IMG/VR virus record: IMGVR_UViG_2671180724_000008 | Reading direction: 5' to 3' (one strand) | DNA from: a virus | Lineage: Duplodnaviria > Heunggongvirae > Uroviricota > Caudoviricetes | DNA: 64,000 nt | Shown: in pieces, positions 1 through 64,000 of the stretch | Numbering within the stretch: the first letter of the stretch is position 1 | How the letters are laid out: the number at the start of each line of letters is the position of its first letter | Notes under the pieces: model-generated | Database searches by the model: none | The model's input: the letters and a program-made list of their open reading frames with translations, nothing else | Told to the model about the DNA's origin: nothing | Translations under genes and position numbers: made by a program

Positions 1-2
1 AC

Positions 3-311
3 CCGAACGCACACCTGCATATTCCATCATGGTACACCGGCGATAACGACATTCTCGACCAGAACTACCGAAACGAAGGATTGGTACGGCTTGCACCCGG
101 AACAGAGCCTCAACGTGGGGACATCTTCTTTATCCAATACGGGAAAATGCCTGACCACTGCGCGGTTTATATCGGTGATGGAATGATTCTTCATCACCAG
201 ATCGACCGCCTTAGTTGTCGTGCTTATTACGGCGGGATGTATCAGAAACATACGACGCATCACTTGCGTCACAAAGACTTGCTCAAGGGAGATGAGACGT
301 GTCTGAGTTAG
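3..311 (+). CDS. tail assembly protein K-like (NlpC/P60-type peptidase domain), 5' end lies outside window
   Basis: Frame is open from the window edge to the stop at 311. Cys/His motif HCAVYIGDGMILHH. Position immediately upstream of I-like and J-like genes. Confidence 0.55.
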   Translation, partial: PNAHLHIPSWYTGDNDILDQNYRNEGLVRLAPGTEPQRGDIFFIQYGKMPDHCAVYIGDGMILHHQIDRLSCRAYYGGMYQKHTTHHLRHKDLLKGDETCLS

Positions 312-889
312 TTCATGTGCAGCTTGGCGGCCCTATGGCCAAACATTTTGGCCGCCACTGGCATCTAAAGGTGCGCAATACAAAACAGGCTCTGGATTTA
401 ATTGAGGCCAACAAGCCTGGGTTTAAAGCATGGATGAAGCGCAATATCAAAACCTATGACAGATACCACATCCAGATCACCAATAAACAGGGCCACAAGT
501 GGTCTGTGGACGAGAGTGAATATCAGATGATGGGGCAGTCTGACAATATTGCAAAAATCCGCATTACCCCTGTTCCGCGAGGAAGTGGTGGATCTGCTTT
601 TGGATGGTTTCAGACGGTTGTTGGAGCAGTATTAATGGTTGCCTCGATATGGGTGCCCGCTCTTGCGCCTCTCGGTTTGTCACTGATGATGGGCGGTATA
701 GCGCAAATCATATCTCCGCAAGCCACTAACGAAAGTGTGAGGCAGGCGGATAACTCGAACTCTTATTACTTTGATGGACCTCAAAACACAACAAACCAGG
801 GGAACCCTGTACAGCTTATCTATGGCGAGGAAATTTTAGTTGGCTCACAGGTCGTGAGTTCTTCTATCACCATCGACCAGCTTATGTAA
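299..889 (+). CDS. tail assembly protein I-like
   Basis: 196-aa ORF overlapping the K-like stop and directly preceding the J-like gene. Hydrophobic C-terminal segment as in lambda gpI-type proteins. Confidence 0.5.
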   Translation: MSELVHVQLGGPMAKHFGRHWHLKVRNTKQALDLIEANKPGFKAWMKRNIKTYDRYHIQITNKQGHKWSVDESEYQMMGQSDNIAKIRITPVPRGSGGSAFGWFQTVVGAVLMVASIWVPALAPLGLSLMMGGIAQIISPQATNESVRQADNSNSYYFDGPQNTTNQGNPVQLIYGEEILVGSQVVSSSITIDQLM

Positions 890-900
890 TCAAGGATTTT

Positions 901-3900
901 TTGGACATGGAACAGTTCAAGAAGAAAAAATTACCGCTTCTTATTGCCGGTGCTGGTGGCAAGAAAAGTAAAAGCTCCAGCCGTACACCGGTTGAAGCTG
1001 ATGATACTGTCAATTCTCGTGCTATGGCAGCCATCCTCGACCTTCTTGGCGAGGGGGTTATCGGTGGCCTGGTAAATGGCGCAAAGTCGATCTTCATCGA
1101 CGATTTACCGATCTTGAATGAAGATGGCTCTTCCAACTTCAGCGGTATTACATGGGATTTTCGTGACGGCTCACAAGACCAGACGCCAATGGCTGGTTTT
1201 GATTTTGTTGAAACGCCTAAGTCCGTAAATATTCAGCTTAAAAAAACACACGACGTTACGGTTTCAATCGATAACGATGAAGCTGATCGCGTTCGTGTCA
1301 TCATGAAATTCCCCTCTTTACGTAGCGTTGATAAAAGCTCTGGCGATACAAATGGCACTACGGTGAAGTACAAATTCCAGATCGCCAACGGAGACGCAAC
1401 ATTTTCTGATGTAGTGGCAGAAGGTGAGAAAAGCGTTGATATCACGCTAACGGCAAAGAAAACCGGCGTGTATTACCGTAGCTATGAGCTGAAACTGCCT
1501 AAGCCTGGTCGTGCATACAAGGTTAGGGTAATTCGTCTTACAGATGATAACAGTAGCCAGTACCTCTACAACGACACATGGGTTGATTCCATAGGTGAGA
1601 TTGTAGATACACCCATGAACTACCCTAATTCTGCACTTGTTGGCTTAAAGGTCAATTCAGAGCAGTTTGGTAGCACAATGCCTTCCCGTTCGTATTTGGT
1701 GCGCGGTATCAAAATTCGAGTACCGTCAAACTACAACGAATACACCAATACTTATGTCGGCGTATGGGACGGTACTTTTAAGCTGTTGTCTTCTTCAAAC
1801 CCTGCGTGGATTCTCTACGATTTGCTTACCAATACTCGGTATGGTCTTGGGCAATTTGTGTCGGAATCCATGATTGACCTCGGCCAGCTCTACCAGATTG
1901 GTCGATATTGTGACGAAGAGGTCGATGATGGCTTTGGGGGTAAAGAGAAACGCTTTGCAATCAATACGCAGATCACTAGTCGACAAGACGCATACCGATT
2001 AATTCAGGATATTGCCGGTGCATTCCGCGGCATGGTGTTTTGGGCTGGTGGCATGGTTAACATCATGCAGGATAGCCCATCAGATCCGGTAATGATGTTT
2101 ACCAACTCCAACGTCAAAGATGGGCTGTTTACCTATAAAGGTTCTGCGCGTAAAGATCGCCCATCCGTTGCGCTCGTAACCTACAACAACAAGGAGGACG
2201 GTTATAAGCAAAACATCGAGTACGTTGAAGATCAGGACGCAATGCGCCGTTATGGTGAGCGTAAAACAGAAGTCGTAGCATTTGGATGTACAAGCCGAGG
2301 CCAGGCTCACCGAGTTGGTTTGTGGCTTTTGTATACCGCCAGAATGGAGTCGGATGTAATTACATTTACTGCCGGCTTAGACGCCTCATTTCTGATGCCC
2401 GGTGAAACCGTTCTGATTCAGAACAAATATCGTGCAGGTAAACGTAACTCCGGTCGAATTGTGGAGTTTACCAAAAACAGCATCACTCTCGATGCGCCTG
2501 TGTCGTTAGCTAAAAGCGGCAGCTTTATTCGGATATTGAATCAGGAAGGCAAAATCGTTGAACGCGATGTTCTTGAAACTGGCGAAAACATAACAAAGGT
2601 TACGTTTTCAAAAGCCCTGTCGTCAGCGGAAACGCCTGTTTTGAACGGTGTCTGGACAATTACAGAACCAGATCTCGAACCTATGCGCGTTCGCATCGTT
2701 AACATCGCGCAGGGGGAAACGCCGGGTAGCTTTGACATCACCGCTGTTGAGAACAATCCGTCTAAATATGAGGCAATCGACAATGGTGCAACGCTTATCC
2801 CGCAGAATACGACGGTATTGGACCCGACTTACTCCAAGCCATCTAATTTGCAAATCACTGAAGGGACTTATCTCTCAAGCCCGGGAAACCTGTCAGTAAA
2901 ACTGACTGCAACATGGGAAGGGAAATCTCCAGAGTATTGGATCAGTTGGCGACGTTCTGATGAAAACAATGTATCGAACTGGCAATCGGCGCGTGTAACC
3001 GAAGAGCAATACGAAATCGTTAATGTCGCGGAGAATGGACGCTACGACTTCCAACTGTATGCGGTTTCATTCAACGGTAAAAAAACAGAAATTATCAGTA
3101 CCGTTTATCAGGTGCTGGGCACAATGACACCGCCGGATGCACCAACGTCATTAACGGCCGTTGGAGACTATCGTAATGTGATACTAAATTGGGTTAATCC
3201 AGATTCGGTAGACCTTGATCACATTAATGTTTACGCATCCCAGACCAACAATCTGGATACGGCGAAACTGATCGCGGAGTCTGCAAGCACCACCTTTACA
3301 CATGCTGGTCTTGGGGATAGTGAAACGTGGTATTACTGGGTTCGAGCATCGAACAAGCGCGGCATGTTAAGTCCTCCGAACTCAAACTTGGGTACAGAGG
3401 CGACAACTCGCGATGTACTGTCGTTCCTGGAAGGTAAGATTACATCGTCTGAGCTTGGTCAGGCTCTGCTTGAGGACATCCACAGCAAAGCCTCTCAAGA
3501 AGCAGTTGACGAGTTAAATGAGCATATCAACCAGAGCGTCGAATCTTTGGAGGGGGCGGTAAACGACGTTAAGGAAGATATAGCTGAATTAGATAAGCAG
3601 TTCAGCGATAACCTCGCGGATTTTGAAATAAAATTCAACGAGCGTAGCGATGCTTTGGAGAACGCACAAACCGAGCTTAAAGGTGAGGTTTCGGCAACGA
3701 TCGACAAGGTCAATGAAGCGTTTGAAAAAATTGGTGCTACTGATGCTGCAATTGTTGAAATCGAAAACACCGTATCTGAACACGATAAAGCTCTCGCTAA
3801 TACAGTCGAGGCAATAAAGGCTGCAAGAGATGAAGCAGCAGCTCTTATTGCTAAGGAAAGCGAGGCTCGTGTTGAAGGCGATGCTGCAAACGCTAAACAA

Positions 3901-5631
3901 CTGGAAGTGTTGCAGTCAACGGTAGAGGAAAGCTCCGCTGCCGTTGAAGAAATGAAAAAGACGGTTGCAGAGGTCGATCGTGCCAGTGCAGAACTGACTA
4001 CGAACATTGAGGCGTTAGCCAAAACAAATATTGACCTGGCTCTTCGTCAAGATGAAGACCAGCGCAAGCAGATGGTCAATAACGCGAAGATCGCAACAAC
4101 ACAGAAAACCTTTGCTGATGATATGTCTGCAATGGCCACGAAGGTTGAGGAAATTCGCGTAGAAATTGGCGAAGACATTAAGGCCAGTATTCTGGAAGAG
4201 TCCACCGCTCGTGCCGATGGCGATGAAGCGTTGGCAAAGCGTGTCACTCAGCTGCAATCTAAGTTTGAAGGAGATATCAGCGCGGCGATTAGTACAGAGC
4301 AGGAGGCTCGTACATCTGCCGATGAAGCTCTGACGACACAGATCACTCAGCTTGAGTCGAAAGTAAGCAACGATATCGTCGCAGCTATTAAGGAAGAGCA
4401 AGAAGCCCGAGCAACGGAAGATTCGGCTCTGGCAAGCCAGATCACCCAACTTCAGGCAAAGGTTGATGATGATATTTCTGCTGCAATACGTAGTGAGCAG
4501 GAGGCTCGAGCAAGCGGGGACTCTGCATTAGCCAAACAAATAAACCAGCTTCAGTCAAAGGTTGACGGTGATATATCCGCTGCCATCACTCAGGAGCAGG
4601 AGGCCAGGGCAAGTGCTGACCAGGCGCTCTCACGAGAAATTAACAGCCTGCGAGCACAGACCGGAACTGATATTGCCGCAGCGGTTGCTGTAGAGACAAA
4701 GGCAAGGACTGATGCCGATAGTGCATTGTCCACTCAGATTACGTCTCTTACAGCAAAAGCTAATGATCTCGAGGCATCTCTTGCCAGAGAAACAACGGCT
4801 CGTGCAGATGGTGATACCGCTTTAACAAAAGAGGTTTCAAGTTTAAAAGCACAGACTGCGAAAGATATTAGTGCGGCCGTTGCAGTTGAAACGCAGGCTC
4901 GAACTGATGCTGACTCGGCGTTGTCATCTCAGATCACCAAGCTGACCTCTCAATACAAAGAGGATATTAAAGCGGCTGTAGCAACCGAAACGAAAACGCG
5001 TACAGAGCAAGATGCGGCACTGGCGACTCAAATCACAAACTTAGAGTCTCAAACAGCAGCCAACATTTCTGCGGCGGTCACAACTGAAACGACAGCGAGA
5101 ACGCAGGCAGATAATGCTCTAAGTGGGCGAATCGATACTCTGAAAGCAGAGGTGGATGGAAATACCGCGACAATTCAACAGCAGGCAACGGCCATTGCTG
5201 ATACCAACAAAAAAGTCTCAACCGCGTGGACGTTGAAAATGGAGACTTCAACGAGCGGAGGGCAGAAGTATGTTGCCGGTATTGCGCTTGGTATCGACAC
5301 CACCGGTCTTTCTCAGTTTTTGGTGCAGGCGGACAGATTTGGTTTGGTCAACTCTGTTAACGGGAAGATCACCACGCCATTTGTTATCGAAAACAGTATC
5401 GCCTATATGAATGGTGCGTATATCAAGGATGGCACAATCACCAATGCAAAAGTAGGCGATCTGCAATCTACCAATTTTGTTAGCGGTAGATCTGGATGGC
5501 GGTTCGGCAAAAATGGAACGCTTGAGATCAACGGTAATAGCGGAGGTAATGGGCGACTGGTCATAAATGGTCAGCGGATTGACGTTTATGACGATAACAA
5601 CGTCCTACGAGTAAGAATTGGCCTTCTGTAA
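901..5631 (+). CDS. host specificity / tail tip protein (lambda J-like) with C-terminal coiled-coil repeat extension
   Basis: 1576-aa ORF with RBS-like aaggat upstream. Contains the J-family motif NPAWILYDLLTNTRYGLGQF and fibronectin-III-like segments, followed by about 300 aa of periodic Ala/Glu/Gln-rich repeats. Confidence 0.8.
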   Translation: MDMEQFKKKKLPLLIAGAGGKKSKSSSRTPVEADDTVNSRAMAAILDLLGEGVIGGLVNGAKSIFIDDLPILNEDGSSNFSGITWDFRDGSQDQTPMAGFDFVETPKSVNIQLKKTHDVTVSIDNDEADRVRVIMKFPSLRSVDKSSGDTNGTTVKYKFQIANGDATFSDVVAEGEKSVDITLTAKKTGVYYRSYELKLPKPGRAYKVRVIRLTDDNSSQYLYNDTWVDSIGEIVDTPMNYPNSALVGLKVNSEQFGSTMPSRSYLVRGIKIRVPSNYNEYTNTYVGVWDGTFKLLSSSNPAWILYDLLTNTRYGLGQFVSESMIDLGQLYQIGRYCDEEVDDGFGGKEKRFAINTQITSRQDAYRLIQDIAGAFRGMVFWAGGMVNIMQDSPSDPVMMFTNSNVKDGLFTYKGSARKDRPSVALVTYNNKEDGYKQNIEYVEDQDAMRRYGERKTEVVAFGCTSRGQAHRVGLWLLYTARMESDVITFTAGLDASFLMPGETVLIQNKYRAGKRNSGRIVEFTKNSITLDAPVSLAKSGSFIRILNQEGKIVERDVLETGENITKVTFSKALSSAETPVLNGVWTITEPDLEPMRVRIVNIAQGETPGSFDITAVENNPSKYEAIDNGATLIPQNTTVLDPTYSKPSNLQITEGTYLSSPGNLSVKLTATWEGKSPEYWISWRRSDENNVSNWQSARVTEEQYEIVNVAENGRYDFQLYAVSFNGKKTEIISTVYQVLGTMTPPDAPTSLTAVGDYRNVILNWVNPDSVDLDHINVYASQTNNLDTAKLIAESASTTFTHAGLGDSETWYYWVRASNKRGMLSPPNSNLGTEATTRDVLSFLEGKITSSELGQALLEDIHSKASQEAVDELNEHINQSVESLEGAVNDVKEDIAELDKQFSDNLADFEIKFNERSDALENAQTELKGEVSATIDKVNEAFEKIGATDAAIVEIENTVSEHDKALANTVEAIKAARDEAAALIAKESEARVEGDAANAKQLEVLQSTVEESSAAVEEMKKTVAEVDRASAELTTNIEALAKTNIDLALRQDEDQRKQMVNNAKIATTQKTFADDMSAMATKVEEIRVEIGEDIKASILEESTARADGDEALAKRVTQLQSKFEGDISAAISTEQEARTSADEALTTQITQLESKVSNDIVAAIKEEQEARATEDSALASQITQLQAKVDDDISAAIRSEQEARASGDSALAKQINQLQSKVDGDISAAITQEQEARASADQALSREINSLRAQTGTDIAAAVAVETKARTDADSALSTQITSLTAKANDLEASLARETTARADGDTALTKEVSSLKAQTAKDISAAVAVETQARTDADSALSSQITKLTSQYKEDIKAAVATETKTRTEQDAALATQITNLESQTAANISAAVTTETTARTQADNALSGRIDTLKAEVDGNTATIQQQATAIADTNKKVSTAWTLKMETSTSGGQKYVAGIALGIDTTGLSQFLVQADRFGLVNSVNGKITTPFVIENSIAYMNGAYIKDGTITNAKVGDLQSTNFVSGRSGWRFGKNGTLEINGNSGGNGRLVINGQRIDVYDDNNVLRVRIGLL
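4200..5120 (+). repeat. imperfect tandem coding repeats (about 40-aa period, coiled-coil-like) inside the J-like gene
   Basis: Recurring peptide pattern EQEARASADSALxxQIxxLxxKVxxDISAAI repeated more than 8 times. The same repeats generate the spurious long minus-strand ORFs in this region. Confidence 0.7.
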
Positions 5632-5723
5632 TGTAGAAAAAAATATTTACATCGGTAAAAATAAGTATGTACTTACTTAATGGCGGGCAAGGATAGCCCG
5701 CCAAATCAAGGAGCATATTCAAC

Positions 5724-8700
5724 ATGTGGTACAGGGAAGGTACTATCACATTTACACAGGGTAGCAATACTCTGGTTGGGGTTGGGACAGCCTGGAACGT
5801 AACAGCTAATGGTGTGTTGCCGGGGATGATCGTCATTGGCCCCGACAATAAGCTGTATGAGATCAAGCGCGTAACAAGCGATACGAATATTGTTCTCTCA
5901 GAACCTTATACCGGCGAAACTCAGTCTGAAGTTCCGTGCCGAATCATTACGACCTATGAAGGCGACTTAACACAGTTTAGCGCGCGCTTTACTGCGCTAA
6001 TGTCGCGTATGTCGGCTGATTCCAAGTCCATGCGCAGTTGGTTGACTGCTCTTGATGAGGTGACAATCGAGCGTGAAGACGGTACAGAAGTTACCGTTAA
6101 GCCGCTGATGCAGATCGTCAACGAGCACAACGAAAACGTTGAGTGGTATAAAAATAACACCGACGCGATTGACGCTGCTGGCGACAAAGCTCGTGAGGCG
6201 GCGGCCAGTGCTGCCGCAGCAGCAGAAAGCGCCAATACCGCTGGAGAAAAAGCCTCTCAAGCGTCTCAAAGTGCATCCGCTGCGGAATCCTCACAAAGTG
6301 CTGCAAGTGCGAGTGCAACTGCTGCGAAAAAATCTGAAACGAACGCAGAATCAGCATATGTCGCGGCAGCAGAATCAGCATCTGTAGCGTCGACTAAAGC
6401 ATCGGAGGCGGCCACATCTGCGTCCAGTGCCTCTGCATCTAAGGATGCGGCTAAAGCATCAGAGGCTAACGCTTCATCGAGTGCAAACGCGGCGGCATCA
6501 TTTGCAACAGAAGCTGAAAATTCGTCTAAGGCAGCAAAAGCGTCAGAGACAAACGCAAAAGCATCTGAAACGGCAGCCGGGCAGAGTGCATCGTCTGCAA
6601 ACAGTTCGAAATCTGCGGCAGAAGCGTCAGCAAGCGCAGCCTCAGCAAGTGCGGATAGTGCTTCATCAAGTGCAACTGCGGCAGGAAAATCTGCGGAAAG
6701 CGCGTCGTCATCAGCGGCAACAGCTACCGCAAAAGCGACTGAGGCGACGAATCAGGCTACAGCCGCTAAAAATTCAGCATCAGCAGCGAAAACCTCTGAA
6801 ACAAATGCAAAGTCTTCAGAAGACAATGCCGCTTCCTCTAAGACTGCGGCTGCTGAATCTGCAAGTTCTGCGTCAGCATCAGCCACCTCGGCGTCTGCTT
6901 CAAAGGATGAGGCGACCAAGCAGGCATCAGCTGCGAAGGGTAGTGCTTCAACGGCATCCACGAAAGCAACAGAGGCGGCAGGCAGTGCGACGGCTGCATC
7001 TCAGAGCAAAACTGCTGCTGAATCCGCTGCGACTCGTGCAGAAGCTGCCGCTGATCGTGCTGAAGAGATTGCCGGTGCAGTTGCGATGGAAGACGCAAGC
7101 CTTACAACTAAAGGTGTTGTGAAACTTAGCAGTGCTGTCGATAGCACCAGCGAATCACTGGCTGCAACTCCAAAGGCAGTTAAAGCTGCGAATGACAATG
7201 CGAATAGCCGATTGGCGAAGAACCAGAATGGTGCTGATATACCAGGTAAGGATACCTTCACGAAAAATATTGGCGCTGGGCGAGCATTTGGAGGCTCTGT
7301 AAGTACAACAGCAGGAAACTGGACTACGGCACAGTTTGTCGAATGGTTGGACTCTCAAGGGGCGTTTAATCATCCGTACTGGATGTGTAAAGGCTCATGG
7401 TCGTATGGCAACAACAAAATCATTACTGATACTGGTTGTGGCAATATTCATCTTGCCGGGGCAGTAATTGAGGTAATGGGGATAAAGTCAGCAATGACGA
7501 TCCGCGTTACCACACCAACAACATCTAGCGGTGGTGGTACTGCTAACGCTCAATTTACTTATATTAACCACGGGACAGATTATTCTCCAGGCTGGCGACG
7601 AGACTACAATACAAAATACAAACCTACGCCATCGGATATAGGTGCATTATCAACATCAGGAGGGACGGTTTCAGGTCCGTTGTCTGTTACTGGTGGATTA
7701 ACTGGTTCATTGAATGGCAATGCGAGTACCGCCACGAAATTGCAGACTGCAAGAACTATCGGCGGCGTGGCCTTCGATGGATCTGCGAACATAAATTTGC
7801 CTGGTGTAAACACGGCAGGTAATCAGAGCACTACTGGTAATGCCGCAACCGCTACAAAACTTCAAACGGCAAGAACGATTGGTGGCGTTTCATTTAACGG
7901 AACTGCCAACATCGACTTGCCCGGAGTTAACAAAGCTGGCAACCAAAGCACCACAGGTAATGCTGCTACAGCTACTAAATTGCAGACAGCAAGAACCATC
8001 GGTGGTGTAAGCTTCGATGGCACTGCGAATATTAATTTGCCTGGTGTTAATGCTGCCGGTAATCAGAACACTACCGGTAACGCGGCCACAGCGACCAAGT
8101 TGCAAACTGCTAGAACTATTAACGGGGTGTCGTTTAACGGCTCTGCGAATATTTCAATACCAACAATTACGTCCAGAGGACGCGTTACTGCGCTCACCGG
8201 TACAACACAAGGTGCTGCGACTGGATTGCAGATGTACGAGGCATATAACAATGGCTACCCTTCGACTTACGGGAATGTGCTTCATCTTAAGGGCGCAACG
8301 GCCGTTGGTGAAGGTGAGTTGTTCATAGGTTGGAGCGGTACAAGTGGTGCTCATGCGCCTGTACATGTACGTTCGCGACGAGATACGGATACATCCAGTT
8401 GGTCTGAATGGGCGCAAGTTTATACGTCCAAAGACTCTATTCCAGGTGTCAATGCCACCGGTAATCAGAACACTACTGGCAACGCAGCCTCTGCAACGAA
8501 GTTGCAGACAGCCAGAACAATTGGAGGTGTGTCGTTTAATGGTACCGCCAATATTAACTTGCCGGGTGTTAATATAGCGGGTAATCAGAATACGACTGGT
8601 AACGCAGCTTCAGCCACGAAGTTACAAACGGCTCGTACCATCGGTGGTGTTAGTTTTAACGGTACAGCCAATATTAACTTACCTGGTGTGAATACGACCG

Positions 8701-9251
8701 GTAATCAGAACACTACTGGTAATGCTGCAACCGCCACAAAATTGCAGACAGCAAGGAAAATTGCTGGTGTTGCGTTTGATGGCTCTGCCGATATAACTTT
8801 GACTGCGGCTAACCTTAATGCTTATACGAAAACAGAGGTAACAAACCTTCTAAGTTCCTATGTGAAGAGCAGTGCTCTTCCAAGCATGACTGTGCGAACT
8901 TCCTCTGTATCAGGTGGGGATATGGGCATGAGTTTGTCTGCGTTCATTAGCCACCTTAAATCAAATGGAGCGTTTAGCAAAAGTTATTGGATTGGCTTTG
9001 GCGATGCTATGGGATTCAATGCTGGTAGTATCAACAATATAACGGGATTTGGTGCTGTAGAATTAGCAGAATCTATAATCGAAGTTTTTAATCTACCTAA
9101 CGGTGATTATACAATTCGTTTAACAACATCACATAAAGCTGACTACGGTGGAGTTACAAACGCAATCCTCGTTTATCACTACCGTAGTAATAGAAGTCCG
9201 TCAGGTCAATGGCTGAAATTTGCCGGTACTGTTGGGGCAACAAGCAACTGA
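5724..9251 (+). CDS. side tail fiber protein with phage-tail-fiber tandem repeats
   Basis: 1175-aa ORF with RBS aaggag upstream. Long Ala/Ser-rich low-complexity N-terminal third, then 9 copies of a 33-aa unit (TGNAATATKLQTARTIGGVSFNGTANINLPGVN). Confidence 0.7.
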   Translation: MWYREGTITFTQGSNTLVGVGTAWNVTANGVLPGMIVIGPDNKLYEIKRVTSDTNIVLSEPYTGETQSEVPCRIITTYEGDLTQFSARFTALMSRMSADSKSMRSWLTALDEVTIEREDGTEVTVKPLMQIVNEHNENVEWYKNNTDAIDAAGDKAREAAASAAAAAESANTAGEKASQASQSASAAESSQSAASASATAAKKSETNAESAYVAAAESASVASTKASEAATSASSASASKDAAKASEANASSSANAAASFATEAENSSKAAKASETNAKASETAAGQSASSANSSKSAAEASASAASASADSASSSATAAGKSAESASSSAATATAKATEATNQATAAKNSASAAKTSETNAKSSEDNAASSKTAAAESASSASASATSASASKDEATKQASAAKGSASTASTKATEAAGSATAASQSKTAAESAATRAEAAADRAEEIAGAVAMEDASLTTKGVVKLSSAVDSTSESLAATPKAVKAANDNANSRLAKNQNGADIPGKDTFTKNIGAGRAFGGSVSTTAGNWTTAQFVEWLDSQGAFNHPYWMCKGSWSYGNNKIITDTGCGNIHLAGAVIEVMGIKSAMTIRVTTPTTSSGGGTANAQFTYINHGTDYSPGWRRDYNTKYKPTPSDIGALSTSGGTVSGPLSVTGGLTGSLNGNASTATKLQTARTIGGVAFDGSANINLPGVNTAGNQSTTGNAATATKLQTARTIGGVSFNGTANIDLPGVNKAGNQSTTGNAATATKLQTARTIGGVSFDGTANINLPGVNAAGNQNTTGNAATATKLQTARTINGVSFNGSANISIPTITSRGRVTALTGTTQGAATGLQMYEAYNNGYPSTYGNVLHLKGATAVGEGELFIGWSGTSGAHAPVHVRSRRDTDTSSWSEWAQVYTSKDSIPGVNATGNQNTTGNAASATKLQTARTIGGVSFNGTANINLPGVNIAGNQNTTGNAASATKLQTARTIGGVSFNGTANINLPGVNTTGNQNTTGNAATATKLQTARKIAGVAFDGSADITLTAANLNAYTKTEVTNLLSSYVKSSALPSMTVRTSSVSGGDMGMSLSAFISHLKSNGAFSKSYWIGFGDAMGFNAGSINNITGFGAVELAESIIEVFNLPNGDYTIRLTTSHKADYGGVTNAILVYHYRSNRSPSGQWLKFAGTVGATSN
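7720..8165 (+). repeat. 99-bp (33-aa) tandem repeat block 1 inside tail fiber gene
   Basis: Five consecutive near-identical units encoding ATKLQTARTIGGV(S/A)F(N/D)G(S/T)ANI. Confidence 0.75.
8440..8800 (+). repeat. 99-bp (33-aa) tandem repeat block 2 inside tail fiber gene
   Basis: Three to four further units of the same repeat after an intervening unique domain. Confidence 0.75.
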
Positions 9252-9288
9252 TTTAGACATTATTTCTAATAAGGATAATTTATAAGAT

Positions 9289-9321
9289 GGTTGTGAGGTC
9301 GATAAATATGGCCTCACAACC
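9289..9321 (+). terminator. stem-loop downstream of tail fiber gene (putative terminator or RNA stabiliser)
   Basis: 10-bp perfect inverted repeat ggttgtgagg / cctcacaacc around a 13-nt loop. No clear T-tract follows, so efficiency is uncertain. Confidence 0.35.
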
Positions 9322-9341
9322 GCAGTTATAAGGATATATTT

Positions 9342-9596
9342 ATGAGCTATGGTGCACAGGTTTGGTCGCCATCAAGACAGGAGATGGTCGATGCGTTGGC
9401 CCCTGTTTATTACCTCGATTATTTTACTCCCTCTGGTTCTGGAAGTAGAACATATGATGTTGAGGCGGGATTGGGAATCGACTATTACATAATGGACGTA
9501 ACCAATGGGAAATACACAAGTCTTACGGTTTCTGGAAATACCATTTCATGGTCTGGAGCTAGTGGTAATTTAAACATATTGGTTTTTCAAAAATAA
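9342..9596 (+). CDS. hypothetical protein
   Basis: 84-aa ORF; stop overlaps the start of the next ORF (translational coupling). Lies in a lower-GC segment after the tail fiber. Confidence 0.4.
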   Translation: MSYGAQVWSPSRQEMVDALAPVYYLDYFTPSGSGSRTYDVEAGLGIDYYIMDVTNGKYTSLTVSGNTISWSGASGNLNILVFQK

Positions 9597-10204
9597 TGTA
9601 CGGAAGCAAGATATATCGATCTGACGGGAAGGTCTGGATGTCTCCTTCTTTGTCTCCTATCGTTTTTCAGAGAAAGCAGGTTGTTTCTTTATCCGGCGGG
9701 ACAGAGTTTAACACCCAAATATCTCCAGATCGTTCACCGATGATTTTTGTTGCCTATTCGAAAGCTGTTTCATTAATAGCCAACAGAATAGTGCGTAACA
9801 ACCAGGTGATTTACAGTTTCGGAGGTCAGGGTAGCGACTCTAGTGCCACGATATACGTATTTTCGAAAGGTATAGCCAAAAAAGAAACTTGGGGCATGAG
9901 TTTTTTCAATGCACAAGGGGAGGAAATCTATAATACGGCAAATATCCCACTTTCATTTACCTTTCTTAATAATACGGAGTGGAACAGCTCTGGAGGGCAT
10001 GTTTTTGATTACCCACCAGCGATAATCCCAACGTATGCGAATGTGTTCGCTGTTCCAGTACCGGGCGGAGCCATGACAATGGTTTATGGATATGCGGCAT
10101 ATGGAAATACTGTTAGCTCGATATTCGTAAACCAACTTAATGGCGGCCATAGTTTTAGCGTAAATGGCAGAGTACCGGTAATAAATAGAAATCTGTATAA
10201 CTGA
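9596..10204 (+). CDS. hypothetical protein (possible tail fiber accessory protein)
   Basis: 202-aa ORF translationally coupled to the preceding ORF. Position after the fiber gene; no recognisable motif. Confidence 0.4.
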   Translation: MYGSKIYRSDGKVWMSPSLSPIVFQRKQVVSLSGGTEFNTQISPDRSPMIFVAYSKAVSLIANRIVRNNQVIYSFGGQGSDSSATIYVFSKGIAKKETWGMSFFNAQGEEIYNTANIPLSFTFLNNTEWNSSGGHVFDYPPAIIPTYANVFAVPVPGGAMTMVYGYAAYGNTVSSIFVNQLNGGHSFSVNGRVPVINRNLYN

Positions 10205-10211
10205 TGAGTAA

Positions 10212-10445
10212 ATGATGAAAAGATTATTTCTAACAATAGCTGTTGTTCTCTCTCTTACTGGCTGCCAGAAATTGCCGACACCTATATGTTATGGTGAGGC
10301 TATCATTGGTGGACAGGAGACTGTCATACCTATATATGCTGTTAAAAAAGTGAACGACTATACCTTATACAAAGCGGGTAGCATCTATAACTGGCGATGG
10401 GTTGGAGTAGGTGCTTTCTCATCAGTCCGTTGCAATGCTGAATGA
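10212..10445 (+). CDS. small lipoprotein, candidate superinfection-exclusion (Cor/Llp-like) protein
   Basis: 77-aa ORF with lipoprotein signal MMKRLFLTIAVVLSLTGC (lipobox LTGC). Sits immediately after the receptor-binding genes. Confidence 0.45.
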   Translation: MMKRLFLTIAVVLSLTGCQKLPTPICYGEAIIGGQETVIPIYAVKKVNDYTLYKAGSIYNWRWVGVGAFSSVRCNAE

Positions 10446-10514
10446 TAGGTAAGTACACACCTACAACAAAAGGGTGAAATGTGATATAAATCCGCCATCC
10501 CGATTTGACTTTTC

Positions 10515-10850
10515 ATGGAGGAAAACATGTCGAACGAGATGGCGGGCGTTACAACAGAGCAAGTTGAGCGTATTGCCGCGATCGTTGCTCGGGAGGTTGT
10601 TGGCAAATTAGGTAAAGAGCTACGTGAAGAAATTGGCCAGGAGGTCAATGATCAGCTGAAAACCTACTTTGGTGATATGACCCCGGCGCAACATAGTATT
10701 CAACACTCCAATCTGGACAAACTCCTTAACCGGTTAGATTCCATCTCAAGTGGGTTCTTTGGCGGCATTGTTTCTAAAATAACGTCGTTCATTATTACCG
10801 CACTGCTTTTGGGGTTAGCCGCGTATGGCGTAAAAAATGGACTGCAATAA
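10515..10850 (+). CDS. membrane protein of lysis cassette (holin candidate)
   Basis: 111-aa ORF with a single C-terminal hydrophobic helix, directly upstream of the endolysin-like and spanin genes. Confidence 0.35.
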   Translation: MEENMSNEMAGVTTEQVERIAAIVAREVVGKLGKELREEIGQEVNDQLKTYFGDMTPAQHSIQHSNLDKLLNRLDSISSGFFGGIVSKITSFIITALLLGLAAYGVKNGLQ

Positions 10851-10863
10851 CAGGAGATCAAGG

Positions 10864-11556
10864 ATGAAGACTCCGAGAGGCATTCGTAATAATAACCCCG
10901 GTAATCTTGATAAAGGATCACCGTGGCAAGGTCTGGTTGTGAATCCAGACGAACCGCGCTTTTGCACGTTTAAAGACCCTGTTTGGGGGATTCGTGCGCT
11001 GGCGGTGACTCTAATTACCTACCACGACAAACGTCGCGCAAAAGACGGCTCAAGTATCGATACCATTCGTGAAGTTATTGAACGTTGGGCACCGCCGAAT
11101 GAAAACAACACTGACGCCTACATTAATGAGGTGTCTAAAGCCGTTGGTGTAACCGCAGACATGATCATCGATCTGCATGATTACGACATCCTTCGACCTT
11201 TGGTTGAGGCAATCATTCGCCACGAGAATGGTCGAGGTCCACTAAAAACGCTGAATACCTGGTATGCGGCAGAAGTTATTGAGGAAGGTCTGCGTCGAGC
11301 TGGCGTCGTTAAGCCGGTGAAAACCGTGAAGGCTGTTCCTGTAACTAAAGAAACAGCAGGCGCAACTGTCACAGCAGGTATTGGTCTGGCGCAGCTTGCC
11401 GATGTTATGCCGCAGGTTTCCGCTGCTATGGATAAGGCACAAGGTCATATCTCTAGCGGGGATACAGTACGCATCATCTTCGGTATTGCCACTATTGTTG
11501 TGGCAGGATTCATTGCCTGGTCGCAGGTAAGAAAACACCAGAAAGGGATGGTCTAA
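10864..11556 (+). CDS. putative endolysin / peptidoglycan hydrolase with C-terminal membrane anchor
   Basis: ATG at 10864 preceded by caggag. Conserved-looking N-terminal motif GIRNNNPGNL; C-terminal hydrophobic segment. Position between holin candidate and spanins. The ORF track offers an earlier start at 10837. Confidence 0.4.
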   Translation: MKTPRGIRNNNPGNLDKGSPWQGLVVNPDEPRFCTFKDPVWGIRALAVTLITYHDKRRAKDGSSIDTIREVIERWAPPNENNTDAYINEVSKAVGVTADMIIDLHDYDILRPLVEAIIRHENGRGPLKTLNTWYAAEVIEEGLRRAGVVKPVKTVKAVPVTKETAGATVTAGIGLAQLADVMPQVSAAMDKAQGHISSGDTVRIIFGIATIVVAGFIAWSQVRKHQKGMV

Positions 11557-11557
11557 T

Positions 11558-11809
11558 ATGCTAGGCAGCCTGATGACAAAGCTAAAAGTTGCTTTGATTA
11601 CGCTGGCTGCCGTTCTTTTCGTTCTGGTCGGCGCTTACACGATGGGCGGAAATGCGGCGCGACGAGCAATGGAAGAGAAGGCAAAACAGGAAGACAGGAA
11701 ACGACTTCAAAGCACATTGGACGTCAAAAATGAAACACTTGATGAGTTACGGAGCAAGGATGCTTCTACTGTTCATCATGAGTTGCACAATAAGTGGTTG
11801 CGTGATTAA
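11558..11809 (+). CDS. i-spanin (Rz-like)
   Basis: 83-aa protein with an N-terminal transmembrane helix followed by a charged helical periplasmic region; its start overlaps the endolysin stop. Confidence 0.55.
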   Translation: MLGSLMTKLKVALITLAAVLFVLVGAYTMGGNAARRAMEEKAKQEDRKRLQSTLDVKNETLDELRSKDASTVHHELHNKWLRD

Positions 11810-11960
11810 GCCTCAACCCGCTGGTGTGCTTTTCTGCGATGCGGCTACACCGCTATACATCAGCCGTGATGATCTCATGACCGAAGAGACTGAAAGAGAG
11901 GTGCTTTTTCACAATATGATAGGGGAGCGATTGTGTGGATGGGGCAGAAAAGTACCCTAA
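11730..11960 (+). CDS. o-spanin (Rz1-like lipoprotein), overlapped with i-spanin in another frame
   Basis: Internal start MKHLM in the 11652..11960 ORF. Lipoprotein signal with lipobox ISGC. Begins inside the i-spanin gene and extends beyond it. Confidence 0.5.
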   Translation: MKHLMSYGARMLLLFIMSCTISGCVIKPQPAGVLFCDAATPLYISRDDLMTEETEREVLFHNMIGERLCGWGRKVP

Positions 11961-12137
11961 CAGAAGAGGAGTTTTCTAACATAAAATTTGCATATTATTA
12001 GAGCACAAGGTAGATTTGGCACATGGATGTCAAGTAAATCATCCCTTGCATTAATGCTGCGACGCATACTCGTAGCCTCTAAACCCTGACAAGGGTCGCC
12101 GCTATGACATTAAGTTAATACCGGCTAAGGTGGACAC

Positions 12138-12521
12138 ATGCTGAACGAAAAACGTTCTATACAAACAATTCGCGATTGCACGAGTGTTATCGCAACTCAT
12201 GTGCTGAATAAGCGCAAACTTGAGGTGCGTAAACTTAACAACGATGCGACTGCGCCAAAAGACACTCGCTTCATCGTAACTTTCAAAGACGATGTTGAGA
12301 ATGCTGGTGCCAGTGTAAAACCGTTGGCTGAAGCGATTTTCCTGAACGATCGTGTTCGTTTCATTGTGAAGCCAGCAAAACAATACCCTGAATTAGCACG
12401 GTTTAGTGACCAATTCTCTGAAATTATTGAGAGTGCAATTCGCCGCTTTCTTAATACTCATGGTAGCATTGTCAGCAATACAACTGCTGATGGTACTGCT
12501 CTAAGATGGCACCTACACTAG
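12138..12521 (+). CDS. hypothetical protein
   Basis: 127-aa ORF with RBS-like aaggtgg upstream. Confidence 0.4.
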   Translation: MLNEKRSIQTIRDCTSVIATHVLNKRKLEVRKLNNDATAPKDTRFIVTFKDDVENAGASVKPLAEAIFLNDRVRFIVKPAKQYPELARFSDQFSEIIESAIRRFLNTHGSIVSNTTADGTALRWHLH

Positions 12522-13258
12522 AACGCACATACTCTAAAAATCTTTATGAGTTTCCTCACCGTGGGGAAACTCGCGTTTCACGTTTTGGCTACCTCATCAA
12601 CGAAGCATCGCTTTTCAAAATATCTGAAATAACCATTATCGAGCCTGATGATGATATCTGTCTGTATATCCTGATGGAGAAAGTTGGAGCACGAGATCAG
12701 GGTGAACTGATGGACTTCATTCTGGACAGAGGCGAAGATGGAATGTCTGATTCGGACATTATTCAAGCAATTCTGCGTTCCGACATGCTCGATCAGAGCA
12801 GAAACACGATAGCAGGCAGAATTGCATTGCGTGAATACACATTCATCGAGGATGGGGTAGAGATTGACTGCTATCAGATTGCAGGTGTTGAAACAGAAAG
12901 AGCAATAAGGCAAAGGGGACTGTGCAACCTCACGTATCGCTTCCTCCTTCATTGGTACGAACATCTTGTCTGTGATTACAATCAGACCATTCCTGGCGCA
13001 AAAATCTGGGCCGGTCCATTAATGCGAACAGGTGATGTAAGAATTTACAACGCAAAAACTGAGACGTTCGAGGATGTGTTAGGCGAATATGGGATGGGAA
13101 AAGAAACCGGCTTTTTGCCGTGGAACAGAGGATTGTTACTTGATCCAGAATTAAGCTCTTGGTTTCCAAATAAGGTGCAAGTTAACGTTGAGAAATTTAT
13201 CGTACTTATCATCTCCCGCAAAACAAGAACCCCAGTTGGTTTATATCTAAAAGATTAA
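12506..13258 (+). CDS. hypothetical protein
   Basis: 250-aa ORF overlapping the preceding stop; followed by a canonical terminator. Confidence 0.45.
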   Translation: MAPTLERTYSKNLYEFPHRGETRVSRFGYLINEASLFKISEITIIEPDDDICLYILMEKVGARDQGELMDFILDRGEDGMSDSDIIQAILRSDMLDQSRNTIAGRIALREYTFIEDGVEIDCYQIAGVETERAIRQRGLCNLTYRFLLHWYEHLVCDYNQTIPGAKIWAGPLMRTGDVRIYNAKTETFEDVLGEYGMGKETGFLPWNRGLLLDPELSSWFPNKVQVNVEKFIVLIISRKTRTPVGLYLKD

Positions 13259-13263
13259 CAATT

Positions 13264-13286
13264 AGGCGACTTCTGTCGCCTTTTTT
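13264..13286 (+). terminator. rho-independent terminator
   Basis: aggcgac-ttct-gtcgcc hairpin followed by tttttt. Confidence 0.7.
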
Positions 13287-13434
13287 GTTAACAGCCATTG
13301 ATTCTCGCCTAAAAATTCTAAGGCAGCACCTACCATTTAACCTTTACACAGCAGCCGTAGGCATTTAGGCTATATCACATATAAGAAAACAAGTTGTTTC
13401 AGACAATAATAATAGACGCAAAGGGAACTCTCCA

Positions 13435-14103
13435 ATGACCAAGATCTTTGTGGTTGGCGGCACAAAGGGCGGGCCTGGCAAATCCACTGTTGCCCAGCAA
13501 ATTGCCGTTTGCCTGAAAGTCAAAAAGAAGAAGAAGGTTTATATCACTGATATAGATATTCAGCGCACGACAACAAGCTGGTGTGAAGACCGTCGACAGA
13601 ACGAAGACCTTGAGCTGATTCCTTTTGCCTACGTTCAGGATGACATCATTAAGCACCTAAAATCGCTTCAGGGTAGAGCTGAGTTTGTAGTGGTAGATGC
13701 TGGTGGCTTTGACTCCGAAATTCAGCGACAAGCGATGCTGATGGCCGACGTTATCATTATCCCGCTGCGTCCTAAGCGTCGTGATTTGAAATCTCTGCGT
13801 GACATCGATCCTATTATCGACAATGTTCGTAATGTAAACGATAAAGTGAAGGTCCGCGCGGTCATGAACCAGTGCCCGGCTTTGCCATCACAAGTGTCTC
13901 GCATTCTGGCGGCTAAAGAGATTGTCGAGACGTTTGGCATCGAGTCTGCGCCAGTCAATCTATATAACCGCAACGTCTACGATGATGCGGAAGAGTCTGG
14001 TCGTTCTATCTTCGAAATGACCGGTAGCGAGCGCGACAAAAAGGCTGAAGCCGAGTTTGAAGAATTTGTAGATTATCTGTTGAGTCTGGAGGAAGAAGAA
14101 TAA
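13435..14103 (+). CDS. parA: ParA-family partition ATPase
   Basis: 222-aa protein with deviant Walker A GGTKGGPGKST near the N-terminus. Small size is typical of type Ib ParA. Confidence 0.8.
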   Translation: MTKIFVVGGTKGGPGKSTVAQQIAVCLKVKKKKKVYITDIDIQRTTTSWCEDRRQNEDLELIPFAYVQDDIIKHLKSLQGRAEFVVVDAGGFDSEIQRQAMLMADVIIIPLRPKRRDLKSLRDIDPIIDNVRNVNDKVKVRAVMNQCPALPSQVSRILAAKEIVETFGIESAPVNLYNRNVYDDAEESGRSIFEMTGSERDKKAEAEFEEFVDYLLSLEEEE

Positions 14104-14462
14104 TGTCCATGAAAATGGGTGACCTAGCAAAGCGCAAAGAGCCTGATGCACCGGCTAAGAACACAACTCCTTTGCGCCAACCAGTCAGACCACAGGGACG
14201 CCCGACTCGTGGCAAAGAGAAAATTAAGAGCCGCACGATGTCACTGGAGGACGAATACTTCGAACTGCTGGAGATGATGAAGTTCATCCCTCGTTTCGAG
14301 AAATTCACCCGTTCAGACGTGATTCGCGCAGCCATTTTCCATCTGGCAGAGAAGTCACCGCAGGAAATCGAGGACATCGTGAAACTTAACGAGGCGATCA
14401 CAGCTGCCGATGTCACGATGCGTACCGATGAAATCAAACGAGAGTTGATGAAAAAAGGTTAA
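14103..14462 (+). CDS. small ParB/ParG-like centromere-binding protein (putative)
   Basis: 119-aa ORF translationally coupled to parA (ATGA overlap). Basic disordered N-terminus and a C-terminal helical region compatible with a ribbon-helix-helix fold. Confidence 0.45.
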   Translation: MSMKMGDLAKRKEPDAPAKNTTPLRQPVRPQGRPTRGKEKIKSRTMSLEDEYFELLEMMKFIPRFEKFTRSDVIRAAIFHLAEKSPQEIEDIVKLNEAITAADVTMRTDEIKRELMKKG

Positions 14463-14499
14463 AAATCATGCATTGGCGCAATGTACGCGCCAATGCATG
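14448..14499 (-). terminator. terminator hairpin between convergent genes
   Basis: 13-bp perfect inverted repeat catgcattggcgc / gcgccaatgcatg with a 7-nt loop. A T-rich run follows on the minus strand (plus-strand gaaaaaaggttaaaaat). Confidence 0.6.
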
Positions 14500-14514
14500 A
14501 CTACAGTGTCAGCT

Positions 14515-15282
14515 TTATGCCGCGCTAACACTATGTTCAGTCCTAACCACCCCAACCTTCACAAAAGGGCTACCGTAGCTTGGTGGCTTCTTGATTAATT
14601 TGCCTACATACAGTTTTCTAATATGCTCATCGGCTATTCTGCCAACAAATTCATAACGTTTTGTGTCGGGGCCAAGAGCTATATCCCTTGTAAAGTACTG
14701 CTGAGAACCGGCTTTGACCCAGCATTCAATCCGATAAACTTCCATTATCAGCCCACCATATGTAGCGTAGGCATATTTGAGATTCTCGTCTCTTGGAACC
14801 TTTGCCCATACGCCACGCGTAGCTTCATATAATGCCAGAGCGGACATTCCTGACTTGTAGGTGCTGTTTAGCAGGAAGGCAAGACCGGCGTGCTCAGGAG
14901 CAATTTCAGTTTCCTCTTGCAGCACTAAGTGATGGTAGGCGTCCAGTGATATTCTGCCCATCATGGAACCACTTCCTCGTACCTTATTCGTAAGCTCTCC
15001 GACCCCCATAAGGTCGATGCATGTCGCCTCAACAAGTTTGGCTGTGGTTTCATCCATACCATGACGAAGTATATCTATGCCTAATTTTTTATTAGCCAAA
15101 AGTTCTTTGATCCGCATGGATTTGGGAGAGTCATCGGGATACTTGATGTGATCGAGACAACGAGTCGATTTGCCTTTTCCTATGTAAAACGGTCTTTTCA
15201 TCTTGTCTTCTGTATCATAGAGACAGTAAACATAGTATTTAGCCTTATCCAATGATCTCGCGTATACCGATAAATCGTCCAT
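14515..15282 (-). CDS. GIY-YIG family nuclease with uncharacterised C-terminal domain
   Basis: 255-aa minus-strand ORF. N-terminal YVYCLYD...PFYIGKGK..R..H matches the GIY-YIG catalytic pattern. It is the only minus-strand gene in a plus-strand block. Confidence 0.55.
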   Translation of the reverse strand: MDDLSVYARSLDKAKYYVYCLYDTEDKMKRPFYIGKGKSTRCLDHIKYPDDSPKSMRIKELLANKKLGIDILRHGMDETTAKLVEATCIDLMGVGELTNKVRGSGSMMGRISLDAYHHLVLQEETEIAPEHAGLAFLLNSTYKSGMSALALYEATRGVWAKVPRDENLKYAYATYGGLIMEVYRIECWVKAGSQQYFTRDIALGPDTKRYEFVGRIADEHIRKLYVGKLIKKPPSYGSPFVKVGVVRTEHSVSAA

Positions 15283-15392
15283 TATTGCATCTCTTAGCTA
15301 CTGACTAATGCGTTCTATTTTACACATAAGTTTTTAATCAATTTAACAGGCTCAAAGTGTAGAGCTTCTGGGCGTCTAAGACGACAAGTTAT

Positions 15393-15455
15393 GCCTGCTT
15401 CCGTATATATAAATAATAAGTAACTTATTAAATATATACAGAAGCAGGTCTTTTA
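15393..15455. repeat. conserved hairpin element, copy A (cctgcttc / gaagcagg stem around an AT-rich loop)
   Basis: 8-bp stem enclosing a roughly 39-nt AT-rich loop, followed by a T-run. A near-identical element recurs at 62088..62148. Confidence 0.5.
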
Positions 15456-15555
15456 AAAGACACCACCAGAACAACTCCCTTCCGTTTCCACTTCCAAAAA
15501 CTGCCACCAGTCGCTATCATCCGCCCATTGTGATAAGTAAGTAACTACCTACCAG

Positions 15556-16305
15556 GTGAGCCACATGAGCCAAATCTTTTTCGACACCATCGACAACGAC
15601 CAGTACGACTTCATGACAGAGTGGAATACCGCTGTTATGGATAAGTGGGTTGCTGAAAACATTGGTTTGTCGCGTTGCAAAGACGAGGCTGAACTCTTCG
15701 ATACGAAGTGGTTTGATTACCGCGACATGCATCCTCTTATGGCCACCTGTCTGTTTACAGAGGCATACAAACGTCAGTACTCAAATATCATGCTGACGCA
15801 CGGTCGAGAACACTTTGAAACAGCTCCGTTCACCACCGGGTTAAAACGCCTGCCTTATCAGGAGTTGTCGACTGCCAATAAAACGTCGCTATGGAAAGCA
15901 CGCCAGTTTGCTGACCGCTATTGCTGCTCATACGACTACTTTATTTCCACCGTTCTTTCCGCAGCTGCACGACGACTGTGGGACAAGCTGCCGCGTCCGC
16001 AGCATTTGTGGCAGCCAGAACTGATTGAGATATTCGAAGATAAATTAGCCAGACGCGCAACAACCCGTCTGGATGACTCTCTGGTTAGCTTTAAGCATAT
16101 GGGAGACATGCAGTTCAACCCGATTCAGGAAAGCTATTTTGAGTGGATTCTGGAGCGTTTACGCGCCATCCCCCGCAGCAAGCGCATACGCGCAATTTTC
16201 TCCGCTATCTGGCTAATGGAAATCGTTCCAGAGCGCCTTATTTCCGCCCACTTTCCAGAAGAACTGGAAGAAGCACGGCGGTTTATTGATCCCCTATCTA
16301 ATTAA
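15556..16305 (+). CDS. hypothetical protein (upstream of replicative helicase)
   Basis: 249-aa ORF, no recognisable motif. Any helicase-loader role is speculation from position only. Confidence 0.45.
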   Translation: MSHMSQIFFDTIDNDQYDFMTEWNTAVMDKWVAENIGLSRCKDEAELFDTKWFDYRDMHPLMATCLFTEAYKRQYSNIMLTHGREHFETAPFTTGLKRLPYQELSTANKTSLWKARQFADRYCCSYDYFISTVLSAAARRLWDKLPRPQHLWQPELIEIFEDKLARRATTRLDDSLVSFKHMGDMQFNPIQESYFEWILERLRAIPRSKRIRAIFSAIWLMEIVPERLISAHFPEELEEARRFIDPLSN

Positions 16306-16348
16306 CTAATACTAGAAAACAATTTGTTTAAAAAACAAAGGAAAGCAC

Positions 16349-17689
16349 ATGACCGAACTTTGCCATACAGGACGCGGGCTGTCCGAAGAGTTTGATGAAG
16401 ATTTCCAGAACAGACTGACGGCATATTTTTGTCGTGATCACGAGTTTCTTACTCGTGCGGGAGATCTGGTTGTGCCTAGCCAATTTGCCAATGCGGCCAA
16501 TGCCATATTGGTTAATATGGTTTCGGGCTATTACCGTATGTACAAGAGCGCGCCCTCTTCATCTGCAATTCTGGATATGCTTAAGCGTGCGAAACGCGAT
16601 AAGACTATCCGTGAGGAACTATTCGCCGATGTTGTTGCTGCGTTTAAGCGCATCCTTGCAGAAAAATTGTCCGATACCTCGTACATGGTTGACCAGGTAT
16701 CAACCTTCGCAAAAAGCGTAGCGTTTGATGATGCTCTGATTAAGGCTGCTGAACTGAAAGAGAAGGGCGACTTTCAGGGGGCGATGGCAATCATGGCCAA
16801 GGTTCAGCAGATTGGATCGAATGAAGCGACCGGAATCTATGACTACTACACCTCCGCAAGTGAGCGATTGAAAGCGCGTGAATATGAGGCTTCAGAGGAG
16901 TATGTACCAAACAGTATTACAACTGGACTCCCTCTTCTCGATAGGTTGCTGTACCAAAAAGGCTGGGCAAAGCGCGAAATGGTGCTCTTCATGGGGTTCG
17001 CTAAATCCGGTAAATCGACCGCAATGGGTGAGTTTTCCATAAACGCAACGCTTGCCGGCTACAATGTTCTGTATCTCTCGCTGGAGGTTCACACCAACAT
17101 TTTGTCCGACCGCTTTGATGCAAGATTGTCGGAGACGGAAATGTCCAAGCTGGTGGAACGGCGCGATGAAGTTCATCGTAAGTTGGCAGAGTTGGGAGCC
17201 ACGAAGGGGATTGGTAGTTTGTGGGTTGTTGAGCGTCCGTCAGGAAGTATGTCACCGGCCGATCTGGACCGTATGCTTAACAGTATGAAAGCCAATGGCA
17301 TGGTGCCTGACATGGTTGTTGTCGACTACGCAGATTTGATGCGTGCCAGTTATGACCTTCGTGATGATCGCGCCAATATTCGTAGTATCTACACCGATTT
17401 ACGTGCTCTTTATGACAAACATAACGTTGCTGGGATCACGGCATCGCAGACAAACCGTGAAGGTGGCGCGTCAGAAGTTGCCACAATGATGCACGCTGCC
17501 GACAACATCGAAAAAGTACGTATTGCTGACCTGGTAATAACGATCAACAAAACCGAAGAAGAAGAAGCGAAAGGAGAGGCTCGTCTCTACTTTGCTGGTT
17601 CGCGTAACCAGCAGGGAGGGATCAGCATTCGCGTTAAACAAAACCTCGAACAAATGCGCTTCATTGAGCGAATCTTAGACGTTACCTAA
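16349..17689 (+). CDS. DnaB-like replicative DNA helicase
   Basis: 446-aa protein with Walker A GFAKSGKST in a RecA-like C-terminal domain. Start preceded by aaaggaaagcacATG. Confidence 0.75.
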   Translation: MTELCHTGRGLSEEFDEDFQNRLTAYFCRDHEFLTRAGDLVVPSQFANAANAILVNMVSGYYRMYKSAPSSSAILDMLKRAKRDKTIREELFADVVAAFKRILAEKLSDTSYMVDQVSTFAKSVAFDDALIKAAELKEKGDFQGAMAIMAKVQQIGSNEATGIYDYYTSASERLKAREYEASEEYVPNSITTGLPLLDRLLYQKGWAKREMVLFMGFAKSGKSTAMGEFSINATLAGYNVLYLSLEVHTNILSDRFDARLSETEMSKLVERRDEVHRKLAELGATKGIGSLWVVERPSGSMSPADLDRMLNSMKANGMVPDMVVVDYADLMRASYDLRDDRANIRSIYTDLRALYDKHNVAGITASQTNREGGASEVATMMHAADNIEKVRIADLVITINKTEEEEAKGEARLYFAGSRNQQGGISIRVKQNLEQMRFIERILDVT

Positions 17690-17770
17690 AAAATAAGCGT
17701 GGAGAACACCTCCACGCTTGATTCATTGGTGAAACAACTTTTCTTTTGCCAAACCACAAAAGAAAAACAC

Positions 17771-18952
17771 ATGAGCCTTTATGTTATATCAACATTTAGG
17801 TTGGTCACAATATTGCCTGTTAAAAGTGGAATTATCGTGAGCGAGCTGAAAGAGCTAATTACCGAATTAGATTTTGAACAATGGTTGGACACTGAAGGTA
17901 TCGTTTATCGACGTGGAGGTGTGAGTGCTCGCGGTCGTGAAGTGAATATCAAGGAGTGTCCGGTATGCGGCAGCTCCAACTGGAAGGTATATTTCAATCT
18001 GACCAGTGGCGTCGGCAAATGCTTCGCTGGTGATCATCCCGAAGAGATTCAGTTCAATAAGCTGGTCTTCCTCAAGCACTACAGCGGTAAATCACGACGA
18101 CAGTTCGAGGAATATGTGCAGAACGCTCTTCTTTCCCAGGGGTGGGCACCAAAGAAAGAAGAGATAGTGCTTGCAAGCACAGTCGAGTTAGAGGGACCAC
18201 TTGCACTCCCTCGTCATTACGAGCTTCCTATAGATGGCCGTCTTCCAGACTATCTGGTTGAACGAAACATATCACCTGAAATGGCAAAGTATTTTGACCT
18301 ACGATACTGCGTCGAAGGCAAGCACGCTTATGTAGATCCGTATACAGATCAGGTAAAAGGACAGATATTCGATATGCGAGTACTGATACCGGTTTACGAT
18401 CTGGATGGGGTAATGAAGACATTTCAGGGACGAGACATTACCGGTACAGCAGACCGCCGCTACCTCTTTCCTATGCAGCTTCCAGCTTCAGGTAAGTTTC
18501 TCTACAACGGCCATAATGCGGTCGGCAAACAGACTGTAGTTGTCTGTGAGGGGGCGTTCGATGTTATGGGGGTTAAACGAGCTATTTTTGATGAAGAAAC
18601 ATTACGTGATTACGTGGAACCGATAGGAACGTTCGGGATGCATCTATCTGGTAACACCACTCAGGATGCAGAAGATCAGTTAGGCGCGTTCCTGACGCTC
18701 AAGGCGCGTGGGTTACGTAATGTGATCATGATGTGGGATAGTGAAAAGCAAGCTATACGCAACACTATGGCCGCAGCCAGGCGACTGACCAGTATCGGTC
18801 TTAATGTCAAAGTTGCGTGTTTGGGTGAGGAAGGACTCGACCCAGGCGGTGCAACGCCAGAACAAATTATCAAAGCCTATTATCGGGCAAAACCGTATAC
18901 CAAACAGTTGGAGTTGCAAAGCAAGGTTTTGGGCATTAAGGCTCTATCGTAA
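17771..18952 (+). CDS. DNA primase (zinc-ribbon plus TOPRIM)
   Basis: Zinc ribbon CPVCGSSNWKVY...GKCF and TOPRIM-like VVVCEGAFDVMG. Start chosen at the internal ATG preceded by ccacaaaagaaaaacacATG (conserved start context); the ORF track offers an earlier start at 17699. Confidence 0.65.
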   Translation: MSLYVISTFRLVTILPVKSGIIVSELKELITELDFEQWLDTEGIVYRRGGVSARGREVNIKECPVCGSSNWKVYFNLTSGVGKCFAGDHPEEIQFNKLVFLKHYSGKSRRQFEEYVQNALLSQGWAPKKEEIVLASTVELEGPLALPRHYELPIDGRLPDYLVERNISPEMAKYFDLRYCVEGKHAYVDPYTDQVKGQIFDMRVLIPVYDLDGVMKTFQGRDITGTADRRYLFPMQLPASGKFLYNGHNAVGKQTVVVCEGAFDVMGVKRAIFDEETLRDYVEPIGTFGMHLSGNTTQDAEDQLGAFLTLKARGLRNVIMMWDSEKQAIRNTMAAARRLTSIGLNVKVACLGEEGLDPGGATPEQIIKAYYRAKPYTKQLELQSKVLGIKALS

Positions 18953-19027
18953 CAAACGCCGTTAAAATAAGTAGATGATTACTTATCTTTCTGTAAGAAT
19001 ACTTTCATCTGTTAGCTAGGAGTTGGT

Positions 19028-19810
19028 ATGAAAGACGAAATTCAGAAATTAGCCTGCGACATCATTGATAAAACTGGTTTAGAAATCAGCGAGAGCAATC
19101 GACTAGACATCATTGAAAAAGCGGTAAAAACAGCAATGGATCATATCGCCACTCGTTTGGTTGAGATCCCGCTACCAGGGCTACCTTATCTGAAGGTTGA
19201 GTTACACGTATGGGGTGAACCTTCTTGTGCACGGCGTTCTGCATTAGTTGTTTTTATTAGCAAAGAAAACCCGCTCAGTCTTAAAGTGCAGGTTGGTGCA
19301 TGGATGGATGGAAAAGTGATCTACACAAATACCGTTTTTTGTGCGCCAAACGACAGTATTATTGAAGAGGCTATTCAGGAATCACTTCTAACTATGCATA
19401 GCTTAGTTTTGCTGGAAGACAAGCAAAACTACGAAGAGTACTTACGGTCGATAAAAGGTGAGAGAACATTGTCACTTAAAGCCGATTTTGTTACCCCGAC
19501 AAACCTGTTGGAAGTCTTGCTTAATAAAGGGGCTAATGATGCCGTAAATGTAATCAGAGAGAGTGAGTATGCGTCTCTTTGCGACATGTGCAAAAGCCAG
19601 TTGGATCTGGTGCATATCGTTATTGATGCTGGGAAGGCATGTGATGGCGTAATGGCGGAATTTGCTGGGAAGATGGTCAGGATTGCTAACGAATTACCGA
19701 TGATAGAGCAAGAGGCTAAATCATACGCCACCAATCATGTCACAGAGCTTCTTGTCCCCTATCGCTTAGAAAGCAATCAGCGCAAGATGGTTAGCTGGGG
19801 AAGTTGGTAA
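19028..19810 (+). CDS. hypothetical protein
   Basis: 260-aa ORF with RBS aggag upstream. Confidence 0.45.
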   Translation: MKDEIQKLACDIIDKTGLEISESNRLDIIEKAVKTAMDHIATRLVEIPLPGLPYLKVELHVWGEPSCARRSALVVFISKENPLSLKVQVGAWMDGKVIYTNTVFCAPNDSIIEEAIQESLLTMHSLVLLEDKQNYEEYLRSIKGERTLSLKADFVTPTNLLEVLLNKGANDAVNVIRESEYASLCDMCKSQLDLVHIVIDAGKACDGVMAEFAGKMVRIANELPMIEQEAKSYATNHVTELLVPYRLESNQRKMVSWGSW

Positions 19811-19865
19811 TCTCTCCGCGCGTCGTTTTTTACGCAAATAACGATAGGTAAGTACAAGATTATTT

Positions 19866-20348
19866 ATGGCGGTAGTTGTGAAAGCTGATTTGTCAAAAAT
19901 CCCCTCTATTTCAGGAAATAATGGTTATTCACTTCGTTGTGAGGAAGTAAAGATAAACGGTGAGTCGGCATATTGCAGCTACTCCGTTTGCCAGCACACC
20001 ATTCTTGCCTTCAAAGAAAACCGTCTTCCTCGAACTTCATTCCAGTCGTGCGCAACCACTATCAAAGCAGGCAAATGCAAGGCGTTAAAAATGATGGTTG
20101 AAGAGATTCGTAAAGGAGAATCTCTGTATTTCGAAGATATGACCGCGCTCATTAAGGAGGTTGAAGAACGGAATAAACAAGCCAGAACTATAAAACGAAA
20201 ACGTGACAGTGTAACGATTAATAGCATGGTTAAGAAGAGCACCACATCACAAACAGCGATCACTGACGTGTATGCGGCGTTGCTTGAAGAAACAACAAAA
20301 GAAACACATGAGCAAATCGATCAACATATGGAGGCAAAACAACAATGA
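19866..20348 (+). CDS. hypothetical protein (Cys-rich N-terminus)
   Basis: 160-aa ORF; several Cys in the first 70 aa (possible metal-binding). Confidence 0.4.
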   Translation: MAVVVKADLSKIPSISGNNGYSLRCEEVKINGESAYCSYSVCQHTILAFKENRLPRTSFQSCATTIKAGKCKALKMMVEEIRKGESLYFEDMTALIKEVEERNKQARTIKRKRDSVTINSMVKKSTTSQTAITDVYAALLEETTKETHEQIDQHMEAKQQ

Positions 20349-21667
20349 AAAAGTTGATCGCACTTAAGCATAAGCTGGACGAAATGAAAGCTATGGGAAC
20401 CAATGCAAAAAAAGAGGCATTGGCCAACATGGATGACTTCGAGCAAAGCATGGTTTCATTGATGCTCAACCCTTTCATCCGTTTTGGGGTAAAGAAATAC
20501 AAAGTGGCAGAGCCGCTTAGTGAGTCCGTCCCAAGTGACGAAAAAGCCATTGATATACTGAATAAGCTGGCCTCTCGCGAGCTGACGGGGAACGCAGCAA
20601 TAGCTGCTGTTGAGTCTATCGTGGCGTCAATGTGCGCCGATGGGCAGGACGTGTTCCGTCGTTTCCTCTTAAAAGATCCGAAAGCTGGCGTTGGGATTAG
20701 CCTATGCAACAAGGTTTTTGAAAATCCCATTCCGAAATTCGAGGTGCAGCTGGCGTCACCGTATAAAGAAAAAGGCGACAAATACCCCTTCAAGCCAAAT
20801 CCTAAAGCAAAATGGCCGATGATTGGCAGCCTTAAGCTCGATGGTTTGCGAGTAATTTGCGAGGTTATTGTTGACGAGGAAGAGGTGAACTTCCTTTCTC
20901 GTACTGGTAATCCAATCACGTCTCTCGATCACCTAAAGCCAGCCATGCTCGAATTAGGCAAACTTTCAGGCCACAAACACATCTTCTTCGATGGTGAAGG
21001 AACAGCCGGTTCATTTAACAAGTCCGTATCTGCATTGCGCAAAAAGAACGTGCAGGCAATTGGCGCTATTTATCATGTTTTCGACTTCTTCCTACCGGAA
21101 TGGCGGGCACAGGCTAAATCCAAAGAGTATGCAAAGACAGGTATGAAGCTGAAAGAGCGCCTGGCTATTCTCGTGGCGTTGTTCAAAAACGATCGCAGTG
21201 AAGACTACGCGCAAGACATTCACCTACATCCGTTCTACATCATCCATAGCCACGAAGACTTCATCGAACGCTTCATGAAACGCCTGGACGATAACGAAGA
21301 AGGGGAGATGGGCAAAGATCCGAACTCTGTTTACGAGTTTAAACGTACCCGCAGCTGGTGGAAGTTAAAAGACGAAGATTCAGAAGATGGTGAAATTATC
21401 GACTTTGAGCCGGGCGACCCGGACTCTGGTTTTGCCAACACACTTGGAAAAATTGTTATTCGTCTTGAAAACGGCGTCATCGTTCGTGCGAGCGGCATTA
21501 AGCATAAATATCTGGACGAGATCTGGAACAACAAAGAGAAGTACCGTGGTCGTATTGTCGAGGTTCATTGTCACGAGAAAACACCGGACGGCAGCTTACG
21601 CCACCCACGACTGAAATGGCCGCGTTGCTTACGCGATACAGAAGATCGAATCGGAGATAAAGAATGA
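20345..21667 (+). CDS. ATP-dependent DNA ligase
   Basis: 440-aa ORF with nucleotidyltransferase motif I KLDGLR (GSLKLDGLRV). Confidence 0.65.
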   Translation: MKKLIALKHKLDEMKAMGTNAKKEALANMDDFEQSMVSLMLNPFIRFGVKKYKVAEPLSESVPSDEKAIDILNKLASRELTGNAAIAAVESIVASMCADGQDVFRRFLLKDPKAGVGISLCNKVFENPIPKFEVQLASPYKEKGDKYPFKPNPKAKWPMIGSLKLDGLRVICEVIVDEEEVNFLSRTGNPITSLDHLKPAMLELGKLSGHKHIFFDGEGTAGSFNKSVSALRKKNVQAIGAIYHVFDFFLPEWRAQAKSKEYAKTGMKLKERLAILVALFKNDRSEDYAQDIHLHPFYIIHSHEDFIERFMKRLDDNEEGEMGKDPNSVYEFKRTRSWWKLKDEDSEDGEIIDFEPGDPDSGFANTLGKIVIRLENGVIVRASGIKHKYLDEIWNNKEKYRGRIVEVHCHEKTPDGSLRHPRLKWPRCLRDTEDRIGDKE

Positions 21668-21843
21668 TGCTCGGCTGGATGATTGCATTTTTAGCGGTTG
21701 GTTTTTTAATCGGTATTGTGGTGATGTCCAGTTGCATCAATGACTACATTAAAAGCGGTGTTATAGAACGACGCGGTCGTATTTATCGCATTGTAGAAAT
21801 AACCCACACAGTGAAGGAGATTAAGGATGATCGTATTAAGTAA
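21664..21843 (+). CDS. small membrane protein (paralog A)
   Basis: 59-aa ORF, absent from the ORF track (under 60 aa). ATGA overlap with the ligase stop. One TM helix and a conserved C-terminal GRIYRIVEITH motif shared with the ORF at 22039. Confidence 0.35.
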   Translation: MMLGWMIAFLAVGFLIGIVVMSSCINDYIKSGVIERRGRIYRIVEITHTVKEIKDDRIK

Positions 21844-22042
21844 GCGGGAGAAGGAAACGCTTCATGAAATCAGTAAGTGGCCGGAGTTCCCTGAGTACTG
21901 GAAGCCTAAAACGCGGGCTAAGTTAGAGCGGTTAGGGTTGGTTGCAAACGTTTCTGAAACGTGGTGTTCGGCCAACTACCAGTTAACTGATAAAGGGAAA
22001 GTATTGCTACAGCAATTAGTAGAATCAGGAGCGTTCAAATGA
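21827..22042 (+). CDS. hypothetical protein
   Basis: 71-aa ORF overlapping the preceding small ORF. Confidence 0.35.
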   Translation: MIVLSKREKETLHEISKWPEFPEYWKPKTRAKLERLGLVANVSETWCSANYQLTDKGKVLLQQLVESGAFK

Positions 22043-22191
22043 TTCCATACATCTCATTAGCTTTTATGGGTGGCTTCCTTATTGGCTTCGGCATCTGTCG
22101 TGATTTAATTAAGCAGGAACTTAAAACCAAAACACTGTGCATCGGAAAGCGTGTGTATCGGGTAGTTCATGAAACAAAGGTGAAAAAATGA
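22039..22191 (+). CDS. small membrane protein (paralog B)
   Basis: 50-aa ORF, ATGA overlap with the preceding stop. One TM helix and a C-terminal KRVYRVVHETK motif paralogous to the ORF at 21664. Confidence 0.35.
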   Translation: MIPYISLAFMGGFLIGFGICRDLIKQELKTKTLCIGKRVYRVVHETKVKK

Positions 22192-22478
22192 GCAATTTAA
22201 CTTCTTGGGAATGGTGGTTGGCCACCTATTTCTTAGCGGCCGGAGTCGCATTCGCCTTTTACGTAGGTCAGTTAGTCGTAAAACTGTTGCTGATTAAATT
22301 TGCTAGTCATAAACGTATCGATGATGGTCTGTGGCGTCTTGGCACCCTGGTGGAAACTCGCTACGGGCAACTTAAGGAGAACGAAACCATTACTATCCAA
22401 GCGAAACGATTCACTGCCACCATCACAAGAACACCTAGTCGTAGAGTGGCATTGATCAAAAAAGTCACAACCGAATAA
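22188..22478 (+). CDS. hypothetical membrane protein
   Basis: 96-aa ORF with an N-terminal TM helix; ATGA overlap with the preceding ORF. Confidence 0.35.
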   Translation: MSNLTSWEWWLATYFLAAGVAFAFYVGQLVVKLLLIKFASHKRIDDGLWRLGTLVETRYGQLKENETITIQAKRFTATITRTPSRRVALIKKVTTE

Positions 22479-23256
22479 AAACATATTGATAAGTATTTAC
22501 TTACTTATCTTTTGTGTATAAGATGACTTTGTTTTCGTTGAGACGCGACTGTTTGAACTTAAATACAAGTGCAAACGAAGAAGTCTATCTGGCAGTAGCC
22601 TAATAAGCCAAACACCAGCGAGGTCAGTTTCCAGCCTCGTTACCGAAATGGGACACACTGAGCGAGTGTGATTGCAGAACGCAGGAGGGAACATTCATGT
22701 TCCCTCCGATGAAGTAACAGAATGGGCGGTTGGTATATTTTCAACTCCATATGACTCCCGGATTCTTAGCCACTGACCGCCCATCCTGTTACGTCATTTT
22801 GTTCAATTATGTCGTTTATACTGGGTTAAAAAGCGGCGACGTAGCCCGGCTGGTATGGTTAGCCAGCACACAACGTTGAGGCCATTACATTTTTATCAAT
22901 TCTAAGGTTCTATTCACAGAGATACCGGCGAGCGTTGATATGTAACATGTTGGGCAAACATTCAATCGGAGTAGTGGCCTCAACGTTGTGAAGACGGGAT
23001 TGTTGTGTAGGTTTAACCACTGTTGCCATTGGTGCCTGTTTTCACAACAAATGATTCCATACATCACATTGTATAAATTACAAAGTAGGTGCTGTCCTCA
23101 GAAACATCATCTACTTAAAGATTTTGCCTTCTACTATTGAGCGAAGTCGAAAGCGTCTGGCACTAACGAAAAGTGCAAGTAGCGGTGCGTTTCCTGGCAG
23201 AAACTAAACCGTCGCGATTGGCACTGTTGAGTAATAAATACTGGCAGTGCTGAATT

Positions 23257-23331
23257 GATGGTGTAGCTCAGCGGTAGAGCAGTTGGCTGTTAACCAACTG
23301 GTCGGTGGTTCGAATCCACCCACCATCGCCA
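23257..23331 (+). tRNA. tRNA-Asn (anticodon GTT)
   Basis: Canonical cloverleaf read by eye: acceptor gatggtg / caccatc, D-arm gctcagcggtagagc, anticodon loop ctGTTaa, T-arm ggtggttcgaatccacc, encoded CCA. Confidence 0.8.
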
Positions 23332-23336
23332 ATTTA

Positions 23337-23423
23337 GGGGAGTTAGTCCGTAGAGGTAGCGGTGTAGACTGTAAATCTACTGTCATTGCGACTCGGGTGG
23401 TTCGACTCCATCACTCCCCACCA
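23337..23423 (+). tRNA. tRNA-Tyr (anticodon GTA), type II with long variable arm
   Basis: Acceptor ggggagt / actcccc, anticodon stem-loop gtaga-ctGTAaa-tctac, long variable arm, T-loop ttcgact, encoded CCA. Confidence 0.7.
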
Positions 23424-23427
23424 AATT

Positions 23428-23503
23428 GCCGGTTTAGCTCAGTTGGTAGAGCGCCTGCCTTGTAAGCAGGATGTCAGCGGTTCGTGTCCGTTAACCGGCA
23501 CCA
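23428..23503 (+). tRNA. tRNA-Thr (anticodon TGT)
   Basis: Acceptor gccggtt / aaccggc, D-arm gctcagttggtagagc, anticodon loop ctTGTaa, T-loop ttcgtgt, encoded CCA. Confidence 0.75.
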
Positions 23504-24171
23504 ACATAATATTGAGAACATTGGCGTAACGGGGTCATATCCCAATCTATGAATAAATGTTACGTTGCCGCGTGACAACCAGTGTTCTCAACATTGTGGT
23601 GAATGCACAGGCTGATGTGCCGCAACTACAGTAGTGCGCGCTTTGCGGGGCTTGCTACAACCCTGTGTCGGAGATCAGCGCCGACCATCACAATTTGGCT
23701 CTCTTGCAACAGCATAACGCTGAAATATGTCCAACCTGGTGCGGCCTGTTCACCCGCCGTTAGCTCCACGAAACGGAGCGCACAACAGATAAGAGAACTT
23801 CCCATATGGGGCTTGGCTTAAATGCATCGAGTTCTCTTATCGCTGTGTCACAGACAAATTTCCGACAGCCCTGTTTATCATCGGACGCAACCTAAAAGGT
23901 CGAGGCAAAGCCAGGTAATAGCGGAGGGAGTGACACAGCACACAACAGGTAAGAGCATTTGTAGAGTTCGACTCTCTACCGTGGGCTTTTTCCCGCGATG
24001 CGAGCCATAAATGCTCTTTCCGTTGTGGTGGATTCGCAGACTGATGCGATAGCTTTCTTGGATGTTAGGGAAATGCGGCCGCAAATCTTCCCTTTCGCGA
24101 GCGGTGATCGTCCGTAGTCCTAATTGGCTGCACCGTATGCCGGAGATTCAGTACCGGCCACCACAACGGCC

Positions 24172-24258
24172 GGAGAGTAGGGAGCATGGTGCTCAAGCGG
24201 TCTTGAAAACCGTCCCATTGTGCAAACGATGATGGTTCGATTCCATTACTCTCCGCCA
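24172..24258 (+). tRNA. tRNA-Ser-like (anticodon TGA), type II, non-canonical D-arm
   Basis: Acceptor ggagagt / actctcc, anticodon stem-loop gcggt-ctTGAaa-accgt, long variable arm, T-loop ttcgatt, encoded CCA. The D-arm is irregular, so function is uncertain. Confidence 0.5.
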
Positions 24259-24260
24259 GA

Positions 24261-24338
24261 CACAGCGTTGAGCGGTTTGGCCTTTTAATCAACTCGATTA
24301 AGACTCCGCTAACATAAACCAGACCGCTCAACGCTGTG
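24261..24338. repeat. long imperfect inverted repeat immediately after the tRNA cluster
   Basis: 20-bp arms (19/20 match): cacagcgttgagcggtttgg and ccagaccgctcaacgctgtg, separated by a 42-nt loop. Confidence 0.6.
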
Positions 24339-24370
24339 ATAGACAATTACGGCAGACGTTCTTAACCATA

Positions 24371-24400
24371 GCTTGCTAACATCCTAGCAACACTTTTTTT
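24371..24400 (+). terminator. rho-independent terminator after tRNA region
   Basis: ttgcta-acatcc-tagcaa hairpin followed by cacttttttt. Confidence 0.5.
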
Positions 24401-24413
24401 CAGCGCAAAATTC

Positions 24414-24436
24414 AAAGGGGCTTCGGCCCCTTTTTT
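24414..24436. terminator. bidirectional rho-independent terminator
   Basis: aaaggggc-ttcg-gcccctttttt, with an A-run upstream and T-run downstream. Lies just past the 3' end of the minus-strand gene 24454..25788. Confidence 0.75.
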
Positions 24437-24453
24437 GAAAGCAATGGGCAAGT

Positions 24454-25788
24454 TCATGCCAAATTATCCAGATTTCTTTTCTTTTTTTCAATTATATTTC
24501 TCGCGCCAGAAAAAATTTTACTCAAAATAATTGATTTGCTTGCTCTATTATTAAGATGTAACAACGCGCTATAAAATACATAGTTATCTATTTTACTATT
24601 TAAAGTATTCCCAAGCTTCCCGTTATATGTGCTATTAATAGTATTAAAATATACATGTTCAGGACCTATATTACAAATACCCCTATCAACTCGCTTTAAA
24701 TAATGTTTAACTAAAGAAATAGCATCTTCCTTATCATTAATAACATAAAGTCCTGAGCGTTTACCTAGCTTGCTGTCCGAGAATAATTTATAACCAACAA
24801 GTTCATTTAACGTATTATCCACTTTTGTCAACTCTTTGTTGGCAATCTCCAAATAATACTCAATCTCTTTCTCCATATTACTTATTAAAGAGTTAAATTC
24901 TGCTCGTAACAAATCACCACCAGGTGATTTATAACTCCATAAAATTGAATTGGTAATACGTACTACGTCAGATACTTCTGGTTTCTCTGAATAGTTTTTG
25001 TATCTAGTGCAAATAATGCTGTGCTTTATATATTCTCTAACTAATGATCGATAATCCCTTTCGAAAAGGTTTTTGACATCTAGTCTTCCATTGCTTGTTG
25101 TTATTAAGGTGGTGTTTAAAACTGGGTCGCCTTCAAAAAAATTATATTTATTTAGTAATCGTTTTAGCTTGTGTGAATTATGTGATGTTTCGCCATAATA
25201 ATTTATCCCAAAAATAGCAATTATTAGCATAACATCAGGAGTGATGAAATGTCGTAATTGCTCGGCATAAACTTTTTTATCTTCGATTTTCGAAGATGGA
25301 GAGTAAAAACCTTTGTCTATATATTCTAATATTGAAACAATATTACTAACATAACGTATAAAAACTTGATTCATTACAACGGAATCATAAACCTGATGCA
25401 AATAATCTACTCTCAAGTTGTTTTTTATTTTTTCCCCTGTACTAGATGATAACTCTTCTTTTACCTGCCCAAGTAGCTTTTCGTGGTGCTCCAGCAATGT
25501 TTTAAACCATTGTTCAAATGATGATTTTCTTGCCTCAGTTAATGAATCTGATGTTATCTGGACAGCTTTCATAGCTGCTTTCGCACTTTTCTTTGCTTCA
25601 TAAGCGTTCCATGCTGAAGCACAAAAAGCTGCCGCCGTGATGCAACTGGTAAAAATAGAAATCCTATCTGCAACATTCAAGCTCCAGAACCAATCAGACG
25701 ATGAAATCAAAACCACAGATATTACGGGAACAATGAAAATCAAAACAGGCATGTATGTACTCGCTCTAATAGTTATTAGTCGAGGCAA
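24454..25788 (-). CDS. low-GC membrane protein of unknown function (candidate accessory / defence or exclusion gene)
   Basis: 444-aa minus-strand ORF in a markedly AT-rich segment. Two predicted N-terminal TM helices, then a largely helical soluble region with no nucleotide-binding or nuclease motif recognisable by eye. Own terminator at 24414..24436. Confidence 0.5.
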   Translation of the reverse strand: MPRLITIRASTYMPVLIFIVPVISVVLISSSDWFWSLNVADRISIFTSCITAAAFCASAWNAYEAKKSAKAAMKAVQITSDSLTEARKSSFEQWFKTLLEHHEKLLGQVKEELSSSTGEKIKNNLRVDYLHQVYDSVVMNQVFIRYVSNIVSILEYIDKGFYSPSSKIEDKKVYAEQLRHFITPDVMLIIAIFGINYYGETSHNSHKLKRLLNKYNFFEGDPVLNTTLITTSNGRLDVKNLFERDYRSLVREYIKHSIICTRYKNYSEKPEVSDVVRITNSILWSYKSPGGDLLRAEFNSLISNMEKEIEYYLEIANKELTKVDNTLNELVGYKLFSDSKLGKRSGLYVINDKEDAISLVKHYLKRVDRGICNIGPEHVYFNTINSTYNGKLGNTLNSKIDNYVFYSALLHLNNRASKSIILSKIFSGARNIIEKKKRNLDNLA

Positions 25789-25848
25789 ATATTATATAAA
25801 TCTCGTTATGATTTACAGACATGTATACGTATTGCTAATTATCACCAA

Positions 25849-25880
25849 CAAATGATAGGTGTGTACATATCTATCATTTG
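25849..25880. promoter_or_regulatory. palindromic operator-like site in a divergent intergenic region
   Basis: Perfect 10-bp inverted repeat caaatgatag ... ctatcatttg with a 12-nt spacer, between the minus-strand membrane-protein gene and the glutaredoxin gene. Confidence 0.45.
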
Positions 25881-25930
25881 TTGTAAAATTAATGTATACG
25901 CTATGAATACACTAATAATATGAGGTAATC

Positions 25931-26176
25931 ATGACTATCGTTATCTACGGACGAGATAACTGTTCATACTGCAAACGTGCGGTCGAGCTGGCGAAGCAAC
26001 TAAAGGGACATGGCTACGGTGATTATGAGTACATCGACATCACTACTACCGGTATCGATAAGGAAAAACTTAGCGAAATTGTTGGTAAACCGGTAGAGAC
26101 TATACCCCAGGTACTGATCGATGGCCAGCCGATTGGCGGATACACAGAACTGGCTGCATACGTCAGCACCCTCTGA
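25931..26176 (+). CDS. glutaredoxin (NrdH/Grx-like thiol-disulfide redoxin)
   Basis: 81-aa protein with active-site CSYC near the N-terminus and the TIPQVLIDGQPIGG motif. Confidence 0.7.
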   Translation: MTIVIYGRDNCSYCKRAVELAKQLKGHGYGDYEYIDITTTGIDKEKLSEIVGKPVETIPQVLIDGQPIGGYTELAAYVSTL

Positions 26177-26180
26177 TTTT

Positions 26181-26206
26181 AACGGCTCACAGGAGCCGTT
26201 TTTATT
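26181..26206 (+). terminator. rho-independent terminator
   Basis: aacggctc-acag-gagccgtt hairpin followed by tttatt. Confidence 0.7.
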
Positions 26207-26386
26207 CCCACCAAACTCACTCCCGTTTCCCTTAAAATTCAAAAAACAACGTCAAAATGATTCCATACCTACTATGTATGGAATCATTCGTGAAAATGAG
26301 TTACTTTTACTCTTGATCCTATAAGAATCTATGCCTAATATACTGTTTACTTATACAGTGAATCGGCGTAACTCGGTGATTGTCAT

Positions 26387-27490
26387 ATGAAAAATAGCTT
26401 TGACAGAGCACGCGCTGCGGAGAACACCTCAAAAGAGGCGATTGAGTATCTCGAAAGAGCATCTCAAATGCAGGCCGTTATGATCTCGCAGGTTAGCAAT
26501 GACATGAGATTCTCGGACGCATTCATGTTATTCACTCGCTTATCTCTGCTTATAACCAGACGTCGGCCAGAGATCGCTGTTCATTGTATTTTGATACATG
26601 TTTTGCCGCACATTGCTGATGTAAAAGTAAGTGACATTAATAGGTTCATGGTGAACCAACTGGTAAACCCACTAATACTGGATGGCAAAATTGTTATGGG
26701 CCGCCGCGTTTTCTCTCTGATGAAGCAGTTCCTTAGCTGGTGCGCCTTCCAGGGGATGATAGACGTGTCACCGTTAAACGATATGTCACTAAACAAAGTT
26801 GCCGGTGGCGCAAAGCCCACACCTCGCGAGCGGAAGCTGACCGACGCAGAGGTATGGGTGTTCTGGAATATATGGGACTACTTCAATGTGTGCGCTGGTA
26901 CAAAATGGGCGGCCAGGCTGTGTCTTGTATCAGCAAGACGACCTGACGAAGTACTGCGGGCTAAAAAAAGTGAGTTCAATCTTAAGCGTGGGGTTTGGAA
27001 TCAAGGCAAGAGAAACAAGTCAGCACGTGAGCATTCGCTGCCTTTAAGCACATTAATGCGCACATGCATTGAAGAGTTGTTCGAATACGGTAAAGACAGC
27101 CAGTGGCTCGTGCCTTCGAATAAAAAAATCGGGAAAGACCTTCCTATGTCTAAAGTGGCAATAGCCCAGGCATTACGTCGTATTCTGGAACGACCAGAAC
27201 TGATGGAGCTTGAGCCATTTACACCCCGAGATTTGCGCCGTACTGCGCGTAGTTACTTCCCAGCATTAGGCATAAGCCAGGAGGTATCACGCAAAATCAT
27301 GAACCACAGTCTTGAGGGGATAGATCGGGTCTACGACCGGCACGATTATATGGACGAGATGCGAGACGCCTTAGAAAGTTTCTCGACGTACATCGCATCA
27401 ATCGTAGAGCAACCGGATTTAGACGAAATTGACCACAAATTCAAGGGAGATCGTCTATCAACAGAGCTTATTCGTGTAAATTTTTCATAG
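26387..27490 (+). CDS. tyrosine-type site-specific recombinase (integrase / resolvase family)
   Basis: 367-aa ORF. C-terminal catalytic region carries R..DLRRTARS ... HS ... YDRHDY, consistent with the R-H-R-Y tyrosine recombinase signature. Confidence 0.7.
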   Translation: MKNSFDRARAAENTSKEAIEYLERASQMQAVMISQVSNDMRFSDAFMLFTRLSLLITRRRPEIAVHCILIHVLPHIADVKVSDINRFMVNQLVNPLILDGKIVMGRRVFSLMKQFLSWCAFQGMIDVSPLNDMSLNKVAGGAKPTPRERKLTDAEVWVFWNIWDYFNVCAGTKWAARLCLVSARRPDEVLRAKKSEFNLKRGVWNQGKRNKSAREHSLPLSTLMRTCIEELFEYGKDSQWLVPSNKKIGKDLPMSKVAIAQALRRILERPELMELEPFTPRDLRRTARSYFPALGISQEVSRKIMNHSLEGIDRVYDRHDYMDEMRDALESFSTYIASIVEQPDLDEIDHKFKGDRLSTELIRVNFS

Positions 27491-27871
27491 AGACTTTATG
27501 GCCTCAACAACCTTTTGTGATGCGCCTTTCTCTTTACCGAATCGCTCGTTATATGCAGCAAGAACCTGTTTTTCGTCCTCGTTAAGAGGAGCGGTGCCTT
27601 CTTTGTATAAAAATGCTGCGAGTTCAGGTTGGCGTTCTTCCAGCACCATCATCATAAGACGACTTGGCTCAATACCCAGCGCCAGCGCCAGCGGACGAAC
27701 CTTATCGATAGGCAAAGGAATTTTGCCACTTTTAATTAAAGAAAGGTTGTTGGCATTTTTATAACCAATAAGTCTGGCTATTTGGGCCTGACTCATAGGT
27801 GAGGATTCAATCAGCCCTGCGATAAAAGCAGCATAGCGACTTTCTATAAATTCAATCTTGTTGTCAGACAT
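27485..27871 (-). CDS. XRE-family helix-turn-helix transcriptional regulator (repressor-like)
   Basis: 128-aa minus-strand ORF with HTH segment SQAQIARLIGYKNANNLSLIKSG. Convergent with the recombinase gene and divergent from the operon beginning at 28123. Confidence 0.6.
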   Translation of the reverse strand: MSDNKIEFIESRYAAFIAGLIESSPMSQAQIARLIGYKNANNLSLIKSGKIPLPIDKVRPLALALGIEPSRLMMMVLEERQPELAAFLYKEGTAPLNEDEKQVLAAYNERFGKEKGASQKVVEAIKSL

Positions 27872-28122
27872 TGTTACAACCTTTGCGCGTTTAATTCTCT
27901 CTGGTAAGTGCTTACCGATATTACATCAAAGGTTAGGGTTGTAAAGCTATTATCATTTTTTTCGGCAGGCACTTGTAAGACCGAGCAAAGGTCCATGCAT
28001 GGAGAAAAACTAGCCCAAAATAGGTAAGAAAATTAACTTGCATCTGATATAGATGTATTCAGTATTGATACAAATTTTAGTAGTATTCCTTACCATAGTA
28101 TAAGTTAGAATGGATTGATTGA

Positions 28123-28335
28123 ATGAAAACCACTATTTCCAGCCTAATCGCTCTTGAGATCGGACACGTACAGAAATTAGCTGATGAGTGTGTAGCTGAC
28201 ATCCTCACCGATCTACCGAATGAGCAGATTCAGGTTGGTGTGAATGACACAACTGGCTTTATATTCGAACTTAACAACAAACGCTTCACGCTTCTCAATA
28301 CCGGCTCCGGGTCTTTAGCCGTCAGAATCTGTTAA
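28123..28335 (+). CDS. hypothetical protein
   Basis: 70-aa ORF, first gene divergent from the HTH regulator. Confidence 0.3.
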   Translation: MKTTISSLIALEIGHVQKLADECVADILTDLPNEQIQVGVNDTTGFIFELNNKRFTLLNTGSGSLAVRIC

Positions 28336-28433
28336 CCCCTCTTCTCCCTGCGCGAATGGCTTAGTTCCCTGTTCGCGCAGTGCTACATTAAACACACTAG
28401 TAAATAATTTGTTTTCATAACAAAGGATTAGCC

Positions 28434-30542
28434 ATGTCTAAAAAACGTTCCATCAAAGAGGTTCAGGACTTCCGTGACAGTGTAAAACGAGTAGTCGCTC
28501 TCCTTTCAGGTAAAAACATCCCTGTTGCAGAACGAGGGGACGACGCTTATGTACGCTATAACGATGATGGAGAGCCAATTCTCGTAAACATCCCATCAAT
28601 CCCGGATAACGCAACACCGGCATTGATGAATGCTGTGCGCGGATTTCTCGATCATGAGGTTGCTCACATTTTGTTTACCGATATTCGTGTGTCCAACAAA
28701 ATGAGAGAAAAAGGACGCGTTCCTTCCTGGTCGCTATGGAATGCCTTAGAAGACGTGTTCATCGAGCGAAAAATGGGGCAGGTCTTTAACGGAACAAGAC
28801 GTAATCTGATGGCAACTCAGCGCCTTATAATCGAAAAAGTCTTTAAACCAAAGGCTTCAGAGGCTATTGCTTATTGTGGCAAAGATCAGCGCGCGCTTTT
28901 TCTAAACTTCTTTCTCTGTCCGGTTGTAAGAGCCTGGGATGGCCAAGCACCGTTCGTAGATTTCATGGATGAATACTGGCCTGTCATTGAGAAACCAATT
29001 TCATTATTAAAAGAACATGGTATCGATGTGGCCGTGCGTAACATGTCTTGCACCGAGGATTGTGTAAAGGTGGCTGCGACCATAGCTAAGATCCTCAAAG
29101 ACACTGAAAGTGAAAGCAAAGGTAAGGAGTCAGCTCCGGGAAAAACTTCCGATCCTTCAGACGCTGACCAGACGGATGCCTCTGGAGAAAACAATGAAGA
29201 CAACGAAGATCATGAGACACCCTCAGCGTTAGATAATCACAAATCTATCGAATCAGAATCACACAGTAAGCACAAACATGATAATAACGACAGTGATGAT
29301 TCAGATAATTCTGAATCATCAGAAACAATATTCGATGATACAGAAAATGATAAAGAGGTATCAGATTCTGATGCTTCTGATAACGCGGCGTCAGAATCAT
29401 TAACCGCTGGCCACGAAAAAAGAAAAACGACAGAAGACGGCTCTTCAGATATTCCAACTCCGTCAAAAATGAGTCTGGAAGAGGCTTTAGAGGAGCTGGA
29501 TAGCATAGAAGATGAAGTCGGAGGCATGACAGAAGATGCTCTATCCGAAACGATTAAAAGCGAGTTAACAGAAAGCTCGAAAAGCGAATACAGGCCATAC
29601 AATCGCTCATACGACTTCATCGGCTCGATTGATCAGGCAGAAGCCCATATCAAACGGCTTATTAAAACATTCTCCGATATTGATTTAGGAGGATATCCAA
29701 TCAGCCGCTATCGCATCGTTCCTGAAGGCAACCAGCTCTTCGACAAATATATTGAAAAGCATCTTTCGTCAGGTGTTTCGTCGACGCTGGCAAAAGACCT
29801 GGAGCGAGCAATAGCAAGCAGAAACAGAGTTCAGTTTATACCGGGCCAGCGTCGGGGGCGCATTCATGGTTCTAGTATCTACAGATTAGCAATGAATGAT
29901 GATCGCGTGTTTCGTAAAAAAGAAGAATCTAAAGCCGTTAACGCCTGTGTTCAACAAGTGATTGATTTATCAGGTTCAATGAGTGGCGAAACGATAAAAC
30001 TAGCTCTTGCAAGTGCATATACCATCGCCGATGCTCTTGATCGAATAAATGTTCCCAACATTATCACCGGCTTCACTACATTTGGCAGTCATCTGGCAGC
30101 GATAGAACTTAAGGCTATCAAGTATGAGTTCTCTCGCTTTGAATCTTTAATGCTACCTATCATCAAAAATTGGAATGAAAAAGCAAATTCTCGCGAAGTT
30201 CGCTCACGTATGGGGTGCGTAGGCTACACATTCCCACTTCTTAATAACGTGGATGGTGAAAGCATAGCCAGCCTTGCATCGTTATTTTCCGGTCGCATGG
30301 AGGACAGGAAGATCATGCTTGTTCTGAGCGATGGCGAGCCGCTGGCTGTTGGGAGAGGTTTTGACGCTCATTTGCGTTCGGTTGCGAAGCAAATTGAAAC
30401 GCAGACTGACATTGATTTGATGGCAATTGGCATCATGACTGACGCACCGGAGAGATTTTACGCAAATCATGCCCTGGTAACGAGCGTTGATAGTCTTGGT
30501 TCATCTGTAGTTACTGAACTATCTCGTATCATTTTGAAGTGA
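28434..30542 (+). CDS. CobT-like von Willebrand factor A domain protein with acidic disordered linker
   Basis: 702-aa ORF. C-terminal VWA domain with MIDAS DLSGSMSG, central Asp/Glu/Ser-rich low-complexity region, and an N-terminal HEVAH (HExxH) motif. Confidence 0.6.
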   Translation: MSKKRSIKEVQDFRDSVKRVVALLSGKNIPVAERGDDAYVRYNDDGEPILVNIPSIPDNATPALMNAVRGFLDHEVAHILFTDIRVSNKMREKGRVPSWSLWNALEDVFIERKMGQVFNGTRRNLMATQRLIIEKVFKPKASEAIAYCGKDQRALFLNFFLCPVVRAWDGQAPFVDFMDEYWPVIEKPISLLKEHGIDVAVRNMSCTEDCVKVAATIAKILKDTESESKGKESAPGKTSDPSDADQTDASGENNEDNEDHETPSALDNHKSIESESHSKHKHDNNDSDDSDNSESSETIFDDTENDKEVSDSDASDNAASESLTAGHEKRKTTEDGSSDIPTPSKMSLEEALEELDSIEDEVGGMTEDALSETIKSELTESSKSEYRPYNRSYDFIGSIDQAEAHIKRLIKTFSDIDLGGYPISRYRIVPEGNQLFDKYIEKHLSSGVSSTLAKDLERAIASRNRVQFIPGQRRGRIHGSSIYRLAMNDDRVFRKKEESKAVNACVQQVIDLSGSMSGETIKLALASAYTIADALDRINVPNIITGFTTFGSHLAAIELKAIKYEFSRFESLMLPIIKNWNEKANSREVRSRMGCVGYTFPLLNNVDGESIASLASLFSGRMEDRKIMLVLSDGEPLAVGRGFDAHLRSVAKQIETQTDIDLMAIGIMTDAPERFYANHALVTSVDSLGSSVVTELSRIILK

Positions 30543-30637
30543 TTAAAACAGCCTTAACGATAAGTAACTACTTATGATAGTTAATGATATATTTATATAA
30601 GAAGTTGAACGCTCATTAGAGAACAAAGGAAAAACGC

Positions 30638-31873
30638 ATGACTACTACTGCACTGCAAAATGAAAAAAATCCTTCTGATTACCTTGTTTGCAAGTGGTGC
30701 GGAAAATCATTTCACTATTTTAAGTCCCATGTAGCCTATGGTAATTGCGAGGGCATTCCTGAGTCGGTAAAAGATGCCGATCCTGACACCGTACTGAAAA
30801 TGTACACAACGCAGTTTCCAGATGAACCAACGCTATCGAAAAAGGCACTTGATGCAATTCAAGCTAAACGTGCCGAGCAAAAAAGCGAAATGGCCAAATC
30901 TTCTGGTGTGACCAGTAGCCCAGGCTACATAGGCACAGTTGAGTACAAGACAGATCTGGTCGCAGCTCACGAACTGCTAGACGTAACGGTGGAAGAACTC
31001 GGAACAAAACGTGGGACGCCGCTCATGGTTAGCGTCAACGTCAATACGCCGTTTCCAGAGTTCGTTCCTGAAGTGAAGAAGGGCTACGTATATGGCGACT
31101 TCGAACTGATCAAAGACATTTTCATGATGCTTGAACTTGGCATACCAGGCTATTTGTGGGGACATGCAGGAACAGGCAAATCGTCATTGCCTACACAGCT
31201 ATGTGCTTTGCTCAATCGTCCGTTGATCCGTGCCCAACATACAGCATCAATGGAAGAAGCTCATGTTACGGGTCAAATTCTGGCGCGTGATGGCTCTACG
31301 TATTTCGAGCCAGGCTTGCTTGCGCTCGCAATGAAGCATGGCTGGGTTTACCTCGCGGATGAATACGACTTTGCGTTTCCACAAATTCTTGGCGTGTATC
31401 AGCCAGTGCTGGAAGGTGAAGCGTTGGTCATCAAAGAGGCGACACCAGAATGGCGTCGCATTACTCCGCATAAACGGTTTGCTTTTATTGGCACTGGCAA
31501 CACGAACGGATCTGGTGATGAAACCGGCTTGTACCAGGGTACAAACATCCAGAACGCCGCGAACTTTTCGCGTTTTGGCATCGTTTCGAATGTGAAATAC
31601 ATGAGCAAAGAGGCAGAGATCAACATGTTGATAAATGCCGGCATTGTGGATGAGTACGCTGAAAAGATGGTTAAGTTTGCCGGTATCGTTCGCGATGGTT
31701 ACGAAGAACACAATATCAGCCAACCGATTGGGCCTCGTGAGCTTTTGTTGTCGGCCAAGATTGGAATGATGCGAGGCGACTTTGTGACAGGTATTGAGCG
31801 TTCTTTCATTAACAAACTCCCTTCAGCTTCTGCACAAGCGGCTCGTGAAGTTGTTCAAAAAATATTTGGTTGA
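30638..31873 (+). CDS. CobS/MoxR-like AAA+ ATPase
   Basis: 411-aa ORF with Walker A GHAGTGKSS and an N-terminal Cys-rich segment CKWCG...C. Start preceded by aaaggaaaaacgcATG. Confidence 0.6.
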   Translation: MTTTALQNEKNPSDYLVCKWCGKSFHYFKSHVAYGNCEGIPESVKDADPDTVLKMYTTQFPDEPTLSKKALDAIQAKRAEQKSEMAKSSGVTSSPGYIGTVEYKTDLVAAHELLDVTVEELGTKRGTPLMVSVNVNTPFPEFVPEVKKGYVYGDFELIKDIFMMLELGIPGYLWGHAGTGKSSLPTQLCALLNRPLIRAQHTASMEEAHVTGQILARDGSTYFEPGLLALAMKHGWVYLADEYDFAFPQILGVYQPVLEGEALVIKEATPEWRRITPHKRFAFIGTGNTNGSGDETGLYQGTNIQNAANFSRFGIVSNVKYMSKEAEINMLINAGIVDEYAEKMVKFAGIVRDGYEEHNISQPIGPRELLLSAKIGMMRGDFVTGIERSFINKLPSASAQAAREVVQKIFG

Positions 31874-32079
31874 TCGTGCGTAAAGGATGTTTCGGCTCTC
31901 TTATCGCTGCTTCTGAAACTGGTAAGGCTTGTCTGGTGTGTCCAGACAAGCCCGATTGTCACCAATCAGCAAAAGAAGTTGCGATTTCGATGCACGGGAA
32001 GTTCGTAGGCTTCCCAAATGACAAAATCAAAAAAACCAGAAAGGTAAAAACACATGAAGGCACTGATGGTTCGAACTGA
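31870..32079 (+). CDS. small Cys-rich hypothetical protein
   Basis: 69-aa ORF, ATGA-coupled to the upstream gene and overlapping the polymerase start. Contains CLVCPDKPDC. May be spurious. Confidence 0.25.
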   Translation: MIVRKGCFGSLIAASETGKACLVCPDKPDCHQSAKEVAISMHGKFVGFPNDKIKKTRKVKTHEGTDGSN

Positions 32080-35000
32080 CTTCTCACTTGGGGAGTCGGC
32101 TTTAAAAGCGGAAAACGCGGTGAAGATTGCCAGAGAAGCTGGCTACACCGCTGTAATTTCAGCAGATAGCATGAATATTGCGAGTGTTATTCCACTACAA
32201 CGTGCCGCTGGTGACGACATGGCGGTTATTTGTGGTGTGAAACTAAATATCGTTGATGATCCCACATACGAGTACCGGGCTAAACTTGCTAAAGAGTCTA
32301 AGGGATGTATGGAATCATTAGAGCGAGGACGTAACTACTCGTTTACCGCTCTAATTAAAAATGAGCAAGGATATCGCGACATCTGCGAACTAATGACGGT
32401 GGCCAACACACGAGAACAGTTCTACTTTGTACCGCGTCTCTCGCTCGAACAGTTGGTTTCTACATATGCCAAAGGCAACATCATCCTGCTCACTTCCGAC
32501 ATCGGTAGCGTGTTCCAACGCAACGATTTTGCAAAAATCATAAGCACACTGATTACAGCGGGTGGAAAAGACAACTTCTATAGTGTGGTTTATCCGCACC
32601 CTACCCCATTCTACGACCAGATTAACGTCCGGGCGATGAAAGTCGCCAGCGCATTGAAAATAGAGCCAGTGGCGTTCTATCCCGCTTATTACGAATCGAT
32701 CGACGATGCAGACATTAAAGACATTGCGCACATGGTTACGAACAACATCAAAATCGACCAGCCGCATCGTCTGCGTATCCCCCACCAGCGAGATAACGCC
32801 GTCAATGGTCGCCGCCATCTCCTTGAGGCTCTTAAAGCCTTCTCCGTTCGCATGGATGTGCCGGTAACAGCTGCAATGGCCTCAACAACGCAGGATACCA
32901 TTATCGATGCCTGCACATGGCGCTGGCATGAATTGCCGCCAGCACTGCCAAAGATGGCAGACGACGAGCCTGCAACGCTTATGAAACTGGCTGTTGCAGG
33001 GCTGCGTAAACGTCTTACCACAAAAGAGTTTGGCTACACACCACCTGCTTCTGAGAACAGGGTTTATGTTGAGCGGCTAAAGTACGAAATGGACACGCTG
33101 ACTCGCCTGGGATTTTGTGGTTACTTCCTGATGGTACGCGATCTGATGAATCACAGCCGTGAAACTGGCATTCCTGTCGGGCCTGGTCGTGGTTCCTCCG
33201 CTGGATCTCTGGTGGCATGGTGCATAGGCATAACCAACGTCGACCCAATCCGTCACGGTCTTCTGTTTGAACGTTTCATCAACCCTGAGCGTCTCGACTT
33301 GCCGGATGCGGATTTGGACTTCAGCCAGGCACGTCGCCATGAAGTGATCGAGTATTTGAATGAACGCTACGGCGAAGATTACGTTGCGGGTATTCCGAAC
33401 TTCACATATCTGGGCGCAGCCTCTGCACTACGTGACACCGCTCGTATTTATGGTGTGGAGTCCGCAGATATGGCGGTATCAAAAGAACTGAAGAACGTCG
33501 AGGATGATAGCCTTCCATTGGAAGAACTGCGCGAACAACTGGCAAGTCTCGACAAATACGCAACAAAATATCCTGATGCATTCAATGCAGCCTGCAAGTT
33601 ACAAAGCCTTATGCGTGGCTTTGGTAGACATGCGGCAGGGATGATCGTAGCAGGTGTTCCTCTGACAGAACGTACACCGGTTGAGCGCCGTGGTGACGCG
33701 CGTTGTATCGCATTTGACAAGCGTTACTGCGAGGCTATGGGCCTAATTAAGCTGGACGTGCTTGGCCTGGCAACTCTCGATTTGCTCGATAGTGCAAAAC
33801 GCTACATAAAAGAGAACACAGGTGAAGATATCAATCTTGATGCCATTTCTCTTGAGGATCGCAAGGTGCTGGATGGTTTTGCTGCTGGGTACACTCAAGG
33901 TGTTTTCCAGCTTGAATCAGGCCCAATGCGCAAGCTGCTTAAAGATTTAGGTGGTGGAATTGAGCCAATGAGCTTTAAAACGGTTGTTGCTACGACTGCG
34001 CTCTTCCGGCCGGGGCCAATTCAGTCAGGCATGTTGGATGATTATGTTTCTGTCGCCAAAGGCTTTATGACGCCGGAATCATTACACCCCGTTCTTGATG
34101 AACTTACCGCAGAAACAAATGGCGTGATTCTCTATCAGGAACAGACGATGAACGCGACTCGATTGCTTGCTGGCTTCACAATGGCTGAAGCTGACGGTGT
34201 TCGTAAAGCGATCGGCAAAAAAGACATGGAAAAAATGAAGAGCATGGGCGAGAAGTTCATCGTTCAGGCTCAAGCTGGCTGGATAGACGTTGAGCTGGAA
34301 GATGGCACTACACAGCGCATTCACCGTGCGGAACATTTTAAATGCGAAGACGGAACTCTGAAAACTGTCGAAGAGGCACTTGAGTACGGCGCAAAACTAC
34401 CTATAAACGCAGTACGCGTTACAGCGTCACATCCAGGGCTATCAGAGATGAAAGCGAAGGAGATCTGGACCGCATTCGAAAAGAATGGTGCCTACCAGTT
34501 CAACAAATCACACTCTGTTGCTTACTCCTTAATCAGTTATCAATCTATGTGGTTGAAAACTCATTATCCCGCAGAGTTTTTCGCTGCTGCTCTCACTATT
34601 CTTGGCGAAGATAAACACCAGGGGCTGGTTAAAGATGCGCTGACCTATGGTATTCGCGTATTGCCACCAGACGTTAACGTGTCATCTAACCGAATCGAGA
34701 TCCGCACGCTTGAAGATGGCAGCCAGGTGCTGTATGCGCCCTTCTCTGCTGTGAAAGGTTGTTCTGAGAATGGCTGCCAGGCCATCATGAGAGCGCGAGA
34801 AAAAGTTGGCGGCAAATTCGAGTCACTGGCGCAATTCGAAGAAGCTGTCGAGAAACGTGCCTGTAATAGTCGAGTGCGCGAATCACTGCAAAAAGTAGGG
34901 GCGTTTGCATCCATCGAGCCAGGTAGTCTGCCAGCAACTGATCCAGAGCGTCTCCGCGACCAAGCTGAATTGATGGGAAACCTTGTCATAGACGCAGTTA

Positions 35001-35572
35001 AAGCCTCACGTCCGTTTGAGATGAACCCCAAACGTTCGGCTGAGATTAACGTGCTCATGACACGGATGGCGGCTGAAATGGGATTAGGTGATGAACTAAT
35101 CCGCCCTAGCATTGGCATTAAGCCGAAAATCATGATCATTCTGGACAATGCAAACGGCAATGATGCTCGAACCGGTTACTTTATGGAGAACGGATACGAC
35201 GATTTTAAGGCCAAGCTGTTGACGGCTGGGGATTTGCGCATGGGCGATCTCTATGTCACAGGCGTTTGCAAAAAGGTGAAAGACAAAGAAAAGGACTACA
35301 CCAAAGACGAGATCGGCCAGTTCACCGACTTTATGCGTGAAGAGATCAATCTGGTGCGCCCGACCTATGTGCTGACGTGTGGCAGCCGGGCAACGGCATT
35401 GTTTAACAACAAAAACAAGCCATCCGATTTGGTCGGCAGGAAGGAGTACCTTCCAGACCTTGACGTTACTGTCTTTTACGGGTTTAACCCCAACATTCTT
35501 TACTTCAGACCTGAAGAGGGAGAACGACTAGAAGCGATATTAGCCGACGTAGCAGAAACCATTAAGACGTGA
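32054..35572 (+). CDS. dnaE: DNA polymerase III alpha subunit-like replicative polymerase (DnaE family) with C-terminal extension
   Basis: 1172-aa ORF. N-terminal PHP-like region, central Pol III alpha-type palm/fingers, and an extra C-terminal domain of about 200 aa. Start preceded by aaaggtaaaaacacATG. Confidence 0.75.
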   Translation: MKALMVRTDFSLGESALKAENAVKIAREAGYTAVISADSMNIASVIPLQRAAGDDMAVICGVKLNIVDDPTYEYRAKLAKESKGCMESLERGRNYSFTALIKNEQGYRDICELMTVANTREQFYFVPRLSLEQLVSTYAKGNIILLTSDIGSVFQRNDFAKIISTLITAGGKDNFYSVVYPHPTPFYDQINVRAMKVASALKIEPVAFYPAYYESIDDADIKDIAHMVTNNIKIDQPHRLRIPHQRDNAVNGRRHLLEALKAFSVRMDVPVTAAMASTTQDTIIDACTWRWHELPPALPKMADDEPATLMKLAVAGLRKRLTTKEFGYTPPASENRVYVERLKYEMDTLTRLGFCGYFLMVRDLMNHSRETGIPVGPGRGSSAGSLVAWCIGITNVDPIRHGLLFERFINPERLDLPDADLDFSQARRHEVIEYLNERYGEDYVAGIPNFTYLGAASALRDTARIYGVESADMAVSKELKNVEDDSLPLEELREQLASLDKYATKYPDAFNAACKLQSLMRGFGRHAAGMIVAGVPLTERTPVERRGDARCIAFDKRYCEAMGLIKLDVLGLATLDLLDSAKRYIKENTGEDINLDAISLEDRKVLDGFAAGYTQGVFQLESGPMRKLLKDLGGGIEPMSFKTVVATTALFRPGPIQSGMLDDYVSVAKGFMTPESLHPVLDELTAETNGVILYQEQTMNATRLLAGFTMAEADGVRKAIGKKDMEKMKSMGEKFIVQAQAGWIDVELEDGTTQRIHRAEHFKCEDGTLKTVEEALEYGAKLPINAVRVTASHPGLSEMKAKEIWTAFEKNGAYQFNKSHSVAYSLISYQSMWLKTHYPAEFFAAALTILGEDKHQGLVKDALTYGIRVLPPDVNVSSNRIEIRTLEDGSQVLYAPFSAVKGCSENGCQAIMRAREKVGGKFESLAQFEEAVEKRACNSRVRESLQKVGAFASIEPGSLPATDPERLRDQAELMGNLVIDAVKASRPFEMNPKRSAEINVLMTRMAAEMGLGDELIRPSIGIKPKIMIILDNANGNDARTGYFMENGYDDFKAKLLTAGDLRMGDLYVTGVCKKVKDKEKDYTKDEIGQFTDFMREEINLVRPTYVLTCGSRATALFNNKNKPSDLVGRKEYLPDLDVTVFYGFNPNILYFRPEEGERLEAILADVAETIKT

Positions 35573-35581
35573 TCCCATAAA

Positions 35582-35604
35582 CATGGCCTCTATGGCCATG
35601 TTTT
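35582..35604 (+). terminator. rho-independent terminator
   Basis: catggcc-tcta-tggccatg hairpin followed by tttt. Confidence 0.6.
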
Positions 35605-35697
35605 CCCTTATCCCCTCATATCCCCTATCCTCGAACTCCTTGCCTTATCATCACAATGATATAATCAATATAAAATGATAAGTAAAAAGGAAAGCAC

Positions 35698-36129
35698 ATG
35701 ATCACCGATATTTACGAGAAAATAATGTCTGATCTCGAGTTTGACCGAGACAATCTGGAGGAAGTCTGGCGTAGACAACCCCGCCTTTTAATGGAGTATG
35801 GCTCAAAACTCGCTCATGCAGAAAGAAGTGTCGCAGAGGCAAAACTTAACCTTGAAGCTGTTGAAGCAAAGCTATACGACACAGAGCGTAAGAACTTGAG
35901 TATGAACGGCATTAAGTTCAACGAGTCTGTACTGGACGCTAAGGTTAAAACAAACCCACAGTATCTGTCTAAACGGCAGAAGTTGGATGAAGCACGGCAC
36001 ATCGCAGACATATACAAACATGCTGTCGCCGCCTTTTCGCATCGCCGAGACATGATCGTTCAGGCGTCGAAGATGGCCATCGTTGAGTTAGATCGATTAG
36101 GCTCTGAACGCTTTATTACTCCCCGTTGA
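35698..36129 (+). CDS. hypothetical protein
   Basis: 143-aa ORF with the conserved start context aaaaggaaagcacATG, between the polymerase and SSB genes. Confidence 0.45.
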   Translation: MITDIYEKIMSDLEFDRDNLEEVWRRQPRLLMEYGSKLAHAERSVAEAKLNLEAVEAKLYDTERKNLSMNGIKFNESVLDAKVKTNPQYLSKRQKLDEARHIADIYKHAVAAFSHRRDMIVQASKMAIVELDRLGSERFITPR

Positions 36130-36246
36130 TTTTTGATAGATAATAAGTAAGTACTGATCTATCATTTAACAGCTCGAAAGAGCCACGAATGAACGAAAGC
36201 CCAACGCGCATAGCGCCATCGGCCAAATCACAACAAGGAGAAACAC

Positions 36247-37269
36247 ATGTCTAAGACATTACTTGATTTGCTTAACAAAACTCGTGAAGACATTGCCGCC
36301 AAACGTGGCAAAAACACTGATTTGACCCGCTTAAAAGACGGCATCAACTATATCCGCATCTTCCCTAATAAAGACGACCCGAATGGTAAGTTCTTCCAGA
36401 CTTTTGGTATGCACTACATTAAGTATCAGAACGAGGAAGGTAAAGAAGCAACCAATGCTTATATTTGTGAGCAACATACTCACGGTCGCGCTTGTCAGCT
36501 ATGCGAAATGGTGATGGAAGGTCGCGCTCGTCACAAGGGTAACAAAGCAATGGAAGAGCGCATCGGTCAAATGCGTGCAACCCCTCGCTACCTGGTAAAC
36601 GGCATTCTTTCAACTCGTGAGGATTTCTCCGATGCAGAGAAATGTCAGTTAATCGAACTGCCTTCCACTGTGTTCGATGATATCTGCAAAGCAATCACCG
36701 AAGACATCGCTGACGATATCGGCAATCCATTAAGCAAAGAGGAAGGTTACGCATTTCAAATTAAGCGCACAGGCTCTGGTCGCGATACAGAATATGACGT
36801 TTCACCAAAACGTAAAGTCTTCAAAGGTGATATCGAAGATAAATTCTGGAACAACCAACATGACCTGATTGCTTATGTGAATCAGGCCGATGAAACTCGC
36901 CTTCTTGCGACAGTTCGCACTATGGGTCGTCTGATTGGCATCGCTGCACCAACTGCCACTGCATCGGCACCAGCAATTTCCTCAACAGCGAAAACATCGG
37001 CCTCTGCACTGCCTGGATTTGGCTCGATCACTGGTCATACGGAAGGAGCGACGGCTGTAGCAACCGCCCACACTCCAGCTTCTGAACCAACCAGTCTGGT
37101 TGATGAAGAAGTCCTGCGAGCAATGGAATCTGAATTTAAATCAGAAACAAGTTCTGCTGCCACATCAGCCAAAGAGTCTGAAGCAGACGCAACGACATCT
37201 GTAGCAGCCGCATCTGCGGCGGAAGATGAAGGTATTGATGACCTGCTGAAAGAACTGGAGTCTCTGTAA
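36247..37269 (+). CDS. single-stranded DNA-binding protein (T4 gp32-like) with acidic C-terminal tail
   Basis: 340-aa ORF. N-terminal region aligns by eye with gp32 (INYIRIFPNKDDPNGKFF versus gp32 AVIRFLPSKNDEQAPF) and carries a Cys/His cluster CEQHTHGRACQLC. Acidic C-terminus EDEGIDDLLKELESL. Confidence 0.6.
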   Translation: MSKTLLDLLNKTREDIAAKRGKNTDLTRLKDGINYIRIFPNKDDPNGKFFQTFGMHYIKYQNEEGKEATNAYICEQHTHGRACQLCEMVMEGRARHKGNKAMEERIGQMRATPRYLVNGILSTREDFSDAEKCQLIELPSTVFDDICKAITEDIADDIGNPLSKEEGYAFQIKRTGSGRDTEYDVSPKRKVFKGDIEDKFWNNQHDLIAYVNQADETRLLATVRTMGRLIGIAAPTATASAPAISSTAKTSASALPGFGSITGHTEGATAVATAHTPASEPTSLVDEEVLRAMESEFKSETSSAATSAKESEADATTSVAAASAAEDEGIDDLLKELESL

Positions 37270-37286
37270 TCCCATTACGTGACCAG

Positions 37287-37314
37287 TAAGGCGTCTACGG
37301 ACGCCTTACTTTTT
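37287..37314 (+). terminator. rho-independent terminator after SSB gene
   Basis: taaggcgtc-tacg-gacgcctta hairpin followed by ctttttgg. It lies inside the longest version of the next ORF, arguing for a later start. Confidence 0.6.
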
Positions 37315-37329
37315 GGAAGGAATGTACCG

Positions 37330-38274
37330 GTGAATTATCTCTTCGTAGATGGCAATAGCCTGGGTTATTACCACCAACAATCTGACAAATTGCACAACGG
37401 CGAAATGGAAGTACAGGCTGCTTTCGGCTTTGTTAAGAACGTCCGTCGTTATGCCTCCATCCTCCATGCCCGACCTATGATTCTTTGGGATGGATTTAGT
37501 GACAAGCGTCGCGACTTTTACCCGGACTACAAAGCAAATCGCGACGACGATCCTGATATGAAAAAGATGAAGGAAGGCTTTGCTGTCCAGAAGCCATACA
37601 TCCTCAAAATGATGACCGCGCTTGGTGTTAACCAAATCATTGCAAAAGATGCAGAAGCGGATGATCTGGCCGGGCTGCTGGTATCCCGCATGGCACCGCA
37701 GCCAACCGTTGAACACATCTATCTGTTAACAGGCGATAGCGACTGGCTTCAGTTAGTTCGCGAAAACGTAAGCTGGGTAAGCCTGCGTGAAGACGCCAAA
37801 AACAAGCAGGTTAATTTTGAGCAATTTGCGGAGCTGACAGGATTCGCCACGCCTCGCGCATTTTTGGAAGCAAAAGCATTACAAGGCGATAACTCGGACA
37901 ACATTAGCGGTGTTGGTGGCATTGGTGCTGGCGGCGCGAAAGAGCTGCTGCATGAATGGGGAAGTGTCGCAACGATGGTACGCGGCATCAACGACGGCTC
38001 AATCGTGGTTAATAAAGGGCGTCATAAGACCGCCTTCAACAAACTAGCGAAGAATGCCTTCAACGAGAAAACAGGCTGTCGAATGCTCGAAGCGTTCAAG
38101 AGAAACATCACGCTAATGAACCTGATTGAGACGAAGTTTCCGCCTACCGAAATCGAAACAATCAAAGGCAATCGTGACGTGAAAGCATTCGAGCAACTGT
38201 GCTACGAGCTGAATTTCCGTTCGTTCCTTGAAGACCTTGAAGTGTTTGTTCTTCCATTCGAAAGGTATTGCTAA
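37330..38274 (+). CDS. 5'-3' exonuclease / flap endonuclease (T4 RNase H / T5 D15-like)
   Basis: N-terminal LFVDGNSLGYY and downstream acidic clusters typical of the FEN/PIN fold. Start set at GTG 37330 after the terminator, with ggaagg RBS; the ORF track start is 37279. Confidence 0.6.
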   Translation: MNYLFVDGNSLGYYHQQSDKLHNGEMEVQAAFGFVKNVRRYASILHARPMILWDGFSDKRRDFYPDYKANRDDDPDMKKMKEGFAVQKPYILKMMTALGVNQIIAKDAEADDLAGLLVSRMAPQPTVEHIYLLTGDSDWLQLVRENVSWVSLREDAKNKQVNFEQFAELTGFATPRAFLEAKALQGDNSDNISGVGGIGAGGAKELLHEWGSVATMVRGINDGSIVVNKGRHKTAFNKLAKNAFNEKTGCRMLEAFKRNITLMNLIETKFPPTEIETIKGNRDVKAFEQLCYELNFRSFLEDLEVFVLPFERYC

Positions 38275-38540
38275 TGCTTAAATCGATTATTAATGGCGCT
38301 ACCACCACCCCTACCCAACTGGCAAAAGAGATTGTCTTTTATCACGGTGAGTACGCTGTCATCGCACTGCCGTCAATTCTAGGCGCTGCCGGAATGAAAG
38401 CGACAGATCGCGAGTTTGGATTAGTCAGCGAGCAGGTCGTAAAAATCCTCGCTCGTGTATCCAAACACCTTAACCACGATGCGATTGTATTCGACGAATC
38501 CGCCGCTTTAAAACGAATCAACAAAACAAAAGGAGCCTGA
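38268..38540 (+). CDS. hypothetical protein
   Basis: 90-aa ORF overlapping the stop of the exonuclease gene. Confidence 0.3.
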   Translation: MLMLKSIINGATTTPTQLAKEIVFYHGEYAVIALPSILGAAGMKATDREFGLVSEQVVKILARVSKHLNHDAIVFDESAALKRINKTKGA

Positions 38541-38542
38541 TC

Positions 38543-39616
38543 ATGGCAAAAGGAAAATCCGCACTGGCACTTGCTCTGAAAAAGAAAATCGGTAGCAACG
38601 ACGAAATTCAGAAAGTAACCCATTGGATTGACACAGGCTTTCCTCCGTTAAACAAAGCTATTTCAGGTCGTTACGATGGCGGTTTCCCATGTGGTCGTAT
38701 CGTAGAAGTATTCGGGCCGCCAAGCGCGGGGAAAACCTTTTTGGCAACAGCAGCAATGATCTCCGCTCAGAAACAAGATGGTCTGGCGGTATTCCTCGAT
38801 CATGAGAACAGTTTTGACGTTGGCCTGGCGGTAGCCAATGGCCTGAATGCAGATGAGGATGACGGCCAGTGGGTATACAAGCAGCCTGATACCTTCGAAG
38901 ACTCTGTAGAGTTGATCGGCACAATACTTAAATTGGTACGTGATGAAGAGCTTATCCCTGAATCAGCACCTATCTGTATCGTGGCTGACTCACTTGCGTC
39001 TATGGTTCCGAACTCCAAAGCCGAGAAGTTCGAAAAGATGGCTGAAGGCACTGCCAAAGACAAAGATCAGCTAAACATGAACGACAATACGGCGCTTGCT
39101 CGTGCGACGAGCGCGAACTTCCCCACTCTGGCTTTGTGGGCACGCAAATATAACGCCTGCATCATCTTCTTGAATCAGGTTCGCACAAAAATCGGTGTAA
39201 TGTTTGGCGACCCTACGACGTCACCAGGCGGCGATTCACCGAAGTTTTACGCTTCTGTGCGCATCCGTCTCGGTGCATCGGTGATGAAGGATGGTAAAGA
39301 GAAGATCGGTCAGGACGTAGGCGCAGAGTGCATCAAAAACAAAGTTGCACCACCGTATGGCAAATGCACCTGGAAATTCTACTTCGATCCTACTCGTGGC
39401 CTCGACGTTATCGAGTCGCTCGTCGAGTACATGCTGGAAGAAGGATACCTGCCAAAGAACGCCAGCGGGCGCGTAGAAATTGGTGACAAGAAATACACCA
39501 AATCACAGATCGTCGAGATGTATCGGGAGAAGCCACTAGCTGAAATCATTGCGGCTTTACAGGCAATCGACGACCGGAGATCAAAAGACAATCCCACCGA
39601 GTCAGTAGAAGAGTAA
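38543..39616 (+). CDS. RecA-family recombinase (RecA/UvsX-like)
   Basis: 357-aa ORF. Walker A region RIVEVFGPPSAGKTFLA closely resembles RecA GRIVEIYGPESSGKTTL. Confidence 0.6.
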   Translation: MAKGKSALALALKKKIGSNDEIQKVTHWIDTGFPPLNKAISGRYDGGFPCGRIVEVFGPPSAGKTFLATAAMISAQKQDGLAVFLDHENSFDVGLAVANGLNADEDDGQWVYKQPDTFEDSVELIGTILKLVRDEELIPESAPICIVADSLASMVPNSKAEKFEKMAEGTAKDKDQLNMNDNTALARATSANFPTLALWARKYNACIIFLNQVRTKIGVMFGDPTTSPGGDSPKFYASVRIRLGASVMKDGKEKIGQDVGAECIKNKVAPPYGKCTWKFYFDPTRGLDVIESLVEYMLEEGYLPKNASGRVEIGDKKYTKSQIVEMYREKPLAEIIAALQAIDDRRSKDNPTESVEE

Positions 39617-39621
39617 ACACA

Positions 39622-39645
39622 AGGCGTCCACAGGACGCCTTTTTT
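39622..39645 (+). terminator. rho-independent terminator
   Basis: aggcgtcc-aca-ggacgcct hairpin followed by ttttt. Confidence 0.75.
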
Positions 39646-39708
39646 ATCTCTTGAAAATATATAAGTACTTACTTATCATTTTCACATAACAACCACATAG
39701 GAAAACAC

Positions 39709-39909
39709 ATGATCAAAATCTATCTATTGGCAGTAGCCACAGGCCTTTCAGTGGCTCTCATCTACGGATTACTGGTTCCGTCGCTGATTTCTGCAAAGAG
39801 TGATTTGGCCGTCATGCTTGGAGTTCTCGTTGGTTTTGGTACTCCTGTAATCGGTCTTATTGCTGGTCGTAAGTTTATTAACTCATTAATCAAAGCAAAG
39901 GGGAAATAA
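39709..39909 (+). CDS. small two-helix membrane protein
   Basis: 66-aa ORF with two hydrophobic helices. Start context cataggaaaacacATG. Immediately upstream of the SPFH gene. Confidence 0.4.
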   Translation: MIKIYLLAVATGLSVALIYGLLVPSLISAKSDLAVMLGVLVGFGTPVIGLIAGRKFINSLIKAKGK

Positions 39910-39912
39910 GTA

Positions 39913-40743
39913 ATGAAGAAACGTTTACCTGTAATTGCTCTGGCGGCTATTTGCACAATGGGTATTATTGGCTATGACCGCGTAGAACCTGGATTTGTTG
40001 GCATCAAAGTAAACAAAGTAGGTGAAGATAAAGGGATTGGTGAAGTTGTTGGTGTTGGCCACCAATGGGTAGGCATTAACACTGAACTTTATGTATTCCC
40101 GACCTTCAAACAAATGAAGATCTACGACGAGCCGTTCACATTCCAGATGAGTGACGGTACTGCTATCGGTCACAAAATTGGCGTTACGTATCTGGTTAAT
40201 CGTGACAAGGTAACGACAGTGTTCCAGACCTATCGCAAAGGCGTAGACGATATCACCGAATCAGATCTGCGTCAGAAAATTGCCGACTCTCTAAACCGTT
40301 TGGCCAGCCGTATGACCACTGACTCATTTATCGACGGTGGTAAGGCACAATTGCTGGACAACGCACTGAAAGATATTCAGAAAGAGATGTCTCCGGTTGG
40401 TATTGAGGTACTGAGCCTGTCATGGGTTGGAAAACCTGATTACCCAAAAACCGTCATTGAATCCATCAACGCCAAAGTAACGGCTAACCAGCGTACTCTG
40501 CAACGTCAGCAGGAAGTCGAACAACGTAAAGCTGAGGCGAATATGCTGCGTGAACAGGCTAATGGTGAAGCTGATGCTATCCGTGCTCGTGCGCAAGCAG
40601 AAGCAGACGCCATTCGTCTGCGCGGTGAAGCTCTGCGTCAAAACCCGAACGTTATGGAACTGGAAGCCATCAATAAATGGAATGGCCAGTTACCGCAGTA
40701 CATGACTCAAGGGGCTAACACTCCTTTCATTACCGTGAAATAA
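39913..40743 (+). CDS. SPFH / band-7 (stomatin-prohibitin-like) domain protein
   Basis: 276-aa ORF. N-terminal signal/anchor, central region with SPFH-like sequence character, C-terminal Ala/Glu/Arg-rich coiled coil (QRKAEANMLREQANGEADAIRARAQAEADAIR). Confidence 0.55.
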   Translation: MKKRLPVIALAAICTMGIIGYDRVEPGFVGIKVNKVGEDKGIGEVVGVGHQWVGINTELYVFPTFKQMKIYDEPFTFQMSDGTAIGHKIGVTYLVNRDKVTTVFQTYRKGVDDITESDLRQKIADSLNRLASRMTTDSFIDGGKAQLLDNALKDIQKEMSPVGIEVLSLSWVGKPDYPKTVIESINAKVTANQRTLQRQQEVEQRKAEANMLREQANGEADAIRARAQAEADAIRLRGEALRQNPNVMELEAINKWNGQLPQYMTQGANTPFITVK

Positions 40744-40761
40744 CTCTCTTTGAGAAGTTCA

Positions 40762-40786
40762 GGCGTCCAGTTGGACGCCGTTTTAT
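40762..40786 (+). terminator. rho-independent terminator
   Basis: ggcgtcc-agtt-ggacgcc hairpin followed by gtttta. Confidence 0.7.
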
Positions 40787-40838
40787 TCTCGTTATTATCA
40801 CATACAAGAAAACAATTTGTTAAAAGGTTAAGTTAATT

Positions 40839-41663
40839 ATGCCCAACCACATTACAAACGAAATCCGAGTCATAGGTGGCACAAATAAACAACGCTTAGA
40901 TTTCATACGTGCCATAACTAACAAAAAAGGTCTAATTGACTTTAATACCATTTGCAGACGTCCGAAAAGTATAGAAATGGAAGAAAACAATCATATCAGG
41001 CGCATGGCCTCTGCAATGGCGGGCGAAACAGTTTACGACTACATGTTCGGTGAATTAAAGACTCCAGAACAGCTCGAATTAGCTATGCGTGAATCAGGAA
41101 TGACACGCAAGGAAATTCGCAAAATCAAAGAGCAGGCTCTTATGCGGCTTGAGAATTATCGTCGCTATGGCTATTACTCATGGTTTGACTGGTCGCGAGC
41201 TAATTGGGGAACAAAATGGAATGCCTACAACATCGAAATGCCCGTAAAACGTATCCCTACACGTATTAAGTACGGCCATAATTTCCGCCATACACACGTT
41301 CGAGCATATGCAAAACGAATCTATAAAAAACGTCTTGCAAGACATGCCGCAACTGGTGGTGAGTTGGTGATTCGCTTTGAAACAGCCTGGTCTATGCCAA
41401 AACCAATTTATCAAGCGATGGCTAGAAAGTTCCCGCACCTTGAGTTTGTAATACGTTATGCAGACGAAGACTTCGGCAATAACTGCGGATTCATTTTACT
41501 TCGCAACGGCAAATGGGAATATGACTACATTGCACCGGCGAATAACGAACAATCGTCAGAAGAAAAAATCAAATGGCGCAAGTTCGCCTTTGAGTTATGT
41601 TGTCCTGGTATCACTCCACAAGAATACGGTCTAAATGAAGAATACGAATACGCCGGATATTAA
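40839..41663 (+). CDS. hypothetical protein (conserved-looking SWFDWSRANWGTKWN motif)
   Basis: 274-aa ORF; Trp-rich motif of unknown function. Confidence 0.45.
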   Translation: MPNHITNEIRVIGGTNKQRLDFIRAITNKKGLIDFNTICRRPKSIEMEENNHIRRMASAMAGETVYDYMFGELKTPEQLELAMRESGMTRKEIRKIKEQALMRLENYRRYGYYSWFDWSRANWGTKWNAYNIEMPVKRIPTRIKYGHNFRHTHVRAYAKRIYKKRLARHAATGGELVIRFETAWSMPKPIYQAMARKFPHLEFVIRYADEDFGNNCGFILLRNGKWEYDYIAPANNEQSSEEKIKWRKFAFELCCPGITPQEYGLNEEYEYAGY

Positions 41664-41709
41664 AAAAATTGTCATTTAGCTTTACGCATGAAGCATAGAG
41701 GTTAATAAG

Positions 41710-42450
41710 ATGAAAAGAAAAATTGAAGAACCAAAAACGACCCTTAATAAACATGGGGAAAAAATTCAAACACATCCAGCGTTCGGTCTTGTGAAAACAA
41801 GCCGTGTTAGCACAACTGGCATTCGCCTATTTGATTCAGAACTGGAACATAGAGACTATATTGAAATAGGCGTTTACGAGGCGGAACTGTCCTTAGACAA
41901 TGAACGAACCCGGCCACAAAGAAGTAGCAATAGACGGCCTTTAGTTGAAATCAGACTTAGTCAGGCACAATGGGCTGCTATGGTTAGCAGTTTTGGTGTG
42001 GGCGAAGGTGTGCCATGCACTATTTCATATAAAACCATTGGCGACTCAATTAGAGTTCATGATATTGCCGAGCAAAAAAGTATTCGGCAAAAATTCAACG
42101 ATCAAATAAAGGCAGCTACGAATAGTGAGATTGATCGACTTAATCAGCAAGTTTCAGAGCTAGGTGAGCTTGTGAAAAAAGGAAGAGCTGGAAAACGTGA
42201 CCTTGAAGAACTATATAGAAAACTTGCATCTGCTGTAGCTAACCTTCCTGAAAATCTGTGCTTTGCTACCGAATTAATGCAGGAGCAAATGGATGAAATT
42301 GTCTCATCTGGAAAGGCGGAGATTGAGGCGTATGTTGCGGGCACGGTTATGCGTAAAGGGTTAGCAGCATTAGGCACAGAATCATGCATTAACGATGATC
42401 CTACTGTCTCTATCACCAAAATGGAAAGCGGTAAAGAATTACTGCCATAA
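41710..42450 (+). CDS. hypothetical protein
   Basis: 246-aa ORF with RBS gaggt upstream. Confidence 0.45.
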   Translation: MKRKIEEPKTTLNKHGEKIQTHPAFGLVKTSRVSTTGIRLFDSELEHRDYIEIGVYEAELSLDNERTRPQRSSNRRPLVEIRLSQAQWAAMVSSFGVGEGVPCTISYKTIGDSIRVHDIAEQKSIRQKFNDQIKAATNSEIDRLNQQVSELGELVKKGRAGKRDLEELYRKLASAVANLPENLCFATELMQEQMDEIVSSGKAEIEAYVAGTVMRKGLAALGTESCINDDPTVSITKMESGKELLP

Positions 42451-42470
42451 ATGCATCTGAGGTACTGACA

Positions 42471-42860
42471 ATGCTTTTAATTCAACCTGGGTTCGGTTTA
42501 AAGATAAAAAAAGGGCATATGTTTGGTGAGCGAGATTCCAAACGAAAAATTCTGTCTATTCGATTACCATTTATCACCATTCATTGGTTAAACAGAGAGT
42601 CAACCGATTATTGGTATAAATGCGCAAGAGCAGCATTTAACGACCCTGACTGGTTTGTAGAAAATCACCACGCGGTTCGTCAGGCAAAAAGAAAGGCTAA
42701 TACGACATATATGAAGGCATATCAGGATGCCTGGGAAGAACATCGTGGCCGATACCAAAAAAACATTGAAAAACTTGAATCAGAAAATATGGACCTAAGA
42801 AGAAAACTTGGTGAAGCACGTCGAGACATCGAAGCATATAAACGTCTTGTATCGGAGTGA
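42471..42860 (+). CDS. hypothetical protein
   Basis: 129-aa ORF. Confidence 0.35.
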   Translation: MLLIQPGFGLKIKKGHMFGERDSKRKILSIRLPFITIHWLNRESTDYWYKCARAAFNDPDWFVENHHAVRQAKRKANTTYMKAYQDAWEEHRGRYQKNIEKLESENMDLRRKLGEARRDIEAYKRLVSE

Positions 42861-42922
42861 ATATATCTTTGCTTTATTTTTTCAAAGGTGATTATTTTCC
42901 TATTTATAAGGAGAAGTAAAAC

Positions 42923-43348
42923 ATGGCAGCAATTAAGAAACTCTACGATGCCGCAAACGCGGCTCTGGATGTTATTGATGATGAAGTATCAAAAGGCTTT
43001 CCTGAACCTGATTGGGCGCATCAGCTACGAAACGCTATCGCCGAAATGAATCCACCAGATCCGACCACCGACGAGACAGACTGGCAGCGATTTATCCGTA
43101 TGTACGCTCAGGAAATAGGTCCAACGCCAACGGCAGAGCAAGCAATGCTGCTGAAATACTTCAAAGAGGCGGGAGAGGATTTACCAATTGATGACTCAGC
43201 ATATTGGTTCCACTGCGCATGGCGTAAGTATGACGTGATATTCACACAAGGCATGGGGAGCAAAGATATGGTTGTGTGGCATCTACTCCATATAGACACA
43301 GCCGTTGACAGAGTTATTGAACAGTTTTTCCCTAAACAAGAAGATTGA
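42923..43348 (+). CDS. hypothetical protein
   Basis: 141-aa ORF with RBS aggag upstream. Confidence 0.4.
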   Translation: MAAIKKLYDAANAALDVIDDEVSKGFPEPDWAHQLRNAIAEMNPPDPTTDETDWQRFIRMYAQEIGPTPTAEQAMLLKYFKEAGEDLPIDDSAYWFHCAWRKYDVIFTQGMGSKDMVVWHLLHIDTAVDRVIEQFFPKQED

Positions 43349-43403
43349 TCGCCTATTCATAACTAACAAAATAAGTAAACACTAACCACAAAAGGAAAAA
43401 CAC

Positions 43404-43679
43404 ATGAGAGTTTTAGTTCGAATCGTTACCAGCACTGTCTATGACGTGTTTCCGCTTTTTATGGTCAAAGCCGATGGTCTTAACGACGAAGAAACTGACG
43501 CGCTGATCCAGCGTATTCTCGTTGAATATACAGGTCATGACGCTGATTCAGTGATGGTTGATGATGATGGTGTTTGTTGGCATAACGGCAACTGTTGGTA
43601 CGTAGAAGAGACTCAACAAATCAGTGATGAAGATGCCGCACATCTTGAGCGTATTTTAAGCATCAGCACTTTTGAGTGA
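43404..43679 (+). CDS. hypothetical protein
   Basis: 91-aa acidic ORF with the conserved start context aaaaggaaaaacacATG. Confidence 0.4.
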   Translation: MRVLVRIVTSTVYDVFPLFMVKADGLNDEETDALIQRILVEYTGHDADSVMVDDDGVCWHNGNCWYVEETQQISDEDAAHLERILSISTFE

Positions 43680-43718
43680 GTTTACAGTAAAATTTATATA
43701 AGTTAGTATCTACCTATC

Positions 43719-43898
43719 ATGAAGATTTTTATTGAATACTTGTTACTCATCGTGTCAATAGCTTTTGTCATCGACTGCATTTTCACTGGTGTCATTCGTA
43801 AAGTCTTTTCCCCGGTGAACGACGTAGTAATAAACGCTTTGGCTATCGTGCTCGTATTTAATTCAGCATTTGATGTAATCAAAGAGGTGGCAGCATGA
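43719..43898 (+). CDS. small membrane protein
   Basis: 59-aa ORF, absent from the track (under 60 aa). Two hydrophobic helices; ATGA overlap with the next gene. Confidence 0.25.
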   Translation: MKIFIEYLLLIVSIAFVIDCIFTGVIRKVFSPVNDVVINALAIVLVFNSAFDVIKEVAA

Positions 43899-44230
43899 AG
43901 GCCATCCCATTCGCGCTGTTGTTCCTTTCTTCGATCGTTGTGGCCGACACCACTGTTTATCAGTGTGAAATGTCTGTAGCCGACGTTAAGAATGGCGCTC
44001 TTACCGACGTCATAAAAGCACCATATGGAGCGATGGTCGTAGACAGCGGCGACCAGTTCTATGTTGTGCGTGACGATCGAGTATTGTCATCCCCATATCT
44101 CACAAACCGTAATGGCAAATTAACCGGCGTTGGAGAAGACCACTTCGTATACAACAAATACAAGGGCTTCTATGGCGTTCACGCTTCTCAGCAAAGCTAC
44201 CTTTTCGATGACTGCAAGGAGGTTGGATAA
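43895..44230 (+). CDS. secreted hypothetical protein
   Basis: 111-aa ORF with signal-peptide-like N-terminus MKAIPFALLFLSSIVVA. Confidence 0.4.
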   Translation: MKAIPFALLFLSSIVVADTTVYQCEMSVADVKNGALTDVIKAPYGAMVVDSGDQFYVVRDDRVLSSPYLTNRNGKLTGVGEDHFVYNKYKGFYGVHASQQSYLFDDCKEVG

Positions 44231-44442
44231 TGGCATTAACACTGGCAGGTCTGGAAATCGAGAAAACAAGCGGCTACTGGCGTGCTAAGGGTTTCAAGCA
44301 GCCAGGCATTCTTGAGCGTCTGGAACGTGAAGATGGGTATATCGTCCACCAGCGGCGTGAATGGCGTATGTACGATCCAGAAACAGGAAAACTGACTACA
44401 AAAGCCGGAACACTCTGGGGTCTGTTGAAGAAAATACACTAA
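44230..44442 (+). CDS. hypothetical protein
   Basis: 70-aa ORF translationally coupled to the preceding gene. Confidence 0.35.
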   Translation: MALTLAGLEIEKTSGYWRAKGFKQPGILERLEREDGYIVHQRREWRMYDPETGKLTTKAGTLWGLLKKIH

Positions 44443-44487
44443 ATGCAAACTGACTGCGGCTCGTTCCGCAGTCATATTTCATAGTCG

Positions 44488-45022
44488 TCACCGCTGACAG
44501 CATACACAATCAACTACCGCTGATAGCATATCGAGAGTCTATCTTACCGCTCACAGCATACTTTACTCGATTTTTTACCGCTGACAGCATACTTAAGACA
44601 TTGCATGAATAATGTGTACCGGTATGGGTATAACCAGAACAAAATTACCGCTGGCAGCATACGAAGGTCTGACATATACCATTAATTACCGCTGATAGCA
44701 TATCCAAACAAAAATTCCTCAATAAAACACCGCTGACAGCATACGTTCTATCAGGGAGCAGCAGGCAATAAATGCCTTTCACTACAAGCAATCAGCGCAA
44801 TAGCAATAGAATGTTAGTGAGCGCAAACCTATATGGAATGCACTCTTCGAGGTTAGTAACCACTGGGGAGGTATGACAGAGCATTGAGTGGTGATAGATG
44901 ATTTACCGCTCACAGCATACGTTCATCTCACTATACCGCTGGTAGCATATCTTTAACCGTTCACAGCATACTTTTCAGAAAAATAGCCGCTGATAGCATA
45001 CATTTCACCGCTGACAGCATAT
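44488..45022. repeat. iteron array downstream of repA (12 copies, incA-like)
   Basis: Twelve direct repeats with consensus (T)ACCGCTGACAGCATAC at irregular 20-45 bp spacing, in two clusters (7 + 5) separated by about 140 bp. Confidence 0.85.
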
Positions 45023-46116
45023 CAAAGCAGTTTGAGACTATTGGAAAGGATCTCAATCATCTTGATATTTTCAGGCGTCAAATTCTGCGAAAGTTCGGTT
45101 ATCTTGTTGATAATGTTCTGTTTAGCATCAATTTCCCCGGCTTTCTCATCTGGTTTTTTGGGTTCGATGTCTTCAGGTTTTGGCGGTGCGACTTTAAGTT
45201 TTGGATTACGGCTGTGAATCTGGATATAGATCGACCGCCCTCGCTTAATCTCGCTGTATTCGAGATAGCCCAAATCTTGGAGAGCTTTTAAGCCGTTACG
45301 TATAGTCTGATTCTGCGAGCTGACATTCCTGCTACTCAAATTGAGTCGCGCACGCAATCGAGCAAGCGATACCGGCGCAGGCTTGGTTGGAAGACTTTCG
45401 ATGAAGGTGTACAGAGCCTGTGCTGTTTCTTTGCGTGGTAGCTTATTGATAACCTTTAACTGCAAAAGAACCTTATGGTCAAAGCGATATAGTTCGGCCA
45501 GCTTCGGTTCTGCATAGAACACCACCGTATCTTTCTGCTCGTTGTAGTCCACGCTATTGATGAGGTGCACCATCAGAAGCGAGATCTTGTTAGAGCCGTC
45601 GACGTTCTTTTCTTCATACGTTCTCTGGAAAGACAGAGTTGTACGCATGATCTTCAAAAGACTGTTTGTAAGCCGGTCGCGGAGTGTTTTGCGGATCTGT
45701 GACGATGGATAGCCACAAAACTTCGCAAATTTCGTGATGCTTAACTCGACACGACCGTTAGGTTCGCCGTATTCTGCCAGCGAACGCACAACGCCCACCC
45801 ACGTTTTGAAATCATGATCCATGTCGAGACGAGGACCGGTTATCTTGATGTCGGAATAGCCTTCAGAACGGGCTACTTCGAGCTGAACAAGCTCCTTTGA
45901 AGCATCGATTTCATTTGGCTTGTTACGCTTGCTGTATTTTGTCCCCTTGAGCGTGGGCACGAACAACCCCAGCCGCATCAACGCAATTGGTTGGACTGTA
46001 TTGTTGCTATTAGGGACAAGTTCCCCTGTGTACAATTCAAGGGAACCTTCTTCAAAGTTGTCGAGATTATCTTCTACTTCTTTGTTATTTTTACCTTTTT
46101 TATTTTTTGTGGACAT
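45022..46116 (-). CDS. repA: RepA-like iteron-binding plasmid replication initiator
   Basis: Minus-strand ORF flanked on both sides by iterons. Start set at MSTKNKKGKNNK (ATG at 46116-46114) so that the coding region does not overlap the upstream iterons; the track start is 46236. Confidence 0.7.
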   Translation of the reverse strand: MSTKNKKGKNNKEVEDNLDNFEEGSLELYTGELVPNSNNTVQPIALMRLGLFVPTLKGTKYSKRNKPNEIDASKELVQLEVARSEGYSDIKITGPRLDMDHDFKTWVGVVRSLAEYGEPNGRVELSITKFAKFCGYPSSQIRKTLRDRLTNSLLKIMRTTLSFQRTYEEKNVDGSNKISLLMVHLINSVDYNEQKDTVVFYAEPKLAELYRFDHKVLLQLKVINKLPRKETAQALYTFIESLPTKPAPVSLARLRARLNLSSRNVSSQNQTIRNGLKALQDLGYLEYSEIKRGRSIYIQIHSRNPKLKVAPPKPEDIEPKKPDEKAGEIDAKQNIINKITELSQNLTPENIKMIEILSNSLKLL

Positions 46117-46134
46117 GTGGACACCTTTGTCATT

Positions 46135-46237
46135 CAACCGCTGACAGCATACTTGATTTGCCGCTGGCAGCATACAAAAAACAGTTGGCAGCATACGGCG
46201 AACCGTTGACAGACTATCAATTACCGCTGACAGCATA
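46135..46237. repeat. iteron array upstream of repA (5 copies, origin/incC-like)
   Basis: Five copies of the same CCGCTGACAGCATAC-type repeat, two of them degenerate, in the repA promoter region. Confidence 0.8.
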
Positions 46238-46278
46238 CATGAACATGGCTTCAGACCAGTCGTGGCGCGGCTTACAGC

Positions 46279-46351
46279 GATCGGGGATCTTATTTGATCT
46301 ATACAAGGATCTATCTATGGATCTCTTTATTAGGATCTATCCTGTGGATAT
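46279..46351. promoter_or_regulatory. origin-associated GATC cluster with DnaA-box-like sequence
   Basis: Six GATC sites within about 60 bp (46279-46337), followed by tgtggatat (reverse complement atatccaca, 8/9 match to the DnaA box TTATCCACA), adjacent to the iterons. Confidence 0.65.
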
Positions 46352-46437
46352 GTGAATAATTAAAACAGGCATTTACTACCTTCGGCGCACCTGGTGGGTT
46401 ATCGTTGCCTCGGCTAACAATCACAGAAAAATGACAT

Positions 46438-47082
46438 ATGGATCTAAAACGCACGCGCTGGGTTCGTCGTCTTGAAGACGGCTCATACACTATCGAATCA
46501 AATTCCAACCTGAATAAGCAGAAGTTGCTTTGTGACATCTGCGGTATAGCGGCGAAGTGCCCGATCTACGAAACCAGAATAAAACTTGATAAGGCTGGTG
46601 TGAATTTTCATTTAAACAGTTGCATCAGGTACGTTCCATTGCTCGCATTTCGTAAACCGATCATCGGATTGGATGCCCCCTACTTCAACACACTCCGTTC
46701 AGGTGTGACGTGGCGAGATCGTTTATCACCAGACAAGCTGATTTGCCTTGTATCCGCAGACACAGGGAAAATCATCCGTTTTGGGAAAGTAGACAAGGTT
46801 TACTCAGGTCCAGTAGACGAAATGTTGCGGAAACACAGCCGGTTTAATCATCTCTGTATGGGTGGTGAGAAAATCGAAAAGGTGGAAGAAGTGATCCGTA
46901 AATCCTACGGACACTTTCTGACCAAAGATAGCCTGCTCACCGCAATCTACATCAGACATGTAAAACGTGAGTTCGACCTCGAATACCACAGCGAAGAAGA
47001 GCTTAACCTTGTTGACCCACGTCCAAAAGCTGGCGTCATAAGCATAAACGCAGCGCGTAAAAAGCCCACTGACGCGCTGTAA
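46438..47082 (+). CDS. hypothetical protein
   Basis: 214-aa ORF next to the origin. Confidence 0.4.
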   Translation: MDLKRTRWVRRLEDGSYTIESNSNLNKQKLLCDICGIAAKCPIYETRIKLDKAGVNFHLNSCIRYVPLLAFRKPIIGLDAPYFNTLRSGVTWRDRLSPDKLICLVSADTGKIIRFGKVDKVYSGPVDEMLRKHSRFNHLCMGGEKIEKVEEVIRKSYGHFLTKDSLLTAIYIRHVKREFDLEYHSEEELNLVDPRPKAGVISINAARKKPTDAL

Positions 47083-47336
47083 CCCTCCAGATCGTATATT
47101 GGCGTAGATAGAATCTACGCCCCCTCAAAATAGCTCTCATAGCGTTCTACAGTGATCCTGTCTTATTTTTAGTCATACAGGCAAGCAAAGTTGCGCCACA
47201 ACAAATAGGTATATACTTACTTATAAATTTTGTATATTAAGACGCTCGTTTCATTCCTAACATACCGTTATGCATAGTTGTTTACCTTCTCATTGCTCTT
47301 AAAATTTGTATCAAAATAACCACAAAGGAAAAACAC

Positions 47337-48422
47337 ATGACTTTGCCATACGGCGTCATTTCTGACTGCCACTACCACAAATGGGATGCGTTCTCCACGA
47401 CGAACGCTGAGGGGCTTAACTCCAGACTTGAAATACAGTTGGAAGCAACGAAAGAAGCAGCCATCGCCATGAAGAAGGCCGGTTGTAAGTACATGTTGGT
47501 TGCCGGTGATACATTTCACGTCCGAGGAACTGTGTCCCCTTCTGTTTTGCATTACGTAACTGAAACGTACAAGTGGATTATCAACGAGCTTGATCTGACA
47601 GTAGTAATGCTGGCCGGTAATCACGATCTTGAAACCAACGATTCAGTATATAGCGCCAACGCAGCAGCATCGCTGAGTTCTATCGGCGTGGTAATCGTAT
47701 GTGGCAAGCGCCCACACTCAATAAAAATTGGTGATGTGACTGTCCACCTGATTAGCTGGCGTAACAATCATGCGGAGCTTATCAGCGATCTGAAAGCATT
47801 ACGTAAGAGCGTAGAAGGTGATAATCATGACGTTGTTATCCATACATCCATTAACAAAGCCATTCCAACAATGCCTGACGTCGGTATCGATGCGCAGGAG
47901 TTAAAGGATATCGGCTTTCGTCTCGTGCTTAGTGGGCATTACCACAACCACAAAGAGGTCATTCCTGGTGTTATCAGTGTCGGTGCGCTGACCCATCAAA
48001 ATTGGGGAGATGTTGGATCTCTGGCTGGTTACATGATCGTAAACCCGGACGGCAGTTTCAGTCACTACGAAACCAGTGCGCCTAAATTCATTAACCTGGA
48101 AGATTATGTTGCCGATGACCAAATTCGCGGCAACTACGTGCGTTTCCGCGCCGTAATTGAGAACGATGAAGAAGGCATTAAGTACCAGAATATCCTCAAA
48201 ACAATGGGCGCAAAAGGTGTCGTGTGCAACTTCATCCGTAAGTCATCAATGATGGAAGGGACAGCAAGCACAACGGAAACCAGCAAAATCGATAGCTTGG
48301 GAGAGTCGGTATCTGCTTATTGCAAGATTGTCCACGATACTGACGGCGGATTTGATCTGAGCAAGTTGGATATTTTGTGTCAGGAAATCCTCACCGAAGC
48401 GGAGAGTTCGGAGGCTGTGTGA
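47337..48422 (+). CDS. SbcD/Mre11-like nuclease (calcineurin-like phosphoesterase)
   Basis: 361-aa ORF with phosphoesterase motifs DCHYH, GDTFH and GNHD. Start context acaaaggaaaaacacATG. Confidence 0.65.
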   Translation: MTLPYGVISDCHYHKWDAFSTTNAEGLNSRLEIQLEATKEAAIAMKKAGCKYMLVAGDTFHVRGTVSPSVLHYVTETYKWIINELDLTVVMLAGNHDLETNDSVYSANAAASLSSIGVVIVCGKRPHSIKIGDVTVHLISWRNNHAELISDLKALRKSVEGDNHDVVIHTSINKAIPTMPDVGIDAQELKDIGFRLVLSGHYHNHKEVIPGVISVGALTHQNWGDVGSLAGYMIVNPDGSFSHYETSAPKFINLEDYVADDQIRGNYVRFRAVIENDEEGIKYQNILKTMGAKGVVCNFIRKSSMMEGTASTTETSKIDSLGESVSAYCKIVHDTDGGFDLSKLDILCQEILTEAESSEAV

Positions 48423-48651
48423 GGCAAAGTCGTTATGGGAGCTTTCGAGACTTTGCCATCACGATGAAAAGACTTGAACGAGGCCAGACGGTGATGTTTC
48501 ACAAGCCCTACCCGCCACAAGGAAATCCCGTAGCGTTTTATCTTGGAAGGTTAACAAGAAAAGGCGTATTGAGACGCAGATCCTTCCCGGCGCATACGGA
48601 GTTCAGATTGAAAGAAGGTCAAAAGCTAACACACGGTATCAAAGGTGTTAT

Positions 48652-50568
48652 ATGAAGTTTTTAAAGCTCCAGGTTGAGAATTTTATGGCTATCGCCAGCG
48701 CGGAGGTCGAGTTAGATCAGCGTGGTTTAGTGCTAATTCAGGGCGTTAATAGTGATGATAGTTCCGCATCAAGTAATGGCTCTGGAAAGTCAACTCTAAT
48801 GAATAGCCTGATGTGGTGTCTTTATGGCGAAACAGCTCATGGTGTGAAGGGTGACGATGTGTTGTCTACCGACCATGAAAAGAACTGTCGTGTTGCAGTA
48901 ACCATCGAGGATGAAGGCAAGAGATATGCGATCATTCGTCACCGTAAACACAAAGAGTTCAAAAATCGTCTTATCGTTCGTGGTGAAGATGGCGATATGA
49001 CGAAAGGCAAAGATGCGCTGACGCAGGAGTTCGTCGAGCGTCTGATCGGTGCATCTAAAGAGGTTTTCATGGCTTCCATCTATGCGAGCCAAGAAGCTAT
49101 GCCAGATTTACCTGGAATGTCCGACAAAAACCTCAAAACCATCGTAGAAGAAGCCGCTGGCGTTGACAGACTGACACGCGCCTACGCTATTGCTCGTGAG
49201 CGAGCTAATGCAGCTGCCGCACGTATGGATGTGGTTAAAACCAAATTGGAGTCGACAATCTCGACCATTGAGGCAACACAGTCAGAAATTGAGTCCGCGA
49301 AAGCCTCCTCTGAATCATGGGAACAAGAGCGTTCTAAACGTTATGACGATGCCTTGGCTGGGCTGGCAAGTGCCGAAGTTGAGTTAACGGAAGTTGAACT
49401 TGAGATCCGCACTCTTCCCGAACAGATCCGTGATACCGAGAAGGCAATCGAAAGTGAGCGCAAAAAGTTAGCCTCAAAAGAAGAACATGACGCCAAGTTG
49501 CTCAAAGTGCGTGGTGCGATAACTGATATTCGGGCAAGCATCAAAGCTACAGAAAATAGTCAGGCTGATGCAATGAGCCGCGCGCGCAATTTTAAGACTA
49601 AAGCAGAAGAGGTTGGTACTAAAGTGGGATCGCCATGCCCTACTTGTGGCAAAGCCTACTGCGAAGAAGATCTATCAACGGTGAAGGAGAATTTCATTGA
49701 ACAAGCACGTCAGGAAATTGGTCAGGCGAAGACACTTGCAGAGGCAATGGCTAAACACAAAACGAATCTTGAGAAAGCGTTAAGCATTGAGTCTGCCCTT
49801 GTTAAAACGACACCTGATGTAACGGCTATCATTGCACGGATTGAAGAGCTTACTAAACAACTCTCATCTTTGCGTCATCGTGAGAAGGAGGTTGTTGCTA
49901 TTGAGTCTCTTGTTACTCGTGCTCGTGCAGAGGTAGATCGTATCTCAAAAGAGGTTAATCCGTTTATTGCACTTATCGCCAGACACGAAGATAACCTGGC
50001 ATCCAGTAAGTCTACCTTCAAGTCCTTAAAAGATGAGTTGAAGGCTATTCAGGAACAAACGTTGCTATTGGAAAAAGCTCGTCAGGTCTACTCTCCTGCC
50101 GGGGTGCGTTCTCATATTTTGACGTCTGTTACGCCTTTCCTGAATACACGTACAGCTGAGTATCTCAATACGTTGTCTGACGGGAATATTACTGCTGAGT
50201 GGTCGACGATGGATGTCACTAAAAAAGGTGAGTATCGCGACAAATTCAACATTAGTGTGCAGAAGAAAGGTTCAAGTAAGTCGTTCCAGACCCTCTCTGG
50301 TGGTGAGAAGCGGAAGGTTCGCATTGCGTGTTCTTTGGCATTGCAGGATCTGGTTAGTAACCGGGCGAGTAAAAACATCGATTTGTTTATCGGCGACGAA
50401 ATTGACGATGCACTCGATACAGCCGGTCTTGAACGCCTCATGGGTATTCTGGAGTCCAAAGCTCGCGAGCGAGGTACTGTGCTGATTATCTCCCATAAAG
50501 AGATGAAGTCATGGTTCCGGGAAACTATTACGCTGGAAGTTAAAGAGGGGCGCAGCTATGTCGTTTAA
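48652..50568 (+). CDS. SbcC/Rad50-like ATPase
   Basis: 638-aa ORF. N-terminal Walker A NGSGKST, central coiled coil with CPTCGK zinc hook, C-terminal signature LSGGEKRK and Walker B LFIGDEID. Confidence 0.65.
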   Translation: MKFLKLQVENFMAIASAEVELDQRGLVLIQGVNSDDSSASSNGSGKSTLMNSLMWCLYGETAHGVKGDDVLSTDHEKNCRVAVTIEDEGKRYAIIRHRKHKEFKNRLIVRGEDGDMTKGKDALTQEFVERLIGASKEVFMASIYASQEAMPDLPGMSDKNLKTIVEEAAGVDRLTRAYAIARERANAAAARMDVVKTKLESTISTIEATQSEIESAKASSESWEQERSKRYDDALAGLASAEVELTEVELEIRTLPEQIRDTEKAIESERKKLASKEEHDAKLLKVRGAITDIRASIKATENSQADAMSRARNFKTKAEEVGTKVGSPCPTCGKAYCEEDLSTVKENFIEQARQEIGQAKTLAEAMAKHKTNLEKALSIESALVKTTPDVTAIIARIEELTKQLSSLRHREKEVVAIESLVTRARAEVDRISKEVNPFIALIARHEDNLASSKSTFKSLKDELKAIQEQTLLLEKARQVYSPAGVRSHILTSVTPFLNTRTAEYLNTLSDGNITAEWSTMDVTKKGEYRDKFNISVQKKGSSKSFQTLSGGEKRKVRIACSLALQDLVSNRASKNIDLFIGDEIDDALDTAGLERLMGILESKARERGTVLIISHKEMKSWFRETITLEVKEGRSYVV

Positions 50569-51301
50569 ATTAAGCCGCTCGCAGTTTTTGCAGGTATTTG
50601 CAGTGATGCAGTCGATAAAACTGATCAATGGGCATACTTCCAATAGTGCGGCTCCACGTATTCTGTGGGGCAGCAATAATATTGACAAAGCACAATTCGC
50701 CCCGTTGCTTGGTCTAATATCCGAGACACCATTGATGCAAAGTTTGGAATCACTACCGTCTGGATGTATTGCGCCGATCTTGATTAATCCTTTTGTTGAG
50801 GGGGGATATCTTCCCAACGTCGGACCTGGGTTTATCGCAACCCATGAAACTGAAGATCTTAACATTAATAGCGAAGGGTTCTTTGGGGCAATGGATGCGC
50901 ATCTCTGTATGGCTTTCACGAACCTTATTCGACTTGCCAATAAGCGGGCGGATAGTTTGGCATCGCCAGGTGATGCTTTTACTGGTTTCCTTATCCAAAG
51001 GAGGGATAAAAAGTACAGTGCGGACAAACTACAGTTTGTTGGTAAGTATGGAGAAATGGTAGAAATCGAACTTCAGCTCCCTCATGTTTTAGCAAACGAT
51101 AGTGCAGACAGTCGGAGGCTGTTGGGCATCATGCGTCATTTCATAGCAAGTGGCGTTAAACATGCCGTAGATAAACGTGTCACGCAGGAAAATGAGTATT
51201 CAGACTTTGCAAGCTATCCCCAACCAACGTTGCAAACGGCAATAGTAGCCAATTCGTTGGAGGCGAGATTATTGGAAAACCCTATATGGGGAACATGGTA
51301 A
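50558..51301 (+). CDS. hypothetical protein
   Basis: 247-aa ORF overlapping the SbcC-like stop. Confidence 0.4.
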   Translation: MSFKLSRSQFLQVFAVMQSIKLINGHTSNSAAPRILWGSNNIDKAQFAPLLGLISETPLMQSLESLPSGCIAPILINPFVEGGYLPNVGPGFIATHETEDLNINSEGFFGAMDAHLCMAFTNLIRLANKRADSLASPGDAFTGFLIQRRDKKYSADKLQFVGKYGEMVEIELQLPHVLANDSADSRRLLGIMRHFIASGVKHAVDKRVTQENEYSDFASYPQPTLQTAIVANSLEARLLENPIWGTW

Positions 51302-51310
51302 GGAGACTAT

Positions 51311-51880
51311 ATGAGTAAAAAAATCAGCGTAGTTGGTGTTGATCCCTCAATGAGCAACTTTGGGCTTGCTGTGGGCACTTTAGACCTTGAAACGGACGAA
51401 CTTGAGATTCACGGCCTTACTCTTGTTGAGACTAAAGCGGGGAGTAACAAAAAGACAGTTCGTGTGAACAGTGACGATCTGCGCCGTGCCAGTGAAATAT
51501 GGCGTGTTGCGAAGCCAATCATTGATAAGGCAAATATGGTTTTTTGTGAGCTACCGGTTGGGAGCCAAAACTCTCGTTCGCAGACGTCTTACGGTATTTG
51601 TATCGGTGTACTTGCGTGTGTGGATAAGCCATTGATCCAGGTCACTCCAAACGAAATTAAGCATTTTGTCGGCAATAAACTTACTACATCGAAAGAAGAG
51701 ATTATCCAGTGGGCTACGAAAAAACACCCTAAAGCACCGTGGCTGCGTCGTAAGCAATCTGGACAGGATGTTCTCGTGAACAAAAACGAACATTTGGCTG
51801 ATGCGGTGGCTGCCATCCATACCGGTATGCAAACGGATCAGTTCCGCCAGGTGCGCGATGTTCTTAAGTCTCTCATTTGA
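51311..51880 (+). CDS. RuvC-like Holliday junction resolvase (putative)
   Basis: 189-aa ORF. N-terminal ISVVGVDPS resembles the RuvC/YqgF catalytic Asp motif. RBS aaggag upstream. Confidence 0.5.
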   Translation: MSKKISVVGVDPSMSNFGLAVGTLDLETDELEIHGLTLVETKAGSNKKTVRVNSDDLRRASEIWRVAKPIIDKANMVFCELPVGSQNSRSQTSYGICIGVLACVDKPLIQVTPNEIKHFVGNKLTTSKEEIIQWATKKHPKAPWLRRKQSGQDVLVNKNEHLADAVAAIHTGMQTDQFRQVRDVLKSLI

Positions 51881-51914
51881 TTTCATTGATAGGTAAGTGC
51901 TTATCTATTAACAT

Positions 51915-51947
51915 GGGCCACTATATTTAGTGGCCCTCTTTATTTGG
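51915..51947 (+). terminator. rho-independent terminator
   Basis: gggccact-atattt-agtggccc hairpin followed by tctttatttgg. Confidence 0.65.
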
Positions 51948-51953
51948 TGATAC

Positions 51954-54269
51954 ATGATAAGCATCGTAAAACGTAACGGCCAAACAGAGCCGTTATCCGA
52001 AGAAAAATACAACCGCGTCGTAATGTATGGCGTAGAAGGCATTCGTGGTGTAAGCGCATCCGCTGTAGCAATGGGAGCTGCGGCCAGCATTTTTGATGGG
52101 ATTACCACCAGCCAGTTGCATGAGGCTTTGGTTAAATCTGCCGCTGATTTGATCTCACCAGATGCACCAAATTACTCGCAGGTGGCTGCCCGCCTGAACA
52201 TTTTTAAAATCCGCAAAGATGCCTTCGGTCGTTACGACTATCCGAACTTCTACCAACACATTGTCAAGAACGTTAACAAGGGCGTCTATGACAAGGATTT
52301 GCTGACACATTATTCATTTGAAGAGATCGAAGAACTCGGCAATTACATTAAGCCTAAACGTGACGATCTTTTTGGCTATGCAGCTACGGTGCAATTGCAA
52401 AGCAAATATCTCGTTCAAAACCGTGTTACTGGTGAGATTCATGAGGGGCCGCAACATATCTATATGCTGGTAGGCATGTGTCTGTTCCAGAATTGGGAAG
52501 ACGACTGCGCTGGCAAAACACGTATGGAGATGGTCAAAGGTTTCTATGACGTTACAAGTACGTTCAAACTGTCTCTGCCCACACCAATCATGGCCGGCGT
52601 CCGTACTCCAACCCGTCAGTTCTCCAGTTGTGTGCTGATTGAGTCTGGCGATAGTCTGAAAGGTATTAGTGCAGCTTCAGCCGCAATTATCGACTACGTT
52701 TCACGTCGTGCTGGAATTGGTATTGGTTTTGGCCGTATCCGTGCGCTGGGCAGCGAGATCCGCAATGGTGAAGCCACCCATACCGGAGTTATTCCATTCC
52801 TGAAGCATTTCCAGACGGCTGTTAAATCTTGTTCGCAAGGTGGTGTTCGTGGTGGCGCAGCAACAGCGTTTTACCCGATCTGGCATCTTGAAGTTGAAAG
52901 TCTGCTGGTGGTGAAAAATAACCGTGGTATTGATGAAAACCGCGTTCGCCATCTTGATTACGGCGTCATGAGTAACCGTCTAATGTACCGTCGACTCGTC
53001 AGAAGCGAGAACATCACTCTGTTCAGCCCGCATGATGTGCCTGATATGTACGAAGCCTTCTTCACAGACCAGGATCTGTTTGAAAAGCTGTACCATAAAT
53101 ACGAAGCCGATGATTCAATTCGCAAGAAGTCAGTACCTGCCATTGAGCTGTTCTCATCTCTGATGCAGGAACGAGCGTCCACGGGCCGAATTTATATTGC
53201 GAACGTCGATCATATTAATGAGCATGGCGCTTTCATTCCTGCTCTTGCACCTGTCCGCCAGTCAAACCTGTGCATGGAGATCACTCTACCCACTCGTCCA
53301 CTGGCATTTACCGACGACCCGAACGGTGAGATCGCGCTATGCACTTTATCCGCTTTTAACCTCGGAGCCATCCGTTCACTGGAGTCTCTTAAAGAGGTGG
53401 CGTTCTATGCCGTTGCTGCACTGGATTCGTTACTGGATTATCAAGACTATCCGATGGAGGCAGCCGAAGTGCCTGCCAAAGCTCGTCGTAGCCTGGGAAT
53501 CGGTGTAACCAACTTTGCTTATTACCTGGCAAAGAATGGCGTTCGTTATTCTGATACCGCTGGCAATAAACTGGTGCATGAAACGTTCGAAGCTATCCAG
53601 TATTACCTTCTTGATGCCAGCTGCCGACTTGCTGAAGCAAAAGGTGAGTGTGACTGGTTTGAGCAGACCAAGTACGCAATTGGTCAGTTGCCGATCGACC
53701 ATTACCGTTCTTCATTAGACGAAAGTGACGAAACCAACTTTGAGTTAAAGATGCCGTGGGAAGAACTGCGTGAACGTATTGCGAAATACGGCCTTCGCAA
53801 CTCCACACTGACGGCACAAATGCCATGTGAGACTTCCAGCCAGATCACTAATTCCACCAACGGCATCGAACCGCCTCGTGGCCCGGTGTCGGTGAAATCT
53901 TCTAAGGACGGCATCGTTAAGATGGTCGTGCCTGAGTTTGAAAAACTGAAGGAACAGTATGAATACCTGTGGGATATGCCGGACAACCGCGGCTATCTGA
54001 CAAAGGTGGCGATCATCCAGAAGTTCTTCGACCAGGCTATTTCAGCCAATACCAACTATGACCCTTCTCGCTTTGAAGGCGATAAAGTCCCAATGATGAC
54101 GCTACTGTCAGATTTGCTTCTCGCCTACAAGATGGGAGTTAAAACGCTTTACTACCACAACACCAGAGATGGGGCAGGAAAGCGTGATGACGACGAACCG
54201 CAGAATCCACTGACGCAAGCTGTAGCCGTCGAGCCAGAAGATGAGTGCGACGGAGCCTGCAAAATCTGA
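51954..54269 (+). CDS. nrdA: ribonucleoside-diphosphate reductase alpha subunit (class Ia NrdA)
   Basis: 771-aa ORF. Near-collinear, high-identity match (by eye) to enterobacterial NrdA along its length, including N-terminal ATP-cone, catalytic-site segments and C-terminal Cys pair. Confidence 0.9.
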   Translation: MISIVKRNGQTEPLSEEKYNRVVMYGVEGIRGVSASAVAMGAAASIFDGITTSQLHEALVKSAADLISPDAPNYSQVAARLNIFKIRKDAFGRYDYPNFYQHIVKNVNKGVYDKDLLTHYSFEEIEELGNYIKPKRDDLFGYAATVQLQSKYLVQNRVTGEIHEGPQHIYMLVGMCLFQNWEDDCAGKTRMEMVKGFYDVTSTFKLSLPTPIMAGVRTPTRQFSSCVLIESGDSLKGISAASAAIIDYVSRRAGIGIGFGRIRALGSEIRNGEATHTGVIPFLKHFQTAVKSCSQGGVRGGAATAFYPIWHLEVESLLVVKNNRGIDENRVRHLDYGVMSNRLMYRRLVRSENITLFSPHDVPDMYEAFFTDQDLFEKLYHKYEADDSIRKKSVPAIELFSSLMQERASTGRIYIANVDHINEHGAFIPALAPVRQSNLCMEITLPTRPLAFTDDPNGEIALCTLSAFNLGAIRSLESLKEVAFYAVAALDSLLDYQDYPMEAAEVPAKARRSLGIGVTNFAYYLAKNGVRYSDTAGNKLVHETFEAIQYYLLDASCRLAEAKGECDWFEQTKYAIGQLPIDHYRSSLDESDETNFELKMPWEELRERIAKYGLRNSTLTAQMPCETSSQITNSTNGIEPPRGPVSVKSSKDGIVKMVVPEFEKLKEQYEYLWDMPDNRGYLTKVAIIQKFFDQAISANTNYDPSRFEGDKVPMMTLLSDLLLAYKMGVKTLYYHNTRDGAGKRDDDEPQNPLTQAVAVEPEDECDGACKI

Positions 54270-54374
54270 CATATGGTGGGGGGTATCCCCACCTTCTCTT
54301 TGATTTGTAAGCCTTGTTTAAACAAATAAGATAACAACTTGTTTAAACACATCAAAAAGCAAAAGGAAAAACAC

Positions 54375-55517
54375 ATGTCATATTCAACGTTCCGTTTGGG
54401 TGCTAATGATGCAACCAAAGAGCCTATGTTCCTCGGACAATCTGTCAACGTGGCACGTTACGATCAGCAAAAATACCGTGATTTTGAAAAGTTGATTGAA
54501 CGTCAATTGTCTTTCTTCTGGCGGCCGGAAGAAGTTGATATTTCGAGCGATCGCATCGACTTCAATACGAAGCTGCGGGACCACGAACGCCACATTTTCC
54601 TGAGTAATCTCCGTTATCAAACGTTGCTCGATTCAGTTCAGGGACGTAGCCCAAATGCAACGCTGCTGCCGCTTATCTCTATTCCTGAACTGGAAACGTG
54701 GGTTGAAACGTGGTCTTTCTCTGAGACTATCCATAGCCGTAGCTACACCCACATTATTCGTGGCATGGTGGACGATCCGAGCATTGTTTTTGACGGTATT
54801 GTTACGGATGAAGAAATCATCAACCGAGCGATCAGTATCTCTGCTGAATATGACAGGCTTTATGGGATGACATGCGAGCGCCAGTCGTTAGGTGAGAAGG
54901 AGTTTGAACGTCTGTACGTAAATGAATATGGCTGGGAGCCATACCCTTTGCACCGTCAGCTTTTCCGCACGTTGGTGTCCATTAATGCGCTTGAGGCGAT
55001 CCGTTTCTATGTAAGTTTTGCATGTACGTTTGCCTTTGGCGAACGGAAGTTGCTTGAGGGTAACACCAAAATTATGCGCTTTATTGCCCGTGATGAAGCT
55101 CTGCATTGCGAAGGAACTGAACGCATGATCCGCTTCATGCGTACCGGTCGAGAAGGTTTATTGTGGAAAGAGATTGCTGCTGATGAAGAAAACGTCATTT
55201 ACGACACCATGAAATCAGTCGCCGAACAAGAAATGAACTGGGCAGACTATCTCTTCAAAGACGGTTCGATGATTGGTTTAAACGCGGATATTCTCAAAAC
55301 CTATGTAAAATACCGCACCAATCTGGCTATGAATCGTCTTGGCCTGAAGGCTTTATTTCCAGAAGTTACCACTGATCCGCTGGTCTGGATGAACAAGTGG
55401 TTGTTAACCGACACACTGCAAATTGCACCACAAGAGGCAGAGCAAAGCACATATCTGGTAGGTCAGATCGATTCTACCGTGGATAAGGCTTCTCTAAGCC
55501 AGTTTGCAGACCTGTAA
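54375..55517 (+). CDS. nrdB: ribonucleoside-diphosphate reductase beta subunit (class Ia NrdB)
   Basis: Start at the ATG preceded by aaaaggaaaaacacATG. Iron-ligand and tyrosyl-radical region [18 protein letters not shown] and ARDEALH conserved as in E. coli NrdB. Confidence 0.9.
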
Positions 55518-55594
55518 ACCGATACAAAGCATTATGTGGCCTGGCAACGCTGGGCCACAATGGATCACAAGAATTAAGAAGGAACAAAACTAGC

Positions 55595-56464
55595 ATGAAC
55601 TTTACCAAACTGACTGACCACCTGAAACTTGCCACCGATCGACTCATTGGATTTAAGCCAGAACCATATGAGTTGCATGAAGGTCATGGTGTAGCTACTG
55701 AAAGTATTTACAAGATGGTCGATCAGTTTCATGAACTCTTCCAGCATCCGAGACGCGTTATGCCGACACCAGAGCTGCTTCGTCTCCGTGCAAGCCTGAT
55801 TCATGAAGAAGCTGTAGTGGAAGGTATTCCAGCCGCAATGAATGGGGATATTGAGCAACTGCTGGATGCAATGGCCGACTTTTTATACGTTGGTGTTGGT
55901 ACGATGGTCGCCATCAAAGGTGGTATTTCTACCGGCATGACCTATTACACGCAGGAACAGAGCATTGATCGCTTTATGCAGACAATTTTTGTGCCTGGTA
56001 ACACTGTTTTCGATGATATGGCAATGCCATTTCAGGAAGCTCGTGAGGCGTCATGTATGCTCGAAGAGCTGGCAGATAAACTTGAGAACAAGACTGTTAA
56101 GGATTCTGAGCTGATTCAGGAACTGCGCCGTGTAATGAACAAAATCTATGTGGCGTGCATGATGACCTATCGACTGGCTGATTTCCTCGGTATCAATGTC
56201 GTCGAGCTGGTTGGCGAAATTCATCGGTCCAACATGACAAAATTATGGCCTGCAGATGCCGAAGAGCGTCGCCATGCTGTGGCCAACTGCAAATACGACT
56301 CTTCTGACCTGGGATTTCGCCATGCTGATGGCACCGATAAGATGATCGGTTTTCGAATTTCCGATGGAAAGATTCTGAAGTCTCCAACCTATAGTGATGT
56401 CGATTTATCCTCCTTTGTTGAGCAAGCTAAAGCCTCAGCAATGTACGGAATGATCAAAAAATAA
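55595..56464 (+). CDS. MazG-like nucleoside triphosphate pyrophosphohydrolase (putative, tandem all-alpha NTP-PPase modules)
   Basis: 289-aa ORF with two EE..E...D..D acidic helical motifs (IHEEAVVEG...DIEQLLDAMADFLY and EEL..K...D.E.I.E), located between nrdB and thyA. Confidence 0.35.
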   Translation: MNFTKLTDHLKLATDRLIGFKPEPYELHEGHGVATESIYKMVDQFHELFQHPRRVMPTPELLRLRASLIHEEAVVEGIPAAMNGDIEQLLDAMADFLYVGVGTMVAIKGGISTGMTYYTQEQSIDRFMQTIFVPGNTVFDDMAMPFQEAREASCMLEELADKLENKTVKDSELIQELRRVMNKIYVACMMTYRLADFLGINVVELVGEIHRSNMTKLWPADAEERRHAVANCKYDSSDLGFRHADGTDKMIGFRISDGKILKSPTYSDVDLSSFVEQAKASAMYGMIKK

Positions 56465-56533
56465 TTGTAGGTAGTTATCTATCTGTGTATATTGCATTGG
56501 CGCGTTAAATTTCTGAAACAACTATTCGTTTTT

Positions 56534-56558
56534 GGTGGCCTATGGCCACCATTTTTTT
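56534..56558 (+). terminator. rho-independent terminator
   Basis: ggtggcc-tat-ggccacc hairpin followed by attttttt. Confidence 0.75.
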
Positions 56559-56635
56559 ATCTATCTGGTCTTGTTCGCTCAATAAATGTAAACTCACATA
56601 ATGAATAAGTAGTTACTTATCTTTGTGAGGTTTTT

Positions 56636-57739
56636 GTGTCACTCCTTTTGAATCGTGAGCATACGAACGGTCAGGTAACAAACGCATCGTATGCAAAAGT
56701 TATTGAGACGGTGCTTAAAAGCGGCGTGCAGGCTGATGATCGCACAGGCACTGGTACTTTAAGCACCTGCTACGTTCCCTCTTACTACATGCTTACTGGT
56801 GGGACTGTGCCGCTTATTTCTGGAAAGGCGGTAAATCTTAAGCCACTACTTGTCGAACTTGAGTGGTATCTGAAAGGCACGGGCAACATCCAATTTCTCA
56901 AGGATAACGGCGTTAAGATTTGGGATGCATGGGCCGATGAGAATGGCGATTTGGGGCCGGTTTACGGTAAGCAGTGGCGTCGCTGGGAAGATACCCGCAT
57001 CGTGAGCCATAGTGAGTATCTGAGCAAGATCGATACGTTCCGTGAACGCGGGTACAAAGTCGAGGGATACCTGGGTATCAGTGAAGATCGCGTAGTGCTG
57101 TCCCGTGAAATCGATCAGCTACAGCGTATTGTCGATACACTGCGCACGAACCCTACCGATCGTCGCATCATGCTTAACGCATGGAACGTAGGCGAGCTTG
57201 AGGATATGAAACTGCCACCTTGCCACTTTGTCTTCTCTTTGTGGAGTCGTGAGCTTGATTTTGAAACCCGTTTAACGATGGCAACTGACATTGGTCTTCA
57301 ACACAGTCGCCTCGGTTACGAGTCTATCTACACCAAGATGCTATACGATCTGGAGATGGTCGGCAGTGTTACTGAAACTGAACTGGATGAACTTGGAATC
57401 CCCAAACGCATCCTCAACTCCTGCCTCGTACAGCGTAGCGTAGACACTTTTGTTGGTATGCCATTCAATATTGCTGGTTATGGCATTCTCACTCATTTTC
57501 TCGCGAAGATTACGGGTCACATGGCCGGTGCCTTTGTGCATTTTGGCTTTGACGTGCATTTGTACAATAACCACATGGAAAGTGTGTGTGAGCTAATGAA
57601 ACGACAGGCTCCAGAGCATTCAGATCCGGTCGTTATTTTCCCTCATGAATGGTCTGAGCTGGATGATTTCAAATGGGACGATATTCTGATTCTTGGCTAT
57701 GACCCTCTACCGTGGATCAAGGTTCCAGTGGCGGTGTGA
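56636..57739 (+). CDS. thyA: thymidylate synthase (ThyA family) with internal insertion
   Basis: GTG start. Conserved DRTGTGTLS, RRIMLNAWN and catalytic LPPCHFVF motifs plus QRSVDTFVGMPFNIAGY. At 367 aa it is about 100 aa longer than E. coli ThyA, mainly from an insertion after the catalytic Cys. Confidence 0.8.
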   Translation: MSLLLNREHTNGQVTNASYAKVIETVLKSGVQADDRTGTGTLSTCYVPSYYMLTGGTVPLISGKAVNLKPLLVELEWYLKGTGNIQFLKDNGVKIWDAWADENGDLGPVYGKQWRRWEDTRIVSHSEYLSKIDTFRERGYKVEGYLGISEDRVVLSREIDQLQRIVDTLRTNPTDRRIMLNAWNVGELEDMKLPPCHFVFSLWSRELDFETRLTMATDIGLQHSRLGYESIYTKMLYDLEMVGSVTETELDELGIPKRILNSCLVQRSVDTFVGMPFNIAGYGILTHFLAKITGHMAGAFVHFGFDVHLYNNHMESVCELMKRQAPEHSDPVVIFPHEWSELDDFKWDDILILGYDPLPWIKVPVAV

Positions 57740-57740
57740 T

Positions 57741-58154
57741 ATGGCAAGAGGTATGTATGTCTTATGCGAAATTGAAGGTGTGCTGGCAAATACCAGCCAT
57801 CGTAAATCTGTATCTGACGCGGATGCAGGCCAGCTCATTGCCGGTGATGAACTCATTTTCCCTACCAGCCGTATGTTGCGTGGTTTTGCTCGCTCAGGGG
57901 CTGAAGTGGTGCTTATCAGTAGCCGCTCTGAAACCCTTGAAGCGCCCACTAAACGATGGCTGAAAGATTTTGGTGTTGATTACGACTGGCTTCATCTCGT
58001 ACCGAATGGCATCAGTTATGAGAAGCATATTAAGCGCACATTAGCGGAGCATAAAGGCGATCTGCTTATCGCTGCGCTGGTGCACGATCCTCGACTCCGT
58101 GCCGCTTTAGCTGACTCTCATCATAGACCGGTCATCTATGAGGTGGGCAAATGA
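57741..58154 (+). CDS. HAD-fold hydrolase-like protein (putative nucleotidase-like; atypical motif I)
   Basis: Start at the ATG immediately after the thyA stop. Motif YVLCEIEGVLA resembles HAD motif I DxDGVL but with Glu in place of Asp. Confidence 0.3.
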   Translation: MARGMYVLCEIEGVLANTSHRKSVSDADAGQLIAGDELIFPTSRMLRGFARSGAEVVLISSRSETLEAPTKRWLKDFGVDYDWLHLVPNGISYEKHIKRTLAEHKGDLLIAALVHDPRLRAALADSHHRPVIYEVGK

Positions 58155-58627
58155 AGATGATAGCTGCTGTTGGCCGTAATTATGAGATCGGTAGAGCGAA
58201 CGAACTGCCCTGGCGTTGCTCTACCGATCTGAAGCTATTTAAGAGACTCACCAAAAACGCCACTGTCGTTATGGGACGTAAAACGATGGAAAGTCTCAAA
58301 CGCCCTCTTCCAGAGCGTCATAATCTCGTTTTGACGCGCTCTCATGGCTTTGTACCAAATGGATTCTACCCTGCTGGTGTGGATGATGTGTTGCGATTAC
58401 CAGAGCCTGTGTGGGTGATTGGCGGGGAACAAATTTACTCGCTATTCATGCCGCATGTTGAAGAGATTTGGCTCTCCCACATCGGCGTTGATGTACCAAA
58501 CGCTGATGCATTCTTCCCGGCAAGCATGATGCGTAACTTAGGCTTTGTGCCTGTTGAAACAGCTTATACCCAACGAGCCAGCGAGGAAGAGCCTGGCTTT
58601 TCGCAGATCGTATACAGAAGGTCGTAA
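58151..58627 (+). CDS. folA: dihydrofolate reductase
   Basis: 158-aa ORF with N-terminal MIAAVGRNYEIGRANELPW and VVMGRKT motifs typical of DHFR; translationally coupled to the upstream gene. Confidence 0.8.
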   Translation: MKMIAAVGRNYEIGRANELPWRCSTDLKLFKRLTKNATVVMGRKTMESLKRPLPERHNLVLTRSHGFVPNGFYPAGVDDVLRLPEPVWVIGGEQIYSLFMPHVEEIWLSHIGVDVPNADAFFPASMMRNLGFVPVETAYTQRASEEEPGFSQIVYRRS

Positions 58628-59271
58628 TGGATTACCGGATTGGGATCACTGGTGCTCAGGGCAGTGGGAAAACAACCCTGGCTAAATATATCGACAAACA
58701 TTACGGAATCCCTTACGTGGATGCTGGTGTCGGAAGTTTGATGAGCCGCCTCGGTGTTCGAGTAGGTGAGTCTATGCCTCTATATGAGCGGCTTCAGATT
58801 CAAATGGAAATAGCAAAGCATATAGAGCTACTTACGCGTGGTGTTGAAGGCTTTGTTATCGATCGTACACCTGCTGATGTTATGGCCTACACGTTGGATT
58901 TGGTCGGCCATACAAATGAAGAGCGGTGTATTGAGTTAGCCCTCGATATCGAAAAGTTTTGCCACAAAACTGCCATTTCAAACTTTAACGCCATTGCTGG
59001 CTTACGCCCGGGAGTCGCTCTCTCAGAGCGAGATTACTTGCGATCACAACGAGCATCATTAGACCGTCTGTATGTTGCTCGTATTGATGCGTTGATGTGC
59101 GGGGAACTGACAAAAATTCACCTGCATCCGCAAAGGGGAGATCTGCAAACCTTCGTCGTTTCCAACCGATATCGCACGGTTGAAGCAAGAGCCAGATCAG
59201 TGATGAGAATGCTAGATAACGCTGTAGAAAAGATAGAAAACCGGTTCTGTGGCCGAGTGACCGTTCATTAG
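58627..59271 (+). CDS. P-loop nucleotide/nucleoside kinase (putative dNMP kinase)
   Basis: 214-aa ORF with Walker A GITGAQGSGKTT at the N-terminus; sits in the nucleotide-metabolism cluster. Confidence 0.45.
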   Translation: MDYRIGITGAQGSGKTTLAKYIDKHYGIPYVDAGVGSLMSRLGVRVGESMPLYERLQIQMEIAKHIELLTRGVEGFVIDRTPADVMAYTLDLVGHTNEERCIELALDIEKFCHKTAISNFNAIAGLRPGVALSERDYLRSQRASLDRLYVARIDALMCGELTKIHLHPQRGDLQTFVVSNRYRTVEARARSVMRMLDNAVEKIENRFCGRVTVH

Positions 59272-59332
59272 AAATTGTTCGCCTCTTCTACATTGCGACA
59301 ATAAAACTCTCAAAATGGGTTAAGGATAAAAA

Positions 59333-59752
59333 ATGTTTAGTGAAATGTTGCTTGAAGATGAACTGGATCGGAAAACAACAGAGGCTTTGATTCGTGTGGC
59401 GGACGAACATTCTCGGTCGTTTATGAGCGATCGAGAGGCTCGTCTGGCTATTCGTGCCATATTCGAAACTGCGCAAGGGCTTGTTGGCGCACAAGTAGGT
59501 GAAGCCATTAACATCGCCATGTCTCAGTTCAGTGAAGGCAGTAAAAAGCCTCTGTTTCCTATGCATTTGATGCTGGCTGGTGGCACGGTGCTTTATATCT
59601 CTGTTTGTCTGGATAGCAACCAAATCAATATTCTCAACACTGCGTCAGGTAAGTGGAAAGATCCGATTGTCTGTGAAACCAGTGAAGAAACTTTGAAAAA
59701 AGCGGCTCAATTTGTACGTAGCGCACTACTTAAGGGCGCTAAGAAGTTGTAA
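59333..59752 (+). CDS. hypothetical protein
   Basis: 139-aa ORF with RBS aaggat upstream. Confidence 0.4.
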   Translation: MFSEMLLEDELDRKTTEALIRVADEHSRSFMSDREARLAIRAIFETAQGLVGAQVGEAINIAMSQFSEGSKKPLFPMHLMLAGGTVLYISVCLDSNQINILNTASGKWKDPIVCETSEETLKKAAQFVRSALLKGAKKL

Positions 59753-59761
59753 GGAGTTCTG

Positions 59762-60319
59762 ATGACAACGATTGTTGCAGGCATCGATATCGAGTCTACG
59801 GGACTGGATTTCCTTGCTGGTCATAAAATTATTGAAATCGCAATTACCCGCTATGAACTGGAGACACAGAGACATATTGATAGTCTGGAGATGCGTTTTA
59901 ACCCTCGCAGAAACATAGATCCGAAAGCTCAAGCCGTTCATGGCATTTCATTGGAACAGCTCGCAGCTGAACCTTTGTTGTCAAATCATGCCAGCGAAAT
60001 TGGCGCTTATATGGGGGCATGTAGTGCGTGGATTGCTCATAACGGCGAAGCGTTTGATATACCATTTATTCGGCACGAGTTTTCAGGGTATGGAGTAAGA
60101 CTGCCAGACGTTCCTGTTATAGATACTATGTTATCGGGATTGTGGGCCACAGAAGACGGTAAACGCCCCCGCCTTGAAGAGTTGGCCTTCTCTCTTGGCT
60201 TTATATACGATCATGCCAAAGCACATAGTGCCTTATATGACACAAACTTAATGATGCAATGCTTCTTTAAGGCACGTAATAAGTACGGATTTTTTAAATT
60301 ACCCTCTGAAATTGTGTAA
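59762..60319 (+). CDS. DnaQ-like 3'-5' exonuclease (DEDDh family)
   Basis: 185-aa ORF with Exo I GIDIESTGL, Exo II AHNGEAFDIPF and Exo III H..LYDT motifs. Confidence 0.7.
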   Translation: MTTIVAGIDIESTGLDFLAGHKIIEIAITRYELETQRHIDSLEMRFNPRRNIDPKAQAVHGISLEQLAAEPLLSNHASEIGAYMGACSAWIAHNGEAFDIPFIRHEFSGYGVRLPDVPVIDTMLSGLWATEDGKRPRLEELAFSLGFIYDHAKAHSALYDTNLMMQCFFKARNKYGFFKLPSEIV

Positions 60320-60323
60320 AACA

Positions 60324-60361
60324 AAAGCCTACTTTAAAAAGTTTAAAGTAGGCTTTCTTTT
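60324..60361 (+). terminator. rho-independent terminator
   Basis: 15-bp perfect inverted repeat aaagcctactttaaa / tttaaagtaggcttt with a 3-nt loop, followed by ctttt. Confidence 0.75.
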
Positions 60362-60477
60362 AAAGAACAGTCGCCTTTCAATCATTTCCTGCCTGTATTT
60401 AATACTTTTCCGCCTGATAGGTTTAGTCAAAATGTAGCCATCGAAACGCAAATGTAACCAAACAGAAGGAGACTTAC

Positions 60478-61287
60478 ATGAGTTCGGTTGAAAATGTAAT
60501 GACAAATGATGATCTGGACGAGCTGACAGCCATGTTGCAATCACTTGATGAACCAGTAAAAAAAGCTGCACAGGTTGAAAATACTGATGATATTGACGAT
60601 CTGCTGCTCGGCCTCGATGCTGGCGTAGCCATGAGTTCTGATGATGTTGCCGAAGAACTGTTCAATGAAGAAAAAGCAGGTGATTTCAGCTCTGCTTTAA
60701 ATGAGTTGGAGTTAGCGCATGAGCCTATAAACGTAATTAACGCTGAAAGTGGTGAAGCTGCCGAAAATGAGCCAGAACAGTTGGGGATCATTGAGGTTGA
60801 AGAGTGTGTTGAGGTTAATGATGAATTAAAAGTTCAACAGTCAAATGATAGCAATACAAATAAAAAAACTCGTGCTGCAAGAGGTCCTCGTTTTACTTTA
60901 AGTGATAAAGATGATTCGTTTTTCAATAAAGCAGGCTTAGAAAAAGATATTTTCTTAGACGCTTACGAAAACGCGCCTGTCAAAGCGAAGGATAAGATAT
61001 TAAACCTTCTTAATTGGTTTAGCGGAGGTCCAGATATTAGTGTTTACACGGTAATTTCCATGAGACACCTTCTTACAGAAAAGAAGGCTACAAGTAATAG
61101 TATTAAGATTGCTTTAATGAGCAATCCAGAAAAACCGTATCCGCTTAACACTGCGTCAACTCAGGCTGGGCAAATGATGGCTGTATTTCCAGCTACAGGA
61201 ATTGCCGTTAGAGACGGTGGAAATCTAACATTGAACGAAGAATCACCGATCGTTAAGAAGTTTGTCGCGGAGTACACTATTGGATGA
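60478..61287 (+). CDS. acidic hypothetical protein
   Basis: 269-aa ORF with RBS aaggag upstream; Asp/Glu-rich N-terminal half. Confidence 0.4.
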   Translation: MSSVENVMTNDDLDELTAMLQSLDEPVKKAAQVENTDDIDDLLLGLDAGVAMSSDDVAEELFNEEKAGDFSSALNELELAHEPINVINAESGEAAENEPEQLGIIEVEECVEVNDELKVQQSNDSNTNKKTRAARGPRFTLSDKDDSFFNKAGLEKDIFLDAYENAPVKAKDKILNLLNWFSGGPDISVYTVISMRHLLTEKKATSNSIKIALMSNPEKPYPLNTASTQAGQMMAVFPATGIAVRDGGNLTLNEESPIVKKFVAEYTIG

Positions 61288-61364
61288 CGTTCCCCTACTG
61301 AAAATAAAGCCCATAGAGAGCTTTATAGTGCTGGGTAAGCTAATCACATACCCAGCACCATAAA

Positions 61365-61410
61365 AACGCGCCAGAGAGCTTCTTGTTCGCATTTCTGGCG
61401 CGTTTTATTT
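61365..61410 (+). terminator. rho-independent terminator
   Basis: aacgcgccaga / tctggcgcgtt 11-bp stem followed by ttatttgatt; a second hairpin gtgctgggt / acccagcac lies just upstream. Confidence 0.7.
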
Positions 61411-61470
61411 GATTGCCATACATAAAATCAAATGCAAAAATAGGTAATCACTTACCTATCGAGAAAGAAG

Positions 61471-62064
61471 ATGATTGCAGCCGAAAAAATCAAACAGCGA
61501 AAGCGCGACAACTCTCTTCGTGACCTCTGGAGAACACCTGATTGGCTGTTTTCTGCCATTCAACGTTATCTTGGAGTGACATTTGATGTTGACGTTGCCT
61601 GCAACAAGGACAATGCAAAGCTGCCTAATTTCATAGGCATTGAGCGTGATGCTTTGAAATCTGAATGGGGACAGCCAGGTACAATTGCCTTCCTCAATCC
61701 ACCCTACTCCAAAATCTCCCCCTGGATTGATGCGGCTATACGTGAGCAGGCTCGCGGAGTTACAACAGTGATGCTAATTCCTCAATCCCTCGATACAAAG
61801 TGGTATGAGCGTGCAACAGAGTATGCGAATGAGACGATTATTCTGTCTGGTGGCCGCGTAGCGTTTGTCGAGCCTGACGTCAATTTGGGTCAGGTAGAAG
61901 TAAACATCAACCCCGGTGGCAGTATGCTCGTTGTTTTTCGAGGATTCTGTCAGGACGCTGGGCACTCTATAAGCAAGATCCCTTTGGACGTCATGAAAAG
62001 TCTGGGAGGGTATGATCCTGCGAATGTGGTCAGGAAAAAAAGACCATCAAAGAAGGCTGCTTAG
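61471..62064 (+). CDS. phage-type DNA N6-adenine methyltransferase (Dam-like)
   Basis: 197-aa ORF with catalytic NPPY motif (AFLNPPYS); small size is typical of the phage Dam family. Confidence 0.6.
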   Translation: MIAAEKIKQRKRDNSLRDLWRTPDWLFSAIQRYLGVTFDVDVACNKDNAKLPNFIGIERDALKSEWGQPGTIAFLNPPYSKISPWIDAAIREQARGVTTVMLIPQSLDTKWYERATEYANETIILSGGRVAFVEPDVNLGQVEVNINPGGSMLVVFRGFCQDAGHSISKIPLDVMKSLGGYDPANVVRKKRPSKKAA

Positions 62065-62087
62065 TTTGTTCTGGCGAGTGTAATTAA

Positions 62088-62148
62088 CCTGCTTCTGTAA
62101 ATAAATAACTACATATTAATTATTAATATACGGAAGCAGGCTGTTTTG
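62088..62148. repeat. conserved hairpin element, copy B (cctgcttc / gaagcagg stem around an AT-rich loop)
   Basis: Same 8-bp stem and similar AT-rich loop (gtaaataaataa...) as copy A at 15393..15455, followed by ctgttttg. Confidence 0.5.
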
Positions 62149-62249
62149 TATCAGAGACTCCCAGACCTGAACACCACTACAGAATCCACTAGAACCCCTT
62201 CTCAGACGCTTTAAAATCGATTTTATGAACCACTTTAAGGAAAACTAAC

Positions 62250-62480
62250 ATGTCATACCCGACCAATGTTGTTGCGCTCGTAGAGAGCGATTTTCTGGCT
62301 AAGGCTCGTGAAATGATGAAAGATCGCGAGCAGGCTTTCAACTTGTACGAATGGGCAATTAAGTGCTTGCATCTTGGGGAGCATCGCGAACTTGTTGAAC
62401 AGCTTTTAGGTGAGTTGATCAACGAGGTGTTTGCCTTGAATGTTCAACTACATGGTCGAGAAAATAATCAATCGAAATGA
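62250..62480 (+). CDS. hypothetical protein
   Basis: 76-aa ORF with start context aaggaaaactaacATG. Confidence 0.35.
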   Translation: MSYPTNVVALVESDFLAKAREMMKDREQAFNLYEWAIKCLHLGEHRELVEQLLGELINEVFALNVQLHGRENNQSK

Positions 62481-62997
62481 TAGATAAGTACAAACTATTC
62501 ATAAGATGAATTGTAAGTGCTAAGATCTGATAGTTTCCAGTCATAGACTGGAGACTCGACCTGATGGGTGGGGGTAAGCGTCACTGGCGTCAGGTTTAAA
62601 AAAGCTCACTACCAGCGTAGAACCGGTGCCGTTTAGGTGTCGGGGAAGGGGGAACCAAAGTGAGCAGAGACAAGGGTCACTTTATGATTGTCGAGTCTGG
62701 GGTGTTTCGAGAGGTTGAATCCAGTACTCCCCTTCATAAAGTGTGGGAAGATCTCGGTTCTGGGGTGCTGTCATCCATAACTTCCCAAGTCTAAGCTGGC
62801 AGTAGACTTAGACCATAGCTTTTCAGGTTATGAAACGACCAGGTTGGTGAGGAATTTTATACTCACCTCCCTGGGAGAGTATTACCTGAAAAGACAACCT
62901 CTCACTTCGTTCGAGGTGAACTTCACTCACTTCGTTCGTTCAGTTCAGGTTTATAAAAACCTGTACTGGGAAGTAATTTGTTTATTTTAATAATTAT

Positions 62998-63023
62998 TAC
63001 ACGCACGCGTGTGCGCACGCGCG
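62998..63023. repeat. 26-nt perfect alternating purine-pyrimidine tract (Z-DNA-prone)
   Basis: tacacgcacgcgtgtgcgcacgcgcg alternates Pu/Py without interruption and contains the direct repeat cgcacgcg twice. Lies about 40 bp upstream of the RNase H start. Confidence 0.6.
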
Positions 63024-63062
63024 AGGAAAAAAATAGGCGCGGCGCTTGATTCAGGAGTTTAT

Positions 63063-63653
63063 ATGACGTCGAAGACACCAGCCCGGTCGCAAGCAAAAAC
63101 TCGCAAAAAAGACAAAAACAAAAATTCTCCCCGCACCAATCCCACAACGCCTGTCGTAGAGTTCAATCCCCAGCTTAAAACCGTGAAAATCTTCAGTGAT
63201 GGCTCTTGCCTTAAAAATCCGGGTGGCCCGGGCGGTTACGGTATAGTTCTCCAGTATCGTGGTGAGGAACGCGAGTTCTCAGATGGTTTTCATAGCACCA
63301 CCAATAACCGCATGGAGATGATGGGGGCACTTATCGGGCTGGAGCGTTTGAAATATCCATGCAACGTTATTTTGCACTCTGATAGCCAGTATCTGAAAAA
63401 CGGCATGACACAGTGGATGAAATGGTGGAAACGCAATGGATGGATGACTTCTGACAAAAAACCGGTAAAGAATGTTGATCTGTGGAAGCGTCTGGATGAG
63501 GCCGCAAGTCGACATAATGTTCGCTGGAAGTGGGTTAAAGGTCACGCCGGGCATCGTGAAAATGAAATATGTGATCGACTCGCGAAGATCGCAGCTTTTT
63601 CAGCAGCAGATATGCCTCACAAGAAAGATATTGGTTTTGTTTATAACAATTAG
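63063..63653 (+). CDS. rnhA: ribonuclease HI
   Basis: Start at the ATG preceded by caggag. Motifs [28 protein letters not shown] and [14 protein letters not shown] are typical of RNase HI. Has a short basic N-terminal extension. Confidence 0.8.
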
Positions 63654-63801
63654 TAAGTAAGTATTTACCTATTATTTTAAATCATGTATCTTATCGGCGT
63701 CAGGATGACAATGTGTCGGTAAGACACAGTTCCAGGATGGAACGAGAAAGGCGGCTGGCAATCGCCAGCCGCAACTCTTTCTGACACTGGATGGAGTCCA
63801 C

Positions 63802-64000
63802 ATGGCACGTCAAACCTATTTCACTTCTGCAACTAAACGTCCTCGTTCTTTACGTCAAATTTTGGCCGAATTATTTAGCGGTCGTGTTATGTCACGTCTT
63901 GATGAACTAGAGACTACCGTTCGGTTGCTGAATGAACGTTTAGATAATCAAGCGTCAGTTGTTGCGAACGTGGGGGCGATTGTTGCCTCTGGTTCTTCAC
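63802..64000 (+). CDS. hypothetical protein, 3' end outside window
   Basis: ORF opens at ATG 63802 and runs off the window edge; a GC-rich hairpin lies upstream. Confidence 0.3.
   Translation, partial: MARQTYFTSATKRPRSLRQILAELFSGRVMSRLDELETTVRLLNERLDNQASVVANVGAIVASGSS

Follow-up and report, generated by a model that had tools for sequence, protein, structure and literature searches.

The central fiber of the F7 pyocin contains a 163-aa coiled coil that refolds into a β-prism upon receptor binding and thereby triggers expulsion of the tape measure protein (He et al. 2026, PMC12874032). The prism has one sheet per subunit with small residues at its corners, and placing Gln at the corner positions stops killing while assembly is unaffected (PMC12874032). 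Each strand carries the motif SxSxxMxxLxS, in alternating orientation, with Asp or Glu at M paired with an Arg four residues away; 21 of 24 phage central fiber proteins (CFPs) were predicted to switch (PMC12874032). The evidence for the F7 switch is one preprint on a tailocin, whose authors report no switch of this kind for λ or T5 (PMC12874032). It is so far the only experimental answer of the fold-switch type to the long-standing question of what supplies the energy with which non-contractile tails open and penetrate the envelope. In the F2 pyocin, the central fiber's trimeric α-helical shaft has been solved (Gu et al. 2026, PMC13455828; PDB 25vf), and in both F2 and F7 an acidic, Gly-containing kink (DDxDDG) in the coiled coil is where the side fibers (three trimers) attach, through their OB domain and basic stem.

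Three phage proteins offer further points of comparison. λ gpJ (PDB 8IYK, 8XCJ) combines a hub, FNIII-A and FN3 domains and a straight-fiber domain with a LamB-binding C-terminal domain (residues ∼990–1132). Phage T1 gp33 (1172 aa; PDB 9L9P; PMC11945409) is J-like, and its C-terminal 350 aa are unresolved and come from an AF3 model only (PMC11945409). The short fiber gp56 of the Pseudomonas phage DEV (PDB 9ZE4; PMC12892993) is the attachment point of separate receptor-binding proteins, gp54 and gp55 (PMC12892993).

The central fiber gene and its element

The window, that is, the whole 64,000-nt stretch of DNA analyzed here, derives from an SSU5-like phage-plasmid of E. coli of the pLF82/Cyrano and pECOH89 type. 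An open reading frame of 1576 aa, counted from TTG 901, occupies positions 901–5631 of the plus strand, as the preliminary description had it, and is 94–99% identical at the nucleotide level, over its full length, to its counterparts in Cyrano/pLF82, pECOH89, and 158 PLSDB plasmids. The probable start is ATG 907 rather than TTG 901; ATG 907 stands 10 nt after an AGGA at 893–896, and the J protein of phage Cyrano is annotated from the equivalent start. Directly 5′ lies a gene for a tail assembly protein I-like product (299–889, plus strand; phrog_32, E = 6e-64), so that J occupies the place right behind I that a gpJ-type position after M-L-K-I demands. Cyrano, 94% identical, is annotated with the complete order TMP-M-L-K-I-J, which PhiR41_1 also has. 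J is followed by a side tail fiber gene (5724–9251, plus strand; 1175 aa), which belongs to PHROG tail-fiber families and has a Mu/P1 S-like segment (8ju3_A). A cor-like gene nearby hints at FhuA as the receptor.

The initial assignment of the product as a J-type tip protein is borne out. The hub and FN3 part (aa 1–864; 901–3492, plus strand) contains FNIII-A_GpJ (PF24801, aa 103–237, E = 1e-29), Phage-tail_3 (PF13550, aa 359–522, E = 8e-34), and fn3 (PF00041, aa 746–825) domains by Pfam, and it aligns with PDB entries 8iyk_J, 25vf_A, and 9l9p_S; in the first of these, aa 22–862 match residues 3–837 of λ gpJ with an E value of 7e-128. At the other end, a C-terminal β domain (aa 1429–1576; 5185–5631, plus strand) is covered for most of its length by Phage_Tail_Tip (PF09327, aa 1424–1558, E = 1e-41), its AlphaFold 2 (AF2) β strands begin at aa 1411 as “seed” strands, and its last residues, LRVRIGLL, are those of T1 gp33 and DEV gp56. 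Models of this domain match 8xcj and 8xci in Foldseek, and its sequence aligns with 8xcj_Z. The proposed search of the C-terminal 150 aa for a receptor-binding fold returned a straight-fiber domain of the type in λ gpJ 840–971 (aa 1420–1548 here) and no λ-type receptor-binding domain; the alignment and the protein both end at gpJ residue 971, short of the LamB-binding part. The protein is not an equivalog of λ J, as its score against NCBIfam lambda_TipJ is 526 bits versus a cut-off of 1950.

Between these two ends, aa 860–1420 match no curated family in Pfam or NCBIfam. λ gpJ passes from residue 837 to residue 840 without a helical shaft; relative to it, the protein carries an insertion of ∼560 aa flanked by these two residues, placed between the FN3 domains and the straight-fiber domain (PF09327). 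The gene product is the central fiber (tip attachment) protein, presumably trimeric, of an SSU5-like siphovirus kept as a plasmid.

Anatomy and distribution of the repeat shaft

The insertion has two parts. The first (aa 865–1099, 235 aa; 3493–4197, plus strand) is non-periodic and helical, with no Pro, 23% Asp plus Glu, and a heptad-like hydrophobic period of 3.56; degenerate copies of the alternating motif discussed below occur at aa 949, 964, 981, 996, and 1013. The second (aa 1100–1428; 4198–5184, plus strand) consists of ten tandem units with the consensus E..AR..AD.AL..QI..L.A....DI.AA..., which start at aa 1100, 1133, 1166, 1199, 1232, 1265, 1297, 1330, 1363, and 1396. The preliminary description had written this consensus correctly and had rightly seen Ala-rich repeats over about 300 aa (329 aa by our count); its period of roughly 40 aa needs correcting to 33 aa (99 nt), with 32 aa in the unit at 1265. 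At lag 33 the autocorrelation of residues is 0.476, while the highest value found at any lag among 1000 shuffles is 0.192. Ala makes up 20.1% of the repeats and 6.1% of the N-terminal 864 aa, only two residues in the 329 are Phe, Trp, or Tyr, and across the 564 aa of the helical region Pro is absent and Gly rare. Gly does occur at position 8 of units 1, 4, and 7, but a supra-period of three units finds no support in the autocorrelation, which is lower at lag 99 than at lag 33 or lag 66.

The shaft had been described as no standard part of λ J-like proteins, which holds for λ gpJ itself but does not make it exceptional. The repeat-bearing shaft is a long but otherwise ordinary case of a widespread class already known: the module matches 3038 cluster representatives at E ≤ 1e-3, many of them 1500–4200 aa long, and is present in T1 gp33 and in the F2 and F7 pyocin central fibers. 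T1 gp33 shares the J-like architecture, a 33-aa unit (ALSREIDQLKAQIGDDIQASLTDIREVIATETE), and the C-terminal ending (E = 2e-29), but it has only 2–3 units and these lack the R5/D9 pair. DEV gp56 has similar coiled-coil units followed by an equivalent tip domain; it differs in that DEV is a podovirus and the 429-aa protein has about three units and no J-type hub.

The F-type pyocins are alike in the succession of J-like hub and FN3 domains, helical shaft, and a PF09327-type tip that ends the protein, and the homology spans the last units and the tip. Specifically, aa 1241–1548 align with residues 882–1193 of the F2 pyocin tail fiber (25vf_A, E = 1e-24), a stretch that covers the solved helical shaft and the tip domain. 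There are also clear differences. The pyocin shaft measures 163 aa, whereas here the strict repeats span 329 aa and the helical region ∼560 aa overall (2 to 3.5 times longer); the shaft here is visibly made of ten tandem 33-aa units, unlike that of the F pyocins; the F pyocins are tailocins, while the present element is a DNA-containing phage-plasmid; and small genes like those for PyoF11 and PyoF12 were not found after J.

The number of units varies among relatives, with 1, 4–6, 9, or 10 copies, and reaches 24 elsewhere in the protein family of the module. In some relatives a copy number anywhere from 1 to 10 accompanies a tip domain that is 97% identical, and relatives with a 1229-aa protein, which also lack 50 aa corresponding to aa 868–917, work with a single unit, so that basic function can do without the nine extra units. 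Unit periods of 32, 33, 36, and 39 are found, each of which is arithmetically a sum of 7s and 11s, the condition for a coiled coil to run on uninterrupted.

These features of copy number and period are consistent with a permanent trimeric coiled coil that would only make the central fiber longer, with the tip reaching its receptor through O-antigen or capsule, the copy number tuning the reach, and no change of fold taking place. The solved coiled coil of the F2 shaft and the hendecad and heptad periodicity agree with such a static spacer, as does an AF2 model, built with a 26-sequence alignment, in which aa 1233–1408 form a single unbroken helix. The helical character claimed for the repeats is upheld by this monomer model, by the hydrophobic periods (3.65 for the repeats, 3.56 for the part upstream of them), and by homology to the F2 shaft. 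We nonetheless consider a purely static role unlikely, because it leaves unexplained the residue pattern and the β models described in the following section; the earlier statement that the shaft extends the central fiber is probably incomplete to that degree.

A fold-switch signature in the repeat units

In all ten units, the published motif SxSxxMxxLxS is present in the forward direction at positions 11–21 and reversed at positions 29–6. The 26 matches compare with 5.5 expected, a count equaled in none of 1000 shuffles. E1, R5, and D9 are invariant in the ten units, and the acidic M positions (E1 and D9) have an Arg at +4 or −4; in the F pyocins, too, the motif comes with pairs of an acidic M residue and Arg. 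Among 480 distinct units of 32/33 aa taken from relatives, with the S positions scored outside the search anchor, these positions are small in 92–100% of units, versus 7–87% at control positions; position 16 is Leu, Ile, Val, or Met in 95–99%, position 31 in 99–100%, and E1 is present in 100%. The small positions, 4, 6, 11, 13, 21, and 29, would be exposed in the coil, where a static spacer offers no reason for them to be small. Hydrophobicity over aa 1100–1428 peaks at two periods, 2.06 (β) and 3.65 (hendecad α), both above all 200 shuffles, and the strong period-2 signal is likewise unaccounted for by a permanent helix.

Structure prediction is similarly divided. With a 54-sequence alignment, AF2 folds aa 1327–1408 into β-hairpins, two strands per unit, with a mean pLDDT of 90.9 and a pTM of 0.70; the strand positions are the motif positions, and the all-β model runs on into the tip domain. 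In the helix model, the same residues have pLDDT values of 46–75, dropping to ∼50 beside the β domain, and both models are β from aa 1411 on. AlphaFold alternates between coil and β for the F pyocins also. The runs were of monomers and differed in both construct length and alignment depth, giving no clean depth effect, and we do not take the choice of fold as evidence for a physical switch.

Taken at face value, the higher confidence of the all-β model, its continuity with the tip domain, and the poor helix confidence next to that domain could mean that at no stage do the virion's repeats take up a helix, always forming a β-prism or β-sandwich stalk continuous with the PF09327 domain. We regard a constitutive β fiber as quite improbable, since in assembled particles the homologous stretches of F2 and F7 form coiled coils, the 4-4-3 hydrophobic spacing is perfect in the units, the i/i+4 Glu-Arg pair is conserved as expected of a helix, and 564 aa pass without Pro and with few Gly. 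A membrane-inserting β-barrel as the β form was rejected as well, because its apolar face would be Ala-rich and almost devoid of aromatic residues.

With both sets of features in the same residues, we lean, by homology with the F7 pyocin, toward a shaft that acts as a repeat-built metastable spring, switching from coiled coil to β-prism. In the helical state, a unit would comprise three hendecads and nine helical turns, with core positions 8-12-16, 19-23-27, and 30-1-5 and the E1-R5 pair buried. In the β state, the unit would become one hairpin: a strand A29-x-I31-x-x-E1-x-x-A4-x-A6 and a 4-residue turn, then a strand A11-x-A13-x-x-I16-x-x-L19-x-S/A21 and a 7-residue turn rich in Gly, Asp, and Asn. 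In the virion, the shaft would be kept as a three-stranded coiled coil in a metastable state, measuring ∼49 nm for the repeats and ∼83 nm overall. Once the receptor is engaged at the tip, β structure would spread upward from the tip domain and turn each subunit into a β-meander sheet of a triangular prism, at ∼1 nm per unit instead of ∼5 nm. The collapse would draw the tail mouth to the envelope, open the tip, and free the tape measure protein; reach and stroke would be fixed by the number of units.

Several points weigh against a spring. The switching region of F7 is 163 aa, whereas the shaft here is 329–560 aa, and the 1229-aa relatives manage with one unit. EM data on Cyrano, which cover tail length (259 ± 12 nm, where the tape measure protein predicts 229 nm), show no obvious extra 80-nm fiber, although thin fibers are often missed in negative stain. 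More tentatively, and with the balance of probability somewhat against it, the fold-switching segment of siphovirus central fibers may be a tandem array of autonomous 32/33-residue α/β “chameleon” units whose number sets both the stroke and how much energy is stored for firing the tail; such an array would contract by ∼4 nm per unit, or ∼40 nm here.

The lineage lends itself to tests of the spring hypothesis. It is widespread in E. coli, occurring as pLF82 of the Crohn’s-associated strain LF82, as pECOH89, and in 158 complete plasmids, some with resistance genes, and it has the same module as the F7 tailocin, iterated so that its units are easy to count, along with natural 1-, 9-, and 10-unit alleles; the hypothesis can therefore be tested with a phage that is infectious and can be induced. 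If the chameleon-array reading were true, near-isogenic alleles of 1, 9, and 10 copies with the same tip domain would constitute a natural dose series that could probe, in a real phage, the energy supply for envelope breach by non-contractile tails. Unit boundaries and small-residue positions would be rational sites at which to engineer fiber length or lock the tail.

Possible side fiber docking, DNA divergence, and antisense frames

Compatible with any of the above readings, the units might mainly present a series of acidic sites that contain Gly (KV-D/E-G/D-D-I; A-D/S-G-D), on which the 1175-aa side fiber, a candidate partner of the shaft, would dock. The side fiber gene comes after J, the F2/F7 kink on which side fibers dock aligns with an “AR..D.AL” unit here, and besides the Gly at position 8 of three units, most units have Asp, Glu, or Gly at positions 24–26. 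We give a scaffold as the main function only a slim chance: the side fiber has no detectable sequence similarity to PyoF13, and ten docking sites for one fiber type are without precedent. A co-variation of J with side fiber length was also considered and discarded, as the four elements compared (1576/1175, 1575/1341, 1535/597+155, and 1229/625 aa) follow no pattern, which likewise counts against a scaffold.

At the DNA level the units have diverged. Copies are 39–69% identical (mean 50%), and exact in-register matches between them extend to at most 14 nt. Tandem Repeats Finder, applied to nt 1–10000, picks up no array in the DNA of J; the repeat is detectable only at the protein level or with low-identity seeds. 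The preliminary description had called the region recombination-prone. One natural variant that lacks exactly one unit and the range of 1 to 10 copies among relatives speak for this, but with copies about 50% identical and a gene length that is constant in the 158 complete plasmids, we regard it as a weak reading.

The same description had traced spurious antisense reading frames to the DNA repeats. The three concerned (3495–4022, 3589–3900, and 4015–4449, minus strand, from the ORF list) fall mostly in the non-periodic helical part instead of the strict repeats. As genes they were rejected: the two frames compared remain open in Cyrano, yet the way substitutions are distributed matches the sense frame. 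From sequence, we judge them to be probable non-coding by-products of sense codons rich in Ala, Glu, and Asp. Most substitutions relative to Cyrano hit the third position of sense codons (in the 3′ half, 32 of 41). This bias agrees with selection that acts on the sense frame alone, and we count it, with the constant gene length, in favor of the spring.

Architecture of the J Protein and Its Relatives

The J gene (ORF 901..5631, + strand) encodes a J-like central fiber protein of 1576 aa, numbered here from TTG 901, the start given by the ORF finder. A TAA at 887-889 and an AGGA at 893-896 precede this codon, and the ATG at 907 is better spaced to the AGGA. Its equivalent is the annotated start in Escherichia phage Cyrano (pLF82 of E. 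coli LF82) and in PhiR41_1; we favor ATG 907, judging from the upstream context and the Cyrano annotation. The Pfam domains are FNIII-A_GpJ (aa 103-237), Phage-tail_3 (aa 359-522), fn3 (aa 746-825), and Phage_Tail_Tip (PF09327; aa 1424-1558), while aa 860-1420 match no curated family in Pfam or NCBIfam. The same gap appears in the alignment with lambda gpJ, in which residues 3-837 pair with aa 22-862 and residues 840-971 with aa 1420-1548. The helical region (approximately aa 865-1428, hereafter the shaft) thus constitutes a ∼560-aa insertion relative to lambda.

The suggestion in the preliminary description that such a shaft is not standard in lambda J-like proteins does not hold. The F2 pyocin tail fiber (25vf; E 1e-24 for aa 1241-1548), T1 gp33 (9L9P; E 2e-29, sharing the 33-aa unit), the "J-like gp24" (23gd), and DEV gp56 (9ZE4) share the shaft-bearing architecture. 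When aa 1232-1576 were searched against 1.84 billion cluster representatives, 3038 proteins matched at E<=1e-3, of which 1289 reached E<=1e-10; many of the matching proteins are 1500-4200 aa long. Among the best 143 of the 3038 matches, individual proteins carry as many as 24 copies of the unit anchor, at spacings of 32 (the commonest), 33, 36, and 39 residues. Taken with the shafts of F2 pyocin, T1 gp33, and DEV gp56, these matches indicate that the module is common; it is lambda sensu stricto alone that lacks it. The repeats are real, and the first interpretation of them is correct in part; the shaft is a long member, built of repeats, of a very widespread and recently characterized class rather than an oddity.

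The protein stops where the receptor-binding domain would begin in gpJ. The alignment ends at gpJ residue 971, no lambda-type receptor-binding domain is found in the J protein, and the C-terminal 150 aa, proposed earlier as the place to look for a receptor-binding fold, yielded PF09327. This ending resembles those of T1 gp33, DEV gp56, and the F-pyocin fibers, all with separate receptor-binding proteins, known or proposed; in T1 gp33 the C-terminal 350 aa are unresolved in the structure (9L9P; PMC11945409).

A 33-Residue Unit with Two Periodicities

Within aa 1100-1428, the autocorrelation peaks at lag 33 (0.476, against a shuffle maximum of 0.192 over all lags, n=1000). The array has ten units, beginning at aa 1100, 1133, 1166, 1199, 1232, 1265 (this one of 32 aa), 1297, 1330, 1363, and 1396. 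No unit departs from E1, R5, D9, A11, L12, or L19, and positions 4, 16, 26, 27, 29, and 30 are nearly as constant. The repeats, their ∼300-aa extent, and the consensus first written for them are all borne out by the autocorrelation and the aligned units; the period then given, ∼40 aa, is not, and may have been carried over from the 40-aa units of the side-fiber gene. Alanine makes up 20% of the repeats versus 6% of the N-terminal part, and proline is absent throughout aa 865-1428. The 235 residues N-terminal to the repeats (aa 865-1099) are of helix type, with a hydrophobic period of 3.56. In the repeats themselves, the hydrophobicity spectrum has two dominant harmonics, 2.06 and 3.65 residues, each above 200 of 200 shuffles; the former is beta alternation and the latter (33/9) a hendecad helix. 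With the register taken from the unit alignment, the helical-state core would comprise positions 8-12-16, 19-23-27, and 30-1-5 in perfect 4-4-3 spacing.

Signature of a Possible Coil-to-Prism Switch

The F7 pyocin, whose central fiber has a comparable shaft and tip domain, has been solved in two states (He et al., bioRxiv 2026, PMC12874032). The switch from coil to beta-prism turns each subunit into a single antiparallel sheet, opening the tip and ejecting the tape measure protein. The prism corners are packed with small residues, where Gln abolishes killing with assembly unaffected, and the strands follow the pattern SxSxxMxxLxS, in which M is often Asp/Glu paired with an Arg four residues away (PMC12874032). 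Every unit here carries this motif forward at positions 11-21 (A-x-A/S/T-x-x-I/V-x-x-L-x-S/A) and reversed from position 29 to position 6 of the next unit (A-x-I/V-x-x-E-x-x-A-x-A/T). R5 lies four residues after E1 and four before D9, both of which occupy M positions. There are 26 matches in aa 1100-1428 where 5.5 are expected, a count reached by 0 of 1000 shuffles, and aa 949-1023 hold weaker copies that also alternate. The motif positions resolve the unit into an 11-residue strand, a 4-residue turn, an 11-residue strand, and a 7-residue turn. In a set of 480 distinct 32/33-aa units taken from relatives, with the S positions used to find units excluded, the S positions are 92-100% A/S/T/V/G (control positions, 7-87% small), positions 31 and 16 are 99-100% and 95-99% LIVM, and E1 is 100% conserved. 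A purely static spacer, which we consider unlikely, is hardest to reconcile with this restriction to small residues at positions that would be exposed on a coil.

Structure prediction returned both forms. With a 26-sequence alignment, the AF2 monomer models aa 1233-1408 as a single unbroken helix (pLDDT ∼80 distally, 46-75 near the tip domain) and everything from aa 1411 on as beta. With 54 sequences, aa 1327-1576 are modeled as all-beta (mean pLDDT 90.9, pTM 0.70), units 8-10 forming long antiparallel strands, two per unit, that fall on the motif positions and are continuous with the tip domain, for which structure comparison gives matches to open-state lambda gpJ and the SU10 tip fiber. These predicted models, monomers of constructs differing in length and alignment depth, reproduce the published behavior, in which the AlphaFold-multimer model is the prism when alignments are deep and the coil when they are shallow (21/24 phage homologues; PMC12874032); alternative outputs of a predictor are not equivalent to a physical switch. 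A stalk that is beta constitutively, as the all-beta model taken by itself would have it, seems to us improbable.

By analogy with F7, we lean toward a shaft that is a metastable trimeric coiled coil and collapses to a beta-prism when the tip engages a receptor. As in the F7 pyocin, the tip domain would seed this collapse, and unit copy number would set reach and stroke. Under standard geometry (0.148 nm per coiled-coil residue, 0.48 nm per strand), the ten units would span ∼49 nm as coil and ∼10 nm as prism, and the whole helical region ∼83 and ∼16 nm. The shaft could also act as a scaffold for the side fiber, a role that is compatible with the other readings and to which we give little credence; in the solved F2 pyocin shaft, side fibers dock on an acidic, Gly-containing kink (Gu et al., PMC13455828). 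The word "repeat" is absent from He et al. (PMC12874032). Added here are the unit anatomy, in which 33 aa equal three hendecads or, read the other way, one hairpin, and a series of copy numbers that occurs naturally in a phage-plasmid that is tractable.

Copy Number, Mosaicism, and Neighboring Genes

The J gene is 94-99% identical over its full length to those of Cyrano, phage CMS-2020a, pECOH89, and 158 PLSDB plasmids of ∼110 kb, all SSU5-like phage-plasmids. ParA, a DnaB-like helicase, CobT, a Pol III alpha subunit, an SbcC-like protein, and ribonucleotide reductase elsewhere in the window fit such an element. Comparing repeat number among relatives, as had been proposed, revealed copy numbers from 1 to 10. 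Such variability among relatives is one half of the refuting condition attached to the preliminary description, the other half being the lack of an effect on host range. In E. coli relatives of 1229 aa the missing residues are exactly aa 868-917 and 1114-1409, that is, nine units with one kept, and the tip domain (aa 1437-1576) of these relatives is ∼97% identical to that here; pSTEC388_1 is the sole such record in PLSDB. Salmonella, Cronobacter, Y. pestis pMT1-type, and pHCM2-type proteins have 4-6 units, PhiR41_1 has 9, and two other lineages have 10. An E. coli protein set 99.65% identical to the query lacks exactly aa 1187-1219, a one-unit loss between the two copies that resemble each other most.

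J gene length is unchanged in 158 of 158 full-length plasmid matches, which, with the whole-unit differences, argues for an array that is stable in the short term and changes by whole units over longer times. To call it recombination-prone was thus an overstatement: DNA copies of the units share 39-69% identity (mean 50%), and no run common to them exceeds 14 nt. Around twenty database proteins from draft assemblies, 97-99% identical, end at aa 960-1052 (window 3780-4056), indicating that contigs often break in the nonperiodic helical region that immediately precedes the repeats; co-resident J alleles with a common 5′ half are one possibility.

The gene is mosaic relative to Cyrano (window 901-5631 vs 9007-13734 in L001, the Cyrano sequence), the 5′ 2580 nt being ∼91% identical (225 substitutions) and the 3′ 2150 nt ∼98% (41 substitutions). 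Megablast matches of PhiR41_1 and Klebsiella phage-plasmids are confined to nt 1-2650, which places a recombination boundary near the FN3/shaft junction.

The next gene (5724-9251, +) encodes the 1175-aa side fiber, with a long Ala/Ser-rich low-complexity stretch (aa ∼150-440), a Mu/P1 S-like segment (8ju3_A, E 1e-82), and two arrays of 120-nt (40-aa) units at 7737-8116 and 8445-8771 (71-75% matches; motif NQ.TTGNAA.ATKLQTARTIGGV.F.G.ANI.LPGVN). Between it and the lysis genes lies a moron cluster (9342-10445, +) encoding an 84-aa "outer membrane protein" (phrog_557), a 202-aa membrane-associated protein (phrog_425), and a 77-aa Cor-like superinfection-exclusion protein (10212-10445, +; phrog_1119, E 2e-30). 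In the Cyrano annotation the tail fiber is directly followed by holin, so the cluster appears to be absent there. Given the Cor proteins of T1, phi80, and N15, the cor-like gene here hints at FhuA as a candidate receptor. Farther on, a low-G+C island (24001-26000; 36% vs ∼46%) contains a 444-aa ORF (24454-25788, -) that weakly matches a putative AbiC abortive-infection domain (PF16872, E 3e-4; phrog_18168) and is probably an acquired accessory or defense gene.

Follow-up and report, generated by a model that had tools for sequence, protein, structure and literature searches.

A recurrent 22-bp palindrome over promoters of an SSU5-like phage-plasmid points to genome-wide operators of an element-encoded repressor

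Does a palindromic motif that recurs between the genes of a phage-plasmid mark a genome-wide family of operators, and which protein might bind it? The window analysed here, a stretch of 64,000 nucleotides, represents an SSU5-like phage-plasmid and is 96-97% identical to Escherichia phages CMS-2020a, PhiR41_1 and Cyrano. Conservation of the sites was assessed in Cyrano, SSU5, pJN2-26 and IMG/VR loci. About 20 sites were found in the window and about 24 per whole 108-kb genome, and they are most likely the operators of a repressor encoded by the element. Although control of this type is familiar, we found no account of it in the literature for the widespread SSU5-like family.

The recurrent motif described in the sequence-only reading proved to be genuine. 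ATARGTA occurs 38 times in the window against 11.1 +/- 3.1 times in shuffled sequence, and ATAAGTA, the 7-mer with the strongest intergenic enrichment in the window, has 18 copies in the 6.5 kb between genes but 7 in the 57.5 kb within them (p = 3e-13). Re-alignment resolved the unit as a palindrome of 22 bp with the halves GATAAGTAAGT and ACTTACTTATC. When up to 6 mismatches were allowed, it gave 17 matches in the window, where 0.23 were expected from 300 dinucleotide shuffles (largest shuffle count, 2) and 0.08 when intergenic sequence alone was shuffled. The matches make up 16 separate sites, those at 63648 and 63652 overlapping, and all are intergenic and upstream of + strand genes. One 22-bp frame aligns all sites, and the apparent 'N2 versus N6 spacing' was an artefact of the 4-bp internal TAAG/TAAG periodicity. 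The co-variation of half-sites that had been claimed was likewise absent: positions 5/18 are paired A-T 4, A-C 4, G-T 3 and G-C 4 times in the window (Fisher p = 1.0), and co-variation is also lacking in SSU5 (p = 0.29) and pJN2-26 (p = 0.35). Base counts are symmetric across the 22 positions, which together with the lack of compensatory co-variation is as expected for DNA binding by a dimer, unlike for an RNA hairpin.

The individual sites are listed in Table 1. Among the 18 coordinates given earlier, 15 correspond to full sites (up to 6 mismatches), while 35677 and 43371 mark only left half-sites and 30560 has 7 mismatches. Three of the 15 move by a few bases in the 22-bp frame (36133 to 36142, 39661 to 39656 and 56605 to 56600), and two sites had been missed, a full one at 25854-25875 and a 14-bp core, GGTAAGTGCTTACC, at 27903-27916. 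Beyond the 16 full sites, the window holds the two half-sites and this core, which lies on the promoter of a gene for an XRE-type protein. In relatives that are about 80% identical, no other block of these intergenic regions is as well conserved as the palindrome.

Table 1 Putative operators and associated features in the window
Feature	Coordinates	Strand	Context
Putative operator AATAAGTATGTACTTACTTAAT, 4 mismatches	5660..5681		Upstream of tail-fibre gene (ATG 5724); kept in Cyrano, SSU5 and pJN2-26 despite diverging flanks
Putative operator GATAGGTAAGTACACACCTACA	10444..10465		Upstream of holin/endolysin block (ATG 10515); orthologous site in SSU5 and pJN2-26 is a fuller palindrome, TGTAGGTAAG..CTTACCTACA
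Putative operator GATAAGTAAGTAACTACCTACC	15532..15553		Adjoins ribosome-binding site of first gene of helicase/primase block
Putative operator	18966..18987		Conserved extended -10 TGTAAGAAT 4 nt further on; motif ~-41..-20; 7 loci
Putative operator	19843..19864		Upstream of block containing DNA ligase; in relatives, intrinsic terminator ~12 nt upstream
Putative operator GATAAGTATTTACTTACTTATC, best in window (2 mismatches)	22488..22509		Upstream of tRNA cluster; followed by conserved TGTATAAGAT (8 loci)
Putative operator GATAGGTGTGTACATATCTATC, newly added	25854..25875		Upstream of glutaredoxin gene (25931); present in E. coli-type loci; promoter-like TGTACA-16-TAAAAT
XRE-type helix-turn-helix protein, 128 aa, candidate repressor	27485..27871	-	
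XRE gene promoter TTTACA-16-TAATAT (27945 to 27918)	27899..27945	-	Motif core GGTAAGCACTTACC (27903-27916) at ~-5..+9
Half-sites AAAATAGGTAAG; CTTACCATAG; TATAAGTTAG	28017..28110		Upstream of divergent 70-aa ORF 28123..28335
Putative operator, 7 mismatches (left half and inner right unit)	30559..30580		Listed earlier as 30560; upstream of MoxR/CobS-like gene; kept in relatives, with conserved TATAAGA -10 downstream (8 loci)
Left half-site GATAAGTAAAAA	35677..35688	+	Adjoins ribosome-binding site of uvsY-like gene; just downstream of conserved -10 TGATATAAT
Putative operator	36142..36163		Upstream of gp32-like SSB gene; TATCAT -10 overlaps right end
Putative operator	39656..39677		Fills spacer of promoter TTGAAA-17-TATCAT (39651-39679); preceded by terminator 39621-39641
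Left half-site AATAAGTAAACA	43370..43381	+	Upstream of gene 43404; adjoins its ribosome-binding site
Putative operator	43697..43718		Over -10 and start site of TTTACA-17-TAGTAT (43681-43709); ATG immediately after at 43719; promoter and motif both conserved in 4 genomes
Putative operator	47204..47225		Upstream of sbcD-like gene
Putative operator	51888..51909		Between -35 and -10 of TTGATA-17-TAACAT (51886-51914); upstream of nrdA; 4 genomes
Putative operator	56600..56621		Upstream of thyX (GTG 56636); downstream of terminator 56533-56551
Putative operator	61439..61460		~-9..+12 of TTGCCA-17-(TG)AAAAAT (61413-61441); upstream of adenine methyltransferase gene
Putative operator GATAGATAAGTACAAACTATTC	62479..62500		In long non-coding stretch 62423-63008
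Putative operator AGTAAGTAAGTATTTACCTATT	63652..63673		Downstream of RNase H gene; 2 mismatches in SSU5

The overlap with promoter-like hexamers noted earlier is real. Seven of the 22 promoter-like matches on the + strand of the window fall on sites, and the sites have a mean best promoter score of 8.68, compared with 7.21 +/- 0.29 at random intergenic positions. The motif overlaps conserved sigma-70 promoters in registers ranging from -41 to +12, namely -19..+2 on TTTACA-17-TAGTAT, -30..-9 on TTGAAA-17-TATCAT, -33..-12 on TTGATA-17-TAACAT, -9..+12 on TTGCCA-17-AAAAAT and -41..-20 on the extended -10 TGTAAGAAT, as derived from consensus hexamers and conservation, with some hexamers belonging to the motif itself. 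Such a variable register speaks for a repressor over an activator, because only the latter requires a fixed geometry.

Expression was taken from published gene-level RNA-seq of Cyrano, which is 96% identical to the window (PMC9928086 S1 Table). The 18 genes with expression in the LB lysogen included none of the 24 genes that come first after a site, and genes behind near-consensus promoters read 2.32, which is the detection floor. The XRE gene was expressed about 10-fold above background in the lysogen. Under macrophage stress, where LexA-box genes are on, genes behind near-consensus promoters and their followers in the same units were among the most induced. The rises were +5.2 to +6.3 log2 for CYRAN_60-62, which lie downstream of the 43697-type site and are at or near the floor in LB, +5.3 for CYRAN_56, +4.7 for CYRAN_5 and +4.1 and +4.4 for CYRAN_12 and 13; the gene downstream of the 39656-type site, at the detection floor in LB, stands at +5.3. 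This step-up was confined to some site-linked genes, and the most strongly induced gene of all was the orthologue of the 70-aa ORF (+6.4 log2).

Promoter overlap, conservation and the silence of downstream genes in the lysogen support the proposal of a genome-wide promoter/operator family. Each operator would overlap a host-type (sigma-70) promoter heading one lytic transcription unit. Within the window such units provide for replication, recombination and nucleotide metabolism or encode tail-fibre and lysis functions, and outside it they include head and tail genes. In the plasmid-prophage state, an element-encoded dimeric repressor would occupy the operators and occlude RNA polymerase, and the virus would be kept silent by its own small repressor during plasmid life; if the repressor were lost or inactivated, every unit would fire from its own promoter. 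On balance we favour this explanation as a whole, with 22-bp operators, an XRE-type repressor and promoter occlusion.

The XRE-type protein, which had been named as a candidate regulator, is probably the repressor. It matches HTH_19 of Pfam at 18.9 bits, below the curated cut-off, and phrog_8 of PHROGs at E = 6.6e-12. Its sequence has no detectable relative in the PDB, and its structure model shows a five-helix Cro/CI fold with 1.5-1.9 A rmsd to C.AhdI, P22 c2 and 434 Cro; an S24 peptidase domain (RecA-stimulated self-cleavage) was not found in it. The core on its own promoter would allow negative autoregulation. This promoter block, motif core included, is invariant in 8 loci in which XRE is only 66-70% identical and the flanks have diverged, and in every lineage the XRE promoter carries the motif in that lineage's own variant. 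Among plasmids, XRE was found in 961 and the core gp32-like gene in 975, with matching taxon profiles, and XRE homologues are found almost exclusively on contigs of about 100-116 kb. The motif on its own promoter, its core-gene status and the lineage-matched variants all argue for its candidacy. Furthermore, the segment GYKNxNNLSLIKSGKIPLPI (recognition helix) is invariant wherever the motif is unchanged, and in Acinetobacter relatives an altered motif (TAAG to TCAG) accompanies altered XRE helices, a co-variation that is confounded by overall divergence. Two A. baumannii relatives carry different variants, ATCAGTCAGTACTGACTGAT in locus L066 and AGTAAGCGCTTACTAATA in locus L067. Both variants reach a density of 2.7-3.8 sites per 10 kb and are present on the XRE promoter of their own locus; the helix-3 regions differ, reading KRPNVLSMIKSGE in L066 versus KNxNNLSLIKSGK.

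It is possible, at distinctly lower probability, that the sites are operators of another element-encoded repressor, or that XRE shares them with the 70-aa protein (28123..28335), encoded divergently in the Cro position, as CI and Cro do. Phage SSU5 lacks the entire 5-kb stretch 23333-28335, including XRE (not found by tblastn) and the 70-aa ORF, yet retains about 20 well-preserved sites. Isolated lytically, SSU5 has probably lost its immunity cassette; the pattern equally allows a binder encoded elsewhere, and beyond the window there are further genes annotated as regulators (CYRAN_114/SSU5_121, CYRAN_123). However, the CYRAN_114 promoter is without the motif, no helix-turn-helix is obvious by eye in its protein, the XRE promoter bears the matching variant in each lineage, and XRE is core in plasmid-state elements; in the phage collection, every SSU5-like record has it except SSU5 itself and one record of 84 kb.

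With XRE as the favoured repressor, the earlier comparison with the scattered C1 operators of P1 is apt, in that a plasmid prophage would use one repressor and about 20 or more operators over about 100 kb, placed on lytic-function promoters and on the repressor's own gene. P1 has 22 C1 operators (PMC8546580). Its operator is a 17-bp asymmetric sequence, ATTGCTCTAATAAATTT, whereas that of the SSU5-like element is a 22-bp palindrome and its candidate repressor a 128-aa XRE-type helix-turn-helix protein. In P1, C1 controls Lpa, which activates late promoters for morphogenesis and lysis genes (PMC8546580), while here the motif directly precedes tail-fibre, lysis and, in Cyrano, head and tail genes. 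The lambdoid CI/Cro, P22 c2 and 434 repressors share the five-helix fold predicted for XRE, and lambdoid systems also have palindromic operators over promoters, including the promoter of the repressor itself, with a small divergent gene occupying the Cro position. Lambdoid phages cluster their operators at two control regions and run the remainder by the N, Q cascade, whereas the putative operators here are genome-wide and XRE is without the S24 domain. The conserved inverted repeats (CIRs) of Streptomyces phage phiC31 are likewise palindromic repressor sites in many copies near early promoters, with a different host, repressor family and sequence. Mycobacteriophages L5 and L1 also have tens of repressor sites, spread over both early and late regions and frequently placed in short gaps between genes. 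Mycobacteriophage repressors are reported to bind multiple operators, and the sites are asymmetric (PMC1934351). The sites here are symmetric and mostly coincide with promoters.

An activating role for the palindrome, either as the binding site of an activator or as a promoter element specific to the phage that takes the place of the -35, is unlikely. It would then turn on the units during lytic growth, in the manner of the inverted repeat in P1 Lpa-dependent late promoters or of the T4 MotA box. At 18966, 22488, 25854, 30559 and 47204 the motif covers about -41..-20, the -10 is conserved and the -35 is poor, and an activating role at these five sites is conceivable; canonical promoter-like matches are also depleted in the genome. 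Acinetobacter relatives encode a sigma-70-family protein, but no homologue of it was found in the window, Cyrano or SSU5. The motif also occurs over and downstream of start sites, several complete near-consensus sigma-70 promoters that contain sites stay silent in the lysogen, and the symmetry of the motif contrasts with the directionality of promoters.

Still less probable is that some sites act as roadblocks to elongating polymerase and not on promoters. Some do lie in very short gaps of co-directional operons, such as Cyrano 2019 in a 26-bp gap, the candidate gaps in long operons being Cyrano terminase/portal and J/tail fibre at 5660, and no convincing conserved -35/-10 is present at 5660 or Cyrano 2019. 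However, most sites have recognisable conserved promoters, and the L5 stoperators that block elongation are 13 bp, asymmetric and orientation-dependent, unlike the symmetric sites here. Least credible of all is action at the RNA level, whether as a hairpin, as a processing site or as a translational operator of 5' leaders, or binding of a host factor: many sites are 0-40 nt from a ribosome-binding site and a perfect palindrome could fold into a 9-bp hairpin, but A-C mismatches occur at chance frequency with no compensatory changes, half-sites exist (35677, 43370), and at several promoters the motif is mostly upstream of the predicted start. To our knowledge the motif is unlike the host boxes Fur, LexA and NrdR, and the two motif variants within one host species, A. 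baumannii, exclude a host factor.

The unit of the recurrent element was defined from the 64,000-nt window itself. In an unbiased census, ATAAGTA was the top 7-mer for intergenic enrichment, with 18 copies in 6.5 kb of intergenic sequence against 7 in 57.5 kb of coding sequence (p = 3e-13), and ATARGTA occurred 38 times against 11.1 +/- 3.1 in shuffles. Alignment of the sites resolved the motif as a 22-bp palindrome, GATAAGTAAGT|ACTTACTTATC, made of 4-bp units (TAAG TAAG T | A CTTA CTTA), with symmetric base counts; beyond the 22 bp, no conserved element at constant spacing was found. Sites were counted as mismatches against the palindromic consensus; this replaced iterative PWM refinement, in which, with a loose cut-off, the matrix strayed into T-rich stretches and onto a common ribosome-binding block in reverse complement. 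A near-identical translation-start block, AAGGA(A/G)A..CACATG, is found at six genes (16338, 35687, 36235, 43392, 47325 and 54363) and had appeared in the PWM search as a spurious second "motif". At six or fewer mismatches the window contains 17 matches, that is 16 separate sites (63648 and 63652 overlap), where 0.23 are expected in dinucleotide shuffles (maximum 2) and 0.08 in shuffled intergenic sequence. All matches sit between genes; site 22488 is coding in the crude ORF set, but the Cyrano annotation puts the orthologous site after the stop codon of CYRAN_39. Weak matches at 15408/15415 and 62100 were left out, being due to the A/T-rich centre of a different, ~55-bp palindrome. The sequence-only reading, which had proposed a recurrent palindromic intergenic motif, is thus confirmed, with enrichment over both coding and shuffled DNA, and such a number of copies of one operator sequence, far above chance, is what a dispersed-operator regulon presents.

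The comparison set comprised the genomes of Cyrano, SSU5 and Klebsiella phage pJN2-26, together with 55 IMG/VR loci around homologues of an XRE-type helix-turn-helix protein (XRE; 27485..27871, minus strand). The window belongs to an SSU5-like phage-plasmid, since it is 96-97% identical over 12 kb to the Escherichia phages CMS-2020a, PhiR41_1 and Cyrano and ~80% identical to Salmonella phage SSU5 and Klebsiella phage-plasmids. Its genes, nearly all on the + strand, run from the tail tip through lysis, partition, replication and recombination to nucleotide metabolism. A low-GC island at 24000-26000 (36% vs ~46% GC), not present at the corresponding place in Cyrano, is probably defence cargo; the 444-aa product of its gene 24454..25788 (-) weakly matches putAbiC, a putative abortive-infection family (21.7 bits, cut-off 22).

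In every orthologous intergenic region compared (Cyrano, SSU5, pJN2-26 and the IMG/VR loci), the palindrome was a conserved island between diverged flanks. Its most conserved bases, A(A/G)GTA and TAC(T/C)T, have centres 11 bp apart, or one helical turn, a spacing that would be expected for an HTH dimer. About 24 sites were found in Cyrano, among them one ahead of parB and others that lie inside or between head and tail genes, so the system is genome-wide and not confined to one temporal class. Co-variation of the half-sites, claimed earlier, was absent: positions 5 and 18 varied independently in three genomes (Fisher p = 1.0, 0.29 and 0.35), which also counts against an RNA hairpin. A structured RNA element was therefore rejected after a search for compensatory changes (p 0.29-1.0), and isolated half-sites occur as well. 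The "N2" and "N6" spacings described before proved to be the same 22-bp frame read two ways. Among the sites listed at that stage, 35677 and 43371 are left half-sites only, and 30560 was retained, having seven mismatches yet being conserved; the additions are 25854 and a 14-bp core that lies on the promoter of XRE.

The proposal that the sites overlap promoter-like hexamers also held. Canonical promoter-like matches were scarcer in the window than in shuffles (12 vs 27.7, 26 vs 31.9 and 19 vs 33.4), and 7 of the 22 on the + strand fell on motif sites. The best promoter score over the sites averaged 8.68 against 7.21 +/- 0.29 at random intergenic positions (maximum 8.03 in 200 trials), with hexamers within the motif itself contributing part of this score. 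Conserved promoter elements were picked out by comparison among the relatives, as listed in the table below.

Conserved promoter elements at motif sites, with motif registers relative to inferred transcription starts, and copies of the ~55-bp palindrome
Element	Location (window unless stated)	Motif register
TTTACA-17-TAGTAT	43681-43709	-19..+2
TTGAAA-17-TATCAT	39651-39679	-30..-9
TTGATA-17-TAACAT	51886-51914	-33..-12
TTGCCA-17-(TG)AAAAAT	61413-61441	-9..+12
Extended -10 TGTAAGAAT	after site 18966	-41..-20
TGTATAAGAT	after site 22488	
TATAAGA	after site 30559	
TGATATAAT	before half-site 35677	
TTGAAA-17-TATGAT	Cyrano site 3526	
TTGTAA-17-TAGAAT	Cyrano site 96685	
~55-bp palindrome, copy 1	15393-15449	
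~55-bp palindrome, copy 2	62087-62141	
~55-bp palindrome, copy 3	Cyrano record ends, L003 8341-8379 + L001 1-17	

An activator-dependent phage promoter of the P1 Lpa or T4 MotA type is improbable because the distance from motif to -10 is not fixed (~-41..-20 to -9..+12). A symmetric site at variable register, from the -35 region to past the start, has the look of a repressor operator, whereas an activator or promoter element would hold a fixed geometry. The few sites without a clear promoter are possibly roadblocks. Between the promoter at 51886-51914 and the nrdA start (51954) lies a terminator-like hairpin (GGGCCACTATATTTAGTGGCCC + T tract, 51915-51944), conserved in four genomes, which may be a leader attenuator. 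The gp32-like SSB gene has a long leader (36165-36246), conserved in relatives and containing small GC hairpins (GCTCGAAAGAGC, GCGCATAGCGC), which is reminiscent of the translational operator of T4 gene 32.

Activity of these promoters was assessed by comparing the site map with published Cyrano RNA-seq (PMC9928086 S1 Table), which is gene-level and possibly not strand-specific. In the LB lysogen 18 Cyrano genes were expressed, namely XRE, integrase, toxin-antitoxin genes, the parA block, repA and a few others; the 24 genes immediately following a site were all missing from this set. Genes behind near-consensus promoters had a value of 2.32, the detection floor. In macrophage-internal bacteria, the LexA-box genes CYRAN_98 (umuD-like) and integrase were up 4.7-5.0 log2, indicating that SOS was on. 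The most induced genes in lytic orientation (log2) were CYRAN_46 (+6.4), 60-62 (+5.2 to +6.3), 56 (+5.3), 5 (+4.7) and 12-13 (+4.1 to +4.4), all of which are preceded by a motif site with a good promoter, some immediately and others as later members of the unit (5 after 4, 61-62 after 60, 13 after 12); in the case of CYRAN_46 these are the half-sites in the control region of XRE. Only part of the site-linked genes was induced. Since strong promoters are off in the lysogen and on under stress, active repression at those places is implied. The operators thus lie on promoters of lytic genes that are silent in the lysogen, as judged from the conserved -35/-10 pairs (with inferred starts) and the expression data. 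A long non-coding stretch with conserved blocks (62423-63008) may encode a small RNA: a tiny Cyrano ORF located there, CYRAN_81, was ~12-fold over background in the lysogen. The stretch had no Rfam match, and at gathering thresholds Rfam returned tRNAs only.

XRE is the best candidate for the protein that binds the motif, on the grounds of the core on its own promoter, its conserved helix 3, its plasmid distribution, its fold and its lineage variants. Its promoter reads TTTACA-16-TAATAT, and 1 nt past the -10 comes the motif core GGTAAGCACTTACC, at about -5..+9. Promoter and core form a 48-bp block without a single change in 8 diverged loci, although XRE protein identity there is only 66-70%. 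XRE therefore carries a palindromic operator on its own promoter, as autoregulated XRE and Cro/CI repressors do, and more half-sites are found upstream of the divergent 70-aa ORF in the Cro position. The helix-3 segment GYKNxNNLSLIKSGKIPLPI is invariant in the motif-sharing lineages apart from the pKpn lineage, where XRE is 57-59% identical, the motif is the same and the segment reads GYKNPNILSLIKKGRIPLPV; it is thus conserved, not invariant. XRE occurs in 961 PLSDB plasmids (Klebsiella 348, Escherichia 230, Acinetobacter 123, Enterobacter 92, Yersinia 63, Salmonella 49), and a core gp32-like gene, found in 975, has a near-identical taxon profile. Homologues in the databases are almost only on contigs of ~100-116 kb.

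An AlphaFold model of XRE was built on the database homologues (mean pLDDT 73.9 overall, 86-90 for residues 11-80). It has the five-helix Cro/CI DNA-binding domain (helices 12-23, 28-34, 41-47, 55-64 and 69-80), followed by C-terminal helices. The best Foldseek matches were HTH repressors of phages and restriction-modification controllers, with weak E-values of 0.007-0.1: C.AhdI (1.5 A over 62 columns), P22 c2 (1.6 A, 61) and 434 Cro (1.9 A, 63). By sequence, XRE matched phrog_8 "transcriptional regulator" in PHROG (E = 6.6e-12) and had no match in the PDB and no curated HTH family match above cut-off (Pfam HTH_19 18.9 bits, cut-off 30.2; HTH_37 16.4, cut-off 27).

The main objection to XRE comes from SSU5, which lacks it and yet keeps ~20 good sites, as if the binder were encoded elsewhere. 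The SSU5 genome aligns to the window through 23332 and again from 28336, with the junction at 42601-42662 in SSU5. The missing 5 kb (23333-28335) contains three tRNAs, the AbiC-like gene, a glutaredoxin, the integrase, XRE and the 70-aa ORF. Of the twelve SSU5-like records in the phage collection, all have XRE except the two of SSU5, which are copies of the same phage, and one record of 84 kb. Isolated as a plaque former, SSU5 has been proposed for phage cocktails against Salmonella. The simplest reading is that it is an immunity-deletion derivative, seemingly obligately lytic, which has kept the operators since they overlap its promoters; loss of the immunity cassette would simply explain its lytic behaviour. 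A binder other than XRE is considered unlikely.

A host protein was ruled out as the binder by two relatives from one host species, Acinetobacter baumannii. One (L066) has the variant ATCAGTCAGTACTGACTGAT at 9 sites in 24 kb and the other (L067) the variant AGTAAGCGCTTACTAATA at 11 sites in 40 kb, each variant being scarce in the other relative. Each XRE promoter bears the variant of its own lineage, and the helix-3 regions of the two proteins differ (KRPNVLSMIKSGE and -NQNMVSFIVRGK). Boxes of the host factors Fur, LexA and NrdR were dropped on the same ground, and to our knowledge the motif is also unlike them in sequence. The annotated "transcriptional regulator" CYRAN_114 was rejected as the regulator because the motif was not found at its promoter. 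A sigma-70-family protein is encoded in the Acinetobacter relatives between a MoxR-like ATPase and dnaE (L067 15101-15766, NZ_CP043456.1; homologue L066 14915-15583); tblastn against the window, Cyrano and SSU5 returned no match to it.

The most likely mechanism is that, in the plasmid state, XRE dimers on the palindromes keep RNA polymerase off some two dozen promoters, and that XRE also limits its own synthesis. Induction has to proceed indirectly, since XRE lacks a peptidase domain. The integrase gene (26387..27490, +) is preceded by a strong LexA box (TACTGTTTACTTATACAGTG, 26341-26360) and is convergent with XRE, with a 6-bp overlap at the 3' end of the latter; the CTGT-N8-ACAG pattern of the box was kept in all enterobacterial loci examined, with a variable interior. 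We speculate that SOS-driven convergent transcription from the integrase promoter could lower XRE, an idea that fits the induction reported with ciprofloxacin and mitomycin C. The complete scheme is quite improbable: one XRE repressor would directly gate almost every unit of the 108-kb phage, early and late, with no cascade and, in place of self-cleavage or an antirepressor, an SOS-released, LexA-controlled integrase transcript would stop XRE synthesis by collision or antisense RNA. Beyond the window, Cyrano has a perfect LexA box (TACTGTATGTGTATACAGTA) at 89270-89300 (L002 39270-39300), ahead of the UmuD-like S24 peptidase gene CYRAN_98, which is on in the lysogen and up 5 log2 in macrophages.

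The C1 repressor of phage P1 acts on 22 scattered asymmetric operators of 17 bp, and its late genes need Lpa (PMC8546580). The likeness to P1 drawn from sequence alone stands for the layout, with many dispersed sites on lytic promoters that are silent in the lysogen. The system thus works like P1 yet lies outside the C1 system, as the 22-bp palindrome is unrelated in sequence to the 17-bp asymmetric P1 operator ATTGCTCTAATAAATTT, the candidate repressor is an XRE-family protein, and late genes too are preceded by the palindrome. Lambdoid CI/Cro systems are alike in protein fold and autoregulation and unlike in the number and spread of sites. Mycobacteriophage many-site repressors are alike in layout, but their sites are asymmetric; L5-type stoperators, for example, are asymmetric, in one orientation and away from promoters, whereas the counts here are symmetric and most sites are on promoters. 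No description of the motif sequence or of an SSU5-group repressor or regulator was found in the searchable literature, as far as its partial coverage extends, and a review from 2024 on how phage-plasmids are regulated mentions no control system for the group (PMC11652158).

The operator system represents no new regulatory principle, and specialists would find it unsurprising. Its usefulness comes from how common the plasmid family is in the clinic: SSU5-like phage-plasmids, with ~960 PLSDB records in this search, rank with the most common large plasmids of Klebsiella, E. coli, Enterobacter, Salmonella and Yersinia, and some of them bear resistance genes and are induced by DNA-damaging drugs (PMC9600943). 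Operator, candidate repressor and promoter map together would give the immunity regulon of the family, and their definition would yield testable predictions on curing these plasmids or forcing their induction. The operator/repressor variants TAAG, TCAG and TAAGCG would form a natural set for studying the evolution of HTH specificity.

A second repeated element was observed in three copies per genome, the ~55-bp palindrome CCTGCTTC(C/T)GTA[A/T-rich core]TAC(A/G)GAAGCAGG. By analogy with N15, these copies may be dispersed centromere or recombination sites.

Follow-up and report, generated by a model that had tools for sequence, protein, structure and literature searches.

The locus lies within a 64,000-nt window, the whole stretch of DNA that was analysed, which belongs to an SSU5-like siphovirus phage-plasmid of E. 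coli. The window carries a gpJ-like central tail fibre gene on the plus strand (901-5631; 1576 aa) and, between gpJ and the genes of interest, a further fibre gene (5724-9251; 1175 aa). Three plus-strand genes follow. The first (9342-9596) encodes an 84-aa, gp22-like putative small subunit or accessory protein of PHROG 557, the second (9596-10204) a 202-aa, gp23-like candidate receptor-binding protein of PHROG 425, and the third, cor (10212-10445), a 77-aa outer-membrane lipoprotein with an Llp-like predicted fold (NF047972; PHROG 1119). The ATG of the 202-aa gene shares one base with the TAA of the 84-aa gene (TAATG), and a gap of 7 nt separates the 202-aa gene from cor. A lysis cassette comprised of holin, endolysin, Rz and Rz1 genes (10515-11960) comes next, and then ParA. 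The original prediction of a coupled three-gene module after the fibre gene agrees exactly, in strand and coordinates, with these open reading frames. Judged from sequence comparison, all three are real genes and not chance ORFs, because they have strong profile matches (PHROG E-values of 1.7e-24, 4.5e-49 and 2.3e-30 for the 84-, 202- and 77-aa proteins, respectively) and syntenic homologues in SSU5, T1, N15 and HK022.

The module had also been described as lower in GC, and a real dip is present (0.417 in the module and 0.457 in the window, with 0.473 in the gpJ gene and 0.489 in the fibre gene), but it is modest and unremarkable, as the module stands at the 9th percentile of module-sized windows (sd 0.031) and GC falls as low as 0.306 elsewhere in the window. 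The dip starts already in the final ~450 nt of the fibre gene (0.416) and takes in the 90-nt spacer that leads from this gene to the module (0.30). Given that percentile, low GC as a sign of recent foreign DNA was rejected. RNA folding predicted a 14-bp hairpin on the plus strand of the spacer (9288-9322); the region 9252-9345 folds at -26.9 kcal/mol (z = -4.35), and none of 200 shuffles was as stable. Since the hairpin has no U-tract after it, it is not a canonical terminator. It just precedes the left edge (~9327) of a block that is common to related plasmids. A terminator scan found none between cor and the lysis cassette, and the four promoter-like sites returned by a promoter scan were not above chance (7.1 expected from shuffles), which gives no promoter support for expression of cor in the plasmid (lysogenic) state.

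The Cor-family lipoprotein

By its profile match, the 77-aa product belongs to the Cor family of superinfection-exclusion lipoproteins. It scored 80.7 bits against the NCBIfam equivalog NF047972 ('phage exclusion lipoprotein Cor'; cut-off 31 bits), and the control scores were 138.8 bits for HK022, 77.5 for SSU5, 71.5 for Stx2-86 and 55.8 for T1. Bas04_25, a BtuB-linked lipoprotein, reached 18 bits, under the cut-off, and the LptD-linked Rtp45 gave no match to this profile. The identical gene already bears the RefSeq name "phage exclusion lipoprotein Cor". Its product has a hydrophobic N-terminus (residues 5-23) with a signal peptide and lipobox (MMKRLFLTIAVVLSLTG followed by the cysteine; LTGC, with the lipidation cysteine at position 18), and the Gln at +2 means that there is no inner-membrane retention signal. 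A weak match to Pfam LPAM_1, through the lipobox motif, was the sole Pfam match among the three proteins.

The Cor proteins of phi80, HK022, N15, mEp167 and T1 are of the same family and size, and share the lipobox, the Cys pair and the GG/AG motifs. Residues C26, C74, G33, G34, A55, G56, V64, F69 and S71 are invariant between the window protein and the Cor of T1, N15, HK022, SSU5 and Stx2-86, and the three cysteines are invariant across 69 sequences; the second pair (C26, C74) could form a disulfide. The window Cor differs from the studied ones, to which it is 28-47% identical (HK022 47%, N15 42%, T1 28%), and forms a sub-group with those of SSU5 (59%) and Stx2-86 (58%). Its gene differs from the studied cor genes in its setting as well, being located on a ~110-kb phage-plasmid with a fibre gene between it and gpJ and lysis genes directly after it. 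Bas04_25 is a distant relative (PHROG 1119 at E 1e-7) with no similarity to the window protein beyond the signal peptide.

The AlphaFold model of Cor has a small, Llp-like beta fold, and its best structural match is T5 Llp bound to FhuA (PDB 8A60, 7QJF). A phmmer search of all PDB chains, these two entries included, returned nothing for Cor at E up to 1, and the T5 partner of Llp is pb5, an unrelated receptor-binding protein (RBP). With no sequence similarity to Llp, Cor appears to be Llp-like in its action and to stand outside the Llp family. The score above the curated equivalog cut-off, the retention of the invariant Cor residues and this structural match together uphold the prediction that the last gene encodes a Cor/Llp-like lipoprotein. 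The lipoprotein was also considered as an o-spanin and rejected, as the spanin PHROGs match 11558-11809 and 11652-11960 and not the 77-aa protein; with a separate Rz/Rz1 pair downstream, it is not a lysis component. By analogy with the studied members of the family, this Cor would confer superinfection exclusion.

Families and modular structure of the upstream pair

The arrangement of these genes has been described before under the term 'Cor cassette' (PMC13164509), in which the upstream pair was without structural matches and was guessed to have a role in exclusion. A small-then-large pair follows gpJ in T1 (gp32, gp31), N15 (gp22, gp23) and HK022 (100-aa and 212-aa ORFs), with cor adjoining. 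The order in N15, HK022 and SSU5 is that of the window, while T1 has cor inverted. SSU5, a Salmonella phage, carries an orthologous trio in the same order with the same lysis genes after it (SSU5_023, SSU5_024 and SSU5_025; 69%, 75% and 59% identity), but has a different allele and an extra fibre-assembly gene ahead of the trio. The trio is thus 59-75% identical to that of SSU5, compared with 91-96% for the holin, endolysin and ParA, a gap that appears typical of host-range alleles.

Both proteins of the pair align over their full length with the T1, N15, HK022, Bas04 and Stx2-86 homologues. In an eight-sequence alignment, the homology extends over the full length in every lineage, and motifs are conserved at the N-terminus, in the centre and at the C-terminus. 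Besides its 69% identity to SSU5_023, the 84-aa protein is 37% identical to Bas04_24, from a BtuB phage, and ~27% identical to T1 gp32, N15 gp22 and the HK022 100-aa ORF. A profile search of 1.84 billion representatives gathered the 202-aa family into 191 clusters, nearly all of 200-235 aa. One match of 337 aa (P0275) was considered as a natural fusion of the small and large proteins and rejected; it joins a gpJ fragment to an RBP fragment and is likely a gene-call or assembly chimera. No second copy of the pair occurs elsewhere within the window. Neither upstream protein was above the cut-off in Pfam or matched NCBIfam, and a sequence search of PDB chains returned no match for any of the three proteins.

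The PHROG labels of the pair are 'outer membrane protein' (557) and 'membrane associated protein' (425). No signal peptide or transmembrane segment was found in either protein, and the maximum 19-residue Kyte-Doolittle value is 0.54 for the 84-aa and 1.24 for the 202-aa protein. Because signal peptide and hydrophobic stretch are both lacking, these 'membrane' names look unfounded. The 84-aa protein is soluble and beta-rich, and the 202-aa protein has two beta modules, each opened by the hairpin motif (Y/W)G-x-x-(I/F)-x-(N/D)-x-x-G. There is evidence in the profiles that the 84-aa protein and the first, N-terminal module of the 202-aa protein are paralogues: hhalign aligned the 84-aa family with positions 2-74 of the 202-aa family at 76% probability (E 2.3e-5). 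The opening hairpin motif of the 84-aa protein also recurs at residue 98 of the 202-aa protein.

Proposed receptor binding by the pair and alternative roles

We consider it fairly probable that the gpJ tip bears a dedicated RBP formed by the 202-aa protein, probably with the 84-aa protein as its partner, and that Cor closes the same receptor, most likely FhuA. The gene structure, the Cor family membership, the lipobox, the predicted folds, the synteny and the distribution are shown by the analysis; that the pair is located in the virion, that it attaches to gpJ, which receptor it uses and that Cor excludes are what we infer in the following scheme. The pair would be produced late and be mounted at the tip of the gpJ central fibre, where it would bind a host outer-membrane beta-barrel, most likely the TonB-dependent ferrichrome transporter FhuA. 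Cor would bind the periplasmic face of this receptor so that the phage binding protein is no longer accepted, as T5 Llp does on FhuA. Related phages and the element's own progeny would then fail to adsorb to cells or debris that bear the element.

The gpJ protein of the window offers a plausible point of attachment. Its C-terminal ~100 aa (...PFVIENS...DGTITNAKVG...SGWRF.KNGT.E..G....G......Q.I.V.D.NNVLRVRIG) can be aligned to the J termini of the FhuA-using T1, N15 and HK022 and the BtuB-using Bas04 and tonijn, and are nearly identical in SSU5 and Cyrano. This distal domain is presumed to be the docking site of the pair, and its presence in all of these phages fits a common docking platform. 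T1 gp32/gp31/cor (FhuA) and Bas04_0024/0023/0025 (BtuB) each combine this conserved gpJ domain with a homologous pair (PHROG 557 and 425) and a cognate lipoprotein. The window pair represents a third lineage beside these FhuA and BtuB types, and gene order and strand vary among the lineages.

Dedicated RBPs have been proposed to be non-covalently attached to such J tips, the type of locus has been tied to receptor specificity with the large protein as the bona fide RBP, and the post-gpJ locus has been read as encoding RBPs, accessory proteins and cognate exclusion proteins (BASEL, PMC8594841; preprint 10.64898/2026.04.02.716166); the support given in these two sources is correlative and includes AF3 models. 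The FhuA-loop paper took gpJ itself as the RBP. In the cryo-EM paper on the T1 tail tip, the gpJ C-terminus is unresolved and gp31/gp32 are unmentioned. Our search of the literature brought up no virion proteomics on the pair family, and nothing informative for the trio locus was present in the mEpimmI, TldR and F7 pyocin papers.

A structural link comes from phages that use LptD. The predicted fold of the 202-aa protein is a candidate match to a proven and solved RBP of a small siphophage that binds LptD, although a Foldseek search with the 202-aa model returned no significant PDB match, the model being of moderate confidence and of low confidence for residues 147-190. In the LptD system, cryo-EM has placed the Oekolampad RBP outside LptD and Rtp45 inside (PMC12685063). 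The proteins concerned, Rtp44/Rtp45 and the Oekolampad RBP with its SE protein (PDB 9RPT, 9RPS), differ from the window trio in having the RBP as one chain of 311-327 aa instead of 84 + 202 aa and LptD as the receptor; they are marginally similar in sequence, and Rtp45 lies outside the Cor family. The 202-aa protein did not match PHROG 1265, the Rtp44 family, at E up to 0.1, and the search of 1.84 billion representatives gave no bridge from its family to Rtp44-like proteins. Cyrano CYRAN_89, a member of PHROG 425, also matches PHROG 1265 (E 1.9e-6), and hhalign, run with the family against eight Rtp44-like sequences, gave a weak in-register match of residues 49-125 to Rtp44 156-237 (E ~5e-4, probability 28-32%). 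By eye, Rtp44 contains three such hairpin motifs ~100 residues apart. These three motifs, and a length of 311 aa that is close to 84 + 202 aa, suggest that the pair is a split form of a single-chain RBP.

At the locus itself, the position of the genes in the late operon, between fibre and lysis genes and without a terminator after cor, counts for receptor binding. Counting against it, besides the Sp5 homologues and the placement of the Cyrano pair described below, the pair is not directly 3' of gpJ, since the 1175-aa fibre gene intervenes here as it does in SSU5, and Cyrano has the same gpJ tip as the window, yet its pair is only 26-34% identical, so that no co-variation of tip and pair is visible. 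The original prediction had taken the long fibre as the receptor-binding gene next to the lipoprotein. It is most likely the 84/202-aa pair itself that holds this place, as such a pair follows gpJ in T1, N15 and HK022. The two upstream ORFs had been guessed to be fibre chaperones or receptor-modifying factors, a guess disfavoured by the lack of a match to any chaperone family, by the linkage to gpJ and by the RBP-like predicted fold of the 202-aa protein. The main reading of the locus, a Cor/Llp-like exclusion lipoprotein candidate, stands, with the guess on the upstream genes replaced by a probable two-chain RBP.

For the receptor, we place FhuA at a little over one half. The window Cor outscores that of the FhuA-dependent phage T1 (80.7 vs 55.8 bits), and the cassette is present in all ten of the Drexlerviridae/Dhillonvirus BASEL phages that use FhuA (PMC13164509). 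The pair conflicts with this call in being nearer to the BtuB-linked lineage (29-37% identity to Bas04/tonijn, 21-27% to FhuA-linked pairs). It might therefore be asked if the cassette works as proposed with a new specificity allele, for which the receptor would be BtuB or another TonB-dependent transporter or barrel. That the pair is a lineage of its own would suit such an allele, and so would the distant relationship of Bas04_25 to Cor, by which the family spans more than one receptor, a point that is also remarked upon in PMC13164509. Nevertheless, we regard this version of the cassette, with a receptor other than FhuA, as unlikely, given that the window Cor lies far over the equivalog cut-off and over T1 Cor, that Bas04_25 lies under this cut-off, and that the two lipoproteins are alike only in the signal peptide.

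The KanT1 paper works from the assumption that the pair are helpers of Cor exclusion in the infected cell, and not virion parts. The co-travel of the three genes in unrelated FhuA phages and their tight coupling here would be explained by such a role. The Cyrano pair stands among non-structural genes, and homologues in the Stx2 phage Sp5 seem dispensable for infectious particles. In Sp5, ORF72 (92 aa) and ORF73 (205 aa), which we assigned as pair homologues by agreement in size and position with Stx2-86 gp27/gp28, have individual deletion primers, and the set of nine genes required to form infectious particles on K-12 does not include them (PMC5155283); it follows that at least that lineage can be dispensed with in the laboratory. 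We nonetheless find a helper role quite improbable. Lacking a signal peptide or membrane segment, the pair cannot reach the envelope where Cor acts, and it is found without Cor in Stx phages and Cyrano. T1 encodes cor and the pair on opposite strands, and in the Cyrano lysogen the pair is missing from the list of genes with reported expression. The candidate match of the predicted 202-aa fold to a solved RBP is also left unexplained. The cloned cor of phi80, HK022 and mEp167 is reportedly enough for exclusion by itself.

It is very improbable indeed that the pair serves as assembly chaperones or adaptors of the upstream long lateral tail fibre, even though it is directly 3' of the fibre gene here and after the fibre and assembly genes in SSU5, given the lack of a match to tail-fibre assembly families in Pfam, PHROGs and NCBIfam, the fibre assembly/adhesin gene that SSU5 has of its own ahead of the trio, the position of the pair after gpJ in T1, N15 and HK022 with the T1 side-fibre gene kilobases off, and the variation of the fibre C-terminus among related plasmids that keep the trio (the match begins at ~9327 in about 90% of plasmids).

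Distribution among SSU5-like phage-plasmids

A 110-kb plasmid of E. coli S87 contains the segment 9200-10500 with 100% identity. Of 5426 complete E. coli genomes, 77 have the segment at >=90% identity, in every case on a plasmid; most related plasmids match the window only from ~9327 on. The SSU5-like lysis cassette is present in 238 of the 5426 genomes. Among these carriers, the window trio is present in 77, while 150 carry a different pair elsewhere in the element. This other pair is Stx-phage-like and is flanked by a CYRAN_87 homologue and a DUF4942 gene. The same placement is seen in Cyrano, where the pair is ~60 kb from gpJ, far from the tail genes, with no Cor adjoining. Cyrano has no trio after the fibre gene, and Cor accompanies the fibre-locus version only. 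A plasmid with the identical 9200-10500 segment, which differs from the window past the lysis genes, has no pair at the Cyrano-type locus. Among the plasmids listed, one (198 kb) carries both the trio and the distal pair. The distribution thus comes close to a single pair in each element, placed at one of two sites.

A broader reading joins these observations to the LptD link. We offer it tentatively and consider it on the whole doubtful. The pair would be a two-chain split of the single-chain RBP of LptD phages, with three beta modules and the same opening hairpin motif in each version. SSU5-like elements would carry exactly one such set, placed either behind the fibre gene together with Cor or in the accessory region with Cor lacking, and swaps of the set would retarget the receptor. 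The window allele would be neither of the classical FhuA nor of the BtuB type.

The Cor cassette is already described and cor is already named in public annotation. What is gained here is evidence that two misnamed 'membrane' proteins are soluble and RBP-like, and that the FhuA-, BtuB-, Stx- and SSU5-type proteins form one family with a predicted-structure link to an LptD-binding protein. It also emerges that about one third of E. coli SSU5-like plasmids have the window allele and that most others have a different pair elsewhere. SSU5-like phage-plasmids occur in about 4% of complete E. coli genomes (238/5426), and knowledge of the receptor that they use and shut would help to predict the host range and phage resistance of their carriers, which bears on phage therapy and on the spread of these elements. 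If set-swapping is true, the elements, including those that carry antibiotic resistance, may be retargeted to other outer-membrane receptors.

Tail fibre genes and the adjoining spacer

The gpJ homologue, or central tail fibre (901-5631, + strand), is, at 1576 aa, longer than usual, compared to 1061-1192 aa in N15, T1 and HK022. At approximately aa 1000-1400 it contains many tandem, coiled-coil-like units of ~33 aa (…DISAAI.xEQEARAxxDxALAxQIxQLQSKVxx…), which are located N-terminal to the conserved distal domain. The lateral fibre protein, encoded at 5724-9251, has a low-complexity Ala/Ser-rich tract of ~300 aa close to its N-terminus and repeat units of the form GNQ.TTGNAA.ATKLQTARTIGGV.F.G.ANI.LPGVN, and its C-terminal ~150 aa vary among plasmids that are alike elsewhere. 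The spacer that separates the fibre gene from the three-gene module contains a strong hairpin with a 14-bp stem (9288-9322). Fold prediction of 9252-9345 gave -26.9 kcal/mol (z -4.35), and no U-tract was found 3' of the hairpin. Since the hairpin lies just 5' of ~9327, the point at which the match to most related plasmids begins, it may mark a boundary of recombination or processing.

Start of the large-protein gene

The large protein of the small and large pair of candidate receptor-binding proteins was assigned to 9596-10204 (+ strand), with the ATG at 9596 as its start. PGAP and RefSeq place the start at an internal Met (window position ~9638), which gives a product of 188 aa, and the shorter call has been made in E. 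coli plasmids and also in SSU5 (SSU5_024). The N-terminus read from the ATG at 9596, MYGSKI..DGKVWMSP, is kept among the homologues from Bas04, tonijn and Stx2-86. Public annotation probably misses the first 14 codons of the gene.

A second pair type and a variable slot in related elements

A second type of small and large pair, whose nearest relative is the Stx-phage type, is present in phage Cyrano (81933-82831; 5001-5899 of locus L009) and ~150 E. coli plasmids. The Cyrano-type pair is in an accessory region distant from the tail genes, flanked by a hypothetical gene on one side and a DUF4942 gene on the other, and lacks Cor; in these genomes the fibre gene is followed directly by the holin. 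In the window, the lysis cassette is separated from ParA by two overlapping genes at 12138-13258 (127 and 250 aa; PHROG 2594 and 3307) that returned no match in a Pfam search. At this position the S87 plasmid and Cyrano encode a toxin-antitoxin pair of the TacA/TacT (KacT) type, which identifies this as a variable slot. Outside the window, the related S87 element carries full-length metG (methionine-tRNA ligase) and apbC within its phage-plasmid backbone (S87 plasmid 35989-39280; 30722-34013 of locus L010).

The lipoprotein of BtuB-linked pairs

In Warwickvirus, a lipoprotein is encoded beside the BtuB-linked pair (Bas04_0025, 20776-21045 of locus L007; 4452-4727 of locus L002). It is a distant relative of Cor, the superinfection-exclusion lipoprotein: it matches PHROG 1119 (E 1e-7), but its score on the NCBIfam Cor model is only 18 bits, against a cut-off of 31. 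The range of the Cor fold family thus seems to extend to more than one receptor.
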